The notes beneath the pieces are model-generated. The model saw only the letters and a program-made list of their open reading frames with translations, was not told where the DNA came from and did not search any database. Positions 1-64,000 of a DNA stretch of 64,000 nt are shown here, one piece after another. The translations under genes and the position numbers were made by a program. The stretch comes from Mustelus asterias (taxonomy: Eukaryota). Each line of letters begins with the position of its first letter. Positions within the stretch are counted from its first letter, which is position 1. Where the stretch lies: positions 17,670,001 to 17,734,000 of the forward strand of contig NC_135829.1 of assembly GCF_964213995.1 (NCBI RefSeq), written 5' to 3'.

Positions 1-2333
1 GAGTCACAATCTTATTGCTGTTCGTGCAAAATAAGAGCCAGGATGCGATTCTCGCCAATAGTGGGTGGAGCGGAGCCTAATCTCACCGGTGAAGCCGGCT
101 ACTGAGCTCATGAGGCACCATCCCGCAGGTGCTCCGATCTTCCTATTTACGCTCTCCCCATCAGTTGCTCCCTGTGTTGGTCTCTCCCGTCCCATCACCA
201 CATATATCAGCACCCCCCCACCCCTCAATCCCCCCACTTTGCTGAGTTTTCTCCAGCCCCCCAATTGCCCATTCTGAAGTGTTTGTCCCCTCCCATTGCC
301 CCCATTGCAGAGATCCTCCCACTCTCCAATCCCCCCTTTGTGGACATTCCTCCACTAACCCCTTCAATCGTCACGGCTGCAGAGTTGCTCGCTCCCCCCC
401 ACTGTGGAGCTCCCTCCCATTGCCTCCCCCCTCCCCTTTCCCCACCTCACTCATGCCCAAACCCCCTTAGGACCTGCCCCTTTAGCACTGCCCCTGGCAT
501 TCCCAGGATGCCTGGTTGGGCACTGCCAGGCTGGCACTGCCCAGGGGGCGTGGCCCGGCCCAGTCCCCGACAACCCGCTGATGGAGACCAGCTGTGATTC
601 TCGCTGGTGGGGACCCCGACTGGTGAGTAGGTCAGGGCAAGTGAACCTGGACCATAGGGTCCCGGACTCACTCATGACAGTTCAATGATGTCTTTGATAT
701 TTCTGGGCGCAAAGCTAATGTCGTCGGCAAAACCGTGCCGTTGGATCAGGAGAGGCGAGAAACCAGGCATAAAACCAGTCTGGGGAGCCGGGAAGATTGC
801 ACCCAAAGTGTACATTCTGCGTGTGCTTCTGTGCATCATGATGAGAGTGCGTAACACCGGAGCAGAGGTATCAACACACCCCGCGCCCAAAGCATGATGG
901 AGATACTAACCATCTGGAAACACAAGGACCAGGATTTTCCAGTCTTGCCACGCTTGGCGCAGAGCGATCTCCAGGAGCCCCAATGGAATTAAGTTACTAG
1001 CTGGCAGTGGGAACCCTGCTGCTGAGCTCCCGGCTCCAGGGGAGACATTAATTTGCCAGATGTTACCCAGTCGGTTGGCAATTCCGCTCCTGAGAACCAA
1101 TCAGAGGCTGGCAGCTCCCCATTGTTCGCAGCACCACCGGGCGCCGTGTCTGCTGCTGGTAATCCAACCGAGCCTTCACCAGGGAGTCATCGTGGGGGCC
1201 CCTGGAGAAGGACAAGTGCTGGATGGGATGGGGGCTGTGGGAAGTGGTTTGCCAGTAAGGGAGGGGTAATGGGTGAGAGGAAAGAGTGGGGGATGGTGAC
1301 TCTCAGCAGACCCCCTCTCCCATTCCCGATGCCAGATCCCTTGATCTTGTGCTGAGTGACAATAAGCACCTCCCACTCCACACTCGGCCACAAGCAAACC
1401 TGACAGGGATAGTTTGTCAATCTCCCCAGATGGCGAGTCCCCCATCCGCTATGGGTTGAATACCAGTGACAGTCGGATGAAGCCGTGAGTTGCTCAGTTA
1501 AAGGCGTCAATCGGTATCCGGTGGGAAGGCTGCCCAGAGCCTTCCTGTTCCAGATTAAACTGGGTGGAGGCAGGGAAGCAGCAGGGGCCATATCCCACAC
1601 CCTTAGAGCCGAACAATTGCACCCTCCCCTTCCTCTCCCTCTCCCCATCACCATCCACACCCTGAGAACCTGCCTTGGAGGTGAAGCATTCAGTTCTGTC
1701 CCACTACATCTAAACAGTGGAAGTGCAAGATACTCCATCACTGTCTTTAACCACTATCTCAGCAAAGAAACAGGAAACATTGGAACTTCAGCCACTGTGG
1801 GCCATTCAGTGCCTGTATTTAATTTGAGTTCATTGCATTTTTGCCTCAGTTTTCTCCTCTTGAGGCTCTCACCCTTCCTGTGTGAGCGGGGGTTGGAAAT
1901 GTTGTGTGATGTTGGGAACATCACAACCCCACACCCTGATCATGTTCAATGTGCATGAGCAAAGCAGGACCAGTAAGCGCAGGAGGAGGCCATTCAGCCC
2001 CTCGAGCCTGTTCGTCCTTTCAATGAGGCCATGGTAAATCTTCAGGGTAACTCCAGGTATTTCCCTTTGCCCCAAATCCCTTGGAACCCTTGACTGACCA
2101 AATGTTATCAGTCTGCGCCTTGAAGGCTCCAGTTCTCCCCCAGTGTCCATGGCATTTTGGGACAAACAGTTTCCGATTTGCACTATCCCGAGTGGTAAAA
2201 AAATGCTCCTTCATTTCAAATCGAGATGACGAATCTCTAATTTTAAGATTACCTTCCCCTGTTTTTCATCTGTATCGATTCTGTCAAATAATTTTAACAC
2301 TGGAATGGATAAAGGATTGGTAAACAAACAGGA
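1..2333. repeat. Local duplication, copy 1 (DNA-transposon-like GC-rich segment plus old repeat fragments)
   Basis: Colinear high similarity to 4683-7367. Confidence 0.9.
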
Positions 2334-2499
2334 AACAGATACTGAAGCAGCCCTTTCCCACATGAAGTAAGACCGACAGAACGTTCAGGCTCGGGCTGAT
2401 GAGTGACACGCGACATTCACATCATACAAGTGTCTGGAAATGACTAACTCCAAAAAAAGAGAGAATCCTTTCCCTCCAAAAGGTGTTTGATACAGAGCC

Positions 2500-3620
2500 G
2501 CAAAACTGCTTTGTGAGCAGCTCCAGGAATAAGAGGGACTTCAGCAACATGGAGACGGAATTGGCTGAGCGACAGAGAACAGCGAGCAGTGATTAATGGA
2601 TGTTTTTTTTGCTGGAGGGAGGTTTGTGGTGGAGTTGTCCAGGGGTCAGTGTTGGAACCCTTGCTTTTCCCGATATCTATTGCTGACCTATAACTGGGTG
2701 TACAGGGCACTATTACAAAGTTTGCAGATGATACGAAACCTGGAAGCTTTGTGAACTGTGAGGAGGAGAGTATCAAACTTCAAAAACACGAAGACAAGTT
2801 GGTGCCGTGGGCAGACGGGTGGATGATGCAGTTCAATGCAGAGAAGTGTGAGGTGATTCAATTTGGTAGCAAGAACATGGAGAGACAATATAAAATAAAG
2901 GTTACAACAGTAAAATGGATGCAGGAGCAGAGGGAGCTGGGTGTGTATGTACATATATCATTGAAGGTGGCAAGGCAGTTGGAGAGCAGTTAATAAAGTA
3001 CACAACAACCTGGGCTTTATTAATAATGGCATAGAGTCCAAGAGCAAGGAGATGATGTGGAATTTCTATAAGACGCTAGTTTGGCCTCAGTTGGAGTATT
3101 GCTTCCAGGTCTGGGTGCTGCACTTTAGGAAGGATGCGATGGCATTGGGGAGAATGCAGAATATTCACAAGAATGATTGCAGGGATGATGAAGAGAGATT
3201 GGAGAAGCTGGGATTGTTTTCCTTGGAGAAGAGAAGGCTGAGAGGAGATTTGATCTCCCAGTCTGATGTTCAAAATCCTGAGGCTTCTGCACAGTGTGGA
3301 TAGGGAGAAACTGTTCCCACTCACGGAAAGATCGAGAATGAGGTTATAAATTTTGAGTAATTAGTAAAAGAAGCAAACTGATACGAGGAGAAGTTTTTTC
3401 ATGCAGTGAGTAGTTAAGGTCTGGAATGCGCTGCCTGAGAGTGTGGAGGGGCAGTTTTATTGAAGCATTTGAAAAGGAATTAGACTGTTAACTGTAAAGG
3501 AAGAATGTGCAGGGTTACGGGGAGAAGGCAGGGGAATGGCATTAGGTGAGATGCTCATTCAGAGAACCGGTGTGGACAGAATGGGCCGAATGGCCTCCTG
3601 CACCAGTACGATTCTGTGAG
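2500..3620 (+). mobile_element. CR1-type LINE 3' fragment (degenerate)
   Basis: QGSVL, KFADD, WMMQFNAEKCEV, LVWPQLEYC, LFSLEKRRLRGDLI remnants. Confidence 0.85.
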
Positions 3621-4312
3621 CTCCCCTTGATATTCAATAGCAGCAACATTGTCAAATCATCGCCAACATTCTCGAGGTTACCATTGACCATCTCCATGAC
3701 ACTGTGGCTACAAGAGCAGGTCATAGGCTGGGAATTTTGTGATGTGTAGCTCACTTCCTGAATTCCCAAAACCTTTCCAACTACTTCAAGACACAGGTCA
3801 GGAGTTGTATTTTAACACAGAAACATGAATATTGCTGTAGAGTTGGAGTTAAGGAGATGCACAAAGTGTGGCCGAGAGTGATGGAAATCTGGATTTAAAG
3901 GTATTTGATCTGCCTCGAACACAGAACAACCCACTCCGATATGTAATGTGTTTTAATTGTGGTTCTCTGCCAGAACTAACTGACCCACTCGCTCTCCTGT
4001 ATCTTTCACATCTCAAAATCTTATCCAATTCTCAGTTGAAATATAGAATGATCTCTGACTCAAGCACTGCCTGTCAAAGTATTCCATTCCCCCAACAACT
4101 CTCTGTGTAAAGAATTGCTCCTAATCTCTCCCCACTCTCTGAATGACAATATCAAACTGATGCTCCATGGTTACACCATATTAAACAGACACAGCAAAAA
4201 CTGTGAGTTAACTGTGTTAAACATCTACACAAGAACAGCAATGCTTCAAATCTCTGGGGTTTTTTCCAGGTGAAGAACATTTGGAAGATTAATGAAAAGT
4301 ATTCATCCTTAC

Positions 4313-4367
4313 CAGCAACATGTTGGAAGAGAAGAAAAAGACCCACAAACAAAGCACCGAGTGCCAT
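4313..4367 (-). CDS. Gene B exon 1, paralogous signal peptide MALGALFVGLFLLFQHVA(G); rest of the gene lies beyond the left edge
   Basis: Same 55-nt length and phase-1 donor (GCTG|GTAAGG) as gene A exon 1; 14/19 identical residues; similar 5' UTR. Confidence 0.8.
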
Positions 4368-4470
4368 TTCAGATTCCTAGACCGTGCTTGCTGAGTAGTG
4401 GTTGCGTTCTTACCACCTATCTGTGAGAAAGAAGAGAAGCTGAACTTCTCGAGATGGAGTGAGAGATAAT

Positions 4471-4488
4471 AGCTTCCTGTTTGACCAA
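4471..4488 (-). promoter_or_regulatory. ETS-type motif (ACAGGAAG) upstream of the gene B leader
   Basis: Minus strand reads ttggtcaaACAGGAAGct, about 104 nt upstream of the ATG; conserved in gene A. Confidence 0.5.
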
Positions 4489-4682
4489 TGTAGATGAAAT
4501 GTGGGCTGTGACGTTGTGTTAATGGAACCAGGACAGCGGTTGAGATGTTTGTTTGATCCTCCAACCAGAAACGTCACAAAAAGCTCCGAAATACAAAGAA
4601 TGGAATTTAATGAAAAGAATTCAAAGTTCTGAATGAGTGAGAAAATGGGAGAGGAGCGAGCGGGTTTTTGGGGCGAGCTGCG

Positions 4683-7367
4683 AGTCACAATCTTATTGCT
4701 GTTCGTGCAAAATAACAGCCAGGATGCGATTCTTGCCAGTAGTGGGTGGAGCGGAGCCTAATCTCACCGATGAAGCCGGCTACTGAGCTCATGAGGCACC
4801 ATTGTGCAGGTGCCCCAATCTCCCGGTGCACGCACCCCCCATCAGTTGCTTCCTGTGTTGGTCTCCCCACCACCCCCAATCACCACATATATCGGCACCC
4901 CACCAACCCCTCAATTCCCCGCTTTGCTGAGTTTCCTCCAGCCCCCCAATTGCCCATTCTGAAGTGTTTCTTCCTCTCCCATTGCCCCCATTGCAGAGAT
5001 CCTCTCACTCTTCAATCCCCCCTTTGTGGACATTCCTCCACTAACCCCTTCAATTGTCACGGCTGCAGAGTTGCTCGCTCCCCCCCACTGTGGAGCTCCC
5101 TCACATTGCCTCCCCCCTCCCATGCCCCCACCTCACTCAGGCCCAAACCCCCTCAGGACCTGCCTCTTTAGCACTGCCCCTGGCATTCCCAGGGTGCCTG
5201 TTGGGCACTGCCAGGCTGGCACCGCCCAGGGGGCATGGCCCAACCCAGTCCCCGACAACCCATTGATGGAGACCAGCTGTGATTCTCGCCGGTGGGGACC
5301 CCAACCTATGAGTAGGTCAGGGCAAGTGAACCTGGACAGTCGGGTGCGGAACTCACTAATGACATTTAAATGATGTCTTTGATATTTCTGGGCGCCGATC
5401 TGATTTTGTCGGCAATACCGTGCCGGTGGATCAGGAGAGGCAAGAAACCGGGTGTGAAACGGGTCTGGGGAGCCGGTAAGATCGCACCCAAAGTGTATAT
5501 TCTGCGTGTGCTTCTGTGCATCATGATGAGAGTGCATAACACCGGAGCAGACATTCAACACATCCCGCTCCCCCAGCATGATGGAGATACTAACCATCTG
5601 GAAACACAAGGACCAGGATTTTCCAGTCTCGCCGCTGCTGGCTCAGAGCGATCTCCAGGAGCCCCAATGGAATTAAGTTACAACCATAGAACCATAGAAA
5701 CCCTACAGTGCAGAAGGAGGCCATTCGGCCCATCGAGTCTGCACCGACCACAATCCCACCCAGGCCCTACCCCCACATATTTTACCCGCTAATCCCTCTA
5801 ACCTACGCATCCCAGGACTCTAAGGGGCAATTTTTTTAACCTGGCCAATCAACGGAACCCGCACATCTTTGGACTGTGGGAGGAAACCGGAGCGCCGGAG
5901 GAATCCCACGCAGACACGAGGAGAATGTGCAAACTCCACACAGACAGTGACCCGAGCCAGGAATCGAACCCGGGACCCTGGAGCTGTGAAGCAGCAGTGC
6001 TAACCACTGTGTTACCGTGCCACCTGGAATTGGGAACCCTGCTGAGCTCCTGGTTCCAGGGGGGACATTAATTTGCCAGACGCTCCCCAGTCGGTTGACA
6101 ATTCCGCTCTTTAGAACTAATCAGAGGCTGGCAGCTCCCCATTGTTGGCAGCACCACCGGGCGCCGTGTCTGCTGCTGGTAATCCAACTGAGCCTTCACC
6201 AGGGGGTCATCTTTGGGGTCCCTGGAGAAGGACAAGTGCTGGATGGGATGGGGGCTCTGGGTGTGGTTTGCTAGTAAGCGAGGGGTAATGAGTGGGAGGA
6301 AAAAGTGGGGGATGGTGACTCTCAGCAGGCCCTCCCCACTTCCCGATGCCAGATCCCTTGATCTTGTGCTGAGTGACAATCAGCACCTCCCACTCCACAC
6401 TCGGCCACAAGCAAACCTGACAGAGATAACTTGTCAATCTCCCCAGATGGCGAGTCAGCCCCCCCCACAATGGCTTGAATACCAGTGACAGTCGGATGAA
6501 GCCGTGAGTTGCTCAGTCAAAGGCGTCAATCGGTATCCGGTGGGAAGGCTGCCCAGAGCCTGTCCCAGATTAAACTGGGTGGAGGCAGGGAAGCAGCAGG
6601 GGCCATATCCCACACCCTTAGAGCCAAACAGTTGCACCCTCCCCACTCACCTTCCTCTGCCCCTCCCCATCACCATCCACACCCTGAGAACCTGCCTTGG
6701 AGGTGAAGCATTAAATTCTGTCCCACTGCATCTGAACAGTGGAAGTGCATGATACTCCATCACTGTCTTTAACCACTATCTCAGCAAAGAAACAGGAAAC
6801 ATTGGAACTTCAGCCACCCTGTGGGCCATTCAGTGCCTGTATTTAGTTTGAGTTCATTGCATTTTTGCCTCAGTTTTCTCCTCTTGAGGCTCTCACTCTT
6901 CCTGTGTGAGCGTGGGCTAGAAATGGCTGCACGTTGTGTGATGTTGGGACCATCACAACCCCACACCCTGATCATGTTCAATGTGCATGGGCAAAGCAGG
7001 ACCAGTAAGCGCAGGAGGAGGCCATTCAGCCCCTCGAGTCTGTTTGTCCTTTCAATGAGACCATGATAAATCTTCACCATAACTCCATGTATCTCCCTTT
7101 GCCCCAAATTCCTTGGACGCCTTGACTGACCAAATGTTATCAGTCTGTGCCTTGAAGGCTCGAGTTATCCCTCAGTGTCCACGGCATTTTGGGACAAAAC
7201 AGTTCCAGATTTCCACTATCCTTGGTGGTAAAACACTTCTTGATTTCAAATCGAGATGACGAATCTCTAATTTGAATATGACCTTCCCCTGTTTTTCATC
7301 TGTATCGACTCTGTAAAGTAATTTGAACATTGGAATGGATAAAGAATTGGTAAACTAATGGGAAACA
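4683..7367. repeat. Local duplication, copy 2, with an extra SINE at about 5680-6021
   Basis: Colinear with 1-2333 apart from the SINE. Confidence 0.9.
5680..6021 (-). mobile_element. HE1-like tRNA-derived SINE
   Basis: tRNA-like head with A/B boxes (ggttagcactgctgc, gggttcgattcc) and a (tatggttc)n-type tail; absent from the duplicate copy. Confidence 0.9.
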
Positions 7368-8859
7368 ATAAAACGGGATAAATCAGACATTTTCAGGTTG
7401 GCAAAGAGTAAGTAGTGAAGTGATTGGCAATTCTAAGCTTAAACCCAGTGTCGTAACCTCGCTGGGGTCAATTGATTTATTCCATTCGATTGGGATAAAA
7501 TTCCTACTCAGCTCATCATTTCATTATCATTTCAAAGCAATCATTTATTGAGTGACTTCCCATCGCATGAGTTACATGTTGTGTATAATAAGCAGCAGAG
7601 CATTGTTCTGTCCATGGCGAGGGTTGGGCGGGGGGGCGGAAATTGATCTTCGTAACTTCAGGACAATCTGTGAAAGCTGTGGAGTGGCCTATCGCAGGAT
7701 GGGTGAGAAGATTTCTCTGCTCTTCAAGCAACTTCCACATCACAAGCTGTGAAAACACATCTGACATTGAGGAGCTCGGTCGCGTCGCTCACACTCACGG
7801 TCCCTCTGGCCTCTCTCTGGATAAGAGAAGAGATCACATTGAATGGGTTCCAGTTCAGGCCGGGGACAAATCATAAAATGGCACTGTGATGTGACATGGG
7901 ATAACGGAGCCTTAGATACAGCGCCGACTGGGAGGATTATACTCAAACCGTGAAACTACTTACATTTTAATTCTTGAATTTCACATTTGCCTCTGTCACT
8001 AAGAATACAGAAAACAAAACAGGTGAAATATTTCATAACATTTACTTCAAACAATGTCAAACATCTAGAAGTGGGATTTGGCATTTTTAAGTCAAGATCT
8101 TCCAAAACTCGATTGATTCAGGAATTATCCCTCTGGATTGGAATGCTGCCATTGTTATTCCATAATTTCAGATGTGTAGGATAGAGAAAGCAGGAAATAA
8201 TAGACCCATTAGTCTGATGTCTGTTGTGGGGAAGTTGCTAGTGTTAAGATTGTTTTCGCGAGACTGTTCCGTCCTTGATACAAAGGCAAACACCAACTGT
8301 TGTCCGATTCAAAAGTTCTTTATTCTTCTTACATATGCAAGCTGGCAAATCTTTGCTATGTAACCTCCACTCAGTGCTGGGAGTCAGGTAGCAAAGGCAC
8401 GCTGAATAATGGGACAGTCCCCCTTTATGTAGTTTTACAATCCTAATGGTCACATGCGGTCTGCTACAATATAGCTCATCACAAGACACCCTTTGTTCTA
8501 GTCAGGTTAACCATATCTAAGGTCGTAATATGGTTATGTTGAAAGAAAGCAAACTGTTAATGGGTAAGTTCGTTAATCACAGATGTCTTAAGCTTGTCAT
8601 TTCGAAATCAACTCACAGCAGCATGCGATATTTAACCCCATATCTCACTAAGATCTGCTACTAGAACTCAAGATCGAAAGATTTAGGAGCAGGAGTGTAG
8701 ACCCTTCAGGCCCTCAAGCCTGCTCCGCCATTGGCTGATCAGATTGTGGTCTTAACTCTACTATCCTTTCTGCTTCATACAATCTCGTCCATCAGGAATC
8801 TCTCGAACTCAATGCAAACATGTAAGTTCCTTCTAACAAACCTAGTTTAATTTAATAAG

Positions 8860-9740
8860 TGGTTCCCTAATTTGGTTGATAAGGGAGTGCATTTGGATGT
8901 GACTCATGTAGATTTCTGGACAGAACTCAATAAAGGCTGTCATCAAAAATGAAGTGTATGGAATTGGAGGCAATGACATGAATATGAAATTGGTTAGGAA
9001 GTATAGAAGGCAGACAATAGGGACAATAGGTATATAGTCACATTGGCAGGATGTAAATATCAGTATCTCCCAGAATCCCAGCATTTCACTATATTTATAA
9101 ATGACTTAGATAAAGCAATAGCGACCCAGATATCTGAGCTTGCTGATGACATTAAGGCACATTATGTAGTGTAGACTGCAGTCACAAGGGGACATTGATG
9201 GATTAAGTGTGTTAGCAAATTGGCAGCGACAGAGTTCAAAGTGGGGAAGTGTAAAGACATCATCCACATTGCACCCAAGACTGCTCAGAGTATTTCGAAA
9301 TGGTGAGAAGCTTAGAACTCTGGAGGAGCAGAGAGGGAATTAGGGTTTATTCATGTAAGTCACTAAAGGTTCATTGACAGGTACATAAAATAATGAAAAA
9401 GGCTGATGCGATGTTAACCCATCTCACAGAGGCTGGAGTACAAAGGGGTAGAAGTTATGCTCCAGTTCTGGGCACTGTACTTCTGGAAAGTTAATTTGAT
9501 GAACAGAGATTTATCAGGATGCTAAAAGGAATAAATTATGGGGTTGGGCTTGAATATATTAAGTGGTGATCTAATTGAGGTGTTTAAGATGTTTTCAGGA
9601 TTACACCAGGAAGATCGAGAGAAATTGCTACCTCAGCTGTGAGAGTCTAAAATCACGAGAGCCAACCGTGAGGTTAGAGCAGGGCTGTACAGAAAGCACA
9701 TCAAAGGGTAATGGAAATCTGGATCTCTTTCCCCAAAAGG
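8860..9740 (+). mobile_element. Old CR1-type LINE fragment
   Basis: Degenerate DF.K, INDLD, ADD and GDLIEVFK-like remnants. Confidence 0.6.
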
Positions 9741-10039
9741 AGGCCATTGAAGCCCTTGGGTATTTGTGGAAGTGCCCATCTGGTAGTGCCCATCTGGCAG
9801 ACTGGCAGTGTGCTGGGGCAGTGCCAAAGGGGTGGGTCTGAGTTGGTGATGGGGCCCGAGTGGAGGTCACGAAGGGGAGGGCTATGACGGCAGACAATGC
9901 AGGGGGAGCTATGAAACGGGGGTTGTGAACTGGTGGGAAATGAAGGGGGAAAGAAGGGGTGCAGCATGAAAGGGGATCCACTTGGAGGGCCCTATTGCCC
10001 CAATGCTGGCGATCTATGTCAGGGAGGGGTTGGGGAATC

Positions 10040-10385
10040 ATAGATTCCTAGAAACCCTACTGTGCAGAAGGAGGCCATTTGGCCCATTGAGTGTGCACTG
10101 ACTTTCTGAAAGAGCATCTTATCCAGACCCTATCCTCATAACCCCATGTCTTTACCCCACTAACCTACACATCTTGGGACACTGAGGGATGCGCAGGTCA
10201 GGTGCATGGGCAATGCACCTGACCTGCACATCTCTGAACCATGGGAGGAACTGGAACGCCCGGAGGAAACCCATGCAGACACAAGGAGAACATGCAAATT
10301 CCACACAGACTGTCACCCAAGGCTGGATCGAACCCAGATCCTTGGCGCTGTGAGGCAGCAGTGCTAACCACTGTGCCACCATGCC
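10040..10385 (-). mobile_element. HE1-like SINE
   Basis: Same head and tail as the 5680-6021 copy. Confidence 0.85.
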
Positions 10386-11689
10386 ACTGCTGGTGGTGGT
10401 GGTGGGGGGGGGGGGGGGGTCTGAATGTCCGTGGGAGAAGGGGGAGGGTCGCTTTGCCCAATCGCTTTGCAGCCGGGCTCACCAATGTGTTTAGGCCCTG
10501 CCCCTCCCAAAACCGGCACAGAACTCACCAGTCTCCCAAAAAATGACTAAGTTTGGGATGACTGCAGTCTGGTCCACGCTGGATACATGGTGCAGATCAC
10601 TTTGGTTTTCTCGCCTTTATGACATCTCGTTATTTTTTGGGAACATTCCGCTCCAGAGCTTTTGGTCAACAGTGTTTCACTACATCATCCTGCTCCACCC
10701 ACTCTTACACAGATTAAGATGAAACACAGATTGAATGTTGGGTCACAAAAATCACATCTTTCCCAGAGGTGAGAATGTAACTCCTCCGCAGTGAAGCTAT
10801 CTAACTGGATCTCCCTCCATATGACCTGACCAACAACAATAGTCCACGTGATTGTCAGTCTTTGTGTGAGCACATTCTTCCCAATGTCTGTTCAAATTTA
10901 TTTTTGCTAGTTTTAGCTCAAACTCCTTGTTCTAGTATCTCAACCAAACTTCAGTAGAATCTGAATTTGTGCATGAACAGTGGTCAATATAATTTTATAA
11001 TTATTCTTCAGCTTGATTTGATTTTGACTTGATTTCACTTATTATTGTCACATGTATTAGTATACAGTGAAAAGTATTGCTTCTTGCACGCTATACAGAC
11101 AAAGCATACCAATCATCGAGAAGGAGAGAATGCAGAATGTAGTGTTATAGTCATAGCTATGGTGTAGAGAAAGATCAACTTAATGCGAGATAGGTCCATT
11201 CAAACGTCTGATGGCAGCAAGCAAGAAGCTGTTCTTGAGTCGGTTGGTATGTGACCTCAGACTTTTGTATCTTCTTCCCAATGGAAGAAGGTGGAAGAGA
11301 GTATGTCCAGGGTGCGTGGGATCTTTAATTATGCTGGTTGCTTTTCCGAGGCAGTGGGAAGTGTAGACAGAGCCAATGGATGAGAGGCTGGTTTGCGAGA
11401 TGGATTAGGCTACATTCATGACTTTTTGGAGTTTCTTGTCGTCTTGGGCAGAGCAGGAGCCATACCAAACTGTGATATAGCCAGAAATAACGCTTTCAAT
11501 GGTGCACCTGTCAAAGTTGGTGAGAGTCATTGCTGACATGCCAAATTTCCTTAGTCTTCTGAGAAAGTAGAGGTGTTGGTGGGCTTTCTTAACTATTGTG
11601 TCAGCATGGGGGACCAGGACAGGTTGTTGGTGATCTGGAGACCTAAAAACTTGAAGCTCTCGACCATTTCTACTTTGTCCCCATTGATG

Positions 11690-13906
11690 CAGGAGGTGCA
11701 TCAACACCAAATTCATCAGCCGCACTCACAAGACAGCACCGAACATCACCCAAGCACAACGCAACGCCATCCACGCTCTCAAGACCAACCGCAACATTGT
11801 CATCAAACCAGCAGACAAAGGAGGGGCCATCGTCATACTGAACAGAACGGATTACTGCAAAGAAGTATACCGACAACTGAACAACGAGGAACACTACAGA
11901 CAGTTACCCACAGATCCGACCAAAGAACACACCCGTCAACTCAACACTCTGATCAAAACCTTTGATCCGGACCTTCAGAGCACCCTCCGTGCTCTCATCC
12001 CACGTACTCCACGCGTTGGAGATCTCTACTGCCTCCCAAAAATACACAAGGCAAACACACCCGGCCGTCCCATCGTTTCAGGAAACGGAACCCTGTGCGA
12101 GAACCTCTCCGGCTATGTCGAGGGCATCTTGAAACCCATAGTACAAAGAACCCCCAGCTTTTGTCGCGACACTACGGACTTCCTACAGAAACTCAACACA
12201 CAAGGAGCAGTTGAACCAGGAGCACTCCTCGTCACAATGGATGTCTCGGCACTCTACACCAGCATCCCCCACGATGATGGCATTGCTGCAACGGCCTCAG
12301 TACTCAATGCCGTCAACTGCCAGTTTCCAGATGCAATTTTACAACTCATCCGCTTCATCCTGGATCACAATATCTTCACCTTCAACAACCAGTTCTTCAT
12401 CCAGACACACGGAACAGCCATGGGGACAAAATTCGCACCTCAATATGCCAACATCTTCATGCACAGGTTCGAACAAGACTTCTTCACCGCACAGGACCTT
12501 CAACCGATGCTATACACTAGATACATCGATGACATTTTCTTCCTTTGGACTCATGGTGAACAATCACTGAAACAACTATATGATGACATCAACAAGTTCC
12601 ATCCCACCATCAGACTCACCATGGACTACTCTCCGGAATCGGTTGCATTCTTGGACACACACATCTCCATTAAGGACGGTCACCTCAGCACCTCACTGTA
12701 CCGCAAGCCCACGGATAACCTCATGATGCTCCACTTCTCCAGCTTCCACCCTAAACACGTAAAAGAAGTCATCCCCTACGGACAAGCCCTCCGAATACAC
12801 AGGATCTGCTCGGATGAGGAGGATCGCAACAGACACCTCCAGACGCTGAAAGATGCCCTCATAAGAACAGGATATGGCGCTCGACTCATCGATCAACAGT
12901 TCCGACGTGCCACAGCGAAAAACCGCACCGACCTCCTCAGAAGACAAACACGGGACACGGTGGACAGAGTACCCTTCGTCGTCCAGTACTTCCCCGGAGC
13001 GGAGGAGCTACGGCATCTCCTCCGGAGCCTTCAACATGTCATTGATGAAGACGAACATCTCGCCAAGGCCATCCCCACACCCCCACTTCTTGCCTTCAAA
13101 CAACCACGCAACCTCAAACCGACCATTGTCCGCAGCAAACTACCCAGCCTTCAGGAGAACAGTGACCACGACACCACACAACCCTGCCACAGCAACCTCT
13201 GCAAGACGTGCCGGATCATCAACACGGATGCCATCATCTCACGTGAGAACACCATCTACCAGGTACATGGTACCTACTCTTGCAACTCGGCCAATGTTGT
13301 CTACCTGATACGCTGCAAGAAAGGATGTCCCGAGGCATGGTACATTGGGGAAACCATGCAGACGCTACGACAACGGATGAATGAACACCGCTCGACAATC
13401 ACCAGGCAAGACTGTTCTCTTCCTGTGGGGGAGCACTTCAGCAGTCACGGGCATTCAGCCTTGGATCTTCAGGTAAGCGTTCTCCAAAGCGGCCTTCACG
13501 ACACACGACAGCGCAGAGTCACTGAGCAGAAACTGATAGCCAAGTTTCGCACACGAGGACGGTCTAAACCGGGATGTTGGATTTATGTCACATTATCAGT
13601 AACCCCCACAGCTTGACTCCTGGACTTGCACAATTTCACAAGCTGTACTGTCTGGAGACAATACACATCTCTTTAACCTGTGTTGAATGCTCCCTCCACC
13701 CACATTGTCTGTGCATTTAAGACCTGGCTGGCTGTAGAGATTTGCATTCTAATCAGTATTTTGTAATTTGATTTCTGTGTCTGTGCCCTGTTTGAGAACA
13801 GAGACCACTCCATCTGATGAAGGAGCATTGCTCCGAAAGCTTATGGTATTTGCTACCAAATAAACCTGTTGGACTTTAACCTGGTGTTGTGAGACTTCTT
13901 ACTGTG
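11690..13906 (+). mobile_element. Penelope-like element (5'-truncated): RT + GIY-YIG endonuclease + pseudo-LTR
   Basis: ORF 12129-13616 with MDVSALYT, GTAMG, RYIDD, VVYLIRC..WYIGET..RMNEH; TSD CCCATTGATG at 11680-11689 and 13907-13916. Confidence 0.95.
13810..13846 (+). ncRNA. Minimal hammerhead ribozyme motif in a Penelope terminus
   Basis: CCAU-CUGAUGA-a-GGAGC(auu)GCUCC-GAAA-GCU-U-AUGG. Confidence 0.75.
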
Positions 13907-14989
13907 CCCATTGATGTAGACAGGGGCATGTTCTCCACTACACTTCCTAAGTCGATGACAATCTCTTTCATTTTGTTGACATTGAAGGAGAGATTATTGT
14001 CGTTGCACCAGCTCACCAGATTCTCTAACTCATTGCTGTACTCTGTTTCATCATTATTTGAGATCTGACCCACAAATTTGAAAAAACTTGTGGGAGTGTA
14101 TGGCGATTTTCCAGGAGGCTTCCCTCTGGTGCTATGTGTTGAGCTGAACTCAGCCAATACAAAGACTTGCAAACGACACTATGCAGTGAGGTTCTTCATT
14201 GATCAATACACATCGGGAGAGAAACAGCCGGAAGATTCCAACTCCTCTCTGATGTTACAGTATCTGTGCAAAACAGATACTCTCTTCCTTTTCAAAGGTT
14301 CGATTCTCCTGTCCAACCTGTCATCCAAACTGGATGATCCAATTGCATTAATACACACTATTTACCTTGGCCAATAGCACTCTACCTTCTCGCAGAATTG
14401 GGAATTAATTGGTCAATCGGACCTGAAAATTCTTACCCACCATTGCCTAGTAACCTTACCTATGCAAATCCAGTAGGTTCAAGGATTGCCCTCACTACCT
14501 GCAAACCATGGGAATGGAGAGGGAGTCATTTCCTTCTGTCTGTTAGCTACCCCTTATCAGTAGAAACTGAATATTTCTAATCACTGCAACCAGAAGCTAA
14601 ATGCCTCCATTTAATTTAAAACCTTGGTACCTTGAAGCCGTAGGGTCTCCTATTGATAATCGAGAATATATTCTGTACCTTATTGTTTCCAAAGAATGTG
14701 GCCTGCCTTGTTCTGCTCATTTCCCATTATGCTTTGGGGCAGGCTGCATCTTGGCTAAAGCTTACAAGACATTTAAAAATACATTTTAAATCTACAATAC
14801 ATGTTCAAAATTCTCTACCAATGATTATATATGTGTCTATACAGACAATACCTTCGCATTACATGTATATATATGATGTACTTTGTGATTCCTTATGGTA
14901 TATGATTCCTTATGATCCCTATTCTAAACTAGTCTACTTTGTTTTAATAGTGTTCAAAATCCCAGGGGTTTCTGTACCCCCTTCTACAG

Positions 14990-15680
14990 GGAGTCACTGC
15001 AGCAATTTGGTGTTTGTTGCCCACTCCTAGTTGTTGTGGAGAAATTGATGGAGAATCTTTTCCTTGAGCCACTGCAGTCCATCTGGCATAGGTGGACCCA
15101 CAGTGCTGTTAGGGATGGAGTTCCGGGAATTTGACCCAGCGACAGTGAAGGAACGGCAATATATTTCCAAGTCAGGATGGAAAGCGGTTTGGAGCAGAAT
15201 TTATAGGTGGTGTTCCCATGCATCTACTATCCTTGCCCATCTAGATAAAGAGAGTTACAGATTTGGGAAGCGCTGCTGAAGATGCCTTGGCATTTTAGTG
15301 CAGCACATCTTATAGATCATATTCACTGCCACCACTCTGTACCAGTGTTGGAGATAGTGAATGGTAAGGTAATGGATGGGATGATGTTGGGTCTACACTC
15401 ATCCAGCATGTGGGAGTATTCCATCAGATTAACTTGTATCTTGTAGATGTTTAGGAATCAGGATGTGTGTTACTCAATACAAAATTCTCAGTCTCTGTCT
15501 CCTGTGGCCACAGTGTTTATAAGGCTAGTCCAGCTAAGTTTCTAGCCACCCCCTGCTCTTCTTCCACCACTACTCTGCCCCCTCAAAAAATATTGATGGT
15601 GAGGCACTCTGGGATGGTAATGCGATAGTGAGGTGAACAGGTTAGATTCCCTCTTTATGGAGATATTCATTGCCTGATAC
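14990..15680 (-). mobile_element. Old LINE 3' fragment (same family as 34080-36230 and 46350-47270)
   Basis: Shared block ttgacccagcgacagtgaaggaacggcaatatatttccaagtcagg. Confidence 0.6.
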
Positions 15681-16234
15681 ACATATTATTCACTCATAAC
15701 TCAGTTCATCATTTTGTTTAAATTTCAAAACAATCTTTAATCAATTACTTCCCGACAGCTGAGTTTACAGTTTACGTATCACACAGCAGCAATGCATTGT
15801 TCTGGAGTCCTGCCAGGGTGATGGTGGAAGTTGGGATGAAATTGGTCTTCTCGCAGTGTGAAACTCTCAGCGAATCAACACTTGGCCAAATTTTCATTTC
15901 AGTCAAAGTCAAAACTGACTTTGGCCGATTTCAGCCCCAAACGTATAACTGACACATTCTTCAACTGTGGGATCCCACATTCTGTGTCGGTGAGATTGGA
16001 AACTCAGAATGAGTCGGTCTCTTTGTTTATGTGATGGTATCCACGTAGCCTCGGAACAAGTTGTGAAAACCAAGGAGCCGCTGCCAGTGATTCGATACCA
16101 AAAAGGTTTGTCTGCACAAAGTTCTGCATCTCAAACAGTTTTGATGTTACAGTCAGAGTACGCACACTTGCACCCGAGAGGGTGGGGGCGCTCTTGTGTT
16201 CTGCATGGTTTTCCTTCTCTGGAAACGGATGAAT

Positions 16235-16560
16235 AAAAAGAAGACCTGCATTTATAAGCGCCATTCACGACCTCAAGACATCCCAAGATCTTTACCATAT
16301 ATGAAGTAGTTTGGAAGTGTAATCATTAACATAATGCAGGAAATACAGCAACCAATTTCACACAGCAAGTTCCCACAAGCAGCAATCTGATAATGTCCAG
16401 ATAAAAATTGAGCCTTGAAAATAGTGCTATAGTGCTTTAGGCCATCTGACAGAGCTTTAATGTTTTATCCAGAAGATAGTGCCTTTAACAAGGCAGCACT
16501 CCCTTGGTATTGCACTGAAGCAGCTGCCTAGATTATGTGCTCAAATTTTGGATTGTCATT
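16235..16560 (-). mobile_element. Old SINE, DeuSINE/SacSINE-like
   Basis: Similar to 47560-48015 and 59530-59850 (tail ..tataaatgcaggtc..). Confidence 0.5.
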
Positions 16561-16855
16561 CAAATTTCCTGAAACCCATTTTCAACTTGTGAGGAGTGTG
16601 AATCTATAAAATCACCTCTACGCGCCCCTGGATTCAGCATGGTTCCAACAACAATTGTTAGTTCTAATGTTTAAAGAGCTTCTCCAGTGATAACGGTTGG
16701 TTTGATTTTCCATTTCCTATACCAGCATTCATTCCCCCCCCTACCCCACCCCACCTGAGGCGAATCACTGTAAGGCCATGTGGACTGGCCTGGGGGCAAA
16801 CTCATTTCCTGTAACGATGCTATGAGTAGTGGACAGAGCAAACTATCACCTAGAC

Positions 16856-17610
16856 CAGGGTTTTTCAAAGTGGGGGTCGTGACCCACACATGGGTCGCGG
16901 AGATGTTGAAAATGTGTCGGTGGGTATCCGGTTTTTAAAAACTCTGTTTTCTGGTCCTTTTCAAAAGAAAAGAGGGATGTTCTGTGATCATAGAATCCCT
17001 ACAGTACAGAAATAGGCCATTTCGCCCATCAAACCTGCACCAACAACAATCCCACCAGGCCCTAGCGTAACACCAGGTATTTAACCCGCTAGTCCCCCTG
17101 ACACACTAAGGGGCAATTTACCATGGCCAATCAACCTAACACGCACATCTTTGGATTGTGGGAGGAAACCAGAACACCCAGAAGAAACCCACGCAGATGT
17201 GGGGAGAACATGTAGACTCCACACAGCCAGTCACTCGAGGCCGGAATTGAACGCGGGTTCTTGGTGCTGTGAGGCAGCAGTGCTATCTGCTGTGCCACCG
17301 TGCAGATCCAGTTCAAAACGTGTTGAGGTGTTCTGTTTATAGTGCACATTTTGTAGAAGGCGGTATGACGATGAGGATCTCTTGACTCAGATGATGACAT
17401 AGCCAACATGAAGAGGAAAAGCTTAGTATTGCCTGATATAATTCATGAGTACTTTATGAAAGGGAAAGATTAGGTGTATTGTTAAATGTACAGTAATTTC
17501 CATTTAGACTGTGACTGTAGCAGCAGCAATGCAGCTTGCCTGGCCAGTGGGTCATGAGGAGCAGCCATTTTGTAAAAGTGGGTCGCAAAAACAAAGTTTG
17601 CAAACCACTG
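16856..17610. mobile_element. hAT (Charlie-like) non-autonomous element with a nested HE1-like SINE (about 16990-17302, minus)
   Basis: TIRs cagggtttttcaaa / tttgcaaaccactg; decayed 8-bp TSD acctagac/gcgtagac. Confidence 0.65.
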
Positions 17611-18196
17611 GCGTAGACGTTTTGGATTGCGTTTAAGCCCAGGTGCCAGAGATGAAGGGTGAAAGGATATGGTGCTAAAACCACCATCAGTGCAGCATAA
17701 ACTGGCACAGAAAGGTCAGGTGATACAGGATAAGCATTGGGGCTTTTTCTGTGCTTGAGTTCCATGCAGGTGCTGAGTGGAGGAAACTGACTCCGTACCA
17801 GTCACACTCTGTACCAGTCCTGGGCCTGCGGAATACTGACAATGGAGCATAGAAATTGGATCGGGTGTAGCACAAACTGCGCATACCCGAATAGGCTGCT
17901 GGCAAGACGACAGTGAATTGGACCCCTTGCCTCATTTAATTATTCATAGCAGCCTGTGGATCTCTGTCACAATCTCAAAGGCAGATTATCAGTCACAGAA
18001 GGATGGAGCAATGGGACATGACGGAATTGTGGGATGGGGGTGCGGGAGAGGGAGTTTAGGAGATGGGTTTAGGAGATGTCTGCAGTGGGAAAGTGTTTGA
18101 TATCTAGCTCTGAGCATAAGTGTAAAATATTTATAAATTTGGGAAAAAACTTGTACTCTATGAACTTAAACACCTCCTTTCTACAATCGATTAGAC

Positions 18197-18447
18197 TCAG
18201 TTGTCCTCCATTTTAGAATAAATCGGATTTTCTTCCATTTCTAGCGGGCAATGCTTTGGGTCATTTTCCTCCAGGCGGGGCTGTGTCACCGTGTTTCCAA
18301 GACTCTCAGTCCCAGGGTAGCTGATCAAAGAGTAAGTCTGGTCATTGGATGAAGCAATGGGATCTTCCTCTTTCAGCGATGTGTGGTCTTTGGGCTCAAT
18401 GGCTGAAGAGCTTTCAACCTGACTCCCATGGTTCAGGTGATCTTTGC
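18197..18447 (-). CDS. Gene A exon 10 (terminal), QTYSLI and ENPIYSKM motifs, TGA stop
   Basis: Acceptor ctctcttaatatctag|; open frame of 83 codons including the stop at 18199-18197; missed by the ORF track. Confidence 0.8.
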
Positions 18448-21400
18448 CTAGATATTAAGAGAGATTGTGTTTAATGAGGATTAGCAGCAATCGGGGACAA
18501 ACAATTATAGCGGACTGTTTCACTACATGGGATAAATGTTCAGGAGTTTTAGAGCAGTTACAGGGTTGGATTATATTGAAAGAATGAAACCACTTACATT
18601 TCCCTCCCTGGGTTTCAGTTTTGTCTCCATTACTTAGGAAAATAGAAAATGAAACAGTAAAAATTGAGTCACAAAAGATTCAAACAATATTAAACAGCTC
18701 CAAGTGGAGACTTGATTCAACCATTTTTTCCATGGGATCTGGATTTGAATCTAGCCCAGACTGAAATTCTCTCATTCATATTGTTTCTCTCATTGTTCTT
18801 CTTATCTCTCTGATCCTCCCTGTCTGTCCTTCACATTGTCTCTCTGATCCTCCCTCCCTCCCTGTGTGTATCTCTCCTTGTCTTTCTGTGTCTCTCTCAT
18901 TGACTCCATCACGAGGATGACCAACGCCCAGTGCAAGGGGTGGGTGTGCCTCTAAACCTCAGTGGGGTGGGGTGGGGTGAACTACACACAATCCATTCAG
19001 CTACAGGAGGACCCAAAACCAGGCCAGGCCAAATGCATGCTCAGAAACGACCTGTAAAAGAAGAAACTGGGGACAAAAGACGTCCCAGGAAGGCCTGAGC
19101 CACAGGGACACAGGGTGAAAGGCCAACCTACGGGACAGTCCTGAAAATGCAGGATGGTTGGTCAGCCTGGTCAGGATTCTCCAGCTCTGCCCATGGCAGG
19201 AAACATCACGGGTAGGACGGAAAATTTGACGGACCAGCAAAAGGTCCATTGACTTAGAGTGGAACAAGTGGTGGCAGAGGCTGGGGATTGGATGGGTAGA
19301 AGAACAAAAGAGAAGTTCTGTCATTGAAGGAAGGATAGGCGAGATTAAATGACGAAAGGTTCCAGGGTAAAAAGTCAAAAGTCGTGGTAAAGGGACGTAA
19401 AGAAACAAAAGCTGTGTCTAGAAGAGGTGTGAATGACAGGAAAGCAACCATCTGAATGTAAAGTAAAGAAACTGAGAAAGAAGTAAGGGAAAAACAAACA
19501 AAGCTTCAAAAAGAAAGATGCAAAACAAAATGAGGGCAGAGATTATCATTTAAAATTGTTGCCCAGAAGACTGTAAAGTTGAAATTGAGGTGCGGTTCCT
19601 TGTACTTGTATTGAATTTCATTGGAACTTTGCCACAAGCCAAGGACAGAGCAAGGTGGAGAATTAAAATGTCAAGTAACTGGGAGCGTGGGGTCACGCTC
19701 ACGGACTGAATTGGAGTGTTCCACAAAATGGTCACCCAGTCTGTACTTAGTCTCCCCAAAGTAGAGGAGGCAATGTAATAAGCAGCAAATACAAAAACTA
19801 ACTACATTTTGTAAAAACGGGTAAATCGCTGTTCCACTTGGAATGAGTGTTTGGGGCCTTGAATGGTGAGAAAGGAGGAGATAGAAGGTCACAAGTTGTA
19901 TCTCTCATTCTTGCACTGAAAGGGAGTGTTGGGGGTAACCAAGGGGTGAGCCAGGTTCTTGTGAAGGGAACAGTCTCTTTAGAGTGCTGAAAGGGGAGGG
20001 GATGGGTAGATGTGTTTGGTGATTGGAGGTAGTGGCAATGGAGGACCATCCATTGACTATGGAGACTGGTGGGGTGGGAGATGAGGATATGGGATTCTGA
20101 AAGGAAGGGGAAGGGGAGGGAGCAGAAGTGCAGGCAAAAGTACAAACAGGGCCAAGTACCTTGCTGTGGTGAACCATTGTTGGTTCCCACCAGGTAGTGC
20201 TGAGCCATGGTCTGACCAGTACTATGAGTCTGTATATATGTTACTGTTGGGGTTAGGGTTGGGCTGTTCTACCTGTTAATATTGTTGTTATGGTACACCC
20301 CAGTCGGCTCCGCCTCCTGGGAGAGGTATAAAGGTCACTGCTCTGCCTGGTGACCCTTTAGTCTGGGATCGTGTACTGTATATGGTAGCTCTGTTATTGT
20401 TGGCAATAAAAGCCTTTATTTCCCGAGTACATCACGCCTCTCGTGTGTTATATCACGCATCAATTTTCTTGCCAACAAGTAAATTCTTTTTTTTTGAAAA
20501 AAAAAACGACGAAGAAAACATGGAGCAAATGCTTAAATCCGAACGGTTTACGTTGGACCCACGTGCGGCGGGCGCTTCGAACACTTTCGACCACTGGTTG
20601 AAGTGTTTCCAGGATTACCTCGACGCCTCCACAGCGGTCAATGACGACGCCGACAGACTCCGGGTCCTCCACGCGAGGGTAAGCGACGCTGTATACCTGG
20701 TGATCCGTGGGGCCGCCGACTACAAAGGGGCCCTCGAGCTTCTCAAGAAGCGATACAACAAACCGCCGAACGAGATGCATGCTCGATATCTTCTAGCCAC
20801 TCGACGGCGGCAGCCCGGCGAAACGACGGAACAGTACGCGTGCGAGCTTCAACAGCTAGCCAGAGCCTGCAACTGCAAGGCAGTGTCGGCAGACCAGTAC
20901 ATGAACGACCTAGCTCGAGATGCGTTCGTGGCGGGAATCGGCTCGTCGTACATCCGTCTTCGCATGTTGGAGCAAGGTAACCTCGATCTCACTAAATCCA
21001 TAGAGTTAGCTGACGCTCTAGAAACGGCCTCCAAAAGTCTGGCGATGTACCCCGACGACCACGTGGAGACAGCGTGGCAGGGGCAGTCGCAGACTCCACT
21101 TCATTCAGCGGGACCGAAAAACTGCGCGATCGCGTTCCCAGCCTCGGACCTGACGACGGCAGCAGCTCCAGGTGGCCCACGGTGTTACTTCTGTCGGGGG
21201 GTGAAACACCCTCGGCAGCGATGTCCAGCTAAAGCGGTGTTGTGCTCCGGCTGCGGCAAGAAGGGGCACTATTCCAAGGTATGCCGGTCCAAACTTCCAT
21301 CCAAGAACAGCAGTGCGGCGTGTGACTCCCCAGAGCCGGCCTCCTTGTCTTCTGCATCTTCAAGGTCTTCCGCAACGTGCGATTCCAGGACGTCGCCATT

Positions 21401-24400
21401 CCGGACGACGGAGTCGCAAGACACGTGCGACCTGCAGGGGCCGCAGGTTTTGGCGCCATCATCCACATGCAACCTATGGGGTCAGCCATTTTGGTCGGCA
21501 CCGACCGCAAATGACCAGCAGGGGTCGTCATCAACCATCTCAGCCACCTGCAGTTGCGCCCACGAACCAACGGTGGCGTCGATCATCCTGGACCAGGCCA
21601 AGCCTCACAGACTCGACAAGTCCATGATGGACATACAGGTAAACAAATGCCCGATTTATTGTTTGTTTGACAGCGGGAGCACGGAGAGCTTCATTCACCC
21701 TGACACCGTGAAGGGGTGTGGTCTCCAGATTCGGACTGTCAAGCAGACAATTTCGATGGCGTCAAGGTCCCGGTCTGTCACTGTGCTAGGGAGCTGCGTG
21801 GTAAATCTGACGGTGCAGGACACAGTCTACGAGAACTTCAAGCTCCTTGTGTTACCGCACCTTTGCGCGCCAATACTCCTAGGACTAGATTTTATGGTCC
21901 ACTTAAAGAGTGTAACCCTGCAGTACGGTGGGCCACTCCCTCCGCTTTCAGTGGGAGACCCGCAGCCTCTAAATTGCCCAACGCGCTCCACATGTAGTCT
22001 CTCAACGCTTAGGATTACCACACCCTCCCTATTCCAGAATCTTGTGCCAGGCTGCAAGCCCATCGCAACAAAGAGCAGGCGTTACAGCGCTGAAGATCGG
22101 ATCTTCATTCGATCTGAAGATCAGCGGCTCCTCAAGGAAGGGATCATCCAACCTAGCGCTAGTCCTTGGAGAGCGCAAGTCGTGGTGGTTAAGAATGGGA
22201 ACAAACCCCAGATGGTCATAGACTATAGTCAGACCATTAACAGATACACGCAGCTGGATGCGTATCCCCTCCCGCGCATATCTGACATGGTCAATCAGAT
22301 TGCGCAGTACCGGGTGTTCTCCACCATCGACTTAAAATCTGCTTACCACCAACTCCCCATTCGCCCAGAGGACCGACAATACACGGCCTTTGAGGCGGAT
22401 GGTCGCCTGTATCAATTTTTAAGGGTTCCTTTTGGTGTCACGAATGGGGTCTCGGTCTTCCAGCGTGCTATGGACCGAATGGTGGACCAGAACGGACTGC
22501 GGGCTACCTTCCCGTACCTGGACAACGTCACCATCTGCGGCCATGACCAGCAGGACCACGATACCAACCTTCTTAGATTCTTATGCACTGCATCTCGCCT
22601 GAATCTGACCTACAACAGGGAGAAGTGTGCATTCCGCACGCGCCGCCTAGCTATCCTTGGATACGTGGTGGAAAATGGGGTCCTTGGCCCTGATCCAGAC
22701 CGTATGCGTCCCCTCCTCGAACTTCCCCTGCCCACTAGCGTCAAAGCACTGAGAAGATGCTTCGGCTTCTTCTCATACTACGCACAGTGGGTTCCCAATT
22801 ACGCGGACAAAGCCCGTCCGCTCATCAAGTCTACCTCTTTTCCCCTAGCAACAGAGGCTCGATTAGCCTTTGCAAGAATAAAAGCCAACATCGTGAAAGC
22901 CACGATGCACGCTATCGATGAGTCCATCCCCTTCCAGGTGGAGAGTGATGCATCTGATTTCGCCCTGGCCGCCACACTTAACCAGGCGGGCAGGCCCGTC
23001 GCCTTTTTCTCTCGCACCCTCCAAGGCCCTGAAATTCGACATTCGGTGGTGGAAAAGGAGGCCCAGGCCATTGTGGAGGCCGTTCGGCATTGGCGCCATT
23101 ACTTGGCGGGCAAACGGTTCACTCTGCTCACGGACCAGCGGTCCGTGGCGTTCATGTTCAACAACACGTTACGGGGTAAGATCAAGAATGATAAGATCTT
23201 GAGGTGGAGAATCGAACTCTCCACCTACAATTATGATATCATGTATCGTCCAGGGAATCTCAACGAGCCCTCGGATGCCCTGTCGCGCTAGTATGCAGGA
23301 GAATCGATTGCAGGCTCTCCACAATGACCTCTGCCATCCGGGGGTCACTCGGCTCTACCACTTCATAAAAGCCCGGAATCTACCCTACTCGGTGGAGGAT
23401 GTCAGGTCCATAACCAGAAGCTGCCGGGTATGTGCGGAATGCAAACCGCACTTCTACCGACCTGACAGGGCACAACTCGTTAAGGCCACTCGTCCCTTCG
23501 AAAGACTGAGTGTGGACTTAAAGGGCCCCCTTCCCTCGACAGATCGGAACGTGTACTTCCTCAATGTGGTTGATGAGTACTCACGATTCCCTTTTGTCAT
23601 TCCCTGTTCTGATATGACCGCTGCCACGGTTATCAAGGCATTCCGTGATCTTTTCACCCTGTTCGGTTACCCCTGTTACATCCACAGCGATAGGGGCTCG
23701 TCGTTCATGAGCGATGACTTGAGGCAATACCTGCTCTCATATGGGATTGCCTCTAGTAGAACCACGAGCTACAACCCAAGGGGTAACGGACAGGTCGAAC
23801 GAGAGAATGCTACAGTCTGGAAGGCTGTCTTATTGGCGTTGAGGTCTAAAGGTCTTCCAGTCTCTCGTTGGCAAGAGGTACTCCCTGATGCGCTCCACTC
23901 CATACGCTCACTCCTGTGTACGGCAACCAACGCTACTCCTCATGAGAGAATGTTTTCATTCCTTAGGAAGTCTTCCTCTGGGACCTCATTACCGTCTTGG
24001 TTGACGTACTCAGGACCTGTCCTCCTGCGGCGGCATGTTAGGACCCGCAAGTCCGACCCTTTGGTTGAACAGGTCCATCTCCTCCACGCCGACCCTCAGT
24101 ATGCCTACGTGGCATATCCTGGCGGGCGAGAGGACACGGTCTCGATTCGAGATCTGGCGCCAGCAGGGGGCTTGGAAACCCCTGTCGCTCCCACATCTAC
24201 TGTTACGGACCCCCCAACCATTATTTCCCCTCCTGACACGGCGCGGGCAGTATCGGGACCACCACTTAACCCTCTTACTCCCATGTACAGCTTGCCTGAG
24301 TCCAGGAGATGGTCGCCACTTCAAGGCGTGCCCGAGTTCAGCGGATTGTCACCACCTCGGGGTCTACCGGCTCGTGAGGCACTGGAGGAGTCGCTGGACA

Positions 24401-27400
24401 TCGCCTTGGAGAGAACGTCACCGCGATTGCCTGAACCGGTGTTATCGCCGGTGTTGAGGAGGACACAACGATGGTGCAGTCCCCCTGACCGTTTGAACTT
24501 ATAGACAAATGGACTATTTTTCTGTGCTTTGTACCCCGCCGGCCTTTGTTTTCAAAGGAGGGGTGAATGTGGTGAACCATTGTTGGTTCCCACCAGGTAG
24601 TGCTGAGCCATGGTCTGACCAGTACTATGAGTCTGTATATATGTTACTGTTGGGGTTAGGGTTGGGCTGTTCTACCTGTTAATATTGTTGTTATGGTACA
24701 CCCCAGTCGGCTCCGCCTCCTGGGAGAGGTATAAAGGTCACTGCTCTGCCTGGTGACCCTTTAGTCTGGGATCGTGTACTGTATATGGTAGCTCTGTTAT
24801 TGTTGGCAATAAAAGCCTTTATTTCCCGAGTACATCCAGCCTCTCGTGTGTTATATCGCGCATCACTTGCCAACCACTGTGGGACATGAGAATAGGAAGG
24901 AAGGTGCAAGCATGATGAAATCCTCGGCTGAGGGAAAAGGAAGGCATATCAAAAATGCTTATATTAAACATCAGCTTCTTCAAAAAATGAGATGGCAATG
25001 GAGAACATGGGAAAATGAACTAGAATCTTTACATGAAATGGAGTGGGAGAAAATGTAGTTAGATAATTGTCAAGTCTGTGTGAATATTGGCATCCCCAGA
25101 AATTGAGTCAGCAAAGTCAAGGAAGGGAAGCAAAGAGTCAGAGACGGACCAAGTGAAAATGAGAGAAGGGTGGAAATTGGATGCAAAGCCAATGACAATT
25201 CAGAGAGCAGGGTGAGACCTGGAAATGTTGCTGACATTGTTATCAATGTACAAGAAAAAGAGATGAGGGAGAAAGCCTAAGGAGGATGGGAGTAAAGATT
25301 ATTTCACATTGATTCTCTCACTATCTCTTTACCTGGCTCTCTCTTGCCCAGTTTCTTTGTTTAATTCTCTCTCTCGTTCTGTCTTTATGTCCGTCTCTCT
25401 TTTCTCGCTGTCTCTCTCCCTTTCTCGCTGTCTCTCTCTCTCCCTTTCTCGCTGTCTCTCTCTCTCCCTTTCTCGCTGTCTCTCTCCCTTTCTCGCTATC
25501 TCTCTCACTTTCTCGCTGCCTCTTTCTCGCTGTCTCTCTCACTTTCTCGCTGCCTCTTTCTCGCTGTCTCTCTCCCTTTCTCACTGTCTCTCTCCCTTTC
25601 TCGCTATCTCTCTCCCTTGCTCGCTGTCTCTCTCCCTTGCTCGCTGTCTCTCTCCCTTTCTCGCTGTCTCTCTCTCTTTCTCATTGTCTCTCTCCCTTTC
25701 TCACTGTCTCTCTCCCTTTCTCACTGTCTCTCTCCCCTTCTCACTGTCTCTCTCCCCTTCTCACTGTCTCTCTCCCTTTCTCACTGTCTCTCTCTCCCTT
25801 TCTCACTGTCTCTCTCTCCCTTTCTCACTGTCTCTCTCCCTTTCTCGCTGTCTCTCTCTCTCGCTGTCTCTCTCTCCCTTTCTCGCTGTCTCTCTCCCTT
25901 TCTCGCTGTCTCTCTCTCTCCCTTTCTCACTGCCTCTCTCCCTTTCTCGCTGTCTCTCTCTCTCCCTTTCTTGCTGTCTCTCTCCCTTTCTCGCTATCTC
26001 TCTCCCTTTCTCGCTGTCTCTCTCCCTTTCTCGCTGTCTCTCTCCCTTTCTCGCTATCTCTCTCCCTTTCTCGCTATCTCTCTCCCGTTCTCGCTGTCTC
26101 TCTCACTTTCTCGCTGTCTCTCTCACTTTCTCGCTGTCTCTCTCACTTTCTCGCTGTCTCTCTCACTTTCTCACTTTCTCTCTCCCTTTCTCACTGTCTC
26201 TCTCCCTTTCACACTGTCTCTCTCTCCCTTTCTCGCTGTCTCTCTCCCTTTCTCACTGTCTCTCTCCCTTTCTCACTGTCTCTCTCCCCTTCTCACTCTC
26301 TCTCTCCCCTTCTCACTCTCTCTCTCTCCTTCTCACTCTCTCTCTCCCCTTCTCACTCTTTCTCTCCCTTTCTCGCTGTCTCTCTCCCTTTCTCGCTGTC
26401 TCTCTCCCTTTCTCGCTGTCTCTCTCCCTTTCTCGCTGTCTCTCTCCCTTTCTCACTGTCGCTCCCGTTCTCGCTGTCTCTCCCTTTCTCACTGTCTCCC
26501 TGTAACGTGAGCAGTCCTCTCTGCAATGAGTTTTCACAATCAAGTTCCAATCCAGTTCCTCGCCCAGAACTGTTCATCGTTCAGTAAACCAGTTGGAGTC
26601 AATTGATGATTATGATTAAAATAAACCAAAATATTATTCTGACAAAAGTTTAAAAAAATAACTTCATACAGGGTAAAGAGAGAAGCTATTCTGATGTTGA
26701 GATAATGGGACACTATCAAATCAGGACGTGAGTACTTTACACAATCTCTGGCCATTCTATAGCTGATTTACAATTGTTTGGTTGTGAGATTGGAAGTAAA
26801 ATCAGAACATGGCTTGCATTCTGTGATGGAATAGATTCATATTTTAGGATCTTTATTTAATTCAAGTCTAAACTATTGATAAAATCCCTCTTTCTATCTC
26901 TCCCTCTCGTTCTCTCTCTGTCCATTTGTTTTTCTTTGTCTTTATCACAGTCTCTAACTCTCTCTTTCCCTCCAAGGATCCTTGGTGCAATAAGCTTGAT
27001 TGTCTAGATTCAGAGTGGTAAGAAAGTCCAACAATTTTAGATCATAATTTGCCTTCTCTTGTTTATTTCTTAGCTCCTCTACTTTGCATTCAGATGGTTG
27101 CTTTCTTGCCATTTACACCTCTTCTAGACACATCTTTTGTTTCTTCTATTGTCCAATCACCACTCCCTTTGACTTTTTACCCTAAAAGTTTTGGTCATTT
27201 AATTCTTGCTGCCATGGGGAGTGGTTGAAGCTAACAGTGTAGATACATTTAAGGGGAAGCTGGACAAGTACATGAGGGGGAAGTGAATAGAGGGTTACAA
27301 TGATAGATCAAGACGAGGAAAGATGGGATGAGGCTTTAGTAAAGTATTAAGAGCAGCTGGTTGCCCTGACAGGTCTGTTCCTATGTCACATATCCGATGT

Positions 27401-30400
27401 AATCCTATGTAATTTGTAGTTTATACAGATCAATGCGCAAATTGGGACTTTTACTCAAATAGGTGGTCTGTGAGAAATGCATGTCCAATTTCCATGCCCC
27501 CACCCCCTCCCCCCAAAGTTGTGGTTGTATGGAACATGGTTAAGAGAGTGCAGAGAAAGCTTTGTACTATGCCTAATCTTTACAGCCTGATCTTCAGTGC
27601 CCCAACCAATACAGGCTGGTCAAAGTGGAACAGTGTCCATTCATCAGCATGAGTTCCTTCACTACATTGACTATTGTCTAATCCTCCATTCCCCAACAAA
27701 AATCGTTGTTGCCAGTACTGGAAGGGATTCTGAAATCCTATTTACCCTTGAACTGATTCTTTGATCAGACAGTACACATGCTCTGTGGAGGCAGAGGTTG
27801 AGTGGGCGCCCTGTCCTTCTCCAGGCCCTAGCTGGCTCTTTGTCATTGGAACTGTGGTCACTGCGTACGCAACATGCTCATTTTCATCTGTCTGTTCCCT
27901 GCTGGGAAACACCGAGTATGGTAAACCTAGAAAGAAGGATTGGAACACAAGATCTGGTTTTAGTTTTAACTCTCCAGATGATAGGTTCGGTAGACCTGGG
28001 TAGTAATTCTGGTCACTTACATTCATCTTCCTGTGTCAGTTGCACATCACCGTCCCTACAGTTATAAAAAAAAGATCTATAAATATTTCAATAATTGGAC
28101 AAAACCATGCAGAAATGTCCAAATACTGAGTGAATCCTCTGCCTACCTCTGTCCTGGTGCTGAGGATCCTTCGCAAATGTAACAAGATTGGAAAGGCAAA
28201 GTTAAAAATCTTTGTAAGGAGTCTGTATTAAATACAATTTAAGACTTAGATTCAGCTTTTTAAAACTCTGACTTACCTTTGGCCATTTGTCGTTTTCTTC
28301 TGACTATGCAAATTACTCCAACAATGCAAATGAGCACAACCACGCACACTATGCCGATAATCACAGGTATAATTTTATGGTTTGAATCTGCAGAGAAGAA
28401 GCAACAGTAAATTCAGGATGTACAATCCTGTATGACGGATCATTCCAGTTAGAATCTAGAATAGTCAATGGTGAAGGAAGGAAATTGAACCAATTTACAA
28501 CGGGTACAAACTGTACAAACAGACCCAGAATCTCTCAGCTGGAACCCCTGACATTGAATGATTCATGTTGCAGATTGTCTTACTTTTTAGAGTATCAAGA
28601 AGCAGAGGTGATTTTAAGTGTTTGTACCGTTGGATATTAGAAATGAGTTATAGATTTACATGAGTTTAACTTAGTGTTCCTGTATAAGGAAAGGTAAACC
28701 TCCAGTTAGATTCATATTAAACAATGTTTGCTTGTATGGAGGGATTTTTTAGAATCATAGAATCCTACAGTGCAGAAGGAAGCCATTTGGCCCAGTGAGT
28801 CTGCACCAAACACAATCCCACCTTATTCCCATAACCCCACATATTTATCCTGCTAATTCCCCTAACACTAGAGTCTATTTATCATGGCCAATCAACCTAA
28901 CCCGCAAATCTTTGGATTGTGGGAGCACCCGGAGGAAACCCATCCAGACACTGGGAAAATGTGCAAACTCCACACAGACAGGAATTGAACACAGGTTCTT
29001 GGTGCTGTGAGGCAGCAGTGCTAACCACTGTGCCACCATTTCAGTTCAAACTGTGGTAACATTATGCTAAGAGAGTTTACAGCATGTAAAATAGATAAGA
29101 GCTTAGGGAAAGAATTAGATGTTGTTTAGCAACCAAGGTTTACTTATAGGGGAAGAGACCTTACTGTGTTCTTAGTTTAACTGAGCCAGAGTAGAAGGAG
29201 CTTAGCAGTGAGAGAGGGAACATCTCTCACTGCTTTGCCAGAAGAAAAGCCATATAATAGAGTAACGGGCAAGGAAGCAAGTGTCAGAAATCTAAAAACA
29301 GCCAGTTAAGGAGGATGAAGAGAAGTCTCCAGGAAGTCTGAAGTTAAAGGAACAGAGGAAACTGGAACAAGGTTACAGACAGAGTTGAGAAGCTGAAGCG
29401 TTTGCTGGTGAAAAACAGAGATATCTGAAATTATTTCAAAGTTTTTGAGATTTACTATAGCCTGGAAAGTGATAGTTGAAGCAATTGTGAAGTAATTAGT
29501 CACTGGATCTTTTAATGTTTGTGTGAAAGCTTGAAAGCATTCAAGACAAAGGAACATTGAAAGGAGAGCTATAAAACCTGGAAGTGGATCCTTGTTGGGG
29601 AAAAGTGAAAGAAATAATTGTTTGAAAGAAGATTCTAAAGTGTGTCTTTTTGAGAGTGGGGTTTGGAATCACTCATGTGGAAGTCAGAGTCCAGTAAGAT
29701 CAGTTGGCTCATGGTGTGAGAATCATCTGGGGAGATTTGAGAAGAAGTCCACAGAAGTTCACTTGGGTGGCGTCTGCCACTTGGTTTCAGAATGGAGTGT
29801 GTTTGACCACAGTTAGCCTGTGGTTTAAAGGGATTGTGTGTTTACTGAGACCATTATAGCATAAGATATATTTTGTAACCTCTGTCATCCTTAAAATCCA
29901 TGTATATTTGTGAAGATAAGTGGGAATGAAGGAGTATTGTATCATAGTCAAACTTTTCATGTTCAATAAATGTTTTTTTTGTTGTTAAAAGGTAATTGTT
30001 AGTCCTGTGACTCTCTTCATTCCCATTTTCTAAAAGATATGTAAAAGTTATGGTCTTTTAAGCCAAGGTTCCATTTGGAATCATCCGGTCCAGTAGTAAC
30101 ATACACAGAGATACACTCACTGTTAGTCACTGGAGATATTCCAGATGTTGAGGTGAGGGTGTCTGGGGATTCACTACTTGAGATTGGACTCCTTGTTACC
30201 TGGTCTGAGAAACATAATTTCCCAGTTAGAATCTGGAATGATAAATGACGAACGATGGAAATTGAGCCAGTTTACAACAGGTACAAAATCCCTCAGCTGG
30301 AATTATTGATATTAAATGATTTAAATCATATCGTGCATTGTCTGACTTACCTTCATTATTTGTAGGAGTTGCACTGCTGGTCACTGGAGATATTCCAGAT

Positions 30401-33400
30401 GTTGAGGTGTGAGTGTCTGGAGAGTCTGCACTTTTTGTCACACTGAGGGAGATGTTTGCTGTAATCTTCCAGACAGGTTTCCCTGAAGCCTGACCGTGTA
30501 CAACACAGAGATAGCTCCCAGTGTCCAACTCCTTCACTGAGTGAATAGTGAGGTTGTGAGTCTGGATTTTATTTGTTGGATTGTTTGAGCTTTGGTTGGA
30601 GATTCTTTGTGATGACTCTTTATCCACACAGCAGTGTGTGTTAGAATGTGGGCTATAACCCTCAATATGAACAGAGTGCAGACACTTGTTGATATTTCCA
30701 GATATGATCCAAAGCAGAGTGAAGGGCAGAGATTTTCTATTCTCAAACTGGCAGGGTAAAGTCACATTCTCTCCCTCTGCTACAGTCAGTGACGAGGAAG
30801 TTTCAACAGCAGAAAATACTTCATCCGAATCTAGAAACAATATTGAAAAGAATAATTTTACTCAAATAATCTCCAACGCGGTACTTTGTCAAAGGGTTTC
30901 CAAAAGTCCATGTTAACTACATTCACTGCATTTCTCCATCTACTTTGTCTGTTACCTCCTCAACAGTTTATCAAGAACATCGGGCAGAATTTTTCGTTCT
31001 TTTGTGGCCTGCCAGCTCCACTGCCGGCTTTTCCCACCATAATTTTTGATACTTGTTCAAAATAAATTCAGGAGGTGGGTCCCAAATGTCACGCTGGCGG
31101 GGCAGCCACTGATTGAACCTGTCCCTCCAGCAACCTCAGACTTCAAGAGACCCGGCATCTTTCAAACCAAACCAATAAAAAAAAGAGGGGATCCCACCGT
31201 CCCCCACCCCCCCCCCCCCCCCTCCACGGACATGGGGAGCCCGCTCCCTCCCATCGCCCTCCACTTCCACGCAGACGCCCCTTCCCAGCGATGCCCCCAT
31301 CACCAGGGAATACCATCTCCCACAGACCTCCCCATTGGAAGCCCACTCTCTCCGGCAATTCCCTCTGGCACTGCAGTGCCAAGGGGCAGTGTCAGGAGAT
31401 GCTGCCAGGACAGTTTCCAGGCATGACCCTCTACCCCCTTGGGGCTGTACTTCCTGTGCACCCAAGGTGGGTTCTCTTCGCTAGGTCCCTGTTTGTGCCA
31501 TGGTGGCACAGCGGTTAGAACTGCTGCCTCACAGCGCCAGGGACCCGGGTTCGATTCCCGGCTTGGGTCACTGTCTGTGCGGAGTCTGCACGTTCTCCCC
31601 GTGTCTGCGTGGGTTTCCTCTGGGTGCTCTGGTTTCCTCTCATAGTCTGTTTAGGTGCATTGGCCGTGCTAAATTCTCCGTCAGTGTACCCGAACAGGTG
31701 CCACACAGGGATTTTCGCAGGGGATTTTCACAGTAACTTCATTGCAGTATTAATGTAAGCCTACCTGTGACTGTAATAAATAAACTTTAAAACTTTAAAC
31801 TGTTTGTCAAAAGCTGTTATAAACCCCACTGAAGCGAGGGGGGAAATTGAAGGGTAAGGGGACAATAGAGTGGGAAGCCCGTTAATGAGATTAAAATGTG
31901 TGGCAATGGGATTCCCGACCTTTCATGGCAGGAACTAACATCACAGACGGGAAATCCCGACTGCGTAAAAGCCATTTGGGGACTCCCGTTGATTCTCCGG
32001 CCCCACCGCCATTCCCACTGACCAAAAACGGGGGAAAATCCTGGCCATCATCTTTGGAATCTGTCGGTTGCGTCTCAATTTTTACTCTTTATTTACATGC
32101 TTGATAATTTCATCTCCATAAAGAATCTATAATTGTCTCGAATGGCAGCTATTTGTCCTAATGCCTCCCCTAATATCTCAGCTTAAATCTTCCCAATGTC
32201 CCCCTGTGATAATTCCCCCGATATCTCCAGTTCACTCACCGTCCGGGTTTATCACAAAGAACAAGTTGTGGTTTTCACATCCCTCCCCTGTCAGGGTTTT
32301 CCAGTTTGGACATTTTGATGATTCTGTGGAATCCTGAACCGTGCAGGTAAATATCATCGAATCATCACATAGCATCACATCGAATGTCAGTGAATTCATT
32401 TCACTTTCATTTCTTTTGCTTGTTTGACACTGCAGCTTCTCTTTCTGTTTCTCATGATCGATATTTTCACAATCCTGCATTTTCTTCTCTTCTGTCTCAC
32501 ATTGTATTTTCTCAATTTCTATTTCAGCACTGAAATCCCGAATGCTGCACAATGTTCCGACATTCCCAGCACCAGTGGGTGTGTTGCATTGCAGAGTGGT
32601 GACATCTCCTGATCCTCGAAAATGGAGATAGGTGGATCCTGCAGGGATAAGGACAGAATTGGACGGAGATAAATAACATTCCATACAGGAAAGATAATTA
32701 AACATTAATGTTCATCAAAACCTCGCGCAGTAAATGAACAATTGTGATTTTTGTTAGTCCACACAATGAGCTGGTCCTGGACCAAATTGACATGGGGAAG
32801 GGTAAGGTATTGGAGGTGTTGGCAGCCTTAAAAGTGAATAAATCTCCAGATCCTGTTGAATTGTGCCGTAGGCTGCTGTAGGATGCAAGAGAGGAGATTG
32901 CAGGGGCTCTGACCCAAATTTTCAATTTCTCTCTGGCCACGGGGAGGTGCCAGATGACTGGAGAACAGCTAATGTGGTTCCCCTATTTAAGAAGGGTTGT
33001 CGAGATAAACCAGGGAACTACAGACCAGCGAGTCTCACAGCAGTGAATAGAAAACTATTGGAGGAACTTCTGAAGGAGAGCATCTATTTCCACTCAGGGA
33101 TAGTCAGCATGGCTTCGTCAGAGGGAGGCCTAACAAATTTGATTGAATTTTGACCATGTGTGTAGATAAGGGTAGCGCAATCGGTTAGGTTTATATGGAT
33201 TTCAGCAAAGCTTTGAAAAGGTCCCACATGGGAGACTTGTAAAGAAGGCAAATGCACATGGGATACAGGGTAATTTGATAAAGTGGATTCAAAATTGGTT
33301 TAGCAGTAGAAGTTAGAGAGTGATGGCAGAAGGTTGCTTCAGTGACTGGAAGCCAGTTTCCAGTGTCATACCGCAGGGATCTGTGCTGGGCCACCTATTA

Positions 33401-36400
33401 TTTGTAATTAATATAAATGACATAGATGACTATAGATGACTGTAGATTCACCAGGATGCTGTCTGGGATGGAACATTTAAGTTCTGAAGAGAGGTTGGGT
33501 GGGCTTGGGTTGTTTTCGCAGAGAAGACTGAGGGGTGTTCTGATCGAGGTGTACAAGATTATGAGGGACATGGACAGAGTGGATAAGGAGCAGATGTTGC
33601 CCTTAGTTGAACGGTCAGTCACGAGGGGACTTAGGTTCAAGATGAAGGGCAGGAGGTTTAGGGGGGATGTGAGGAAAAGCTTTTTTACCCAGAGGGTGGT
33701 GATGGTCTGGAATGCGCTGCCTGGTAGGGTGGTAGAGGCGAGTTGCCTCACGTCCTTTAAAAAGTATCTGGATGAGCACTTGGCACATCATAACATTCAG
33801 GGCTGTGGGCCAAGTGCTGGCAGAAGGGATTAGGTTGGAGGTCAGGTGTTTCTAATGTGTCAGTGCGGACTCGATGGGCTGAAGGGCCTCTTCTACGCTG
33901 TATGATACTATGATTCTATGATTGCTGCTCCATTCTTAAATCTTTGGAATGTATCAATATTTGCCAATTACTGGGACAGCTATAGACTGAATTTTTCTGA
34001 AAGGTAAACAATCATAAGGAAACCCCTCACAAAATTATTAAAAATCATCTCAAAATCTCATAAAATATTTATTTTTATTCATTTACTGGATGTGGGTGTC
34101 ACTGGCAAGGCCAGCATTTATTGCCCATCCCTAATTGCTCATGAGAAGGTGCTGGTGAGCTGCCTTCATAGAAATCATAGAAACCTTACAGTGCAGAAAG
34201 AGGCCATTTGGCCCATCGAGTCTGCAAAGAACAAAGAACAGTACAGCACAGGAAACAGGCCCTTCGGCCCTCCAAGCCTGTGCCGCTCATTGGTCCAACT
34301 AGACCATTCGTTTGTACCCCTCCATTCCCAGACTGCTCATGTGACTATTCAGGTAAGTCTTAAACGATGCCTCCACCACCCTACTTGGCAGCGCATTCCA
34401 GGCCCCCACCACTCTCTGTGTAAAAAACGTCCCTCTGATATCTGAGTTATACCTCGCCCCTCTCACCTTGAGCCCGTGACCCCTCGTGATCGTCACCTCC
34501 AACCTGGGAAAAAGCTTCCCACTGTTCACCCTATCTATCCCCTTCATAATCTTATACACCTCTATTAGGTCTCCCCTCATTCTCCGTCTTTCCAGTGAGA
34601 ACAAGCTCAGTTTACCCAATCTCTCCTCATAGCTAAGACCCTCCATACCAGGCAACATCCTGGTAAACCTTCTCTGCACTCTCTCTAAAGCCTCCACGTC
34701 CTTCTGGTAGTGCGGCGACCAGAACTGGACGCAGTACTCCAAATGTGGCCTAACCAGCATTCTATAAGCTGCAACATCAGACTCCAGCTTTTATACTCTA
34801 TACCCCGTCCTATAAAGGCAAGCATACCATATGCCTTCTTCACCACCTTCTCCACCTGTGCTGCCACCTTCAAGGATTTGTGGACTTGCACACCTAGGTC
34901 CCTCTGTGTTTCTATATTCTTGATGGCTCTGCCATTTATTGTATAACTCCCCCCCTACATTAGTTCTTCCAAAATGCATCACTTCGCATTTATCTGGATT
35001 AAATTCCATCTGCCATTTCTCCGCCCAATTTTCCAGCCTATCTGTATCCTGCTGTATTGTCCGACGATGTTCATCGCTATCCGCAAGTCCAGCCATCTTC
35101 GTGTCATCCGCAAACTTGCTGATTACACCAGTTACACCTTCTTCCAAATCATTTATATATATCACAACTAGCAGAGGTCCCAGTACAGAGCCCTGCGGAA
35201 CACCACTGGTCACGGACCTCCAGCCGGAAAAAGACTCTTCGACTGCTACCCTCTGTCTCCTGTGGCCAAGCCAGTTCTCTACCCATCTCGCCACCTCTCC
35301 TTGTATCCCATGAGCCTTAACCTTCTTAACAAACCTGCCATGAGGGACTTTGTCAAATGCCTTACTGAAATCCATACAGACGACATCCATGGCCCTTCCT
35401 TCGCCAACCGCTTTTGTCACTTCCTCAAAAAACTCCACCAAATTTGTAAGGCACGACCTCCCTCTTACAAAACCATGCTGTCTGTCACTAATGAGATTGT
35501 TCCGTTCTAAATGCGCATACATCCTGTCTCTAAGAATCCTCTCCAACAACACCGACCACAATCCCACCCAGGCCCTACGCCCATTTCCCTACATATTCAC
35601 CCGCTAATCCCTCTAACCTACGCATCTCAGGACACTAAGGGGCAATTTTAGCATGGCCAATCAACCTAACCCGCACATCTTTGGACTGTGGGAGGAAACC
35701 GGAGCACCCGGAGGAAATCCACGCAGACATGAGGAGAATGTGCAAACTCCACACAGACAGTGACCCAAGCCGGGAATCGAACCCAGGTCCCTGGAGCTGT
35801 GAAGAAGCAGTGCTAACCGCAGTGCTAACCACTGTGCTACTGTGCCTTCTTGAACCACTGCAATTCATGTGGTCACTTTGACCCAGTGACAGTGAAAGAA
35901 CAGTGATATATTTCAAAGTCAGGCTTGTGAGTGGCTTTGAGGGGAACTTGCAGGTGGTAGTGTTCCCATGTGTCTGCTGCCCTTGTCCTTTAAGATGGTC
36001 GTGGGCTTGGAAGATGCTGTCTAAGGAGCAATGGCGAATTCCTGAAGTGCATTTTGCAGATGGTACATATTGCTGCCACTGTGTGTCAGTGATGGAGGGA
36101 GTGAATGTTTATGGATGGGGTGCCAATCAAGTGGCTGTCCTAGCTGGTGTCAAACGTCTTGCTTGCTGTTGGAGCTGCACTCATCCAGGCAAGTGGAGAG
36201 TATTCCATCACACTCCTGACTTGTGTCTTGGAGAATGTAGACATGGGAATGAAAGGCTTTTTGAAAGTCTGTGGTACAGACAGCTGAGATCCTGAAAATC
36301 TTTTTGATTCCAACTCATTAATGAAACAAGTTGTAATAGATCAAGGGCAACTTGATGCAGCTTTAACAATCAAGCCTTTATTGCCAACGAAGCATTTATA

Positions 36401-39400
36401 TACATGTACAAGGTAAGACTAGACTACAAATGCAACTGCTTCTTTTGACTCCCTGGCTCCAACTGCAAGTCCCTCCTTGACCCGTGATCTGCGTCCTTCT
36501 GCCATTTGGTTCAGTTTCCAACCAGACAATCCGTACGCAGCAGAAAAAAATCCCAACTGAGCCACAGGAATCTCATGTGTCCTGAGTTTTCTGCCTGATG
36601 ATTATTTGAACAGCATGCTGGGGCTGACAAACAGGATATAACACTGCTCCTCTCATCTCTCACTCAAACCGCATGGACAAATGTGTCATTCATCTTCAGA
36701 GCTCATCTCACCCCTTATTCCTCCAGCAACCTCACTGTATCTGAAGACCTCACAATCTTCCCCTCCTCCAATTTCTCATTTCTTAATGGCTACCCAACTT
36801 GCTCACACTAACTGCTCTGCTGTCAAAACATTTTCCTTATTCTCCTTGTTTCATCTTTCCATTCAGTGACTCTTCAACTTGAATTACATCCACTTGCACC
36901 TTCAACTCTCTTGCTCTCTCTGCTCCAACTTTCTGACTTCCTGTCCTCACTATTCTTGCCCTTCACATGCTGCTCAGTATTTCAACCAATTATGCACCCA
37001 TCTCCCTCCCCCCTCCTTATTCAAATGTCCTCAGTATCATATCAGAGGAACAAGACCATCTTTGTCAAAAAATAATAACAATATTAGAGAGTCAAGAGAC
37101 AAAATGGAGAGAGGAACTTAAAACAATCACTATAGTAATAGTGTGGCCCCTTCGCGGGCCACGTGACCAAGCTGGAACCAATGGAGTGTGAGTGTGCACG
37201 TCTCAGGAGCGAGGACACGTGTCTCTAAGGCTGGAATTCAGCAGAACGAGTTGAGGAAGTTGTTGAGAGCAGACCTGTGGTGTTGTGTTGCAAGTCCTTT
37301 AGTTGTAAATGGTTTATTCTTGTTGATGGGCCGAGTGGCCTTCTTCTGTACTGTAGGGATTCTGTGATTCTACATCGAGTTATCACAACTATCAACATAG
37401 AAAATCTAGCTAAAGGCCAACAAGTCCCCTAAACATATGAACGCACAAATTAGGAGCAGAGGTAGGTCAATCAGTCCCTCGAGCCTGCTCCACAATTTAA
37501 TAGGACCTTAGCTTATCTGATTGTGGCCTTTACTTTCCTCCCTACCCCTTATACCAGTGGTTCCCAAACTTTTTTCACTGGGCCGCACTTTCGGAATAAA
37601 AATTTGCTCGTGCCACACCGAATTTTTTAGTGATAAGAAATAGATTCAAAAACAAAAAAAAACAACTCCTAGCAGTGCTTGATTCATAACATAGAACACA
37701 ACTACTTTATAATACGATCATGGGACATCCAGAAAGTATAAAACAATCACTTTGGAAAAATATCTAATCCATGTTTAAATGTTTCTTTGATTGTCCTTGA
37801 ATCTTCCCGCCAGACTTGCCATCCTCTCTCGCCGCACCAGTGTGGCGCACTGCACCCTTTGGGAACCACTGCCTTATACCCTTTGACTGCCTTGTCAGTC
37901 AAGAATATATCTGACTCAGCAATAAACATAACTTCACTGCTGTCTGGGAAGAAATTGATGTGGAGATGCCGGCGTTGGACTGGGGTAAACACAGTAAGAA
38001 GTTTAACAACACCAGGTTAAAGTCCAACAGGTTTATTTGGTAGCAAAAGCCACACAAGCTTTCGGAGCTCTAAGCCCCTTCTTCAGGTGAGTGGGAATTC
38101 TGTTCACCAACAGAGCTTATAAAGACACAGACTCAATTTACATGAATAATGGTTGGAATGCGAATACTTACAACTAATCAAGTCTTTAAGAAACAAAACA
38201 ATGTGAGTGGAGAGAGCATCAAGACAGGCTAAAAAGATGTGTATTGTCTCCAGACAAGACAGCCAGTGAAACTCTGCAGGTCCACGCAACTGTGGGAGTT
38301 ACAAATAGTGTGACATGAACCCAATATCCCGGTTGAGGCCGTCCTCGTGTGTGCGGAACTTGGCTATCAGTTTCTGCTCAGCGACTCTGCGCTGACTAAT
38401 GACTCACTGAGAGAAATATTTTCTCCTCATTGCTGTCTTCATAGAAGTATCATTGAATCTCTATAGTACAGAAGGAGGCCATTTGGTCCATCGAGTCTGC
38501 ACTGACTCTCTGACAGAGCACCTTACCCAGGTCCTATCCTGTAACTCCACGTATTTACCCCATTAATCTACTTAACCTACACATTCTGGGACACTAAGGG
38601 GCAATTTAGCTTGGCCAATCAACCTAATCTACACATCTTTGGACTGTGAGAGAAAACCAGAGCACCCAGAGGGAACCCACGCAGACATAGGGAGAATGTG
38701 CAAACTCCAACAAGCAATCACTCAAAGCTGGAATTCCCAGATCCCTGGCACTGTGAGGCAGCCATGCTAACCACTGTGCCACCAAGCCACCCACAATGCC
38801 TTGAATGGGAGATCCTTATTTTTAAACTGTGTCTCCTAGGTCCAGTCCCCCTGTTAAGAGGAAGCATCCTCTCAGCATCCAGAGAACGATCTGTGGAGTA
38901 TGGGCCAGAACACTTCCTCTATGTCAGTCTGCTGCCTCTGAACCCAATAGTCTGTATCCTAGGGTCTTAAGAGAAGTGGCTGCAGAGATAATGCATTGGT
39001 TATAACCTTCCAAAATTCCCAAGATTTTGGAAAGGTCCTAGCAGATTGAAAAAACACAAATATACAATCCCTACTAATGCCACAAAGGGAGTTAGAAAGA
39101 AGACACTATAGGCCAATTCGCTTAACATCTGTCATTCCTACGAAACTCATCTCCAAACTCTGTGGTCTGGGCCTTGGCTCCTCCCTCTGTGACTAGATCC
39201 TGAACTTCCTAACTCATAGATCACAATCAGTAAGGATAGGCAATAACACCTCCTCCACAATCATCCTCAACACCGGTGCCCCTCAAAGCTGTGTTCTCAG
39301 CCCCCTACTATACTCCTTATGCACCTATGACTGTGTGGCCAAATTCCCCTCCAACTCGATTTTCAAGTTTGCTGATGACACCACTGTAGTGGGTCGGATC

Positions 39401-42400
39401 TCAAACAATGACGAGACAGAGTACAGGAATGAGATAGAGAATCTGGTGAATTGGTACGGCGACAATAAACTCTCCCTCAATGTCAACAAAACGAAGGAGA
39501 TTGTCATCGACTTCAGGAAGGGTAGTGGAGAACATGCCCCTGTCTACATCAATGGGGGCGAAGTAGAAAGGGTCGAGAGCTTCAGGTTTTTAGGTGTCCA
39601 GATCACCAACACCTGTCCTGGTCCCCCCATTCCGATACTATAGTTAAAAAAGCCCACCAACACCTCTACTTTCTCAGAAGACTAAGGAAATTTGGCATGT
39701 CAGCTACGACTCTCACCAACTTTTACATATGCACCATAGAAAGCATTTTTTCTGGTTGTATCACAGCTTGGTATGGGCTCCTGCTGTGTCCAAGACCGCA
39801 AGAAACTACAAAAGATCATGAATGTAGCCCAATCCGTCACACAAACCAGCCTTCCATCCATTGAATCTGTCGACACTTCCCGCTGCCTCGGAAAAGCAGC
39901 CAGCATAATTAAGGACCCCACGCACCCGGACATTCTCTCTTCCACCTTCTTCCAGCAGGAAAAAGAGACAAAAGTCTGAGATCATGTACCAACTGACTCA
40001 AGAACAGCGTCTTCCCTGCTGCCATCAGACTTTTGAATGGACCTATCTTGCATTAAGTTGATTTATCTCTACACCCTAGCTATGACTGTAACACTACATT
40101 CTGCACTCTTACGTTTCCTTCTCTATGAACGGTATGCTTTGTCTGTATATAGCGTGCAAGAAACAATACTTTTCACTGTATACTAATACATGTGACAATA
40201 ATAAATCAAATCAAATCAAATGCGACAACCCATTATACAGGAAGTAGTAGCTGGAAATTTAGAAAACCATAACATAATCAAAACTTGTACACAAATCACT
40301 AAATATTAGCATACAGATACAGCAAAAATTAGGAAGGCAAATAGAATGTTGTCCTTTATTGCAAGAGGGATACAGTATATAATTGTTACAACTGTACAGG
40401 GTATTGGTGAGACTTACCCTAGAATATTGTGTACGGTTCTATTCTCCTTACTTAAGCAGCATTGGAGAAAGTTCAGAGAAGGTTTGCTAGTTTGATTTCT
40501 GGGACGAAGGGTTATCTTATGTGGAAAGGTTGACTAGGTACCTGTAGAGTTTAGAAGAATGTGAGGTGATCTTATTGAAGCATGTAAGATTCTGGGGTGC
40601 TTGATGGAGTAGGTGCTAGAGGATGTTTCCCTTTATGAAGGAAGAATCTAGAACTAGGGGGATGTTTCAATATAAGGGGTCTCCCATTTAGGACAGAGAA
40701 AGATTTTCTTCCCTCAGAGGGTCATTAATCTTTGGAATTCTTTACCCCAGGGTGTAATGGAGACTGGATCATTGAATATATTCATGGCTGAGCTTTGACT
40801 GACAAGCAAGTCAAGGTTTGTGGGCGGGTAGGTAGGAAAGTGAAGTTGAGGCCATGATAGATCAGCAATGATCTTATTGCATAATACAGCAGGATCGAGG
40901 GGCTGAATGGCCCAATTCTTTTCTTATCTCTTATGTTGTGTCTCTCCAAAACCCAGTTTAGGACATAGAACAGTACAGCACAGAACAGGCCCTTCGGCCC
41001 ACGATGTTGTGCCGTGTTTGTTGACACTATTCTTACAGAGATCCATTTGTACCTGTGTGGTGAACCATTGTTGGTTCCCACCAGGTAGTGCTGAGCCATG
41101 GTCTGGCCAGTACTATGAGTCTGTAGATATGTTACTGTTGGGGTTAGGGTTGGGCTGTTCTACCTGTTAATATAGTCCTTATGGTACACCCCAGTCGGCT
41201 CCGCCTCCTGGGAGAGGTATAAAGGTCACTGCTCTGCCTGGTGACCCTTTAGTCTGGGATCGTATACTGTATATGGTAGCTCTGTTATTGTTGGCAATAA
41301 AAGCCTTTATTTCCCGAGTACATCCAGCCTCTCGTGTGTTATATCGCGCATCAATTTTATTGCCAACAAGTAAATTCTTTTTTTTTGAAAAAAATACGAC
41401 AAAAGAAAACATGGAGCAAATGCTTAAACCCGAACGGCTTACGTTGGACCCACGTGCGGCGGGAGCATCGAACACTTTCGACCACTGGTTGAAGTGTTTC
41501 CAAGATTACCTCGACGCCTCCACAGCGGTCACCGACGACGCCGACAGACTCCGGGTCCTCCACGCGAGGGTAAGCGACGCTGTATACCTAGCGATCCGTG
41601 GGGCCACCGACTACAAAGGGGCCCTCGAGCTTCTCAAGAAGCGATACAACAAACCGCCGAATGAGATCCATGCTCGATACCTTCTAGCCACTCGACGGCG
41701 GCAGCCCGGCGAAACGACGTAACAGTACGCGTGCGAGCTTCAGCAGCGAGCCAGAGCCTGCAACTGCAAGTCAGTGTCGGCAGACCAGTACATGAACGAC
41801 CTAGCTCGAGATGCGTTCGTGGCGGGAATTGGCTCGTCGTACATCCGCCTCCGGCAGTTGGAACAAGGTAACCTCGATCTCACTAAAACCATAGAGTTAG
41901 CTGACGCTCTAGAAACGGCCTCCAAAAGTCTGGCGATGTACCCCGACGACCACATGGAGACAGCGTGGCAGGGGCAGTCGCAGACTCCACTTCATTCAGC
42001 GGGACCGAAAAACTGCGCGATTGCGTTCCCAGCCTCGGACCTGACGACGGCAGCAGCTCCAGGTGGCCCGCGGTGTTACTTCTGTGGGGGGGGCGAAACA
42101 CCCTCGGCAGCGATGTCCAGCTAAAGCGGTATTGTGCTCCGCCTGCGGCAAGAAGGGGCACTATTCCAAGGTATGCCTGTCCAAACTTCCATCCAAGAAC
42201 AGCAGTGCGGCATGTGACTCCCCGGAGCCGGCCTCCTTGTCTTCTGCATCTTCAAGGTCTTCTACCACGTGCGATTCCAGGACGTCGCCATTCCGAACGA
42301 TGGAGTCGCAAGACACGTGCGACCTGAAGGGGCCGCAGGTTTTGGCGCCATCGTCCACGTGCGACCTATGGGGACAGCCATTTTGGTCGGCACTGACCGT

Positions 42401-45400
42401 GAATGACCAGCAGGGGTCGTCAACAACCATCTCAGCTGCCTGCAGTTGCACCCACGAACCAACGGTGGCTTCGATCATCCTAGACCAGGCCAAGACTCAC
42501 AGACTCCACAAGTCCATGATGGACATACAGGTAAACAAACGCCCAATTTATTGTTTGTTTGACAGCGGGAGCACGGAGAGCTTCATTCACCCAGACACCG
42601 TGAAGCGGTGTGGTCTCCAGATTCGGACTGTCAAGCGGACAATTTTGATGGTGTCAAGGTCCCGGTCTGTCACCGTGCTAGGGAGTTGCGTGGTCAATCT
42701 GACGGTGCAGGGCACGGTTTACGAGAACTTCAGGCTCCTTGTGTTACCGCACCTTTGCGCGCCAATACTCCTAGGACTAGATTTTATGGTCCACTTGAAG
42801 AGTGTAACCCTGCAGTACGATGGGCCACTCCCTCTGCTTTCAGTGGGAGACCCGCAGCCTCTAAATTGCCCAACACGCTCCACATGTAGTCTCTCAACGC
42901 TTACGATTACCACACCCTCCCTATTCCAGAATCTCGTGCCAGGCTGCAAGCCTATCGCAACAAAGAGCAGGCGTTACAGCGCTGAGGATCGGATCTTCAT
43001 TTGATCTGAAGTTCAGCGGCTCCTCAAGGAAGGGATCATCCAACCTAGTGCTAGTCCTTGGAGAGCGCAAGTCGTGGTGGTTAAGAATGAGAACAAACCC
43101 CGGATGGTCATTGACTATACCATTAACAGATACACGCAGCTGGATGCGTATCCCCTCCCGCGCATATCTGACATGGTCAATCAGATTGCGCAGTACCGGG
43201 TGTTCTCCACCATCGACTTAAAATCTGCTTACCACCAGCTCCCCATTCGCCCAGAGGACCGACAATACACCGCCTTTGAGGCGGATGGTCGCCTGTACCA
43301 TTTTTTAAGGGTTCCTTTTGGTGTCACCAATGGGGTCTCGGTCTTCCAGCGTGCTATGGACCGAATGGTGGACCATAACGGACTGCGGGCTACCTTCCCG
43401 TACCTGGATAACATCACCATCTGTGGCCATGACCAGCAGGACCACGATGCCAACCTTCTTAGATTCTTATGCACTGCATCTCGCCTGAATCTGACCTACA
43501 ACAGGGAGATGTGTGTATTTCGCACGCGCCACCTAGCTATCCTCGGATACGTGGTGGAAAACGGGGTCCTTGGCCCTGATCCAGACCGTATGCGTCCTCT
43601 CCTCGAACTTCCCCTGCCCACTAGCGTCAAAGCACTGAGAAGATGTTTAGGCTTCTCATACTACGCACAGTGGGTTCCCAATTACGCGGACAAAGCCCGT
43701 CCGCTCATCAAGTCTACCTCTTTTCCCCTAGCAACAGAGGCTCGCTTAGCCTTTGCAAGAATAAAAGCCGACATCGCGAAAGCCACGATGCACGCTATCG
43801 ATGAGTCCATCCCCTTCCAGGTGGAGAGTGATGCATCTGATTTCGCCCTGGCCGCCACACTTAACCAGGCGGGCAGGCCCGTCGCCTTTTTCTCTCGCAC
43901 CCTCCAAGGCCCTGAAATTCGACATTCGGCGGTGGAAAAGGAGGCCCAGGCCATTGTGGAGGCTGTTCGGCATTGGCGCCATTACTTGGCGGGAAAACGG
44001 TTCACTCTGCTCACGGACCAGCGGTCCGTGGCGTTCATGTTCAACAACACGTTACGGGGTAAGATCAAGAATGATAAGATCTTGAGGTGGAGAATCGAAC
44101 TCTCCACCTACAATTATGATATCATGTATCGTCCAGGGAAGCTCAACGAGCCCTCGGATGCCCTGTCGCGTGGAACATGCGCCAGTATGCAGGAGAATCG
44201 ATTGCAGGCTCTCCACAATGACCTCTGCCATCCGGGGGTCACTCGGCTCTTCCACTTCATAAAAGCCCGGAATCTACCCTACTCGGTGGAGGACGTCAGG
44301 TCCATAACCAGAAGCTGCCGGGTATGCGCGGAATGCAAACCGCACTTTTACCGACCTGACAGGGCACAACTCGTTAAGGCCACTCGTCCCTTCGAAAGAC
44401 TGAGTGTGGACTTTAAAGGCCCCCTTCCCTCGACAGATCGGAACGTGTACTTCCTCAATGTGGTTGATGAGTACTCACGATTCCCTTTTGTCATTCCCTG
44501 TTCTGATATGACCGTTGCCACGGTTATCAAGGCATTTCGTGATCTTTTCACCCTGTTCGGTTACCCCTGTTATATCCACAGTGATAGGGGCTCGTCGTTC
44601 ATGAGCGATGACTTGAGGCAATACCTGCTCTCATATGGGATTGCCTCTAGTAGAACCACGAGCTACAACCCAAGGGGTAACGGACAGGTCGAACGAGAGA
44701 ATGCTACAGTCTGGAAGACTGTCTTACTGGCGTTGAGGTCTAAAGGTCTTCCAGTCTCCCGTTGGCAAGAGGTACTCCCTGATGCGCTCCACTCCATACG
44801 CTCACTCCTGTGTACGGCAACCAACGCTACTCCTCATGAGAGAATGTTTTCATTCCCTAGGATGATATTCCTCTGGGACCTCATTACTGTCTTGGTTGAC
44901 GTACTCAGGACCTGTCCTCCTGCGGTGACATGTTAGGACCCGCAAGTCCGACCCTTTGGTTGAACAGGTCCATCTCCTCCACACCAACCCTCAGTTTGCC
45001 TGCGTGGCATATCTTGACGGGCGAGAGGACACGGTCTCGATTCGAGATCTGGCGCCAGCAGGGGGCTTGGAAACCCCTGTCGCTCCCACACCTCCTGTTA
45101 GGGACCCCCCAACCATTATTTCCCCTCCTGATACGGCGCGGGCAGTATCGGGACCACCACTTAACCCTCTTACTCCCGTGTACAGCTTGCCTGAGTCCAG
45201 GAGATGGTCGCCACTTCAAGGCGTGCCCGAGTTCAGCGGATTGTCACCACCTCGGGGTCTACCAGCCTGTGAGGCACTGGAGGAGTCGCTGGACACCGCC
45301 TTGGAGAGAATGTCACCGCGATTGCCTGAACCGATGTCATCGCCGGTGTTGAGGAGGTCACAACGACGGTGCGGTCCCCCAGACCGTTTGAACTTATGGA

Positions 45401-48400
45401 CAGATGAACAATTGTTCTGTGTTTTGTACCCCGCCGGCCTTTGTTTTCAAAGGAGGGGTGAATGTGGTGAACCATTGTTGGTTTCCACCAGGTAGTGCTG
45501 AGCCATGGTCTGACCAGTACTATGAGTCCGTAGATATGTTACTGTTGGGGTTAGGGTTGGGCTGTTCTACCTGTTAATACGGTCCTTATGGTACACCCCA
45601 GTCGGCTCCGCCTCCTGGGAGAGGTATAAAGGTCATTGCTCTGCCTGGTGACCCTTTAGTCTGGGATCGTATACTGTTTATGGTAGCTCTGTTATTGTTG
45701 GCAATAAAAGCCTTTATTTCCCGAGTACATCCAGCCTCTCGTGTGTTATATCGCGCATCAACCTGTATCAATGCAGCCAGTACCATCCTCTGAAATTGCT
45801 CTCCTAACAAGTTTAGTGGTTGCTCCTCTTCACCTAAGGCTCCATTCCTGGCCTTCTCCACACATACGTGCTGCCTTTAGAGTGTTACCAGGAGTCAGCC
45901 AATATAGCCAAATGTAGCAAAGTCAATCCCTCACTTCATCCCTCCATCGCTGCCCCCAGTGTGTTACTGTCTGATTTCGAATTTGACATTAAGTTCTTCT
46001 CAAACCAGAACTTTCACCAACTTAACATTGGAAAAATCAAAGCCACCCTACTTGCCTCCAATGCACACTGAAACTCCTATCTGACCCTGGGCTGAACTTC
46101 AAAACCACCACCAAATGTTGTGACTTCCTCTCCCAAATATCATCTGCCTCCATTCCTATCTCACACTGAATGCCACTAGAATCCTCCACAACTTCAATCC
46201 CTCAACCACTCACATCTCCAATCCTTTCCTCACTGGCCTCCTGAACATTACAGATCAGACTCCAGATCAACCAGAACCCATCACCTACATCCTGTCCTAA
46301 TGGCATCCCGCTCCATAATCATTCCTATCTTCCCCTCAAGCACTGAGTTTAACCCTCCTAGGACACAGAATAGCATTCTAGGCCCAATCATTCTCAGCTG
46401 CTTCACCAATGCTTTTCCCGCCATTATAAATATAGAGTTGGTGTTTACTAATGATTGCACAGTGCTCAGCATCATTTGCCATTTCCCAGTTATTGAAGTC
46501 ATCCATACCCACATGCAGCAAGACCTGAACAACATCCAGGCTTGAACTGATAAGCAACATTCACACCACAAAACTGCAGACAATGATCATTGCTTACAAG
46601 AGAGAGTCTAACCATCTCCTCCTGGCATTCAAAGGCATCACCATGGTCATATCCCCCACTCTCATTATTCCTGGTAAGTCATCATGTTCAGAAACAAAAC
46701 TGGACCAGTCAAAACTGGAAGAATGCTATGGCTCCTAAAGCAGGTCAGAGGCCTCCTGTCTCCCCAAAACATTACCAGCTACAAGGCACAGGTTAGGAGG
46801 GTAATGGAATACTCTCCACTTTTCTGGGAGAGTGCAACTGCAATTCAAGAAGTTCATCACCATCCAGCATGATTTAGGATGACTGGCTCCCCATCTATCA
46901 ACTTAGACATTCATTCTCTTCACTGTGGTGGCATCATGGTTGCAGTGTGTTCCATCTGTTAGATATGTTGCAGCAACTTACTCTCCTTCGGCAGCACCTT
47001 CCAAAATCCACAACCTCTACTATCTAGAAGGGCAAGGGCATGGGAGCATCATCACCTGTAAGTTCCCCTCCAAGTTACACACTGTCCTGATTCAGACATA
47101 AGTCACTGTTTCTTTATTGCAGCTGGGTCAAATCCTGAAACTGTCTACCTATTAGCAATGTGGAAGCGTTTACACAACATAAATCGCAATGATTCAAGAA
47201 GACGATCTATCACCACTTTCTTAAGAGTTGGGCATTAAATGTTGGACTTCGTCAACAACACTCAAACCAATATTGAATTCTTTAAAAGGTTACCAATCCT
47301 GTGTGTCCCAGTGCATTGATCTAGGATACAGCAATCAGTCTTCAGATCCCACATCCTGCGATTCTCTCCCTTACCACCTACCCACCTTAGCATATCTATG
47401 GTAAAAGTTTGTTTAAAACCTACCTCTCCAACCAAGTCACTTCCATTCACTCCCCTCCTACCTCAAGCTCATACCAATCCCCACGCTTCCACATTTGCAA
47501 AATAACACAGACTGTTCCCCACTCTGACCAAAATCCATAAATTCAACTTCTTGTTCTCATGATGTTAACTGTGGCTCAGTGACCATCACTCTCACCTCAG
47601 AGTTAGAAGATTGTGGGTTTAAGCACCCCCTCCAGAGATGTGAGTTTGAAATCTAACCTGGCACTCCAGTGCGGAACTGAGGGAGTGCTGCATGGTTGTA
47701 GGTGTCATCTTTTGGATGAGATGTTAAAGCGTGGTCTGCCCTCTCTGTTGTAGGGTAAAAATTCTGCAGCAACTATTATTCAGAAGAGTAGAGGAGTTTC
47801 CATTGGTGCCTTGTCAATATTTACCAGCTAACTAACATCACTGAAACAATCAGGCCATTATCACACTGCTGTTTGTAGGATCTATATGTGAAAATTGATG
47901 CCAAGTTTCCAGCTTTAGAACAGAAACCACATTTAGAAAGTACTTCATTGACTGTAAAGTGTTTGAATGTCCTGACATTGTGAACGGCACTATATAAATG
48001 TAAGTCTTTCTTTCATTTCTTGTAGTGAGCATGTTTCTGATGAGCATATCGAGACTATTAGAAAGGTATTTTGTGCAGTGTGTTTGAAGCTCATTTTTGA
48101 ATGGTTAAGCTGTTAAACTGTAATAACGGTGCAGTTACCCAGAGCTCTGAACAGATGCTATCATAGATTGACTGATCTGGAGCTGCAGGATCTGACTCAC
48201 ACCATTGATCTGATAACAGTACTGACAAAAACACCACTTACCAAGCTGCACCAGAGCTCAAATACAAACTAAAACTCCCAAATCAGACTCAAGTCATGAG
48301 CTGAATTTGGATTGAGGGTCGGAGCAAACATCACTTATCATTCGAGGAGCAGAAATTATCTTCAGACCCCTCCTCCATCACGTAGGCTGACTCTCACTCA

Positions 48401-48950
48401 AGTAGTCTGATCACTCCCTAATCACGCAGTCTGACCCCTCAATCACATAGTCTGGCCCCCATCACTAACCTGGCCCTCAATCATGTCGTCCACATAGTCT
48501 GACCCCCCATCACAAACTCTGATCTCTTCCCCGTCACACAGTCCAACCCACCCAATCATCGAGTCTGATCTCCACCCTCACACAGTCTGAGCCCTACGAC
48601 ACACTCTCATCCCCCCATTTGCACATTCTGACCCCCCCTCCCCCCCACCCCCGCCCCCCCCAATCCCCCCTCCCCCCCAACCCCCCCCTCCCCACCCCCC
48701 CACACCCCACCCCCCCTTCCCCACCCCCCCTCCCCACCACCCCCCCACACCCTACCACCCCCCTCCCCCCCCACCCCTCCCCCACCCCTCCCCCCACCCC
48801 CCCCACCCCCCCCACCCCTCCCCCCCTCCCCCCACCCCTCCCCCCACCCCTCCCCCCTCCCCCCCTACCCCTCCCCCCCCCCCCCCACCCCTCACCTGTA
48901 GCATGATGGAACAGAAGCAAAAGACCCACAGATAGAGCACCGAGTGCCAT
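18197..48950 (-). CDS. Gene A (whole span): 10-exon type I membrane IgSF receptor, 550 aa (leader, Cys-rich Ig-like D1, V-set D2, S/T/P stalk, TM, Tyr-motif tail); uncharacterised family
   Basis: Manual exon chain: 48950-48896, 32638-32240, 30830-30351, 30204-30121, 28387-28277, 28168-28147, 28055-28021, 27926-27746, 18632-18598, 18447-18197. Lengths 55+399+480+84+111+22+35+181+35+251=1653 nt, open throughout. All introns GT..AG with matching phases 1,1,1,1,1,2,1,2,1. Confidence 0.85.
18598..18632 (-). CDS. Gene A exon 9, 35-nt cytoplasmic exon (NGDKTETQGGK)
   Basis: Acceptor ttttctattttcctaag|, donor AAT|GTAAGT, phase 2-1; resembles exon 7. Confidence 0.75.
20165..24865 (+). mobile_element. 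Full-length Ty3/Gypsy LTR retrotransposon, copy 1 (Mag-like double zinc knuckle)
   Basis: LTRs 20165-20462 and 24568-24865 (298 bp, TG..CA); TSD CTTGC; PPT aaaggaggggtgaa; domain order gag-PR-RT-RH-IN. Confidence 0.97.
20520..24504 (+). pseudogene. Gypsy copy 1 gag-pol, open from gag through RNase H, with integrase frameshifted by an 11-bp deletion near 23288
   Basis: CYFC..H..C/CSGC..GH..C, FDSGS, YLDN, ESDAS, HHCC, SVD/HSDRG/GQVER. Copy 2 retains tggaacatgcg at the junction. Confidence 0.9.
25360..26500. repeat. Pyrimidine-rich minisatellite, about 20-bp unit TTTCTCGCTGTCTCTCTCCC
   Basis: Direct reading of the tandem units. Confidence 0.95.
27746..27926 (-). CDS. Gene A exon 8, cytoplasmic Tyr motifs LPYSVF, VAYAVT, HVYCLI
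   Basis: Acceptor ccttctttctag|, donor AAGG|GTAAAT, 181 nt, phase 1-2. Confidence 0.8.
28021..28055 (-). CDS. Gene A exon 7, 35-nt cytoplasmic exon (DGDVQLTQEDE)
   Basis: Acceptor ttttataactgtag|, donor AAT|GTAAGT, phase 2-1. Confidence 0.75.
28147..28168 (-). CDS. Gene A exon 6, 22-nt cytoplasmic microexon (GSSAPGQR)
   Basis: Pyrimidine tract then AAG|, donor AG|GTAGGC. The phase 1->2 switch is required to keep exon 7 open. Confidence 0.7.
28277..28387 (-). CDS. Gene A exon 5, transmembrane helix (IIPVIIGIVCVVVLICIVGVICIV-RRKR)
   Basis: Acceptor ttcttctctgcag|, donor AAAG|GTAAGT, 111 nt, phase 1-1; hydrophobic run followed by a basic stop-transfer motif. Confidence 0.9.
28750..29037 (-). 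mobile_element. HE1-like SINE
   Basis: Head ggcacagtggttagcactgctgcctcacagc on the minus strand. Confidence 0.85.
30121..30204 (-). CDS. Gene A exon 4, Ser/Thr/Pro stalk (DQVTRSPISSSESPDTLTSTSGISPVTN)
   Basis: Acceptor tgtttctcag|, donor AACA|GTGAGT, 84 nt, phase 1-1; repeats SPDTxTSTSGISPVT of exon 3. Confidence 0.75.
30351..30830 (-). CDS. Gene A exon 3, V-set Ig domain D2 plus start of stalk
   Basis: Acceptor ttgtttctag|, donor GAAG|GTAAGT, 480 nt, phase 1-1. EGENVTLPC, LLWI, NLTIHSVKELDTGSYLC V-set hallmarks. Confidence 0.92.
30982..32046. mobile_element. Harbinger-like non-autonomous element with a nested SINE (about 31500-31795, plus)
   Basis: Imperfect TIRs gggcagaattttt / gaaaatcctggcc; 3-bp TSD ATC. 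Confidence 0.55.
32240..32638 (-). CDS. Gene A exon 2, atypical Ig-like domain D1 (9 Cys, no core Trp)
   Basis: Acceptor ccttatccctgcag|, donor GACG|GTGAGT, 399 nt, phase 1-1. GDVTTLQC (B-strand-like) and LCDDSMIFTC (F-strand-like). Confidence 0.8.
32770..33920 (+). mobile_element. CR1-type LINE fragment with internal deletion
   Basis: PDDWRTANVVPLFKKG..PGNYRP; FTRMLSGM..; (tatga)n-like tail. Confidence 0.9.
34080..36230 (-). mobile_element. Nested stack: old LINE 3' end > HE1-like SINE (about 34168-35841) > CR1 (34226-35548)
   Basis: SINE halves rejoin as gagtctgca|ccgaccacaatcc; tgccttc is duplicated around the SINE; CR1 RT motifs QHGF, DFSKAFD, GVPQGSVLGP, KFADD. Confidence 0.85.
37555..37871. 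mobile_element. hAT-family MITE
   Basis: 14-bp TIRs cagtggttcccaaa / tttgggaaccactg; perfect 8-bp TSD CCTTATAC. Confidence 0.92.
37956..38395 (-). mobile_element. Penelope 3' end/pseudo-LTR with hammerhead motif at 38053-38089
   Basis: Homologous to 13500-13906; CAC-CUGAAGA..GAAA-GCU-U-GUG. Confidence 0.85.
38440..38785 (-). mobile_element. HE1-like SINE
   Basis: Similarity to the other copies. Confidence 0.8.
39140..40220 (+). mobile_element. Rex1/Babar-type LINE 3' fragment inserted in a CR1 remnant (about 38960-40930)
   Basis: GAPQ, KFADDTTVVGRI, (caaat)n tail. Confidence 0.88.
41056..45760 (+). mobile_element. Full-length Ty3/Gypsy LTR retrotransposon, copy 2 (decayed ORF)
   Basis: LTRs 41056-41353 and 45463-45760; TSD ACCTG; PPT; stops at about 41720 and 43002; frameshifts at about 42090 and 44870. 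Confidence 0.97.
46350..47270 (+). mobile_element. Old LINE RT/3' fragment
   Basis: QNSILGPIILSCF..MQQDLNNIQA remnant. Confidence 0.55.
47560..48015 (+). mobile_element. Old SINE, DeuSINE/SacSINE-like
   Basis: tRNA-like head tggctcagtg..tgggttt; tail ctatataaatgtaagtctttc. Confidence 0.5.
48630..48890. repeat. C-rich low-complexity tract (G-runs on the minus/transcript strand)
   Basis: Direct reading; abuts the exon 1 donor. Confidence 0.9.
48896..48950 (-). CDS. Gene A exon 1, signal peptide MALGALSVGLLLLFHHAT(G)
   Basis: ATG, hydrophobic leader, phase-1 donor ACAG|GTGAGG; close paralog at 4313-4367. Confidence 0.85.
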
Positions 48951-49067
48951 TGCAGATTCTTAGATCATGTTAGCCCTTCAGAAACTGGATAACTGTTTCA
49001 ACATTACACATCGACTCGTAACCAAAAAAGAGAAGTGGCCCTTTTAAGGGTTGTGGAAGAGAAAAAC

Positions 49068-49086
49068 AGCTTCCTGTTGCACCAAC
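49068..49086 (-). promoter_or_regulatory. ETS-type motif (ACAGGAAG) upstream of the gene A leader
   Basis: Minus strand reads ttggtgcaACAGGAAGct, about 118 nt upstream of the ATG; conserved in gene B. Confidence 0.5.
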
Positions 49087-49519
49087 TCAAATTAAATTTA
49101 CGAAATAAAACTATATAAATGGTATGGCCACAGCTGTTAGCATGTTCAATCCTCAACCAGAGTAGGAACTGGAGGGATGAGATTCTGAATATAACAGTAC
49201 ATTCAGGATGTGCATCACAGTGAATAACACACCCAGCAGCTGTGTCATATTGTGCTGTCCACTTAGAACAATGGAAAACACTCGTGGAGACAAGACTGTG
49301 ATTGCTAAAACAAAGGGGAGGTTTAGAGTTAGCACCCCCAGAAGGTAAGTGACCCAATCGAGGACAAAGCTGCACTTACAGTCTGTCCAATCTTATCCTG
49401 GACTGAAGTCAGTGTAGAGTAATATTGGGCTGGGTGTAAAATTAGCATTAGATCGTGAGGTTTTCCCATCCAAGCTAATAAGCTTAAACAATGGTGTATT
49501 CTGTAGAAGGATCATTTAC

Positions 49520-49760
49520 ATCATAGAATCATATAAAATCCTTACAGTGCAGAAGGAGGCCATTTGGCCCATCAAGCCTGTACCGACTCTTCAACAGAAC
49601 ATCTTACCCTATCCCCATGACCCTGCTCGTCCCTCTAACATACACATCTTGGGACACTAAGGGGAAATTTAGCACAACCAATCCACCTAACCTGCACATC
49701 TTGGGACACTAAGGGGCAATTTAGCATGGCTGATCCACCTAACCTGCACATCTTTGGACA
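49520..49760 (-). mobile_element. Partial HE1-like SINE with an internal tandem repeat
   Basis: cacatcttgggacactaagggg repeated. Confidence 0.7.
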
Positions 49761-50151
49761 TCCTAAACATTAACTCTCTTTCTCTCTCCACAGATGTTGA
49801 CAGGGCTGCTGAATTTATCCAGCATTTTCTGTTTTTCTTTCAGATTTCCAGCAGTATGTTGCTTTTAATTAATCATTGCATCTTCAGTTTATTGATATAT
49901 CTAGTGACCTGATGTTGGAAGAATGAGACTTTGGCAGGAACTCTTTCTCTCTTCTCTTCTCCCTCCCAACCTGCTGTTAATTGGCTGACATTTACTGTCA
50001 AGCTCCAGGTATGATCAGAAATATGGTCACACTGAAGGAAATAAACTTGCAGGGGAAAGGGGGTGGGAACTGGCTAGATTTCTCCACAGAGAGCTGAAAT
50101 AGACTCGATGGACCAAATGGCCTCTACTTCTGTAGTCTCATTGATTTTTAT

Positions 50152-50266
50152 GGGTGGGATTTTCCACTCAAAATTCCTGCCTGAAATAAATGTTTTGCTG
50201 GTGTGTCAAATTTTCCATCCCGCCCATGATGATTTCCGCAGCAGTTGGGACCAGATAATCCCACCC
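50152..50266. mobile_element. Short Harbinger-like MITE
   Basis: TIRs gggtgggatt / aatcccaccc; flanks tat/tac. Confidence 0.55.
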
Positions 50267-50799
50267 TACGTCTCTAAACCATCCTCAGTCTCTCAGCAAA
50301 CATCAAGCACCAAAGGAGGTGTTCTGGGCCTGCACAAATCTTAGCTAATGATCCAGGAGACAGGCTTGTGAAACATAATGTTCAAGCACAGGAAGAGGAT
50401 CATGCTGGTGGCGGAGGCTCACGTGATGGTCCAAATGAACCTCCCTTACCCCTTCTTATCCGATCTCATCAACATATCCTTCCTTTCTCCCTCGTGTGCT
50501 TATCTAGCTTCTGCTTAAATGCATCGATCTTAGTTGCCTCAACTTCTCCTTTTGGCACTGAGTTCCCCATTCCTTTTTGTGTTCTGTTCCCTCATTTGTT
50601 CTTTTTGGTTGAAAATGATCACCCAGCAGAAGGTGCTGTTTGTAAATTACCGAGATTTAAATAATACAAAGACAGGACGGCACATACGTCCAGTCTCCTT
50701 CCAACTACCTGCTGCCTTGTGTCAGCAGCCTCACTGCTTTCTTTGTGAACCCTGAACCATTACTAATAACACTGGAATTAAAAATACGAAGAGACATTT

Positions 50800-51560
50800 A
50801 ATAAGATGCAAAGGAGGGTTAGCACAGAGGCAACAGGGATGAGGAACTTCAGTTACATGGAAATAAAAGGAAGCTGGGTTTTTTTTTAGAAGAGTTTAAT
50901 AGAGTTTCGAAACAATGTGGAGCAGTTAACGTAAATAAGGATGGGCAATAAATGCTTATCGAACCAGTGACACCCACATCCCATGAACAAATAATGAGAA
51001 GGTGTTTTCATTGTTAAGAATGTTGGTAACCAGATGATACAGTTTAATTAATTGGAAAATAAACTGGAGAGGAAATCAGAAGGACGTTTTTTCCCACAGC
51101 AAGTTGTTATGATCTGGAATGTGCTGCCTGAATGCGCAGTGGAAGCAGATTCAATCGTAACTTCCAGAGGAGACTTGGATCAACACTGGAACAGGAAAGA
51201 GCCATGAAAATGGCTTCAGGGGTGAGGAAAATTACTTGTACAGATTGGAGAGGTTGGGACTGTTTTCCTTGGAGAAGGGAAATGTGATACAAGTATACAA
51301 AATCATGAGGGGTCTGGGCAGGAAGAAACTGTTCCCATTGGTGCAATGATTGAACAGGAGGGTAGAGATTTAAAGTAATTGGCAGGAGAGATGAGGAAAA
51401 TCCTTTTCACACAGCCAGTGGTTCTGCCAGAGAATGCGATAGAGGATAATTAAGTCATTTAAGAGGGAATTGGATTATTATTTGGAAAGAAAGAATGTGT
51501 ATGGTTACAGAGAGAAAGTCAGGGAGTGGCACAAGAGAAATTGGTCCTTCATTGGAGCCA
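50800..51560 (+). mobile_element. Old CR1 3' fragments
   Basis: LERLGLFSLE and ttttcacacag..gtggtt remnants. Confidence 0.6.
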
Positions 51561-52009
51561 GCTTTGAGGGAGCGACACTGTAAGGATACGATGAAATGTG
51601 TTTGATGAAGGCAGTCACTGATGTGGAACGTCTTGTGGCTGATCAGTTTCATTGTACCTAATATTCCATTTAATATCAGCAAGAGGCTGCCCATTTATTT
51701 ACAAACATCATGGAGGAAATGGGGGTATTGCCTTATCTTTTTTAAAAAGTCCCAGCAATGGTTTATGATTAGTTATTACGATGAAGCATCTACTGTAGAC
51801 GTATTGGTGGAATTTTTAATGCCAAAGTCAACTGCTAACCCCCTTTCCTAATTTGGAAATAACCCCATTCAGTGTCTGTGAGGGTCCTAAATGCGTATGT
51901 AATGGGCTTCTGTTTCATCATTCTAGCGGCGTTCCTGTACCCCCCCGCAGCCCCCCCTCCCCCCCACCCAAACCCTGTAGGTGGAGGCATCGCATGTCCG
52001 GATGAGGTC

Positions 52010-52335
52010 CTTCTCTGTGTCAAAATGGGTCAATAAATTAGAGGACAAAAGCTGTTCACATTGAAAGCTTCCAGCTGCAGAACCCCCCCAAGACCACCTT
52101 TGACATTTCCATAGTAGGGTATGCAAGGGGGGCCAATAAGGATGCCAAGTTCTGAATAAATTTCCCGTAATAATTCACTACCCCAGGAAGGATTTCAATT
52201 TTGTAGAGTTCCTTGGAGTTGGCCCTTACTTTGTCCTCCACTGGATGAAGGCCTGATAGCACAAATAGGTCATGGCACTTGCTTGAAGACACATTTTCAC
52301 TTTTCAGTCGTGCCCCGACCTCCAAGAATCGCCAG
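52010..52335 (-). mobile_element. Gypsy pol remnant (RT/RNase H connection)
   Basis: GLHPVEDKV..VVNYYGKFIQNLASLLAPL..LLTHFD..TCDAS. Confidence 0.65.
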
Positions 52336-52499
52336 GTTTGCTAGGTGTTCGTGTTCTGAAGTGCCGAATAGGGGAGCTCATAATCGATGAGGCTCAGGAG
52401 ATCTATTGACAATCCTTGGCGATCATAACAGGGGTGACTAGGGACTGAGGAAGGGAGGGTCTGAGGATAAGGGGGGCATTGGGCATTGAGCTGCTGGAC

Positions 52500-53750
52500 A
52501 ATTATTCCCCCTAAGGTGGAAAATGTGGAGGCTATGAGGGCCTCCCTGGTCCTCCGGCCCTCTACGACCCTGGCCATGGCCTGTGCAGCCTCCTCTGGGT
52601 CCTCCCCAAGCTCCATTGCCACCCAGTCCAGGTCATCCTCCTCCCCCGGTGGATCCACCTGTTCCTCCTCCTCCTCCAGAATGTCGTCCCGCTGCTGTGC
52701 CAAGCTGTGCAGGACACAGCATGCAACCACGATCTGAGCGATCCTCTGGGTGCTGTATTGCAGAGTCCCACTAGGACAGTCCAGACAGCGGAGCTGCATC
52801 TTTAGGAAGCCTATGCACTGGTCAATTATGTTCCTGGTGGCAGAGTGAGCCTCGTTGCAGTGGGTCTCTGCTTCGGTCTGGGGTCTCCACACAGGCGTCA
52901 TTAGCCATGACCTAAGCGGATAACCCTTGTCCCCCACTAGCCAGCCCCTCAGTCAACAAATACCCTTGAAGGTTCCAGATACCTCCGAGTGTCCAGGACG
53001 AATGCGTTATGCATGCTCCCAGGATAGCATGCACAGACGTGGATAATGTTTAGCTGATGGTCGCCCACCAGCTGGATATTCAGGGAGTGGAAGCCCTTCC
53101 TGTTGATGAAGGGCACTCCCTGTCGAGATGGCACTCTCAAGGCGATATGGGTACCATGGATCAGCTCCTGGTCTTGGAACATCCCAGCAATGACACTGAG
53201 TCCTACAGCTTGTGTATCCTAATGGTACATGTGGAAGGTGATGTAGTCCATTGCCCAGGCATACAGGGCATCCTTGTGGATGCATCTGTGTGCTGAAGAT
53301 TGCGAGATTCTGCACAGGTCCCTGCTCAAGCCCTGAAATGATTCGGTGGTGAAAATGTTCAGGGTAGCTGTGACTTTCACAGCCACCGGGAGCAAGTGTC
53401 CGCCTCCTCCTTTTGGTGCAAGGTAGGCAAGAACCTGGCACAGGTACTGCTCCGTGTCCCTTTGAAGGCGGAGTTGTCGGCAGCACATGTTGTCCGACAG
53501 CTTGTGAAAAGACCAGTGCCTTCTGTAAACTTGCGGCCTACAGCATCGCTGACTTCTTACCCCCTCCTCAGCCTGATGGACGGCAAGCACCTGAGCCTCT
53601 GCTGTACCTCCCTCATGCTCTAAGGCCGGGTCCTGTGGTGCTGGGTCACGCCTGTGCTGGCCTTGGTGCTCTTGCCACCACCAATCTGTCATGGCAGCAG
53701 TTGCCAGGATTAATGTGAGCTGGCATGCCTCAAATCCGAAAACCATCTTG
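52500..53750 (-). pseudogene. PIF/Harbinger transposase (HARBI1-like DDE), frameshifted
   Basis: [80 protein letters not shown]. Confidence 0.9.
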
Positions 53751-54044
53751 AATCTGTCAGGAGGTGGAAAGGAGAGAGAGGGAGACAGTCAGCAATCCTT
53801 TGACCCTCGAGTCTTGCCTAATATCATTATGATCCAACGTTTGAAGACTGACAAATGCTCACCGTTCCCACTGCCCAGTGCAGCCTTCAAGAGCTGCTGC
53901 CCACACCAGCGAGCTTGCACGGTCACGGAAACTGACCCATGACCCCTCCTCCTGGTCCATGGCCTCTGGCCTGGATCATTCCTCCCTTCAATTCATCAGT
54001 TATGGTGCGCACCATGTTCTGCTGCAAATTGATGTTCCTCTATG

Positions 54045-54705
54045 GCCACATCAACGGGGATGAAGTAGAAAGGGTCGAGAGCTTCACATTTTTAGGTGTC
54101 CAGATCACCAACAACTTGTCCTGGTCCCCCCATGCCGACACTATAGTTAAGAAAGCCCACCAATGCCTCTACTTTCTCAGAAGACTAAGGAAATCTGGCA
54201 TGTCAGCTACGGCTCTCATCAACTTTTACAGGTGCACCATAGAAAGCATTCTTTCTGGTTGTATCACAGCTTGGTTTGGCTCCTGCTCTGCCCAAGACCG
54301 CAAGCAACTACAAAAGATCATGTAGCCCAATCCATCACCCAGACCAGCCTTCCATCCATTGACTCTGTCTACACTTCCCACTGCCTCGGCACAGCAGCCA
54401 GCACAATTAAGGACCCCAAGCAGCCTGGACATTCTCTCTTCCACCTTCTTCCTTCGGGAAAAAGATACAAAAGTCTGAGGTCACGTACCAACCAACTCGA
54501 ACAGCTTCTTCCCTGCTGCTGTCAGACTTTTGAATGGACTTGCATTAAGTTGATCTTTCTCTACACCCTAGCTATGACTGTAACACTACATTCTGCACTC
54601 TCTCCTTCTCTATGAATGGTATGCTTTGTCTGTATAGCGCGCAAGAAGCAATACTTTTCACTGTATACTAATACATGTGACAACAATAAATCAAATCAAA
54701 TCAAA
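54045..54705 (+). mobile_element. Rex1/Babar-type LINE 3' fragment
   Basis: VERVESFTFLGV..YFLRRLRK; (caaat)n tail. Confidence 0.88.
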
Positions 54706-54959
54706 AACATGGCTGCAAGCCTCAGGCACTGTCTCTTCCCCTAAGCCTTAATGAGATTTAGCACCTGGGTGGAATCGCTGAATTATTGAGGACGATGGAG
54801 CGTTGATGGGAGGTTCAGGGCTAGCATGAACATGAGAGAGCACAGTCGTTCTCTCAGGTGAGCAAGGATGCCTGGTGGAACCTCCTGAGTGAACATCATG
54901 CCAACTTCTTCCTGGCAAGTAGCCAGAGCTGGGCAGCTACGCTATAATCTGGCACATAA

Positions 54960-55260
54960 GGATCGAATGGTGGGACATTATTCTGTGCAGAGTGCCAGAG
55001 ATTCTGGAGAGAAAACTCGGCTGTGCAGCTGAAGAGCTATGCAGTGATTTTTGCACTGTAACTGACACTCTGACGAATTATGAGACGATTTTGCCCTCTG
55101 TCTTTGTATGATCTTGCCAAGGGGCAGCATATCAATAAGAAAGAGGAGGAAGCCAAGGTTAGATCCTTGTGGGATGCCAAAGGTAACAGTGCAAGAGGAA
55201 CTATTGGATTGAGTCCAGTTGAGCGCAGTCACAGCAAACAATCAGAACCACAGAGGTCAT
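54960..55260 (-). mobile_element. L2-like LINE RT remnant
   Basis: VTFGIPQGSNLGFLLFLIDMLPLGKII. Confidence 0.55.
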
Positions 55261-55779
55261 GTTATTTGTAGTTTGGATTTTATGTGGGCAGATATTTGGT
55301 GGAGTCAGCTGGGCTGAGTTTTATGCAGCGAGTTGAGGTTGGGTGGGGAAAGGTGGGATGATGTGAGGTACATTCTGTGCAGTGAGGGAGGGGTGGTTTG
55401 TCAGTGGACCCCAGGTAATGGGGAAGCAGAGAGCAAATATTTGGCAATTTTTTTATTGAGAACTAAAATGAAAGGTCATGGATGACAGAATAAAGGAAGC
55501 CAAATAGCATCAGGAAGCAATGATTAGGGTGATTAAAGTCTAAAAATACTGAGAGGAAGGAAGCCTTTTATTACAATATTTGCAAAGGCCTTCACCCTGA
55601 GAGTTCCTTTAAAATGAAGCAAATACGTTTGCCATGAAACTGTGGTGGTAAGGAGTGTCATGATAATAGGATAATTGTGGCAGTGAACTCCAGTATTAGA
55701 TAAAATACGGTACACTCTGTACTTCATGGGGTCACCTGACCTGTGAATCAAAGGTCAGATATCTCTTTTGAATACCAAA

Positions 55780-56170
55780 CAAATAAACAAACTCAAATTA
55801 ACTTAGGGACAAATTAAAAGGGGCAGCTCCCCAAAAGGAAGGGGGAACAGCCCGAACCAAAAACAAAGTCGAAAGGAAACTTAAAACATCAAACCAAAAG
55901 GTGATTGTCAGGGTCGATAATACACCCCAGCCCCTGCGGCGCCCAGCGGTCGCGGAAGGTGTCAACCGCACCCGTGGACACCGCATGCTCCCTCTCCAGT
56001 GACACCTGGCCGCGAATGTAGCCGCGGTAGAGGGGCAGACAGTCAGGGTGGACGGCCCCGTCGATCGCCCACTGCCTGGACCTATTGATGGCGCGTCTCG
56101 CCAGGCCCAGGTTCACGAGGAGGTCGGCATCTCGACCCGCCCCTCTCCACACCAGGTGCCCGTAAAAGGT
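55780..56170 (-). mobile_element. Tx1/L1-type LINE ORF2 C-terminus and 3' end
   Basis: LLVNLGLARRAINRSR..LEREHAVS..FRDRWAP. Confidence 0.65.
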
Positions 56171-57406
56171 CAGATAGTTTGTATAGATTGTAACAAGACT
56201 TGCAGTTGTGTGTTCATATTTTATTAATGAAGTTAGTCTACAACAATGATGTTGGTCATTCTGTAACATAAAAGCCAGTAATTTCCTCAGATTGACAACC
56301 AGCGGCAGATTGCCACTCAATAGAAACTTACCTGCATTTAAAATGGATAGTGCCTGTCTCACCTAACCTGAACTCAGGCTGGGTGAGACTGAAGAAGTGA
56401 ATTATGTCAATGACTCCAGTGGCAAAGTGTGAAAGGGCCGGAGCGAAGGAGTAGGCACCTTCTACTTATGGCGCTAGTTGCCGTAAAGCATGAGAGTTTA
56501 AATGTCCCATTGAAAGGGAGAAGGTGAGTTTCTATGGTAATTGAATGGTTTGTGGGGATCTGGACATGGGGCAACCCAGGCATGGGAGAGATCCAGACAT
56601 GGGAGGGGGTGGGGTGAGAGATCCAGACATAGGGGTGGGGGTTTGGACATAAGGGGGAGAATCAGGCTTTAGGAGACGGTGGGGTGGGGTGCGATCTGGG
56701 AATTTAAAATAGTGACTCTGAAGTTAGAAGTGACTTTTTCCTTCTAACTTAGAGTAACTATGTGTAAAACTGGCAGAACCATCTGAAGTTAGCAATTTAA
56801 ATTGCTTTGTTCCTTGCCCAGCTGAATTGTCTAGAGGACATTATCCCTTTAGAAGACAATGTCCGCATAAAGTCTTACAATGGGAACTACCCAGAGGGAT
56901 TTCCCAGCACACCTTGGGGGTACCGCCCCCCCCCCCCCCCCCCAAATCTGATGCTGGGGAACCACGAAGTTATGGTCCAAAAACAAGTCATGGGGTTCCA
57001 CAGTTTGAAATCTTGGAACAGAGTAAATTACATTGAGATGAATCTTGATTTCACAAAATGAGGGTGTGATCTTAAGAAAGGGGAAATTCTGAATGGCACT
57101 CCTCAGTGACTACCTGCCAAAGGTCCTTCACTGGCTGTAACCTGAAGTTATGGGAGGCGCTACAAGTCAAGTTGTTGTTGCATTCCTGGAAATCAAGACT
57201 TTAAGTGAATCATAGGTTCTCAGAGGAATCAATTTTAAAACTGGAGTTGGGTTCCTTCAGACATTTCTTACCCGGGAAAAAAAAACAATGCATGTATGTG
57301 CTGTACATGTTCGGTACTCTGCATTCCTAGCGGAAATAACTTGCAAACTAAAATAAAAGAATAAAGTAGATACTTTAGAAATTTTCTCAGCAGAAATAAA
57401 CATTAT

Positions 57407-57514
57407 GGGTAGAATTTCCCTGTCCTGCGGGTGAGGGGCAGACCCTGGAAAGGCCTATTGACCTCGGGCAGGATTTTCCAGTTTTGGGGCGAGCACAGCT
57501 GGAAAATCGTGCCC
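57407..57514. mobile_element. Short Harbinger-like MITE
   Basis: Imperfect TIRs gggtagaatttcc / ggaaaatcgtgccc; TSD TAT. Confidence 0.65.
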
Positions 57515-58144
57515 TATAAGCTTGAAATGCTGAACATTCATAAATGCCTAACTTTGAAATATAATAAATGTAAAAGAAATAGAATATACAGTAAATGCAA
57601 ATAAAGGTAAAAACATTACAAATTTCAAAATGGGGCCGGAGCGAGGTGACTTCTTACAAGCTGTGCCCAGCATAGCTTCTAATTCTATCTTTTACTCTCG
57701 TTCTATGCTTCTAAAACTTCATTCAAACTCCTTTAAACTCTCTAACAATGCTCTAATTCAATCTCTCACAGATTTGGACACGCTAGCTATTCTGCACCCT
57801 CTCCTTTCCTTCTCTATGAACGGTATATTTTGTCTGTATAGCGCGCAAGAAACAATACTTTTCACTGTATTCTAATACAAGCGACAATAATAAATCAAAT
57901 CAAATTCATCTGGTTTTGGATTGACCAGGCTCCATCTCGTGGTAGAAGCTGGTCAGTGCAGAACATCAGTACAAGCTGAGAGTGGGAACAGGAATGAAGT
58001 GGGCAGGCTGTGGTGTTGTCTTTGGACTAGTAATCCAGAGTTCGGGGTAAAGCTCTGTGGGCCCGGGTTTGAGATTTTTTAAAAATCTGGAATTAATTCT
58101 AATGATGGCCATGAAATGATTGTTGTAGTGGAAGGAAATCTAGT

Positions 58145-58418
58145 AAAGTTTATTTATTAGTCACAAGGCTTACATTAACACTGCAATGAAGTTACTGTGA
58201 AACTCCCCTAGTCGCCACAGTCCAGCACCTGTTCAGGTCAATGCACCAAACCAGCACGTCTTTCAGAATATGGAAGGAAACCGGAGCACCCGGAGGAAAC
58301 CCACGCAGACATGGGGAGAATGTGCAAACTCCACACAGACAGTGACCCAAGCCGGGAATCGAATCCGGGTCCCAGGCGCTGTGAAGCAGCAGTGCTAACC
58401 ACTGTGCCACCGTGCCAC
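58145..58418 (-). mobile_element. HE1-like SINE, variant tail (as at 31500-31795)
   Basis: tRNA-like head; tail gtaagcct..aataaataaacttt. Confidence 0.85.
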
Positions 58419-59529
58419 CCATCCTTACCATCTGCCATCCTTACCTGTACTCTGGCCCCACAGCAATGTGGTTGACTCTTGAAATGGCCACTCAGTTCAA
58501 GGGGGCCCTCGGAATTGAGGGAGGGAACAGTTGCACCTGGGAAAAGGTCATGTGTGTGGCCAATGATAAATCAAAACCAGCAATATTGACAGATATATTG
58601 TTGTTACTTTATTAACAATGTTAAAGCAAAACAACGTTAGGTGAGTCGACCTTAAGCAGGGGCTTACTGTATGTAAATACCTTCCACTATGGCATCATTG
58701 ATAAAGTAAGGACAAGCATGGGAAAGAGGAAGGGAAAGAGAGAATCAGGCCAAATGTGGTGGAATCACCATCTTTCCCTTGTACCCTGTTAGGGATGCAG
58801 TAGCCTCAACATTCCATGCTGTCACCAAGCTCTCCAATTAGTGTAACAATGCCTTGTGTCAGGACTGCCCTCTAAAGCTGCCTCCTGCAAAGCTACAGTG
58901 AAAGAACATCATTTCCATTGAGTCTTTAGAGAATTGGCCGACCACCTCCAGCACACAATGTTAACCCCCCAATGGTGAACAGGGCTTAAATAGACAAAGT
59001 ACATTTCCCATCAACATCTAGAATATCCTGAAGGGGCTTTTTGTGTGAGCAGAATCTTGTGTAATCCCTTCTTCATTAAAGGTATCTATATGAAGTGCAG
59101 GTTCCTCAATGTTCTTTTGAATTATAGGGTTATCAGCTTCTTTCTAATTAATACAGTGATGGAGCGGTGGAAAGGCTGGCTACGTGACTAGCAGCTGTAA
59201 CATGGAACTCCTGAGTTCAGATTGAGGGCAATCTGCAGATATACAAACACAGAATGAGAAAAGTTACTGACATTTCTGAGCTACTATCCAGTAGATTCAA
59301 TAGAAAATTCAATGACTATTGGGTACACACTTGAAAATTAAGGAAAGATTGTAAGGCTATGGAGAAAGAGAAGGGTGGTTGAATAGTGCTCTTAAAAGGA
59401 GCCATCACTAGTACAATGGGCCAAATGGCCTTTTTCTGTGCTGTAAGATTCTATTGCTTTCTTTTAAATTTAAATGGGGTAACAGTACAATCTTTGACAT
59501 GCCATAGTGCAGATTTTTATTTTAAAGGA

Positions 59530-59850
59530 AGGAAGATTTGCATTTATATATCATCTTTTATCACCTTATGATGTCCGAAAGTGCTTTATAGCCAGTTAAG
59601 TATATCTGAAGTGCAATCACTGTTGTGGTGCAGGATATGTGACAGTCAGTTTGCGCACAGCAAGCTCCCCACAAGCAGCAATCCAGTAGTGACTTGCTAA
59701 TCTATTTTTGGTAAAGGTCATTGAACTCTGCTGCGAAATAGTGCCATGGAATCTTTGATGTTCACCTGATAGGGCCTTGGTTTAAGATGCCATCTGAGAT
59801 GCAGTACCTCTGACAGTGCCACACTCCCTCAGTACTGCACTGGAGTAAGA
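59530..59850 (-). mobile_element. Old SINE, DeuSINE/SacSINE-like
   Basis: Similar to 16235-16560. Confidence 0.5.
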
Positions 59851-61059
59851 CAGTGCAATTCACTGAGTCAAGGCTGACAGCCAAGAGAGGCAAAGGCATT
59901 GGAATCCCAAAGTTGAGGCAAGAAGCAGGTCCTGAGCCTGAACTTGCTGACAAAAATCGGTAATTTTACCATGCGTTGTTTCCTAATTGGCCACCCACGG
60001 GTCCAAAATCCAGTTAAGAGCAGCAGTCAAGCTCTCCATGTTGCCTGCCCAATCAGAGACTGGCAGCCCTTAAACCTCAGCTGTGTCACTGGAAGAGGTG
60101 AACCTTGAGAGCTAGGCCAGGTAGGTTTTAAAAAAATTAAAAGTTCAGGGGCCGTGAGTCAGATGAGAAATACTCCAGGAAGATTGTTGTGGCTGGGGGA
60201 ACTGCCTTCCCAGTCCATGGCCCTGTTTCGGCCACAGTACCTCAGGCTCTCATACCCTCCCGCAAAGGGTTGCCACAGTATGGCTGCCTACATTAATCCA
60301 GGGGTTTCCCCATGCAGCAGAAACCAAATCACTGTCAGTAAAATGGTGGCAACCTTAAAAATGACCCTTAACAGGACTTTTATGCATGCTATTCACCTCT
60401 TTGGAGCAGGCACCTACTTTACATCTGGTCCTGCTGGTGGGAAAATGCCCTAGAGGCAGAACTGTGTCTGCGAACCATCTTGACATGGCTGCCTGCTATT
60501 TTAACACCCTCCTCCTAACCCAGATACCTCCTCTTGCACACCTGAACCTTCAGAAACTTCAGAAGCCAAAGGATGATAATGGTCAGGGTTCCTGAAACAA
60601 TCACAATGCACTTCACTGTGGGTGTAAGGCTGCATGCCTCTTGGTTCAGTGTCGTCGACTGGTTTACTGCAAAAAGGGAACAAAAGAGATATTCAGCCAA
60701 TTTGTCTTTGAGCAGCAACTCCTCCCTTAGAGAACAAACGTGATCATTCAAACAATATTAAAATAGGCAGGGCACCAGATTCTGAGGAAACTCAAATGCC
60801 TGACCAGGGTTGCCAACTACTGGTCTCCCTTTGTTGAGTCATGGCTCAATTTGTAGAACTCTTGTTTCTGAGTCGTCATGTTGTTGGTTTAAATCCCACT
60901 CCAGGGACTTGAACACATAATCTCGGCCAACATTCCCAGCTGAAGGAGTGTTACACTGTTAGATATGCAGTTTTTCAATGAGATGTAAAACTGAGGCCTC
61001 ATTCAGGGAGTCATTCGCTCGTTGGTAGTAAAGGAGTATATAGTTGGGATTGAAAACAA

Positions 61060-61500
61060 TGATTTCAGTCATCCCAATGTTGGCAGAAATTTCAGCTCAT
61101 CCAGTGATGGATGTCAGATGAGCACTCTGATAACTCAACTTAGGACTCGTGTGGTGGTGGAGACAGAGCCAAGGATTGTCATTGTTCATTTGGAAACTAA
61201 CGCTGTGCTTTCGGAAGGTGTTGCCGAGGGGGTAACACATCGATGAGAAATAAGGGTCAATCCTTGTGAGATACGAGAAGTAATTATGTGGAGCAGAAAG
61301 AGAAACCATGCAGGTAATACTCTTCGTATGATTAGGCAGATAAGAATAGAACTGGGTGAGCATAGTCTTGCCCAACTTGACAACAGTGAAGATGCGTTGA
61401 AGGACCAACCATTTTAAAGTTTCAGACAGATCAAAAAGGATGAAGAGGAATAATTTACCTTTGCTACAATTACACAGGATGTCATTTGCAACCATTCATC
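61060..61500 (-). mobile_element. L2-like LINE RT remnant
   Basis: VANDIL..LFILFDLS..FYSYL remnant. Confidence 0.5.
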
Positions 61501-61926
61501 TGAGCAATGTTGGTTGAGGGTTAAATATTAGCTAGGGCACTAGGAAGAACTCTCCTGACCTTCAATGAAATAGTGTCATGGAATTGTTAAACCCACTTGG
61601 TTTAATGTCTCATCTGAAAGTTAACACTTCTGACACAGAAGGGGAGGGGACTTGTGATTTACTTGAACAACTTAACATTGAGAGGGTGGAGGTATTAATG
61701 GTTTAGCAGGCCTAAAAATGGATAAATCGCCAGCCCCAGATGAGATGTATCCCAGGCTGCTGTGGAAGGAAGGGAAGGAAGTTTTAGAGGATCTGACGAT
61801 AATTTTCAAATCTGCTCTGGCCAAAGGAGAGATGATGTGGAGATGTTGGCATTGGACTGGGGTAAACACGTAAGAAGTCTCACAACACCAGGTTAAAGTC
61901 CAACAGGTTTATTTGGTAGCAAAACC

Positions 61927-61965
61927 CACTGGCTTTCGGAGCGCTCGCTGCTCCTTCGTCAGGTG
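61927..61965 (-). ncRNA. Minimal hammerhead motif, probably inactive (U16.1 to C)
   Basis: CAC-CUGACGA-a-GGAGC..GCUCC-GAAA-GCC-A-GUG. Confidence 0.7.
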
Positions 61966-63656
61966 AGTGGGATTTCAGTTCACAAACAGGGCATATAAAG
62001 ACACAAACTCAATTTACAAAATAATGGTTGGAATGCGAGTCTTTACAGGCAATCAATGTCTTAAAGGTACAGACAATGTGAGTGGAGAAAGGGTTAAGCA
62101 CAGGTTAAAGAGATGTGTATTGTCTCCAGCCAGGACAGTTAGTGAGATTTTGCAAGCCCAGGCAAGTTGTGGGGGTTACAGATAGTGTGACATGAACCCA
62201 AGATCCCGGTTGAGGCCGTCCTCATGTGTGCGGAACTTGGCTATCAGTCTCTGCTCAGCGACTCTGCATTGTCGTGTGTCGTGAAGGCCGCCTTGGAGAA
62301 CGTTTACCCGAAGATCAGAGGCCGAATGCCCGTGACCACTGAAGTGTTCCCCAACAGGAAGAGAACACTCTTGCATTGATGAAGACTAACATCTCGCCAA
62401 GGCTATCCCCACACCCCCACTTCTTGCCTTCAAACAACCTCAAACAGACCATTGTCTGCAGCAAACTACCCAGCCTTCAGGAGAACAGTGACCACGACAC
62501 CACACAACCCTGCCACAGCAACCTCTGCACGATGTGCCGGATCATCGACACGGATGCCATCAGCTCACGTGAGAACACCATCCACCAGGTACACGGTACA
62601 TACACTTGCAACTCAGCCAACGTTGTCTACCTGATACGCTGCAGGAAAGGATGTCCCGAGGCATGGTACTTTGGGGAGACCATGTAGTGTCTGCATGGTC
62701 TCCCCAAAGTATGTACCGTGTACCTGGTGGATGGTGTTCTCACGTGAGATGATCGCATCCGTGTCCATGATCCGGCACATCTTGCAGAGATTGCTGTGGC
62801 AGGGTTGTGTGGTGTCGTGGTCACTGTTCTCCTGAAGGCTGGGTAGCTTGCTGCGGACAAATGGTCTGAGGCTGTGCGGTTGTTTGAAGGCAAGAAGTGG
62901 GGGTGTGGGGGTGGCCTTGGCGAGATGTCCGTCTTCATCAATGATATGTTGAAGGCTCCGGAGAAGATGTCATAGCTTCTCCACTCCAGGGAAGTATTGG
63001 ACGACGAAGGGTACTCTGTCCACCGTGTCCTGTGTTTGTCTTCTGAGGAGGTCGGTGCGGTTTTTCGCTGTGGCGCGTCGCAACTGTCGACCGATGAGTC
63101 GAGCGCCATATCCTGTTCTTATGAGGGCATCTTTCAGCGTCTGGAGGCGTCTGTTGCGATCCTCCTCATCTGAGCTGATCCTGTGTATACGGAGATCAGG
63201 CAGATGCTACAACAACGGATGAATGAATACTGCTCGACAATCACCAGGCAAGAGTGTTCTCTTCCTGTTGGGGAACACTTCAGCGGTCACGGACATTCAG
63301 TCTCTGATATTCGGGTAAGCGTTCTCCAAGGCGGCCTTCACGACTCACGACACACGCAGAGTCGCTGAGCAGAGACTGATAGCCAAGTTCCGCACACATG
63401 AGGACGGCCTCAACCGGGATCTTGGGTTCATGTCACACTATCTGTAACCCCCACGACTTGCCTGGGCTTGCAAAATCTCACTAACTGTCCTGGCTGGAAA
63501 CAATACACATCTCTTTAACCTGTGCTTAACCCTCTCTCCACTCACATTGTCTGTACCTTTAAGACTTGATTACCTGTAAAGACTCGCATTCCAACCATTA
63601 TTTTGTAAATTGAGTTTGTGTCTTTATATTCCCTGTTTGTGAACTGAACTCCCACT

Positions 63657-63695
63657 CACCTGACGAAGGAGCAGCGAGCGCTCCGAAAGCTAGTG
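63657..63695 (+). ncRNA. Minimal hammerhead ribozyme with intact core
   Basis: CAC-CUGACGA-a-GGAGC(agcgagc)GCUCC-GAAA-GCU-A-GUG; CUA cleavage triplet. Confidence 0.8.
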
Positions 63696-64000
63696 GCTTT
63701 TGCTACCAAATAAACCTGTTGAACTTTAACCTGGTGTTGTGAGACTTCTTACAAAGGAGAGATACTGGAGGACAGCAAATGTGGTACCATTATTCAACAA
63801 GGGAGGTAGGAAAAATGCAAAAAATTACAGGTCAGGGAGTCTAACTTCAGTGGCAGGGAAACTGAGGGACTGAATTAATCTCCACTTGGGGAGGCAAGGA
63901 TTAATCAAGGATGGTCAGCATAGATTTGGCAAAGGGAGATCATGTCTTACAAATTTGATTGAATTTTTCGAAGAGGTGACAAGGTGTGTAGATGAAGGTA

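What the first reader, a model, noticed from the sequence alone, without database searches (positions are those of the whole stretch)
4313..49086. Tandem multigene cluster: two paralogous leader exons with a shared ETS-motif promoter
Seen: leaders at 48896-48950 and 4313-4367 have identical length and phase, 14/19 identical residues, similar 5' UTR (gccattgcagattcttagatcatg vs gccatttcagattcctagaccgtg on plus) and a shared TTGGT..ACAGGAAGCT about 104-118 nt upstream of the ATG. Established: GGAA-core ETS sites are typical of TATA-less leukocyte promoters. Inference: a head-to-tail receptor family, possibly including paired inhibitory and activating members.
Basis: partly seen in the sequence, partly recalled or inferred. 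Interest (0 to 1): 0.72.

Follow-up and report, generated by a model that had tools for sequence, protein, structure and literature searches.

The report
Unnamed paired immune receptors in sharks
The two matching signal-peptide exons belong to twin shark genes of an unnamed surface-receptor family found from sharks to echidna; the twins keep nearly the same outer part but different signalling ends, so they likely act as a brake and an accelerator for the same target.

Summary
The window is from the shark Mustelus asterias. Gene A (48950-18197, minus, ten exons) equals RefSeq XP_078056272.1: Cys-rich D1, IgV D2, stalk, uncharged TM, 182-residue tail with six tyrosines. The 4367-4313 leader equals the N-terminus of LOC144480428: D1 and D2 92-93% identical to A, but an Arg/Asn-bearing TM and an 18-residue tail without tyrosine. 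Both types occur in seven shark species. Ectodomains group by species and TM exons by type, the pattern of an old pair kept in step by ectodomain-only homogenisation. The short tail is a shared exon type read in a shifted frame. Relatives are on record, all unnamed, in sturgeon, gar, teleosts, lungfish, amphibians, reptiles, birds and echidna; none was identified in therian mammals. NITR, CD300 and CD28 hallmarks are absent. Limits: only two genes were found in Mustelus; gene B's body lies outside the window; Mustelus A has no strict ITIM; the ETS role, start site, expression, ligand and adaptor are untested; an activating-type tail at 8.0-7.5 kb has no gene body. A known kind of system in an apparently undescribed family.

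The parts
49068..49085 (-). Shared upstream motif TTGGT-N3-ACAGGAAGCT of gene A (GGAA core at -124); ETS role untested
48896..48950 (-). Gene A (LOC144480561) exon 1, signal peptide, 55 nt, phase 1
32240..32638 (-). Gene A exon 2, D1: Cys-rich (9 Cys), no Pfam hit, predicted Ig-like beta-sandwich
30351..30830 (-). Gene A exon 3, D2 V-set domain with three extra Cys (201, 218, 219) plus S/T-rich stalk
30121..30204 (-). Gene A exon 4, second stalk exon (skipped in RefSeq isoform X3)
28277..28387 (-). Gene A exon 5, uncharged transmembrane segment
28147..28168 (-). Gene A exon 6, tail, 22 nt
28021..28055 (-). Gene A exon 7, tail, 35 nt
27746..27926 (-). Gene A exon 8, tail with LPYSVF, VAYAVT, HVYCLI
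18598..18632 (-). Gene A exon 9, tail, 35 nt; entered in phase 2 in A; its paralogue is entered in phase 1 in short-tailed genes
18197..18447 (-). Gene A exon 10, tail end with QTYSLI and NPIY, stop
7964..7998 (-). Orphan 35-nt exon with intact AG/GT; paralogue of exon 9 (22 of 35 nt); in the shifted frame it gives the last 10 residues of gene B's RefSeq protein exactly
7500..7816 (-). Orphan terminal exon of short-tailed type (matches a Heptranchias short-tail isoform; AATAAA at 7549)
4471..4488 (-). Shared upstream motif of gene B (GGAA core at -110)
4313..4367 (-). Gene B leader exon; 18 of 18 residues equal the N-terminus of LOC144480428
1..2337 (.). About 90% copy of 4682-7367 (less a SINE at 5682-6023), lying in gene B's first intron or before a further leader just outside the window

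Best explanation
The two leaders open twin genes of an unnamed two-domain immunoglobulin-superfamily receptor family that likely form a paired receptor: gene A has a long tyrosine-bearing tail and is predicted to dampen cell activation, while gene B has a 92-93% identical outer part, polar residues in its membrane segment and a short tail without tyrosine, and is predicted to activate through a separate adaptor chain. Shown: exon structure and protein of A; protein of B by database record; both types in seven shark species; ectodomains that group by species and membrane exons that group by type; a short tail encoded by an exon-9-type exon in a shifted frame. Inferred: the pair arose once, before these shark lineages split, when a duplicate lost tail exons 6-8 and gained an outer Arg and an inner Asp in the membrane helix; repeated gene conversion or unequal crossing-over has since copied D1-D2 between the twins, so both keep binding the same fast-changing ligand, probably at D1. 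Inferred from other families: A's phosphotyrosines recruit SH2 or PTB proteins (SHP-1/2, SHIP or Dok type); B pairs with a CD3-zeta/FcR-gamma-type dimer; B counters pathogens that exploit A.
For: Ten-exon model, all introns GT-AG, equals XP_078056272.1 letter for letter. Short-tailed versus own-species long-tailed identity in 6 of 6 species compared: D1 91-99%, D2 92-99%; versus other species' short-tailed forms at most 56-62% and 67-76%; TM exon only 27-56%. Ectodomain tree, 21 rows: every species with more than one row forms a starred clade; the short-tail label needs 8 changes for 8 rows, and 0 of 200 bootstrap trees unite it. TM tree, 15 rows: one split by type, 100/98, in 200 of 200 bootstrap trees. 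Short-tailed TMs: outer Arg in 6 of 7, Asp in 5 of 7 (Asn in Mustelus, His in Hemiscyllium), juxtamembrane Cys in 7 of 7; Val at the Asp position in 8 of 8 long-tailed TMs. Among 8 long-tailed orthologues D1 is the most variable part: 51% mean identity against D2 71%, TM 64%, tail 64%. The same pattern is described for KLRC, Ly49 and PIR (PMC3210942, abstract) and Xenopus CEACAMs (PMC5112662, passages). An Arg at the top of the TM couples CD89 to FcR-gamma (PMC13107469, passages).
Against: None of Mustelus A's six tail tyrosines fits the strict ITIM; 7 of 14 long-tailed shark rows have one. The FxxDT/FxxNT motif of CD16/CD64 is absent from the short-tailed TMs; the white-shark form lacks the Arg and Mustelus B has Asn, not Asp. 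A 2014 screen found no FcR-gamma chain in sharks (PMC4016189, passages). Gene B's body and TM exon are not in the window, and an exact match to its tail exon lies upstream of its leader, which a simple head-to-tail A-B map does not explain. Only protein models were compared: no conversion tract, synonymous rate or dN/dS was measured. The Mustelus leaders are only 72% identical. No ligand, expression or signalling data.
Confidence: 0.68

Rival explanations
1. The twins are real, but the signs are wrong: A is a co-stimulatory or adaptor-docking receptor (YxxI and NPxY sites) and B is a non-signalling decoy or chaperone that uses its polar TM residues and extra Cys to dimerise with itself or with A.
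For: No strict ITIM in Mustelus A; NPxY in 7 of 47 family rows, all long-tailed sharks; the Arg sits at the very edge of the helix and is missing in 1 of 7; juxtamembrane Cys in 7 of 7 short-tailed forms; FcR-gamma reported absent from sharks.
Against: Strict ITIM/ITSM sites occur in 7 of 14 long-tailed shark rows and in turtle, kiwi, gecko, caecilian, frogs, lungfish and sturgeon; ectodomain-only homogenisation with conserved polar TM residues is the pattern described for opposing pairs.
Confidence: 0.2
2. The 4313 leader is not the working start of an adjacent gene B but an orphan or alternative first exon left by a local duplication; the locus in Mustelus is rearranged and the short-tailed gene starts at another leader or ends at the 8-kb exons.
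For: 1-2337 is a 90% copy of 4682-7367, the stretch just upstream of leader B, which predicts a further leader about 315 nt left of the window; gene B's tail exon matches 7998-7964 exactly although this lies upstream of leader B.
Against: Leader B has an intact ATG, donor and upstream motif and matches the RefSeq protein at 18 of 18 residues. This reading changes the map, not the existence of the pair.
Confidence: 0.15
3. The family is a divergent branch of a named one (CD200R, CD300/MDIR, NITR, DICP) and is already described under another name.
For: Extra Cys in the V domain, a juxtamembrane acidic-x-x-PY motif (34 of 47 rows) and an NPxY end recall CD200R1 (from memory); MDIRs are activating/inhibitory Ig receptors of skate (PMC3031540, passages). 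The paper library lacks most subscription journals.
Against: 0 of 47 rows have a J-like [FW]GxG or the CD300 WCR/YWC motif; no named receptor family among the 20 of 84 profile hits looked up; PDB sequence and fold searches give only generic Ig matches; six locus ids occur in 0 papers.
Confidence: 0.1

Closest known systems
Paired opposing receptors with ectodomain homogenisation (KLRC/NKG2, Ly49, PIR; CEACAM1/CEACAM3 and Xenopus Ceacams)
   Same: Near-identical ligand-binding domains within a species, signalling ends conserved by type across species (papers).
   Different: Different protein family and a cartilaginous-fish lineage; genes appear to share one orientation (Xenopus pairs are reported as inverted); no ITAM in the short form; short tail made by a frameshifted exon.
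CD89, NKp46, NKp30 (Arg at top of TM) and CD16/CD64 (polar residue in lower TM)
   Same: Short tail with an outer Arg and an inner Asp/Asn in the membrane helix, positions that couple those receptors to gamma or zeta dimers.
   Different: Both residues in one helix; no FxxDT/FxxNT; V-type rather than C2-type domains (domain types recalled); adaptor unknown in sharks.
CD200R1 / CD200R-like
   Same: Extra disulfide-forming Cys in a V domain, acidic-PY and NPxY tail motifs, paired forms (recalled); tyrosine motifs recruit Dok2.
   Different: Here the V domain is membrane-proximal under a Cys-rich D1; CD200R did not stand out in any search.
MDIR of skate, CD300, SITR
   Same: Ig receptors with activating and inhibitory forms in a cartilaginous fish.
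   Different: No WCR/YWC motif in 47 of 47 rows; MDIR sequences were not compared directly.
NITR and DICP of ray-finned fish
   Same: Two Ig domains, extra cysteines, inhibitory, activating and secreted forms.
   Different: No J-like motif; D2 has five Cys, not six; family reaches tetrapods and echidna.

Membership tests
Paired opposing IgSF receptors | Two genes with near-identical ectodomains | tested here: met
   D1 93%, D2 92% in Mustelus; 91-99% in 6 of 6 species
Paired opposing IgSF receptors | Long-tailed partner with canonical ITIM (S/I/V/L-x-Y-x-x-I/V/L) | tested here: inconclusive
   0 of 6 tyrosines in Mustelus A; 7 of 14 long-tailed shark rows have one; ITIM-like YxxI sites in A
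Paired opposing IgSF receptors | Short-tailed partner with charged TM residue | tested here: met
   Arg in 6 of 7 and Asp in 5 of 7 short-tailed forms; Mustelus B has Arg and Asn, tail 18 residues, no Tyr
Paired opposing IgSF receptors | Homogenisation limited to the ectodomain | tested here: met
   Ectodomain tree by species, TM tree by type; protein level only
Paired opposing IgSF receptors | Shared ligand, opposite signalling, leukocyte expression | not testable with these tools
   Needs binding, signalling and expression data
NITR | J-like FGxG motif in V or I domain; six-Cys I domain | tested here: not met
   0 of 47 rows with [FW]GxG; D2 has 5 Cys (definition)
CD300 / SITR | YWCR/WCR motif in strand C | tested here: not met
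   0 of 47 rows (definition)
MDIR (skate) | Sequence kinship with MDIR1-4 | not tested
   No MDIR sequence was on hand; none of the 20 profile hits looked up was named MDIR
DICP | Four conserved Cys per domain at DICP positions; MHC linkage | not tested
   Positions are in figures not held; synteny not available
CD28/CTLA4/PD-1 family | Single extracellular V domain | tested here: not met
   Two domain exons and a two-domain model (definition)
CD200R | Specific sequence or fold kinship with CD200R | tested here: inconclusive
   Not among the rows shown; V-set matches are tied at Z 12-14; resemblance is recalled
CD16/CD64-type gamma-associated receptors | FxxDT or FxxNT in the TM | tested here: not met
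   Absent from 7 of 7 short-tailed TMs (definition)
ETS-driven TATA-less promoter | GGAA core at a mapped start site, bound by an ETS factor, no TATA box | tested here: inconclusive
   Core present in both; TATATA at -167 in A; start site unknown

The most novel reading that the evidence does not exclude
An overlooked checkpoint receptor of jawed vertebrates, kept from sharks to echidna and lost in marsupials and placentals, gained an activating twin in the shark ancestor by dropping three tail exons and reading the next in a shifted frame. The twins have been re-matched by ectodomain-only conversion in every shark lineage since, against a pathogen ligand aimed at the fast-changing D1. The activating helix, with a CD89-like Arg and a CD16-like Asp together, would show how such receptors coupled to a zeta-type adaptor before or without FcR-gamma.
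Probability: 0.3. Interest if true: 0.82.

Novelty: new variant of a known kind. Interest (0 to 1): 0.64.

Why it matters
It adds an apparently undescribed receptor family to the immune toolkit of jawed vertebrates and places ectodomain-only concerted evolution of a receptor pair in sharks, across seven species; the cases read here are from mammals and frogs. The family has members in salmon, axolotl, frogs and duck, so its function can be tested in tractable animals. It also gives a concrete probe for an open point: which adaptor activating receptors use in cartilaginous fish.

Tried and rejected
No whole genome is held, so the DNA left of the window was not seen. Sequencing runs: no RNA holder listed; no reads were laid, so splicing and expression rest on RefSeq models alone. 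My first idea, three alternative tails on gene A, was dropped: RefSeq X1 joins exon 8 to exons 9-10. No second D1, D2 or TM exon in the window by local alignment, tblastn or six-frame profile search; a weak D1-like hit near 60.9 kb (E 0.002) did not recur. Atlas hits for D1 (0.89-0.93) and for the echidna protein (CD7-like, CTLA4-like, JAML, VSTM4) are leads only. Earlier scan notes: nothing by place or sequence. Ten paper searches listed no description of this family; one search gave nothing on shark adaptors. No supplements were read; those of the CD28-family and holostean papers could hold related sequences.
Full report
Observation. Both leaders are real: minus strand, 55 nt from ATG to a phase-1 GT donor, 46 of 55 nt and 14 of 19 residues identical counting the split Gly. 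The shared motif is TTGGT-N3-ACAGGAAGCT (three wildcards; the two-wildcard form has 0 matches). It occurs exactly twice in the window, at 49085-49068 and 4488-4471, ending 118 and 104 nt before the ATGs; 3 of 2000 shuffles and 12 of 1947 random segments reach the alignment score. The surrounding 200 nt are loosely homologous, so the motif is a conserved island in paralogous DNA. Its role is untested: gene A has TATATA at -167, and a horn-shark protein model translates through the stretch from the GGAA core towards the ATG (49074-48976), so the motif may be transcribed.

Gene A. Ten exons between 48950 and 18197, all with GT-AG introns, give a 550-residue protein equal to XP_078056272.1 of Mustelus asterias (LOC144480561, 'uncharacterized'). 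It has a signal peptide, D1 (133 residues, 9 Cys, no Pfam hit), D2 (V-set, E 2e-9, with extra Cys 201, 218, 219), an S/T-rich stalk, an uncharged TM and a 182-residue tail with six tyrosines: LPYSVF, VAYAVT, HVYCLI, QTYSLI, ISYPGT, NPIYSKM. None is a strict ITIM; 7 of 14 long-tailed shark rows have one, mostly at the first site. With a 47-row alignment AlphaFold2 gave mean pLDDT 82 and two beta-sandwich domains; with 19 shark rows D1 did not fold. D2 matches V-set domains without a standout (Z 12-14, at most 25% identity). D1 is likely a divergent V-type domain but was not searched alone.

Gene B. The 4367-4313 leader equals the first 18 residues of LOC144480428, recorded on a contig of the same length. 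Its D1 and D2 are 93% and 92% identical to A's, but its TM carries an outer Arg and an inner Asn, and the tail is 18 residues without tyrosine (isoforms X1 and X4 end in another, repeat-like exon). Its body is not in the window, so adjacency is inferred. Only these two loci were returned for Mustelus; those searches show one representative per 90% cluster.

An old pair kept in step. Short- and long-tailed forms were both found in Mustelus, Scyliorhinus torazame, Carcharodon, Heterodontus, Hemiscyllium, Pristiophorus and Heptranchias. In the 6 species compared pairwise, the short form matches its own long form at 91-99% (D1) and 92-99% (D2), but other species' short forms at no more than 56-62% and 67-76%; the TM exons of a pair share only 27-56%. 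In the ectodomain tree (21 rows) rows group by species with starred support and the short-tail label needs 8 changes. In the TM tree (15 rows; three extra long-tailed paralogues, one model without TM and one with a truncated tail were left out) the two types split at 100/98. The short type has an Arg in 6 of 7, an Asp in 5 of 7 (Asn, His in the others) and a juxtamembrane Cys in 7 of 7; 8 of 8 long types have Val at the Asp position. D1 is the fastest-changing part among 8 long-tailed orthologues (51% against 71, 64, 64). This is the pattern named merohomogenization for KLRC, Ly49 and PIR (PMC3210942, abstract and outline seen) and shown for Xenopus CEACAMs (PMC5112662, passages). Conversion itself is inferred from proteins; unequal crossing-over would look the same. 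Three other species' leaders are identical within the pair, whereas Mustelus' are 72% alike, so here the tract stops short of exon 1.

How the short tail is made. A's exon 9 is entered in phase 2; entered in phase 1, straight from the TM exon, it reads VMETKLKPREGN, close to the short tails of Heptranchias and Pristiophorus. So the short form is likely a duplicate that lost exons 6-8 and stops early by frameshift. The window holds such an exon at 7998-7964 (22 of 35 nt identical to exon 9), which gives gene B's last ten residues exactly, followed by a terminal exon matching a Heptranchias short-tail isoform (0 of 1000 shuffles reach the score; the match to the Heterodontus tail is weaker, 22 of 1000). 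These exons lie upstream of leader B and have no ectodomain or TM exon of their own. With the 90% copy of 4682-7367 at 1-2337 this points to local duplication and deletion; I could not resolve it.

The wider family. A profile of the shark proteins found 84 representatives at E up to 0.001; 57 of 84 carry both V-domain signature patterns and 8 of 84 look like unrelated Ig proteins by eye. Of 20 looked up, 18 have a species: whale shark, sturgeon, gar, salmon, catfish, lungfish, newt, axolotl, two frogs, caecilian, turtle, alligator, skink, gecko, kiwi, duck and echidna; two eels were named. All are 'uncharacterized', 'hypothetical' or 'Ig-like', save a duck record named after an acetylcholine receptor. 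The D2 tree (66 of 74 rows; 8 lacked the cutting pattern) roughly follows the vertebrate groups, with many open forks, and leaves echidna without a sister row. No marsupial or placental member was identified, but most rows have no name and absence is not shown. Non-shark members mostly have tyrosine tails, many with ITIM/ITSM sites. The shark short-type TM was seen only in sharks; four non-shark rows have an Arg at the TM edge and were not assessed.

Mechanism and rivals. Most likely A is a brake and B an accelerator for one ligand (0.68). An Arg at the top of the TM couples CD89, NKp30 and NKp46 to gamma or zeta dimers, and a lower Asp/Asn does so in CD16 and CD64 (PMC13107469, passages). The shark helix has both positions but not the FxxDT motif, and a 2014 screen found no FcR-gamma in sharks (PMC4016189, passages), so the adaptor is open; CD3-zeta is my guess. 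Rivals: a co-stimulatory A with a decoy B (0.2); an orphan leader in a rearranged locus (0.15, compatible with the pair existing); a branch of a named family (0.1).

Comparison with known families. J-like and CD300 motifs are absent in 47 of 47 rows (definitions from bioRxiv 10.1101/2021.06.11.448072 and PMC3031540, passages). CD28-family members have one V domain (PMC11599192, abstract and passages). A likeness to CD200R1 is recalled and was not confirmed (PMC4412112 passages give only the Dok2 link). MDIR and DICP were not compared directly. Ten searches of the open library, one with six locus ids (0 papers), listed no description of the family; subscription journals and supplements were not seen.

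Verdict. A real, annotated but uncharacterised gene pair. The kind of system is known; the family, its range from sharks to echidna, the frameshift origin of the short tail and the lineage-by-lineage homogenisation appear undescribed. Interest 0.64.

Noticed in passing
window 20165-24865 and 41056-45760: Two copies of one 4.7-kb LTR retrotransposon, 95.7% identical, in two introns of gene A, each with its own 5-base target-site duplication, so two separate recent insertions; the first keeps a 433-codon integrase-like frame.
   Followed up: partly
window 7998-7500: Tail exons of a short-tailed gene with intact splice sites but no gene body; gene A's TM exon could in principle splice to them and give a short, uncharged decoy form.
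   Followed up: partly
window 1-2337 versus 4682-7367: Composite 2.3-kb segment duplicated at about 90%; if the copy continues, a third leader lies about 315 nt left of the window.
   Followed up: partly
window 16218-15700: A stretch 2 kb past gene A's stop with a good splice acceptor and similarity to the orphan terminal exon at 7816-7500; possibly a 3' UTR or alternative last exon of A.
   Followed up: partly
window 48600-48890 and 25267-26580: A 290-nt C-rich tract directly after gene A's leader donor (G-rich on the transcribed strand) and a 1.3-kb CT-rich simple repeat in intron 8.
   Followed up: no
P0001 / P0033 (Heptranchias perlo): The short-tailed gene carries the D1-D2-stalk unit twice, one copy nearest one long-tailed paralogue; its isoforms end in four different tails.
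   Followed up: partly
P0067 (unnamed record): Shark-like long tail joined to a different Cys-rich ectodomain without the V domain; perhaps a ray or chimaera form with a swapped outer part.
   Followed up: no
P0106 (Aix galericulata): Family member named 'Neuronal acetylcholine receptor subunit alpha-7'; likely a misplaced name, perhaps a hint that the gene neighbours CHRNA7 in birds.
   Followed up: no
P0008 (Cetorhinus maximus): Basking-shark paralogue model ends before the TM: a secreted form or an incomplete model, with a locus number next to the long-tailed gene.
   Followed up: no
window 52300-53800: Broken Harbinger-like transposase frames on the minus strand upstream of gene A (family label recalled).
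   Followed up: no

Follow-up and report, generated by a model that had tools for sequence, protein, structure and literature searches.

On balance, we favor the reading that LOC144480561, a gene on the minus strand of a 64,000-nt stretch of Mustelus asterias DNA (the window), belongs to a tandem pair of genes for type I membrane receptors, both in the immunoglobulin superfamily (IgSF), and encodes the partner with the long (L) tail, which would function as follows. Its two extracellular domains, D1 and D2, would bind ligand, and the L tail would be tyrosine-phosphorylated and recruit SH2 or PTB effectors, phosphatases being predicted to dock at an ITIM-like EC-x-PY-S-V-V/F site and a PTB protein at an invariant NPIY. 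The short-tailed (S) form would signal oppositely through an adaptor associated with its transmembrane (TM) helix, and gene conversion may prevent the L and S ectodomains from diverging, in the manner of paired inhibitory/activating receptors. The gene model is already known as a public prediction and the family is unnamed; among the papers listed in searches of literature outside subscription journals, no description of a LOC144480561-like family was found.

Rebuilt from the DNA, ten minus-strand exons spanning 48950..18197 (Table 1) chain in frame without stops, and all nine introns run GT..AG. The joined coding length of 1,653 nt equals 550 codons plus stop and thus exactly matches the 550 aa given by the sequence-only reading, whose 11 quoted peptides were all found on the minus strand where it had placed them. 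RefSeq XP_078056272.1 (P0185, 550 aa), M. asterias ‘uncharacterized protein LOC144480561 isoform X1’, contains all ten exon peptides in their proper order, and each of the nine split codons supplies the single residue between neighboring exon peptides; the two models show no sequence difference. Exon rebuild and RefSeq match bear out the ten in-frame GT-AG-spliced exons, and the gene is complete and intact, with the proposed layout of leader, Ig, Ig, stalk, TM and small cytoplasmic exons. It is not, as had been claimed, hidden from annotation. RefSeq carries the exact 550-aa model as an automatic prediction without name, family or function, and ‘not assignable to a family’ here means annotated yet uncharacterized.

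Table 1 Exons of LOC144480561 and other features located in the window.
Feature	Position	Strand	Evidence or remark
Leader exon of LOC144480428	4313..4367	-	tblastn: 19/20 aligned residues identical
Intergenic E8-type exon copy	7970..7999	-	other frame reads VTEANVKFKN-stop, the C-terminus of the short-tailed paralog
E9, final coding exon: QTYSLI, ISYPGT, NPIYSKM, stop codon	18197..18447	-	exon rebuild, RefSeq
E8, 35-nt micro-exon NGDKTETQGGK	18598..18632	-	exon rebuild, RefSeq
Ty3/Gypsy-type retroelement (protease, RT, RNase H, integrase) in E7-E8 intron	20382..24504	+	
20-nt satellite, 54.7 copies, in E7-E8 intron	25401..26498	.	
E7, cytoplasmic exon with LPYSVF, VAYAVT, HVYCLI	27746..27926	-	contigs cover 27754-27924
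E6, 35-nt micro-exon DGDVQLTQEDE, phase 2 to 1	28021..28055	-	exon rebuild
E5, 22-nt micro-exon SSAPGQ, phase 1 to 2	28147..28168	-	orthologs read LSAPGP / SSAPGQ
E4, uncharged transmembrane helix, then RRKRQMAK	28277..28387	-	contig X1 piece 28276-28387
E3b, optional stalk cassette, 84 nt, repeats end of E3	30121..30204	-	in P0185 and P0167, not P0183
E3, V-set D2 and 27-residue stalk	30351..30830	-	Pfam V-set; contigs X1, X2, X5
E2, D1: 133-codon Ig-like domain	32240..32638	-	homology to tetrapod/bony-fish D1; contig X1 join
Second, broken copy of the same Ty3/Gypsy-type retroelement in 16.3-kb E1-E2 intron	41273..44936	+	
C-rich run (G-rich on gene strand) directly after E1 donor	48632..48891	.	
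E1, start codon and signal peptide (MALGALSVGLLLLFHHAT and Gly base 1), phase 1 out	48896..48950	-	residues 1-18 of P0185

Each exon, micro-exons included, is conserved in other sharks, as is the long-type TM of E4. A single 56-nt exon (28076-28021) between E4 and E7 breaks the frame and was rejected; two micro-exons, E5 and E6, were placed there because the ortholog peptide LSAPGPRGGDVQLMQEAEC and the unplaced letters (58 and 172) in contigs of relatives fit them. E6 and E8 have equal length and phases but only 16 of 35 bases in common; a duplication within the tail is a plausible but conjectural origin. Stalk length is shown to vary through the 84-nt cassette, and the micro-exons of 22 and 35 nt are optional too: RefSeq isoform X2 (531 aa) is LOC144480561 without E5 and E6, and isoform X3 (522 aa) lacks E3b.

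Splicing was followed in contigs X1, X2 and X5, which represent three related organisms of species other than M. asterias and come from runs only guessed to be RNA; they differ from the window at 33/911, 76/1048 and 84/1008 letters, respectively. In the three candidate RNA runs aligned, E7, E4, E3 and E2 are covered free of introns. Letters 1533 and 1534 of contig X1 join 30830 to 32240 exactly (E3–E2), the 58 unplaced letters between E7 and E4 in contig X1 equal the E5 + E6 prediction and the 172 between E7 and E3 in contig X2 equal that for E5 + E6 + E4. E3b is skipped in contigs X1 and X2 and covered in contig X5. Contigs X2 and X5 extend three letters (CAG) beyond the E2 start, as the last letters of E1 would, and this overhang and the RefSeq model point to the E1–E2 join over the 16.3-kb intron. 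All three contigs end at 27754, 8 nt before the annotated E7 end. An alternative donor at this position was rejected; it puts E8 out of frame (TAA), and the RefSeq model and orthologs use 27746. The shared end likely reflects a 3-nt indel in the relatives, to go by ESAVKS in Scyliorhinus versus ESVQG in the window.

Exons make up 1,653 nt of 30.75 kb, the introns contain retroelements and satellites and the E1–E2 and E7–E8–E9 joins lie beyond the contig stretch examined, points that could be raised in favor of a pseudogene or of an artefact joining unrelated ORFs in repeat-rich DNA. Against this scarcely credible explanation, which already looks refuted, stand the intact frame with GT-AG borders at nine of nine introns, the identical independent RefSeq model, the spliced contigs in three relatives and the conservation of all exons in other sharks. 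The flanks of LOC144480561 in the window hold repeat ORFs only. Turtle models of relatives are fused to FAM81A, suggesting FAM81A as a neighbor; tblastn of these fused models yielded nothing in the window.

V-set domains are recognized by a B-strand Cys, a C-strand Trp, a D-strand Arg and DxGxYxC in E-F. D2 presents these hallmarks as LPC, LLW, QRIS and DTGSYLC, and the V-set assignment made from the letters was confirmed by Pfam, where the D2 exon scored 37.9 bits against PF07686 (gathering cut-off 26; E 2.2e-9) and orthologs passed too. In a 48-sequence alignment, W192, D254, G256, Y258 and C260 were invariant and C178 and R227 at least 90% conserved. D2 further contains five Cys with an extra Cys in C′, an HCC motif and four N-x-S/T sites. 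D1 has nine Cys and a charged Cys-rich insert, and it matches no Pfam family. At the core Trp position, Mustelus and Rhincodon have Cys instead; Heptranchias retains Trp. Tetrapod D1 keeps the Ig pattern of B-strand Cys, C-strand Trp and GGxFAC, and the family pattern LxC...WY...GGxFAC is conserved. By hhalign, shark D1 matched tetrapod D1 at 95.8% and bony-fish D1 at 92.8%, and D2 matched D2 at 99.9%, with D1-against-D2 controls at 0.2–1.5% probability. The best PDB profile match of D1 had E 0.035, and 58 of the 60 matches listed were IgSF chains aligned at the B-C strands. D1 is fast-evolving, membrane-distal and homologous across the family, and it is probably a derived Ig-like domain. The sequence-only reading called D1 highly atypical; it aligns with the Ig-patterned tetrapod D1 and is probably not a foreign fold.

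We consider it very improbable that the protein is a divergent member of a named family (CD300/MDIR/pIgR-like, TIM, NITR, PD-1/CD28, CD226/TIGIT or CEACAM). In phmmer searches against PDB, D2 matched TCR alpha (E 0.0088), PD-1 (0.012) and pIgR (0.031), and the family profile reached CD226 D2 (3.9e-7) and VISTA (4.5e-5); these values (exon, 0.009–0.03; profile, 4e-7 to 5e-5) fall among 1,308 generic Ig matches, however, and lie at generic Ig level. The nearest solved V-sets, PD-1, TCR alpha, pIgR, CD226 D2, SCN1B and VISTA, give whole-domain alignments to D2 and lack a comparable D1. No specific named-family match emerged from PDB when the query was the D2 or D1 exon, the family profile or a D1 profile; in the ESM Atlas, D1 had no usable match and a turtle relative led to generic V-set clusters (‘cd7 antigen-like’, CD226, JAML-like). 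TIM proteins carry the signature WGxGxC, which a regular-expression scan did not find in D1 or D2. KYWC is likewise absent from D2, whose C and E strands read LLWIIS and NLTIHS, in agreement with the earlier statement that D2 lacks TIM and CD300-type motifs. NITR and VJ-type receptors carry a J-like FGxG in their G strand, and [FW]GxG was absent from all exon peptides. Members of the PD-1/CD28 family possess a single V-set ectodomain; here there are two domains, and PD-1 (E 0.012–0.23 by phmmer) fell outside the 60 best profile matches. The pIgR match (E 0.03) covers residues 82–132 only. According to PMC3031540, CD300-type V domains are defined by two pairs of Cys together with WCR on the C strand and FTV on the E strand, and D2, with its five Cys, LLWIIS and NLTIHS, differs from this CD300/MDIR type. 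That paper describes as ‘rare’ the arrangement in which a non-V Ig domain on the N-proximal side precedes a V-type domain next to the membrane; the window protein follows this order. Carp SITR differs in being soluble (PMC3031540). With Pfam (exons and seven relatives) and PDB searches specific to none, the earlier impression that no recognized named family claims the gene was upheld.

Relatives with D1, D2 and tail were found in sharks (11 species), bony fishes, lungfish, amphibians, reptiles, birds and monotremes. They share a homologous D1 and a homologous D2 in the same order and the EC-x-PY tail site, and this architecture, extending from sharks to birds and monotremes, contradicts the suggested restriction to cartilaginous fish. 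Of the relatives with names examined, which include 30 of the 101 D2 matches, nearly all are labelled uncharacterized, hypothetical or Ig-like domain-containing by their sources. The few other labels, among them a Varanus protein named PD-L1 that could be cited for a named family, are automatic or fused-model names. Word-limited searches starting from turtle (35 proteins), the family profile (23; only 8,000 candidates scored) and echidna (two: echidna and platypus) found no therian relative; placental mammals seem, from these sequence searches, to be without this old vertebrate family.

The neighboring short-tailed paralog, LOC144480428 (P0002, P0105, P0106 and P0184), is identical to LOC144480561 at 123/132 positions in D1 and 125/135 in D2, and the ectodomain of this downstream S-type gene is 92–93% identical to that of the L gene. 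P0002, a candidate Mustelus ortholog, was rejected, being this paralog. The leader is of the same type in both genes. The TM of LOC144480428 differs in type: it reads VLYVAALICSNGVICII, begins with Arg and contains a polar residue. The tail comprises only ten residues, VTEANVKFKN, corresponding to an E8-type exon in another frame. The locus appears to consist of adjacent genes with near-identical ectodomains and unlike TM and tail. Both TM types are conserved from one shark order to another, with Asp in the S type in five of seven species. In all five species with both forms, L/S ectodomain identity is 85–99% within species versus 50–77% between species.

Paired inhibitory/activating Ig-like receptors are known from SIRP, PILR, CD300, KIR and CEACAM1/3. 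The shark genes resemble these as neighbors with near-identical ectodomains, one with a long Tyr tail and uncharged TM and the other with a short tail and polar TM, and in having L and S ectodomains closer within than between species. They differ in lacking sequence membership, in the order Ig-like then V-set and in L-tail motifs that, in M. asterias, are not strict ITIMs. Classical activating receptors use TM Lys/Arg. The polar residue of the shark S-type TM is Asp rather than the Lys/Arg of paired activating receptors, so the adaptor model is uncertain. Co-evolution is reported for CEA families (PMC2832619, PMC5112662).

The L tail comprises ~180 residues with six tyrosines. The Tyr motifs quoted in the sequence-only reading are present, but none of the six fits a strict ITIM, defined as (S/I/V/L)xYxx(I/V/L), ITSM or ITAM in M. 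asterias, where only NPxY and YxxM match; the direction of signaling is, therefore, conjectural. LPYSVF has Phe at +3, and the same site is a canonical ITIM in five of eight other shark orthologs. Of the non-shark relatives, 29 had tails of at least 40 aa, and only six of these carried a strict ITIM and seven a strict ITSM. The 48-sequence alignment shows conservation of the tail motif EC-x-PYA / YS / TVYA.

A surface protein of adhesion, endocytic or mucin-like type instead of an immune signaling receptor, with NPIY serving internalization or PTB/talin-type docking and the stalk acting as a sialomucin, would accord with the lack of a strict ITIM or ITSM, with the 59% S/T/P content of stalk and cassette and with NPIY, present in eight of eight other shark L orthologs, as the sole tail motif found in all nine shark L proteins. 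We regard it as unlikely: an L/S pair with homogenized ectodomains and a polar S TM is what marks paired immune receptors, EC-x-PY near the membrane is conserved family-wide, and a scan of 29 non-shark tails found no NPIY. YxxM–PI3K signaling is known from CD28, ICOS and JAML, and the C-terminal YSKM, which overlaps NPIY, might point to a co-stimulatory or activating receptor of this kind. YxxM also occurs in Carcharodon, Cetorhinus and Heterodontus, and the Atlas look-alikes include JAML-like and CD226 clusters as leads only. This alternative is nevertheless improbable: five of the eight other shark orthologs lack YxxM, as do all but one of the 29 non-shark tails, the ectodomain is built of two domains, and similarity to PD-1 and CD226 remains in the generic Ig range.

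Returning to the paired-receptor reading of LOC144480561, its parts can be joined tentatively, in a combination that we rate as possible yet doubtful. The undescribed family would date back at least to the origin of jawed vertebrates and would have been retained in sharks, bony fishes, amphibians, reptiles, birds and monotremes but lost in therians. The shark L/S pair would predate the split of orders, the ligand-binding exons would be continually homogenized and the Asp of the S-form TM would call for an adaptor whose TM residue is basic, the opposite of classical pairing. If true, the gene represents an orphan tyrosine-signaling Ig receptor conserved throughout jawed-vertebrate history and absent from mouse and human, which may be why the family is nameless. 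The locus would offer a clean natural case of paired long and short receptors with concerted ectodomain evolution, stable across shark orders.

Reading the window DNA gave a ten-exon model of the minus-strand gene LOC144480561 (see table), with all 11 peptides quoted in the sequence-only reading found at their assigned minus-strand places. As claimed there, each of the nine introns starts with GT and ends with AG; intron phases chain as 1,1,1,1,1,2,1,2,1, and the exons sum to 1653 nt, that is, the proposed 550 codons plus a stop. The same model, leader included, exists as the RefSeq prediction XP_078056272.1 (‘uncharacterized protein LOC144480561 isoform X1 [Mustelus asterias]’, 550 aa; P0185). 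This protein contains 10/10 exon peptides in order, with one residue between each (G, D, D, N, G, R, C, G, C), the linking residues agreeing with the split codons worked out by hand. Isoform X2 (531 aa) lacks E5 and E6, and isoform X3 (522 aa) lacks E3b. The observation of an intact ten-exon gene was thereby confirmed overall, and the gene is almost certainly real; it is already a public prediction, belonging to a family without a name.

Exons of LOC144480561 and other features, in window coordinates
Feature	Position	Strand	Description
E1	48950-48896	-	leader
E2	32638-32240	-	ectodomain D1
E3	30830-30351	-	ectodomain D2 and stalk
E3b	30204-30121	-	stalk cassette
E4	28387-28277	-	transmembrane (TM)
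E5	28168-28147	-	22 nt
E6	28055-28021	-	35 nt
E7	27926-27746	-	cytoplasmic
E8	18632-18598	-	35 nt
E9	18447-18197	-	final exon, stop
Second leader exon	4313-4367	-	followed by GTAAGG
E8-type micro-exon copy	7970-7999	-	flanks about 7940-8030
Ty3/Gypsy-type copy 1	20382-24504	+	gag-pol and integrase frames long and open
Ty3/Gypsy-type copy 2	41273-44936	+	broken, several ORFs
Transposase fragment	52341-52937	-	DDE_Tnp_4
Reverse-transcriptase ORF	12129-13616	+	
Reverse-transcriptase ORF	34791-35567	-	
Short interspersed repeats	28750-29040, 31500-31790		intronic

Splicing was assessed with four sequencing runs (X1, X2, X5 and X8), none recorded as RNA, aligned to 27700-32750 only. Run X8, DNA of the same organism, gave a single contig over 27700-28502 with one other letter. 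Runs X1, X2 and X5 gave one contig each (1749, 2580 and 2673 letters), differing from the window at 33/911, 76/1048 and 84/1008 letters and therefore deriving from related species rather than the source animal. The junction check proposed in the earlier reading was partly answered by these contigs, which lie on E7, E4, E3 and E2 with the introns skipped, the E1-E2 and E7-E9 joins being outside the stretch compared; in X1, letters 1533/1534 join 30830 to 32240. Unplaced letters number 58 between 27924 and 28276 in X1 (2 + 35 + 22 - 1) and 172 between 27924 and 30353 in X2 (2 + 35 + 22 + 111 + 2), so these two candidate transcripts include the E5 and E6 micro-exons and skip the E3b cassette. All three contigs end at 27754 and lack the last 8 nt of E7 as annotated (end at 27746), likely reflecting a 3-nt indel in the relatives, with use of an alternative GTTCAA donor also conceivable. 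About 24 nt are missing from the E3 end in X1 and X5. The X5 contig (organism C) also extends over 30065-30206 with 9 gap letters, taking in the cassette and a further 56 nt after the cassette donor; that species may have a longer exon here, use a different donor or retain part of the intron.

The description of the gene as hidden in repeats was fair, because exons make up 5.4% of its 30.75-kb span and its introns carry two Ty3/Gypsy-type elements, a reverse-transcriptase fragment, a 20-nt satellite and a G-rich run directly after the leader. The two Ty3/Gypsy-type copies occupy different introns on the strand opposite to the gene. The intronic short interspersed repeats showed enormous contig depth in 4/4 runs, up to 1.7e7 in X8, and are a very abundant SINE-like family common to the related species. 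No other recognisable host gene was found in the flanks within the window.

D2 matches the Pfam V-set model (37.9 bits, cut-off 26) and carries V-set hallmarks, five cysteines and four N-glycosylation sites. Across 48 relatives, W192, C201 (C' strand), D254, G256, Y258, C260 and W272 are invariant and C178, C218 and R227 nearly so. A motif scan bore out the earlier statement that TIM and CD300/pIgR signatures are missing, the latter also as defined in the SITR paper; the motif of VJ-type receptors is likewise absent. PD-1, TCR, pIgR, CD226, SCN1B and VISTA match D2 at the generic Ig level only. D1, called highly atypical in the earlier reading, matched no Pfam family and gave no significant PDB hit (lowest E 0.49 with the exon as query and 0.035 with a 10-sequence profile). 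Its sequence pattern points to a derived Ig-like domain. Of the PDB matches listed for the profile, 58/60 come from Ig-superfamily chains, with the B-C strands as the aligned part. The D1 alignment shows LxC, WY, GGxFAC and a terminal C...C-x-H/Y-x-FFIV; the core Trp is Cys in Mustelus and Rhincodon and Trp in others, and shark D1 has a charged, Cys-rich insert. With hhalign, shark D1 aligned to tetrapod D1 at 95.8% probability (E 6.8e-9) and to bony-fish D1 at 92.8% (E 4.1e-7), versus 0.2-1.5% for D1-D2 controls and 99.9% for D2-D2. A shark-D1 HMM matched tetrapod N-termini weakly, in 5/165 proteins (E 6.5e-4 to 1.5e-3).

Homology searches were run exon by exon rather than with the spliced protein; P0185 and the related Mustelus models P0167 and P0183 were not queries. 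With the D2 exon alone, phmmer returned 101 matches at E up to 1e-3 (4 below 1e-30) from 1.84 billion representatives, and a profile search added P0167, whose cluster contains P0185. The earlier interpretation was right that the family is undescribed by name, but not that it is confined to cartilaginous fish. Relatives with the D1-D2-TM-tail layout occur in 11 shark species, bony fish (sturgeon, gar, conger, salmonids, piranha and a catfish), lungfish, amphibians (newt, axolotl and two frogs), reptiles (many turtles, three crocodilians and two lizards), birds (ducks and kiwi) and monotremes (echidna and platypus). None from a therian was seen in word-limited searches with names for part of the matches. 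Nearly all are labeled ‘uncharacterized’, ‘hypothetical’ or ‘Ig-like domain-containing’; the remaining labels were assigned automatically or stem from fused models (serine-rich adhesin-like, PD-L1, LRRC40, FAM81A and CHRNA7). Searches of openly accessible articles found no description of the family. In turtle models P0135, P0137 and P0141, family exons are fused with FAM81A, a hint that this gene lies next door in turtles; FAM81A was not found in the window.

The window also holds part of a short-tailed (S type) paralog, LOC144480428. The second leader exon, MALGALFVGLFLLFQHVAG, is part of this gene (tblastn, 19/20 aligned residues identical to its leader). Compared with the window exons, LOC144480428 proteins are identical at 123/132 residues in D1 and 125/135 in D2; they have a TM unlike that of LOC144480561 and end in VTEANVKFKN, an E8-type exon read in a different frame. 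The micro-exon copy between the two genes aligns with E8 and its intron flanks and, in another frame, encodes VTEANVKFKN-stop, identical to that C-terminus; given its place upstream of the LOC144480428 leader, this copy appears to be either a leftover of the tandem duplication or an alternative 3' exon that goes unused. Across shark orders, the long-tailed (L type) TM reads IVCxVVLICIVGVICIIRRKRQ followed by a long tail, and the S-type TM LVLYxVALICxDGVICIIRR. The S-type mid-helix residue is Asp in 5/7 shark species (P0103, P0168, P0174, P0187 and P0176); Mustelus has Asn and Hemiscyllium has His. An adaptor-coupled receptor would not usually carry an acidic residue at this TM position. L and S ectodomains are 85-99% identical within species (5/5 species having both), versus 50-62% for D1, the faster evolving domain, and 58-77% for D2 between species, the pattern of paired receptors under concerted evolution. 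In Heptranchias perlo, the short-tailed gene (P0001 and isoforms) has a tandemly duplicated D1-D2 unit, giving four domains and 662-686 aa.

The LOC144480561 product is a type I membrane protein with a variable-length stalk, an uncharged TM and a tail of ~180 residues. The tail has six tyrosines, all on the earlier motif list, and none lies in a strict ITIM, ITSM or ITAM in Mustelus asterias, where only NPIY and an overlapping YSKM matched. Among eight other shark L proteins, NPIY occurs in 8/8, a canonical ITIM at the EC-x-PY site in 5/8 and YxxM in 3/8; in 29 non-shark tails, the counts are 6/29 for ITIM, 7/29 for ITSM and 0/29 for NPxY. The tail pattern kept across the family is KSKGK ... 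(D/E)EC-x-PYA(V/I) ... E-x-(V/L)YS ... TVYA(L/V). The reading we favor, with moderate confidence as a whole, is that LOC144480561 encodes a candidate phosphotyrosine receptor of the L type, probably inhibitory or regulatory, for which the S form would serve as an adaptor-coupled partner.

Follow-up and report, generated by a model that had tools for sequence, protein, structure and literature searches.

A cysteine-rich N-terminal domain of probable immunoglobulin descent in an uncharacterized shark membrane protein with a short-tailed twin

Gene layout and splicing at the locus

The window analyzed here, a 64,000-nucleotide stretch of the Mustelus asterias genome, contains the gene LOC144480561, which consists of ten minus-strand exons running from position 48950 to position 18197; exon translation showed AG/GT at all internal joints. 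Once joined, the exons encode 550 residues with no internal stop, a product identical to RefSeq isoform X1 of Mustelus asterias, which RefSeq labels as uncharacterized. From its N-terminus, the protein includes a signal peptide, a first domain (D1), a V-set domain (D2), a Ser/Thr stalk, an uncharged helix and a 180-residue tail; it is likely a shark type I membrane protein, with D1 outermost. An NCBIfam search returned membrane-helix noise only. On the same strand, 13.8 kb downstream of LOC144480561 and still within the window, lies the leader of its tandem twin, LOC144480428. The features of the locus are the following:

48896..48950, minus strand: exon 1, with start codon and signal peptide (55 coding nt, phase 1)
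32240..32638, minus strand: exon 2, D1, the nine-cysteine degenerate Ig-like N-terminal domain, residues 20-151
30351..30830, minus strand: exon 3, the V-set Ig domain D2 (five invariant cysteines) and Ser/Thr-rich stalk
30121..30204, minus strand: exon 4, second Ser/Thr-rich stalk exon, missing from one annotated isoform
28277..28387, minus strand: exon 5, uncharged transmembrane helix and basic stop-transfer
28147..28168, minus strand: exon 6, small cytoplasmic exon
28021..28055, minus strand: exon 7, small cytoplasmic exon
27746..27926, minus strand: exon 8, three tyrosine motifs, LPYSVF, VAYAVT and HVYCLI
18598..18632, minus strand: exon 9, small cytoplasmic exon
18197..18447, minus strand: exon 10, QTYSLI and ENPIY motifs and the stop codon
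4313..4367, minus strand: leader exon of the tandem short-tailed paralog LOC144480428, the remainder of which lies beyond the window start

An earlier sequence-only reading had placed an unusual N-terminal domain at 32240..32638. An exon on the minus strand has precisely these boundaries, and every peptide quoted in that reading was found; the N-terminal position was also confirmed, since D1 follows directly behind the leader exon. The D1 exon is a 399-nt open frame with phase 1 at both ends, bounded by a pyrimidine-rich acceptor (...cag/GA) at 32638 and a donor (ACG/gtgagt) at 32240. D1 thus has the layout of one domain per phase-1/phase-1 exon.

Absence of this exon from transcripts had been named beforehand as the outcome that would speak against the domain. 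We compared assembled contigs from 4 of the 15 listed runs (3 samples, 3 studies) with the stretch 27700-32800, outside of which the leader-D1 joint lies. In all four runs, one contig runs from the D1 end at 32240 directly to the D2 start at 30830, with the intron skipped. One of these contigs covers the complete D1, 129 letters upstream of it, D2 and tail exon 8; another joins a portion of D1 to D2 and to exon 8. Because the contigs, none of which is recorded as RNA, differ from the window by approximately 2-8%, they show splicing of D1 to D2 in relatives. The outcome named beforehand did not occur.

Cysteines and ancestry of D1

The full-protein translation confirmed the nine cysteines of D1 and the five of D2 that had been counted earlier, both odd numbers. 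In full-protein numbering, those of D1 are located at positions 36, 49, 65, 75, 89, 109, 117, 128 and 139, and those of D2 at 178, 201, 218, 219 and 260. Nine cysteines are by themselves no rarity, as 6 of the 45 stop-free frames of at least 132 codons in the window reach that number; the reality of the D1 exon therefore rests on conservation, on the match to an annotated model and on splicing. The landmarks of D1 are located as follows:

32586..32588, minus strand: C36, putative B-strand cysteine, present in 22 of 22 aligned sequences
32547..32552, minus strand: L48-C49, putative C-strand core position, Trp-Trp in Heptranchias
32394..32546, minus strand: charged hypervariable C-to-D stretch, residues 50-100, with C65, C75, C89 and S92
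32343..32369, minus strand: C109 (Mustelus only) to C117, the putative F-strand cysteine of a D-S-x-x-F-x-C motif
32277..32312, minus strand: C128-W131-C139, conserved loop of the FG region, both cysteines in 24 of 24 sequences

Our D1 alignment included 24 sequences, 22 of them complete; three models lacking D1, a Heptranchias model that is doubled and the majority of isoform copies were omitted, and 7 of the 22 are near-copies from one genus. Conservation of the cysteines across the family, a check proposed with the earlier reading, held for most D1 positions over 22 to 24 shark sequences: C36 is present in 22/22, C49 in 21/22, C65 in 22/23, C75 in 20/23, C89 in 22/23, C117 in 21/24 (Phe in three, from Pristiophorus), and C128 and C139 in 24/24. 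The usual set of the family is C36, C49, C65, C75, C89, C92, C117, C128 and C139. LOC144480561 departs from this set by the loss of C92 (S92; Cys in 21 of 23 sequences) and the gain of C109, the latter shared with its short-tailed twin. Over the 22 complete sequences, D1 has nine cysteines in 15, eight in three, seven in two and ten in two.

The spacing of these residues agrees with the earlier description. C36 and C117 enclose 80 residues, as in an Ig domain, and the two further cysteines reported behind the F-strand cysteine are C128 and C139, both invariant. The core Trp is missing, as had been noted: Leu48 occupies the C-strand position, and the sole Trp of D1 (W131) lies in the FG region.

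C49 and C92 were lost together in Heptranchias, and C75 and C89 together in Hemiscyllium. These co-losses, a single event each and hence a thin basis, suggest that C49-C92 and C75-C89 may be extra disulfide bonds of the family. With C36-C117, C49-C92, C75-C89 and C128-C139 paired, C65 would be left as the likeliest odd cysteine. In LOC144480561, where C92 is lost, the disulfide pattern must differ locally.

The earlier reading had proposed an interdomain or interchain disulfide from the odd cysteine numbers. An intrachain D1-D2 bond, likely from C65 to C201, C218 or C219, is plausible from the cysteine pattern and would make both domains one rigid head, although we give it clearly less than an even chance. 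Its basis is parity: D1 has an odd number in 17 of the 22 complete sequences and D2 exactly the same five cysteines in 22/22, so that the sum is even, and C65 is kept or substituted nearby in 23 of 23 sequences (a neighboring Cys replaces it in Stegostoma). Against such a bond, four annotated Pristiophorus isoforms join D1 straight to the stalk, skipping D2; seven of the 22 sequences counted are near-copies from a single genus; C218 and C219 are adjacent, and other pairings would fit just as well; and the nine D1 cysteines of the window are not the nine of the family. In the solved V domain of CD200R, the odd exposed cysteine simply carries a free cysteine and links neither domains nor chains (PMC3664923), which also weighs against a D1-D2 bond. 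It is about an even call that the odd cysteines of the sharks are instead free or capped thiols or re-pair locally. A D1-D2 bond is compatible with the paired-receptor account favored below.

The description of D1 as a divergent V-like domain is likely correct with respect to ancestry; the Ig sandwich expected from AlphaFold was not obtained. D1 is probably, at rather favorable odds, of Ig descent, its fold being a prediction. The strand B residues G(-7), L(-2) and C are in register. The B/F cysteine pair is present (C36 in 22/22 and C117 in 21/24 sequences), with a putative bond between them. The E-F motif is also present, in the degenerate form SLTF-x-V...D/N-S-x-x-F-T-C, and aligns with strands D-E-F of the Ig domains of titin, LRIG1 and CEA. 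At the C-strand core, Leu48 is found in the window and in 21 of 22 sequences; only the Heptranchias (sevengill) ortholog has Trp, with Trp-Trp at 48-49 (that is, Trp at +12) where the others have Leu-Cys, suggesting that D1 lost its Trp rather than never having had one.

Profile searches pointed in the same direction. Against the PDB, the D1 profile obtained three matches at E≤10, all to Ig domains, the best being titin (E 0.038). Against Pfam, the D1 of the window matched no family at E≤10, and 3 of 8 orthologs matched Ig-clan models, all under the curated cut-offs; the best was the ig model (E 0.0038, 17.9 bits against a cut-off of 21.8), and the four best models by E-value were Ig. Among the Atlas language-model neighbors of the Heptranchias D1, 10 of the 10 that bear a family belong to the Ig clan (scores 0.90-0.91), although they share 155-164 features, below the same-family mark of 170, and one third of shuffled proteins also give neighbors of one clan. 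The Atlas search with the D1 of the window gave no usable match.

It is rather improbable that D1 has ceased to be, or never was, an Ig sandwich and is instead a small domain with a different fold, held together by disulfides, in which the D-E-F strand motif arose by chance. From one shared alignment, AlphaFold folded D2 and failed on D1: the blocks of D1 in the full chain had pLDDT values of 22-39 (about 25), and D1 alone, with 24 sequences, gave 30.7 and no usable model. The Pfam matches below cut-off, the loss of the F-strand cysteine in three sequences and the lack of D1-D2 similarity by hhalign (score 10 against a shuffle mean of 12 over 100 column shuffles) would also fit another fold. 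On the other side, the Ig anchor residues occur in the correct order and spacing, the core Trp is found in Heptranchias, all three PDB profile matches and the four best Pfam models are Ig, and the shallowness of a 24-sequence alignment is alone enough to explain the AlphaFold failure. Foldseek (best E 1.7) and VIA (best Z 2.8) found nothing with the failed model, a result that is uninformative on the fold. A likeness of D1 and D2 past the F-strand cysteine, seen by eye, was discounted after the null hhalign result. If D1 is an Ig domain, as we favor, it would show how far such a domain can decay, with the core Trp gone and the F-strand cysteine optional, once extra disulfides substitute.

D2 is a V-set domain by Pfam (E 4.7e-9, 36.9 bits against a cut-off of 26). 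Its AlphaFold model (pLDDT 48-86 per block) superimposes on V domains with a VIA Z of 13.3 and an rmsd of 2.1-3.8 over 111-123 residues. Among the Foldseek matches listed, PD-1 (E 1.3e-7) is tied with CAR, TCR alpha, Siglec and PILR.

Variable stretch, twin genes and cytoplasmic tails

Homologs were found by protein searches in 13 species of 11 shark genera. All matches were shark proteins, with no relatives found outside sharks; distant ray or chimaera relatives may have been missed, as part of the searches needs shared five-residue words. The long and short forms described here are automatic gene models. Our literature searches, which did not reach subscription papers, found no paper naming six of the gene ids of the family and, by topic, none on this shark family. 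The family is uncharacterized; the kind of system is already known, and RefSeq already lists the gene.

Mean identity over the 11 genera is lowest in the C-to-D stretch, residues 50-100 (34%), compared with 55% in D1 strands A-C, 69% in D1 E-F, 59% in D1 FG and G, 69% in D2 and 65% in the tail. The net charge of this stretch ranges from -5 to +6 among genera. The earlier reading had called it a charged insert, a term that does not hold: B-F spacing is 80 residues in D1 and 81 in D2, and since D2 has the same long spacing, the stretch is the long C-to-D region of the family. The proposal of a Cys-tethered, CDR3-like FG loop held in part, as the cysteine pair is kept in 24/24 sequences while CDR3-like variability is not found there (59% identity in FG and G against 34% in C-to-D). 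Given that C-to-D is the most variable region and the FG cysteine pair is invariant, the C-to-D region is the candidate binding surface, and the FG loop is seemingly structural.

The ectodomain of the tandem twin is 92-93% identical to that of LOC144480561 and is followed by a helix with a polar residue and an 18-residue tail. Within genera, D1 identity is 0.90-0.99 in all nine pairs. A tree built from 24 ectodomains places the long and short forms of a genus together, and its well-supported branches force eight label changes. Helix segments group by type instead, with values of 0.64 for short-short, 0.70 for long-long and 0.42 for short-long pairs within a genus. In all seven genera in which both forms occur, the lower helix of the short form contains D, N or H at a position occupied by V in the long form. 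Short forms also bear an Arg at the helix top in six of seven genera (the exception is Carcharodon), a membrane-proximal Cys in seven of seven and a tail without Tyr in six of seven.

The LOC144480561 tail has six tyrosines and no strict ITIM, ITSM or ITAM, the ITIM consensus used being (S/I/V/L)xYxx(I/V/L) (PMC12151841). It contains four ITIM-like motifs, each with one consensus end. A strict ITIM occurs in 7 of the 15 long forms. VAY(A/S)V, HVYC and NPIY are kept in the long tails, with NPIY in 12 of 12, and in three genera the last motif reads YxxM, a PI3K-type motif.

Homogenized binding domains with conserved, opposite signaling parts are the pattern of paired opposing receptors (PMC3210942). 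Based on this pattern, the long form is likely an inhibitory member and the short form an activating member of a paired immune receptor. An Arg at the helix top and FxxD/NT are assembly sites for FcR-gamma/zeta (PMC13107469); the short helices lack the full FxxDT motif and show D/N/H-G instead. We infer the inhibitory role of the long form, given that a strict ITIM is present in about half of the long forms and not in LOC144480561.

Our preferred account as a whole, in which D1 is a degenerate V-like domain with extra disulfides and a predicted ligand surface and LOC144480561 is an inhibitory paired receptor, has a probability of roughly 55%. According to this account, D1 would fold as an Ig sandwich around a core C36-C117 bond, with C49-C92, C75-C89 and C128-C139 as extra bonds, and the additional cysteines would staple a fast-evolving surface predicted to bind the ligand. 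The C-to-D stretch would contact a fast-changing ligand; upon binding, the tail tyrosines would be phosphorylated and recruit SH2/PTB proteins, damping activation. The short twin would signal through an adaptor of the FcR-gamma/zeta type, and gene conversion would keep the twin ectodomains alike, so that both see the same ligand.

A less probable reading, which we consider unlikely, is that the long form is not inhibitory: its tail would be a scaffold for docking or sorting (NPxY, YxxM) and would co-stimulate or internalize, the short form being a decoy. The lack of a strict ITIM in LOC144480561 and in 8 of the 15 long forms, the NPIY motif of all 12 long tails and the terminal YxxM of three genera fit this reading, and NPxY frequently serves trafficking (PMC8007030). 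Nevertheless, the same source describes CD200R as inhibitory without any ITIM, the four ITIM-like motifs each retain one consensus end, and homogenized ectodomains with type-specific helices match opposing signals, as expected of paired receptors. Finally, it is quite unlikely that the long receptor forms a covalent homodimer through its odd cysteines. Odd cysteine numbers are conserved, and the short forms of all seven genera carry an additional membrane-proximal Cys, a stalk Cys of this kind being a usual site of dimer bonds; but long forms, LOC144480561 included, lack it, and an intrachain bond or free thiols would also account for the parity.

Comparison with known receptor families

Cartilaginous fish are the oldest lineage to possess adaptive immunity, and few innate or NK-type receptor families are known from them. 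The compact pair of genes retained in 11 shark genera, in which ectodomains are homogenized and membrane segments are specific to each type, is a clean candidate for an ancient system of receptors with opposing signals. A bolder reading, which we regard as doubtful, is that these are undescribed, shark-wide paired receptors in which the tip domain would have traded its core Trp for at least four disulfides and a covalent lock to the V domain, and in which both twins would use a hypervariable 50-residue surface to follow a pathogen or self ligand that evolves fast. Such a recognition module, germline-encoded and scaffolded by disulfides, would be unlike anything in the receptor families described so far.

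CD200R also belongs to a paired family, and its V domain has an extra cysteine pair, from C' to the C''D loop, and an odd cysteine (PMC3664923), to which the D2 cysteines may be a counterpart; it further shares NPxY and few or no ITIMs with the shark proteins (PMC8007030). We consider it decidedly unlikely that the shark family is a remodeled offshoot of the CD200R lineage. In the D2 model, the extra cysteines map to strand C' (C201, in predicted strand 200-206) and to the loop preceding strand D (C218 and C219, ahead of strand 228-232; pLDDT 48-68), the site of the extra CD200R bond (PMC3664923); NPxY is present and one Atlas neighbor set is CD200R-like. In addition, 6 of 12 long tails contain the pattern acidic-xx-PY-xxxxx-R, which was picked after the fact and turned up in 3 of 20000 shuffles. 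In contrast, none of the 12 long tails contains the CD200R tail motif EEDExxPYxxYxxKxNxxY (PMC8007030), NPIY is 135-149 residues away from the acidic-PY stretch, and the domain plan is a degenerate V plus a V rather than V plus C2. Unlike CD200R, the shark protein has two V-like domains, the second being V-set, and a tail of 160-190 residues with five or more tyrosines. CD200R is not among the D2 matches listed (best 50-60 rows of the PDB sequence and fold searches), which excludes nothing. The partly CD200R-like traits (D2 cysteine positions, acidic-PY stretch and NPxY) may serve as a lead only.

Like CD300 and skate MDIR, the shark genes form a multigene set of activating and inhibitory IgSF receptors, a kind known from cartilaginous fish, and D1 has a Cys right behind the C-strand core position (L/W48-C49), as they do. 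Unlike these receptors, the shark domains have nine and five cysteines against four, MDIR being compared by description only; the YWCR (WC) motif of CD300/MDIR (PMC3031540) is absent from D1 and D2 in all three proteins checked. Teleost NITRs also have two Ig domains, extra conserved cysteines and inhibitory and activating forms (PMC2442602). Unlike NITRs, which are reported from bony fish only, the shark protein has no six-Cys I domain, D2 having five cysteines (NITR definition in PMC2442602), and no [FW]GxG of the NITR J-like FGxGTxLxV (PMC2442602) was found in 3 of 3 proteins checked.

With respect to the PD-1/CD28 family, PD-1 is among the best structural matches listed for the D2 model. 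Nevertheless, the shark protein has two domains and PD-1 a single V domain, and neither (I/V)(D/E)Y(A/G)(E/V)L nor (T/V)EYATI, the PD-1 motifs (PMC12151841), is among the listed tail tyrosine contexts. Shark PD-1 is a separate, described gene (PMC12151841).

The FG region of D1 has look-alikes among antigen receptors. As in the bovine ultralong CDR H3, an F-strand cysteine is followed by a loop with a cysteine pair; unlike it, the D1 loop is germline, encoded by a single exon with no sign of rearrangement and conserved across sharks. Shark VNAR, with its Cys-tethered loops, is another look-alike. A match to a bovine ultralong CDR H3 (PDB 5ijv, E 0.67, not significant) was rejected as evidence.

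Paired systems of opposing receptors are well known from other vertebrates, and the preferred reading places the shark genes beside them. Unlike PIR, CEACAM1/3, Siglec-11/16 and CD300A/C, with which no sequence kinship was found, the sharks have mostly non-consensus tail motifs, and their D1 is far more degenerate and Cys-rich than the domains of paired IgSF receptors. As in PIR, CEACAM1/3, Siglec-11/16 and CD300A/C, the genes lie in tandem and encode ectodomains that are nearly identical within a species (PMC3210942), and, as in paired IgSF receptors in general, a long Tyr-bearing tail with a neutral helix stands against a short tail with a polar helix (PMC3210942).

Repeats and transposable elements

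A 4.7-kb LTR retrotransposon occurs twice in the window; the two copies are 95.7% identical to each other, with LTRs of about 300 bp that are 97-98% alike and an integrase frame detected by Pfam rve (E 7.6e-18). Both copies are intronic in the receptor gene LOC144480561. The 16-kb first intron of this gene harbors two LINE-type reverse transcriptase fragments. Around the leader exon of the tandem short-tailed paralog, LOC144480428, a segment of ~2.3 kb with ~90% identity is duplicated.

Repeats and element fragments (window positions)
20165-24874, opposite strand to the receptor gene: LTR retrotransposon copy (Pfam rve, copy-to-copy identity)
41056-45761, opposite strand to the receptor gene: LTR retrotransposon copy (Pfam rve, copy-to-copy identity)
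35588-34302, minus: LINE-type reverse transcriptase fragment (Pfam RVT_1)
39197-39640, plus: LINE-type reverse transcriptase fragment (Pfam RVT_1)
52952-52344, minus: fragment of a Harbinger-like transposase (DDE_Tnp_4), lying upstream of the receptor gene
1-2337 and 4682-7367: duplicated ~2.3-kb segment, either side of the paralog leader exon

Additionally, a C/T-rich 20-bp unit is repeated in tandem about 55 times at 25401-26498, and a 260-bp C-rich tract (48632-48891) lies immediately past the donor site of the receptor leader exon.

Domain variants in other sharks

In the Heptranchias short-form model P0033, the ectodomain is doubled in the order D1-D2-stalk-D1-D2-stalk, which may represent a true duplication or the fusion of two gene models; its automatic name, 'serine-rich adhesin-like', reflects the stalk only. 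Three Scyliorhinus torazame models (P0041, P0042 and P0048) have an N-terminal domain, D1, that is shorter by 7-14 residues and is missing part of the inferred E strand but retains all nine cysteines.

Pristiophorus paralogs and isoforms

In Pristiophorus P0005, P0008 and P0009, Phe replaces the inferred F-strand Cys of D1, which other paralogs from the same species retain; the B-strand Cys is kept. Annotated isoforms P0006, P0007, P0009, P0045 and P0010 lack either D2, the V-set domain, or the membrane exon, and such exon skipping would be predicted to yield one-domain or soluble forms.

Follow-up and report, generated by a model that had tools for sequence, protein, structure and literature searches.

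What primes reverse transcription in a Gypsy element whose 5' long terminal repeat (LTR) is not followed by the TGG of a tRNA primer-binding site (PBS)? The question is raised by the window analysed here, a 64,000-nucleotide stretch of the Mustelus asterias genome, in which a single Gypsy family is present as two full copies, each having TG...CA LTRs of 298 nt and a polypurine tract (PPT; Table 1). The gene order gag-protease-reverse transcriptase (RT)-RNase H-integrase, the TG...CA LTRs, the PPT and a short target-site duplication (TSD) place the family in Ty3/Gypsy; the internal reading frame of copy 2 is broken at several places. Among the matches listed, rays and sharks supply the best named homologues (79-83%) and the next come from corals, an anemone, a sea cucumber, a damselfly and a nematode (58-65%); no relatives were found in the viral contigs searched. 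A sequence-only reading of the window had proposed that the PBS position is complementary to a segment of the LTR itself, here called the arm, and that the element might prime its own reverse transcription. From the sequence comparisons described below, we put the probability that the PBS of this clade pairs with its own LTR arm as a self-primer at roughly 0.85.

Table 1 Features of the two Gypsy copies, in window coordinates.
Feature	Position	Strand	Remarks
Copy 2, full element	41056-45760	+	
5' LTR, copy 2	41056..41353	+	298 nt, TG...CA; TSD ACCTG flanks the element on both sides
TATA box TATAAA, copy 2	41218..41223	+	85 nt before arm end, 70 nt before arm start
Initiator-like TTAGTCT, copy 2 LTR	41249..41255	+	Predicted transcription start near 41251 (motif-based)
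Segment with predicted pairing to the gag start codon region (41411-41417)	41279..41285	+	From folds
LTR arm, putative self-primer, copy 2	41288..41302	+	AATAAA at 41296-41301 inside
Putative primer 3' end, copy 2 arm	41302	+	Conserved RCCT directly after
Spacer, copy 2	41354..41354	+	1 nt (A); A in 43/46 types
PBS, copy 2	41355..41369	+	Exact complement of arm; no TGG
Internal region, copy 2	41411..45462	+	gag start 41411; gag, protease, RT (YLDN), RNase H, integrase
PPT, copy 2	45449..45462	+	From sequence
3' LTR, copy 2	45463..45760	+	291/298 identical to its 5' LTR
Copy 1, full element	20165-24865	+	TSD CTTGC
5' LTR, copy 1	20165..20462	+	Arm at 20397-20411
PBS, copy 1	20464..20478	+	Complementary to arm at 14/15
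gag-pol, copy 1	20520..24504	+	Frame broken between RNase H and integrase; no chromodomain
3' LTR, copy 1	24568..24865	+	295/298 identical to its 5' LTR

The surroundings of the two copies are repeat-rich. Two further RT fragments and a DDE_Tnp_4 transposase fragment lie at 11688-13616 (+), 34791-35588 (-) and 52341-52952 (-), a duplicated block (286-2166 and 4972-7198, about 5 kb apart) is 87-94% alike, and there are two low-complexity arrays (25335-26500; 48588-48932) and several SINE-like repeat families. Between the two copies, an open reading frame at 30226-30861 (-) with an immunoglobulin V-set domain is likely a host gene exon.

The complementarity in the window is as the sequence-only reading had described it. 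The PBS of copy 2, a young element, is the exact reverse complement of the 15-nt arm, starting after a single A that follows the LTR, and three further pairs past a bulged G extend the match to 18 bp; copy 1 has the same arrangement with one mismatch. The AATAAA hexamer lies inside the arm, the arm begins about 70 nt 3' of the TATA-like box, and the partner strand lies outside the LTR, the 3' LTR of copy 2 containing a second arm and no PBS. Two short alternative hairpins that had also been pointed out are both present in the sequence, of which AATAAA-agcc-TTTATT is confined to some shark families. The arm-PBS pair is the sole inverted match of at least 11 nt between the copy 2 LTR and the internal region. 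A chance origin was ruled out with Markov-shuffled LTRs, none of which, in 20,000, gave a match of at least 14 nt starting 0-5 nt from the LTR end (best, 13 nt).

Related loci were collected by protein searches of the animal's own genome, metagenomes and genome contigs. An LTR pair was found at 102 loci, 73 of which have an exact TSD (copy 1 was set by hand); after four duplicates were dropped, 69 TSD-bounded insertions remained, 63 from this genome and 6 from contigs of other animals. All 69 pair arm with PBS at the same register, one nucleotide after the CA of the LTR, at 11 or more of 13 positions (61 at 13/13, 4 at 12/13, and 4 at 11/13), counts that come from kindred sequences and are not independent trials. 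The arm ends 38-56 nt before the LTR end in these insertions, and the runner-up LTR site scores 6-10/13. When the insertions were reduced to 30 distinct TSD-defined arm/PBS types, positions 1-13 were Watson-Crick paired in 28-30 of the 30; a single position could show as many as four pair types, and just 1 of 390 cells held a G-U. Pairing drops beyond the duplex, to 21 of 30 types at position 15 and 9 of 30 at position 16, and position 0, where the spacer faces the base after the arm, is Watson-Crick in none of 46 types. The paired fraction at positions 7-13 was 0.96, versus 0.48 (maximum 0.61) with shuffled partners. The check across related families that the sequence-only reading had called for thus found the paired letters changing together in the 30 types, and RNAalifold, applied to 19 shark sequences, returned one 14-bp helix with two-sided changes at 9 of its 14 pairs.

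The signature extends beyond sharks. Among non-shark loci with a gag start, for which LTR pairs were not used and from which three loci were dropped for lack of flank, 26 of 41 match at 11 or more of 12 positions, compared with 1 of 301 control windows; the 15 misses comprise 4 decayed copies of positive families, 2 loci in which the arm is nearer than the search window, and a remainder that is unexplained. Signature-bearing loci cover the entire ingroup of a 56-row RT tree, built by a quick method with no named references, and three outgroup loci carry a TGG site. At two loci (L047, L120), only about 25 nt separate the arm from the end of the LTR, which would make for a very short strong-stop DNA. 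Contigs of 3.9-5.7 kb at L038, L047, L050, L067, L111, and L112 are circular permutations of one element and represent either one-LTR circles or collapsed assemblies. Eukaryote-type Gypsy elements also occur within contigs filed as bacterial genomes (L111-L123), probably as host contamination.

Could a host tRNA, a tRNA half or another small RNA be the primer, with the LTR match secondary? We give this almost no credence. TGG is absent within a few nucleotides of the 5' LTR in all 73 TSD-bounded elements, and the case against a tRNA is built on the covariation: because arm and PBS letters change together across the 30 types, no single tRNA could track them, and such a primer would have to end in AAA instead of CCA and to come in dozens of versions, each fitting one family's LTR. 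The best match of the tRNAs collected was 5 nt to the window PBS and 9 nt to any type, in a small, partial set (42 distinct genes, 11 anticodons) that left the TGG positive controls likewise unmatched, a point in favour of a tRNA. Separately, we observed a dense tandem array of tRNA genes in the host genome (C16:97.2-98.7 Mb) with a spacing of about 1.8 kb.

Variation within the window's own family bears on how arm and PBS stay matched. The exact junction of this family occurs at 479 places in the genome. Two sublineages, each with one arm-base change, carry the matching PBS base in 21 of 24 and 27 of 30 copies examined (of 87), and eight sporadic arm variants lack it; in one sublineage, the PBS changed although G-U would have preserved the RNA helix. 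Both LTRs were recovered in 26 of 40 elements. Where an arm variant is present in both LTRs the PBS matches in 19 of 19 cases, including 5 in which G-U would preserve the RNA helix, and the four unmatched arm variants are confined to the 5' LTR and are therefore later mutations. When a matching arm change was sought for single PBS variants, none was found (0/14); all 14 arms were unchanged, and these variants gave no instance of primer sequence being copied into the PBS. The PBS of Ty1 and Ty3 is described as not inherited from the primer (PMC5371799; this and the other papers cited here are drawn on in part). Within-family matching fits strict selection on the primer duplex as well as it fits copying. 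Diagnostic differences between 5' and 3' LTRs in the 26 of 40 pairs (23 in U3, 6 in the upstream segment, 4 in the arm, and 7 in U5) favour neither a 5' nor a 3' primer, and haplotype mosaics of 151 LTRs contained no pattern separating the two.

The two LTRs of one element often differ at sites that mark subfamilies, in the window (20434-20455 versus 24837-24858) and at L201, L305, L306, L325, L351, and L372, a pattern suggestive of mixed templates or gene conversion. In copy 1, the 3' flank (24866-24874) is a 9-nt match to the element's own PBS (20468-20476), the PBS mismatch included, and the corresponding match is at most 4 nt in the other 68 insertions; chance, conversion and target pairing are alternative explanations.

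A second line of evidence comes from aberrant insertions. We searched for a fold-back pattern, in which the PBS is followed by the complement of the bases preceding the arm, counting direct junctions only and within arm-PBS families. There were 6 fold-back junctions versus 479 normal ones in the window's family, 14 versus 471 in a second family, and 132 with one broader pattern. Among 32 fold-backs examined (examples are L441-L446, L487-L496, and L497-L526), 19 have two U3 ends, consisting of LTR, A and an inverted LTR that runs from the end of the arm back to base 1, and 18 of these 19 are surrounded by an exact 5-bp TSD. Two others (L520 and L523) run on through the PPT into the 3' internal region, and the remaining 11 are more complex, several with TSDs. 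TSDs around two U3 ends mean that the insertions were integrated in that form, from which we infer that they arose during reverse transcription. Because the arm has the sequence of the correct acceptor, plus-strand strong-stop DNA ending in a PBS copy can be extended on it, and this is the simplest origin of the fold-backs. The dead-end plus-strand strong-stop DNA of Ty3 (PMC5371799) is similar in that the plus strand has read into the primer and normal transfer fails; unlike those dead ends, the strands here appear to have been extended on the arm and integrated as palindromes with TSDs. What the fold-backs show is pairing of arm and PBS sequence, at the predicted register, in the course of reverse transcription; alone, they do not name the minus-strand primer. 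Together with the covariation, they make the self-priming that had been proposed for a chromodomain-less Gypsy lineage likely, as judged from sequence.

Where the arm lies in the transcript bears on the form of self-priming. Of 24 shark representatives, 23 have a TATA-like word (by a permissive pattern) at a distance of 82-88 nt upstream of the arm end and 22 have an initiator-like word at 50-55 nt, with a TATA-initiator spacing of 31-33 nt (22/24). These motifs predict a start near 41251 in copy 2, about 37 nt upstream of the arm, and the earlier remark that a plain Tf1 model would not put so much distance between TATA box and arm is borne out across the shark families. For 22 of 23 related representatives, the segment before the arm, predicted to pair with the gag start codon, falls within the highest-ranking 12% of LTR windows. 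A TATA box is absent from the non-shark LTRs examined, and in several of them an AG stands in an initiator-like context 11 nt ahead of the end of the arm, so that these elements may be nearer Tf1. We found no splice acceptor AG before the arm in the shark LTRs examined, in which there is only about 37 nt of room, no poly(A)-tailed retrocopy marking the transcript 3' end, and no excess of a cap signature at the predicted start in the fold-backs (1 real versus 1 at the control position; 132 unchanged). One other LTR (L053:3410-3710) has, upstream of the arm, a pyrimidine tract whose last letters are CAG and, near the LTR start, GTAATT, a possible intron.

The sequence of events that we favour would run as follows. 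Transcription would start near 41251, the arm would pair with the PBS, and the segment directly before the arm would pair with the gag AUG. A cut in the RNA after AAUAAAA (41302/41303), for which the element's own RNase H is the probable agent, as it is in Tf1, would then leave a 3'-OH; that the cut falls at the primer 3' end is suggested by the fixed register only. RT would copy U5 and the rest of R and jump to the 3' end by means of about 20 nt of R, and plus-strand strong-stop DNA would later copy 13-15 nt of the primer. Since any copy of the arm has the sequence of the correct acceptor, the plus-strand DNA would sometimes land on an arm, be extended through U3 and be integrated as a palindrome. 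By analogy with Ty3 RT, in which the polymerase-to-RNase H distance is about 13 bp (PMC5371799), the 13-15-nt duplex may be linked to the distance between the two active sites.

Two other forms of self-priming share the 0.85. In one, the priming arm would come from the 3' copy of R, either in the same RNA or in one packaged alongside it, after shortening from the poly(A) end, and the 37 nt before the arm would serve as strand-transfer homology. This would account for a start upstream of the arm, and L520 and L523, which reach the 3' internal region, indicate that a 3' arm was joined at the register at least sometimes; both are explained equally well by plus-strand DNA landing on the 3' arm. 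The conserved hairpin and the RCCT directly after the arm fit a cut in the 5' fold rather than a 3'-arm primer, and two fold-backs, one stopping at the predicted transcription start (L494) and one with a 4-nt change there (L445), fit a capped 5' primer, although they are two cases only. On this balance, we regard a 3' primer as rather unlikely. Distinctly unlikely, in our view, is the plain Tf1 scheme, by which the packaged RNA starts at the first base of the arm and its first 11-15 nt are the primer. The sharp stop of pairing at 13-15 nt, the initiator-like AG 11 nt before the end of several non-shark arms and the alternative starts of Tf2 (PMC5341516) speak for it; the regular TATA and initiator positions in sharks (31-33 nt apart, the initiator 50-55 nt before the arm end, 22/24) speak against it, as does the AUG helix, which needs the segment upstream of the arm. 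Were the helix instead there mainly to hide the 5' poly(A) signal in the style of HIV-1, some other RNA would do the priming. The arm ends in AATAAA or ATTAAA in 37 of 46 types, with matched switches between the two, the median predicted pairing of the hexamer is 0.98 in the 5' context versus 0.47 in the 3' context, and the polyA hairpin of HIV-1 (PMC2645353) is a precedent. Masking, however, requires neither a fixed one-nucleotide register nor a near-absence of G-U, there is no alternative primer site at the LTR end, the nine types without a canonical hexamer (one a decayed shark copy) keep the pairing, and in L031 and L034 the hexamer lies downstream of the arm, outside the helix. We consider a primarily masking helix very unlikely.

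Returning to a helix that serves priming, masking could still be an added role, a tentative suggestion to which we give somewhat less than even odds. Hiding the 5' poly(A) signal would be a plausible side benefit where the arm holds a hexamer. The hexamer state changes at least four times on the RT tree, and the constant feature is AAA followed by RCC-like bases (GCCT in 33/46 types, ACCT in 6/46). The coupling to poly(A) control that had been suggested is thus possible in the 37 types with a hexamer and not required, 9 of 46 lacking one; masking is not the conserved core and is at most secondary. AAUAAA is predicted to be paired at the 5' end, as in HIV-1 (PMC2645353), but the HIV-1 hairpin forms at both ends and HIV-1 is tRNA-primed, whereas here the partner strand belongs to the PBS, which lies beyond the LTR, and several lineages do without the hexamer.

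With respect to classification, two Cys/His motifs are visible in Gag, and the compact single ORF, short LTRs and two zinc-knuckle-like Gag motifs may be a likeness to Mag and Cigr-1. A chromodomain at the integrase C-terminus is usual in chromoviruses. No Chromo domain match was obtained at E<=0.1 in any of seven proteins, PF00385 was absent among the 120 homologues listed, and no RT was found in five chromodomain loci of the own genome. The clade, which would work like Tf1, is not filed as Tf1/sushi because it has no chromodomain. Any likeness to Mag and Cigr-1 would be by features only, and the RT motif here is mostly YxDN; a paper on the Mag, Cigr-1, and MolGy clades (PMC6238403) mentions the PBS 0 times in the part covered, and the searched part of its supplements contains no match to YLDN. 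In 94 of 123 proteins (window 22047-23288 and homologues) the RT active site carries YxDN in place of YxDD, and its presence in young, abundant families means that the enzyme evidently works with it.

Self-priming among Ty3/Gypsy elements is described for Tf1, Tf2, Tj1, and the Tf1/sushi chromoviruses (PMC7175516, PMC4600332, bioRxiv 10.1101/2022.12.06.519325). Like them, the window clade has a PBS adjoining the 5' LTR that complements an LTR segment, no tRNA site, and extra helices flanking the central duplex. Unlike them, it has no chromodomain, and its duplex is 13-15 nt versus 11 in Tf1. The Tf1 primer is the transcript's initial 11 bases, cut by RNase H (PMC7175516), and being at the transcript 5' end it differs in geometry from the arm here if the predicted start holds: the arm is predicted to lie about 37 nt inside the transcript, and it usually holds a poly(A) hexamer. 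The outer helix also differs, being predicted here between sequence upstream of the arm and the gag AUG, whereas the Tf1 'pretzel' involves LTR sequence downstream of the primer. Self-priming has further been predicted for Tcn1 chromoviruses and for the TAR, Houba, and Osr-1 Copia elements of plants (PMC6317226), by the same kind of reasoning from an LTR complement of at least 10 nt starting 0-5 nt after the LTR; those belong to other lineages and hosts, unlike the present animal, chromodomain-less Gypsy clade. No description of self-priming in a non-chromoviral animal Gypsy element, or of such fold-backs, was found in the literature searched, which includes the covered parts of PMC3601003, PMC6934838, PMC5006619, PMC2864245, and PMC5445492, most subscription papers and Repbase being outside its scope.

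In that literature, Tf1 is the element for which self-priming is shown, and predictions of it exist for the chromovirus relatives of Tf1 and for a single plant Copia lineage. The present analysis extends this list by an animal Gypsy clade that lacks a chromodomain, differs in predicted geometry and is abundant in a cartilaginous fish, where the exact junction occurs 479 times in one family and 471 times in another. A fuller proposal, which we hold at slightly short of even odds, is that self-priming in this clade evolved apart from Tf1 and uses an internal primer, that one 5' leader fold hides both the poly(A) signal and the gag AUG, that a single cut after AAUAAAA makes the poly(A) signal the primer, and that the arm decoys plus-strand transfer, yielding more than 100 perfect inverted-repeat insertions, an undescribed class of LTR-made fold-back elements. 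Two questions follow: how RT would make and use an internal RNA primer, and whether a poly(A) signal and a primer can be one element. An element that primes itself would not be subject to control by tRNA fragments, and it would be overlooked by annotation methods that depend on a tRNA site. The fold-back insertions would be a record, kept in the genome, of an error in reverse transcription, and may be a source of hairpin RNA.
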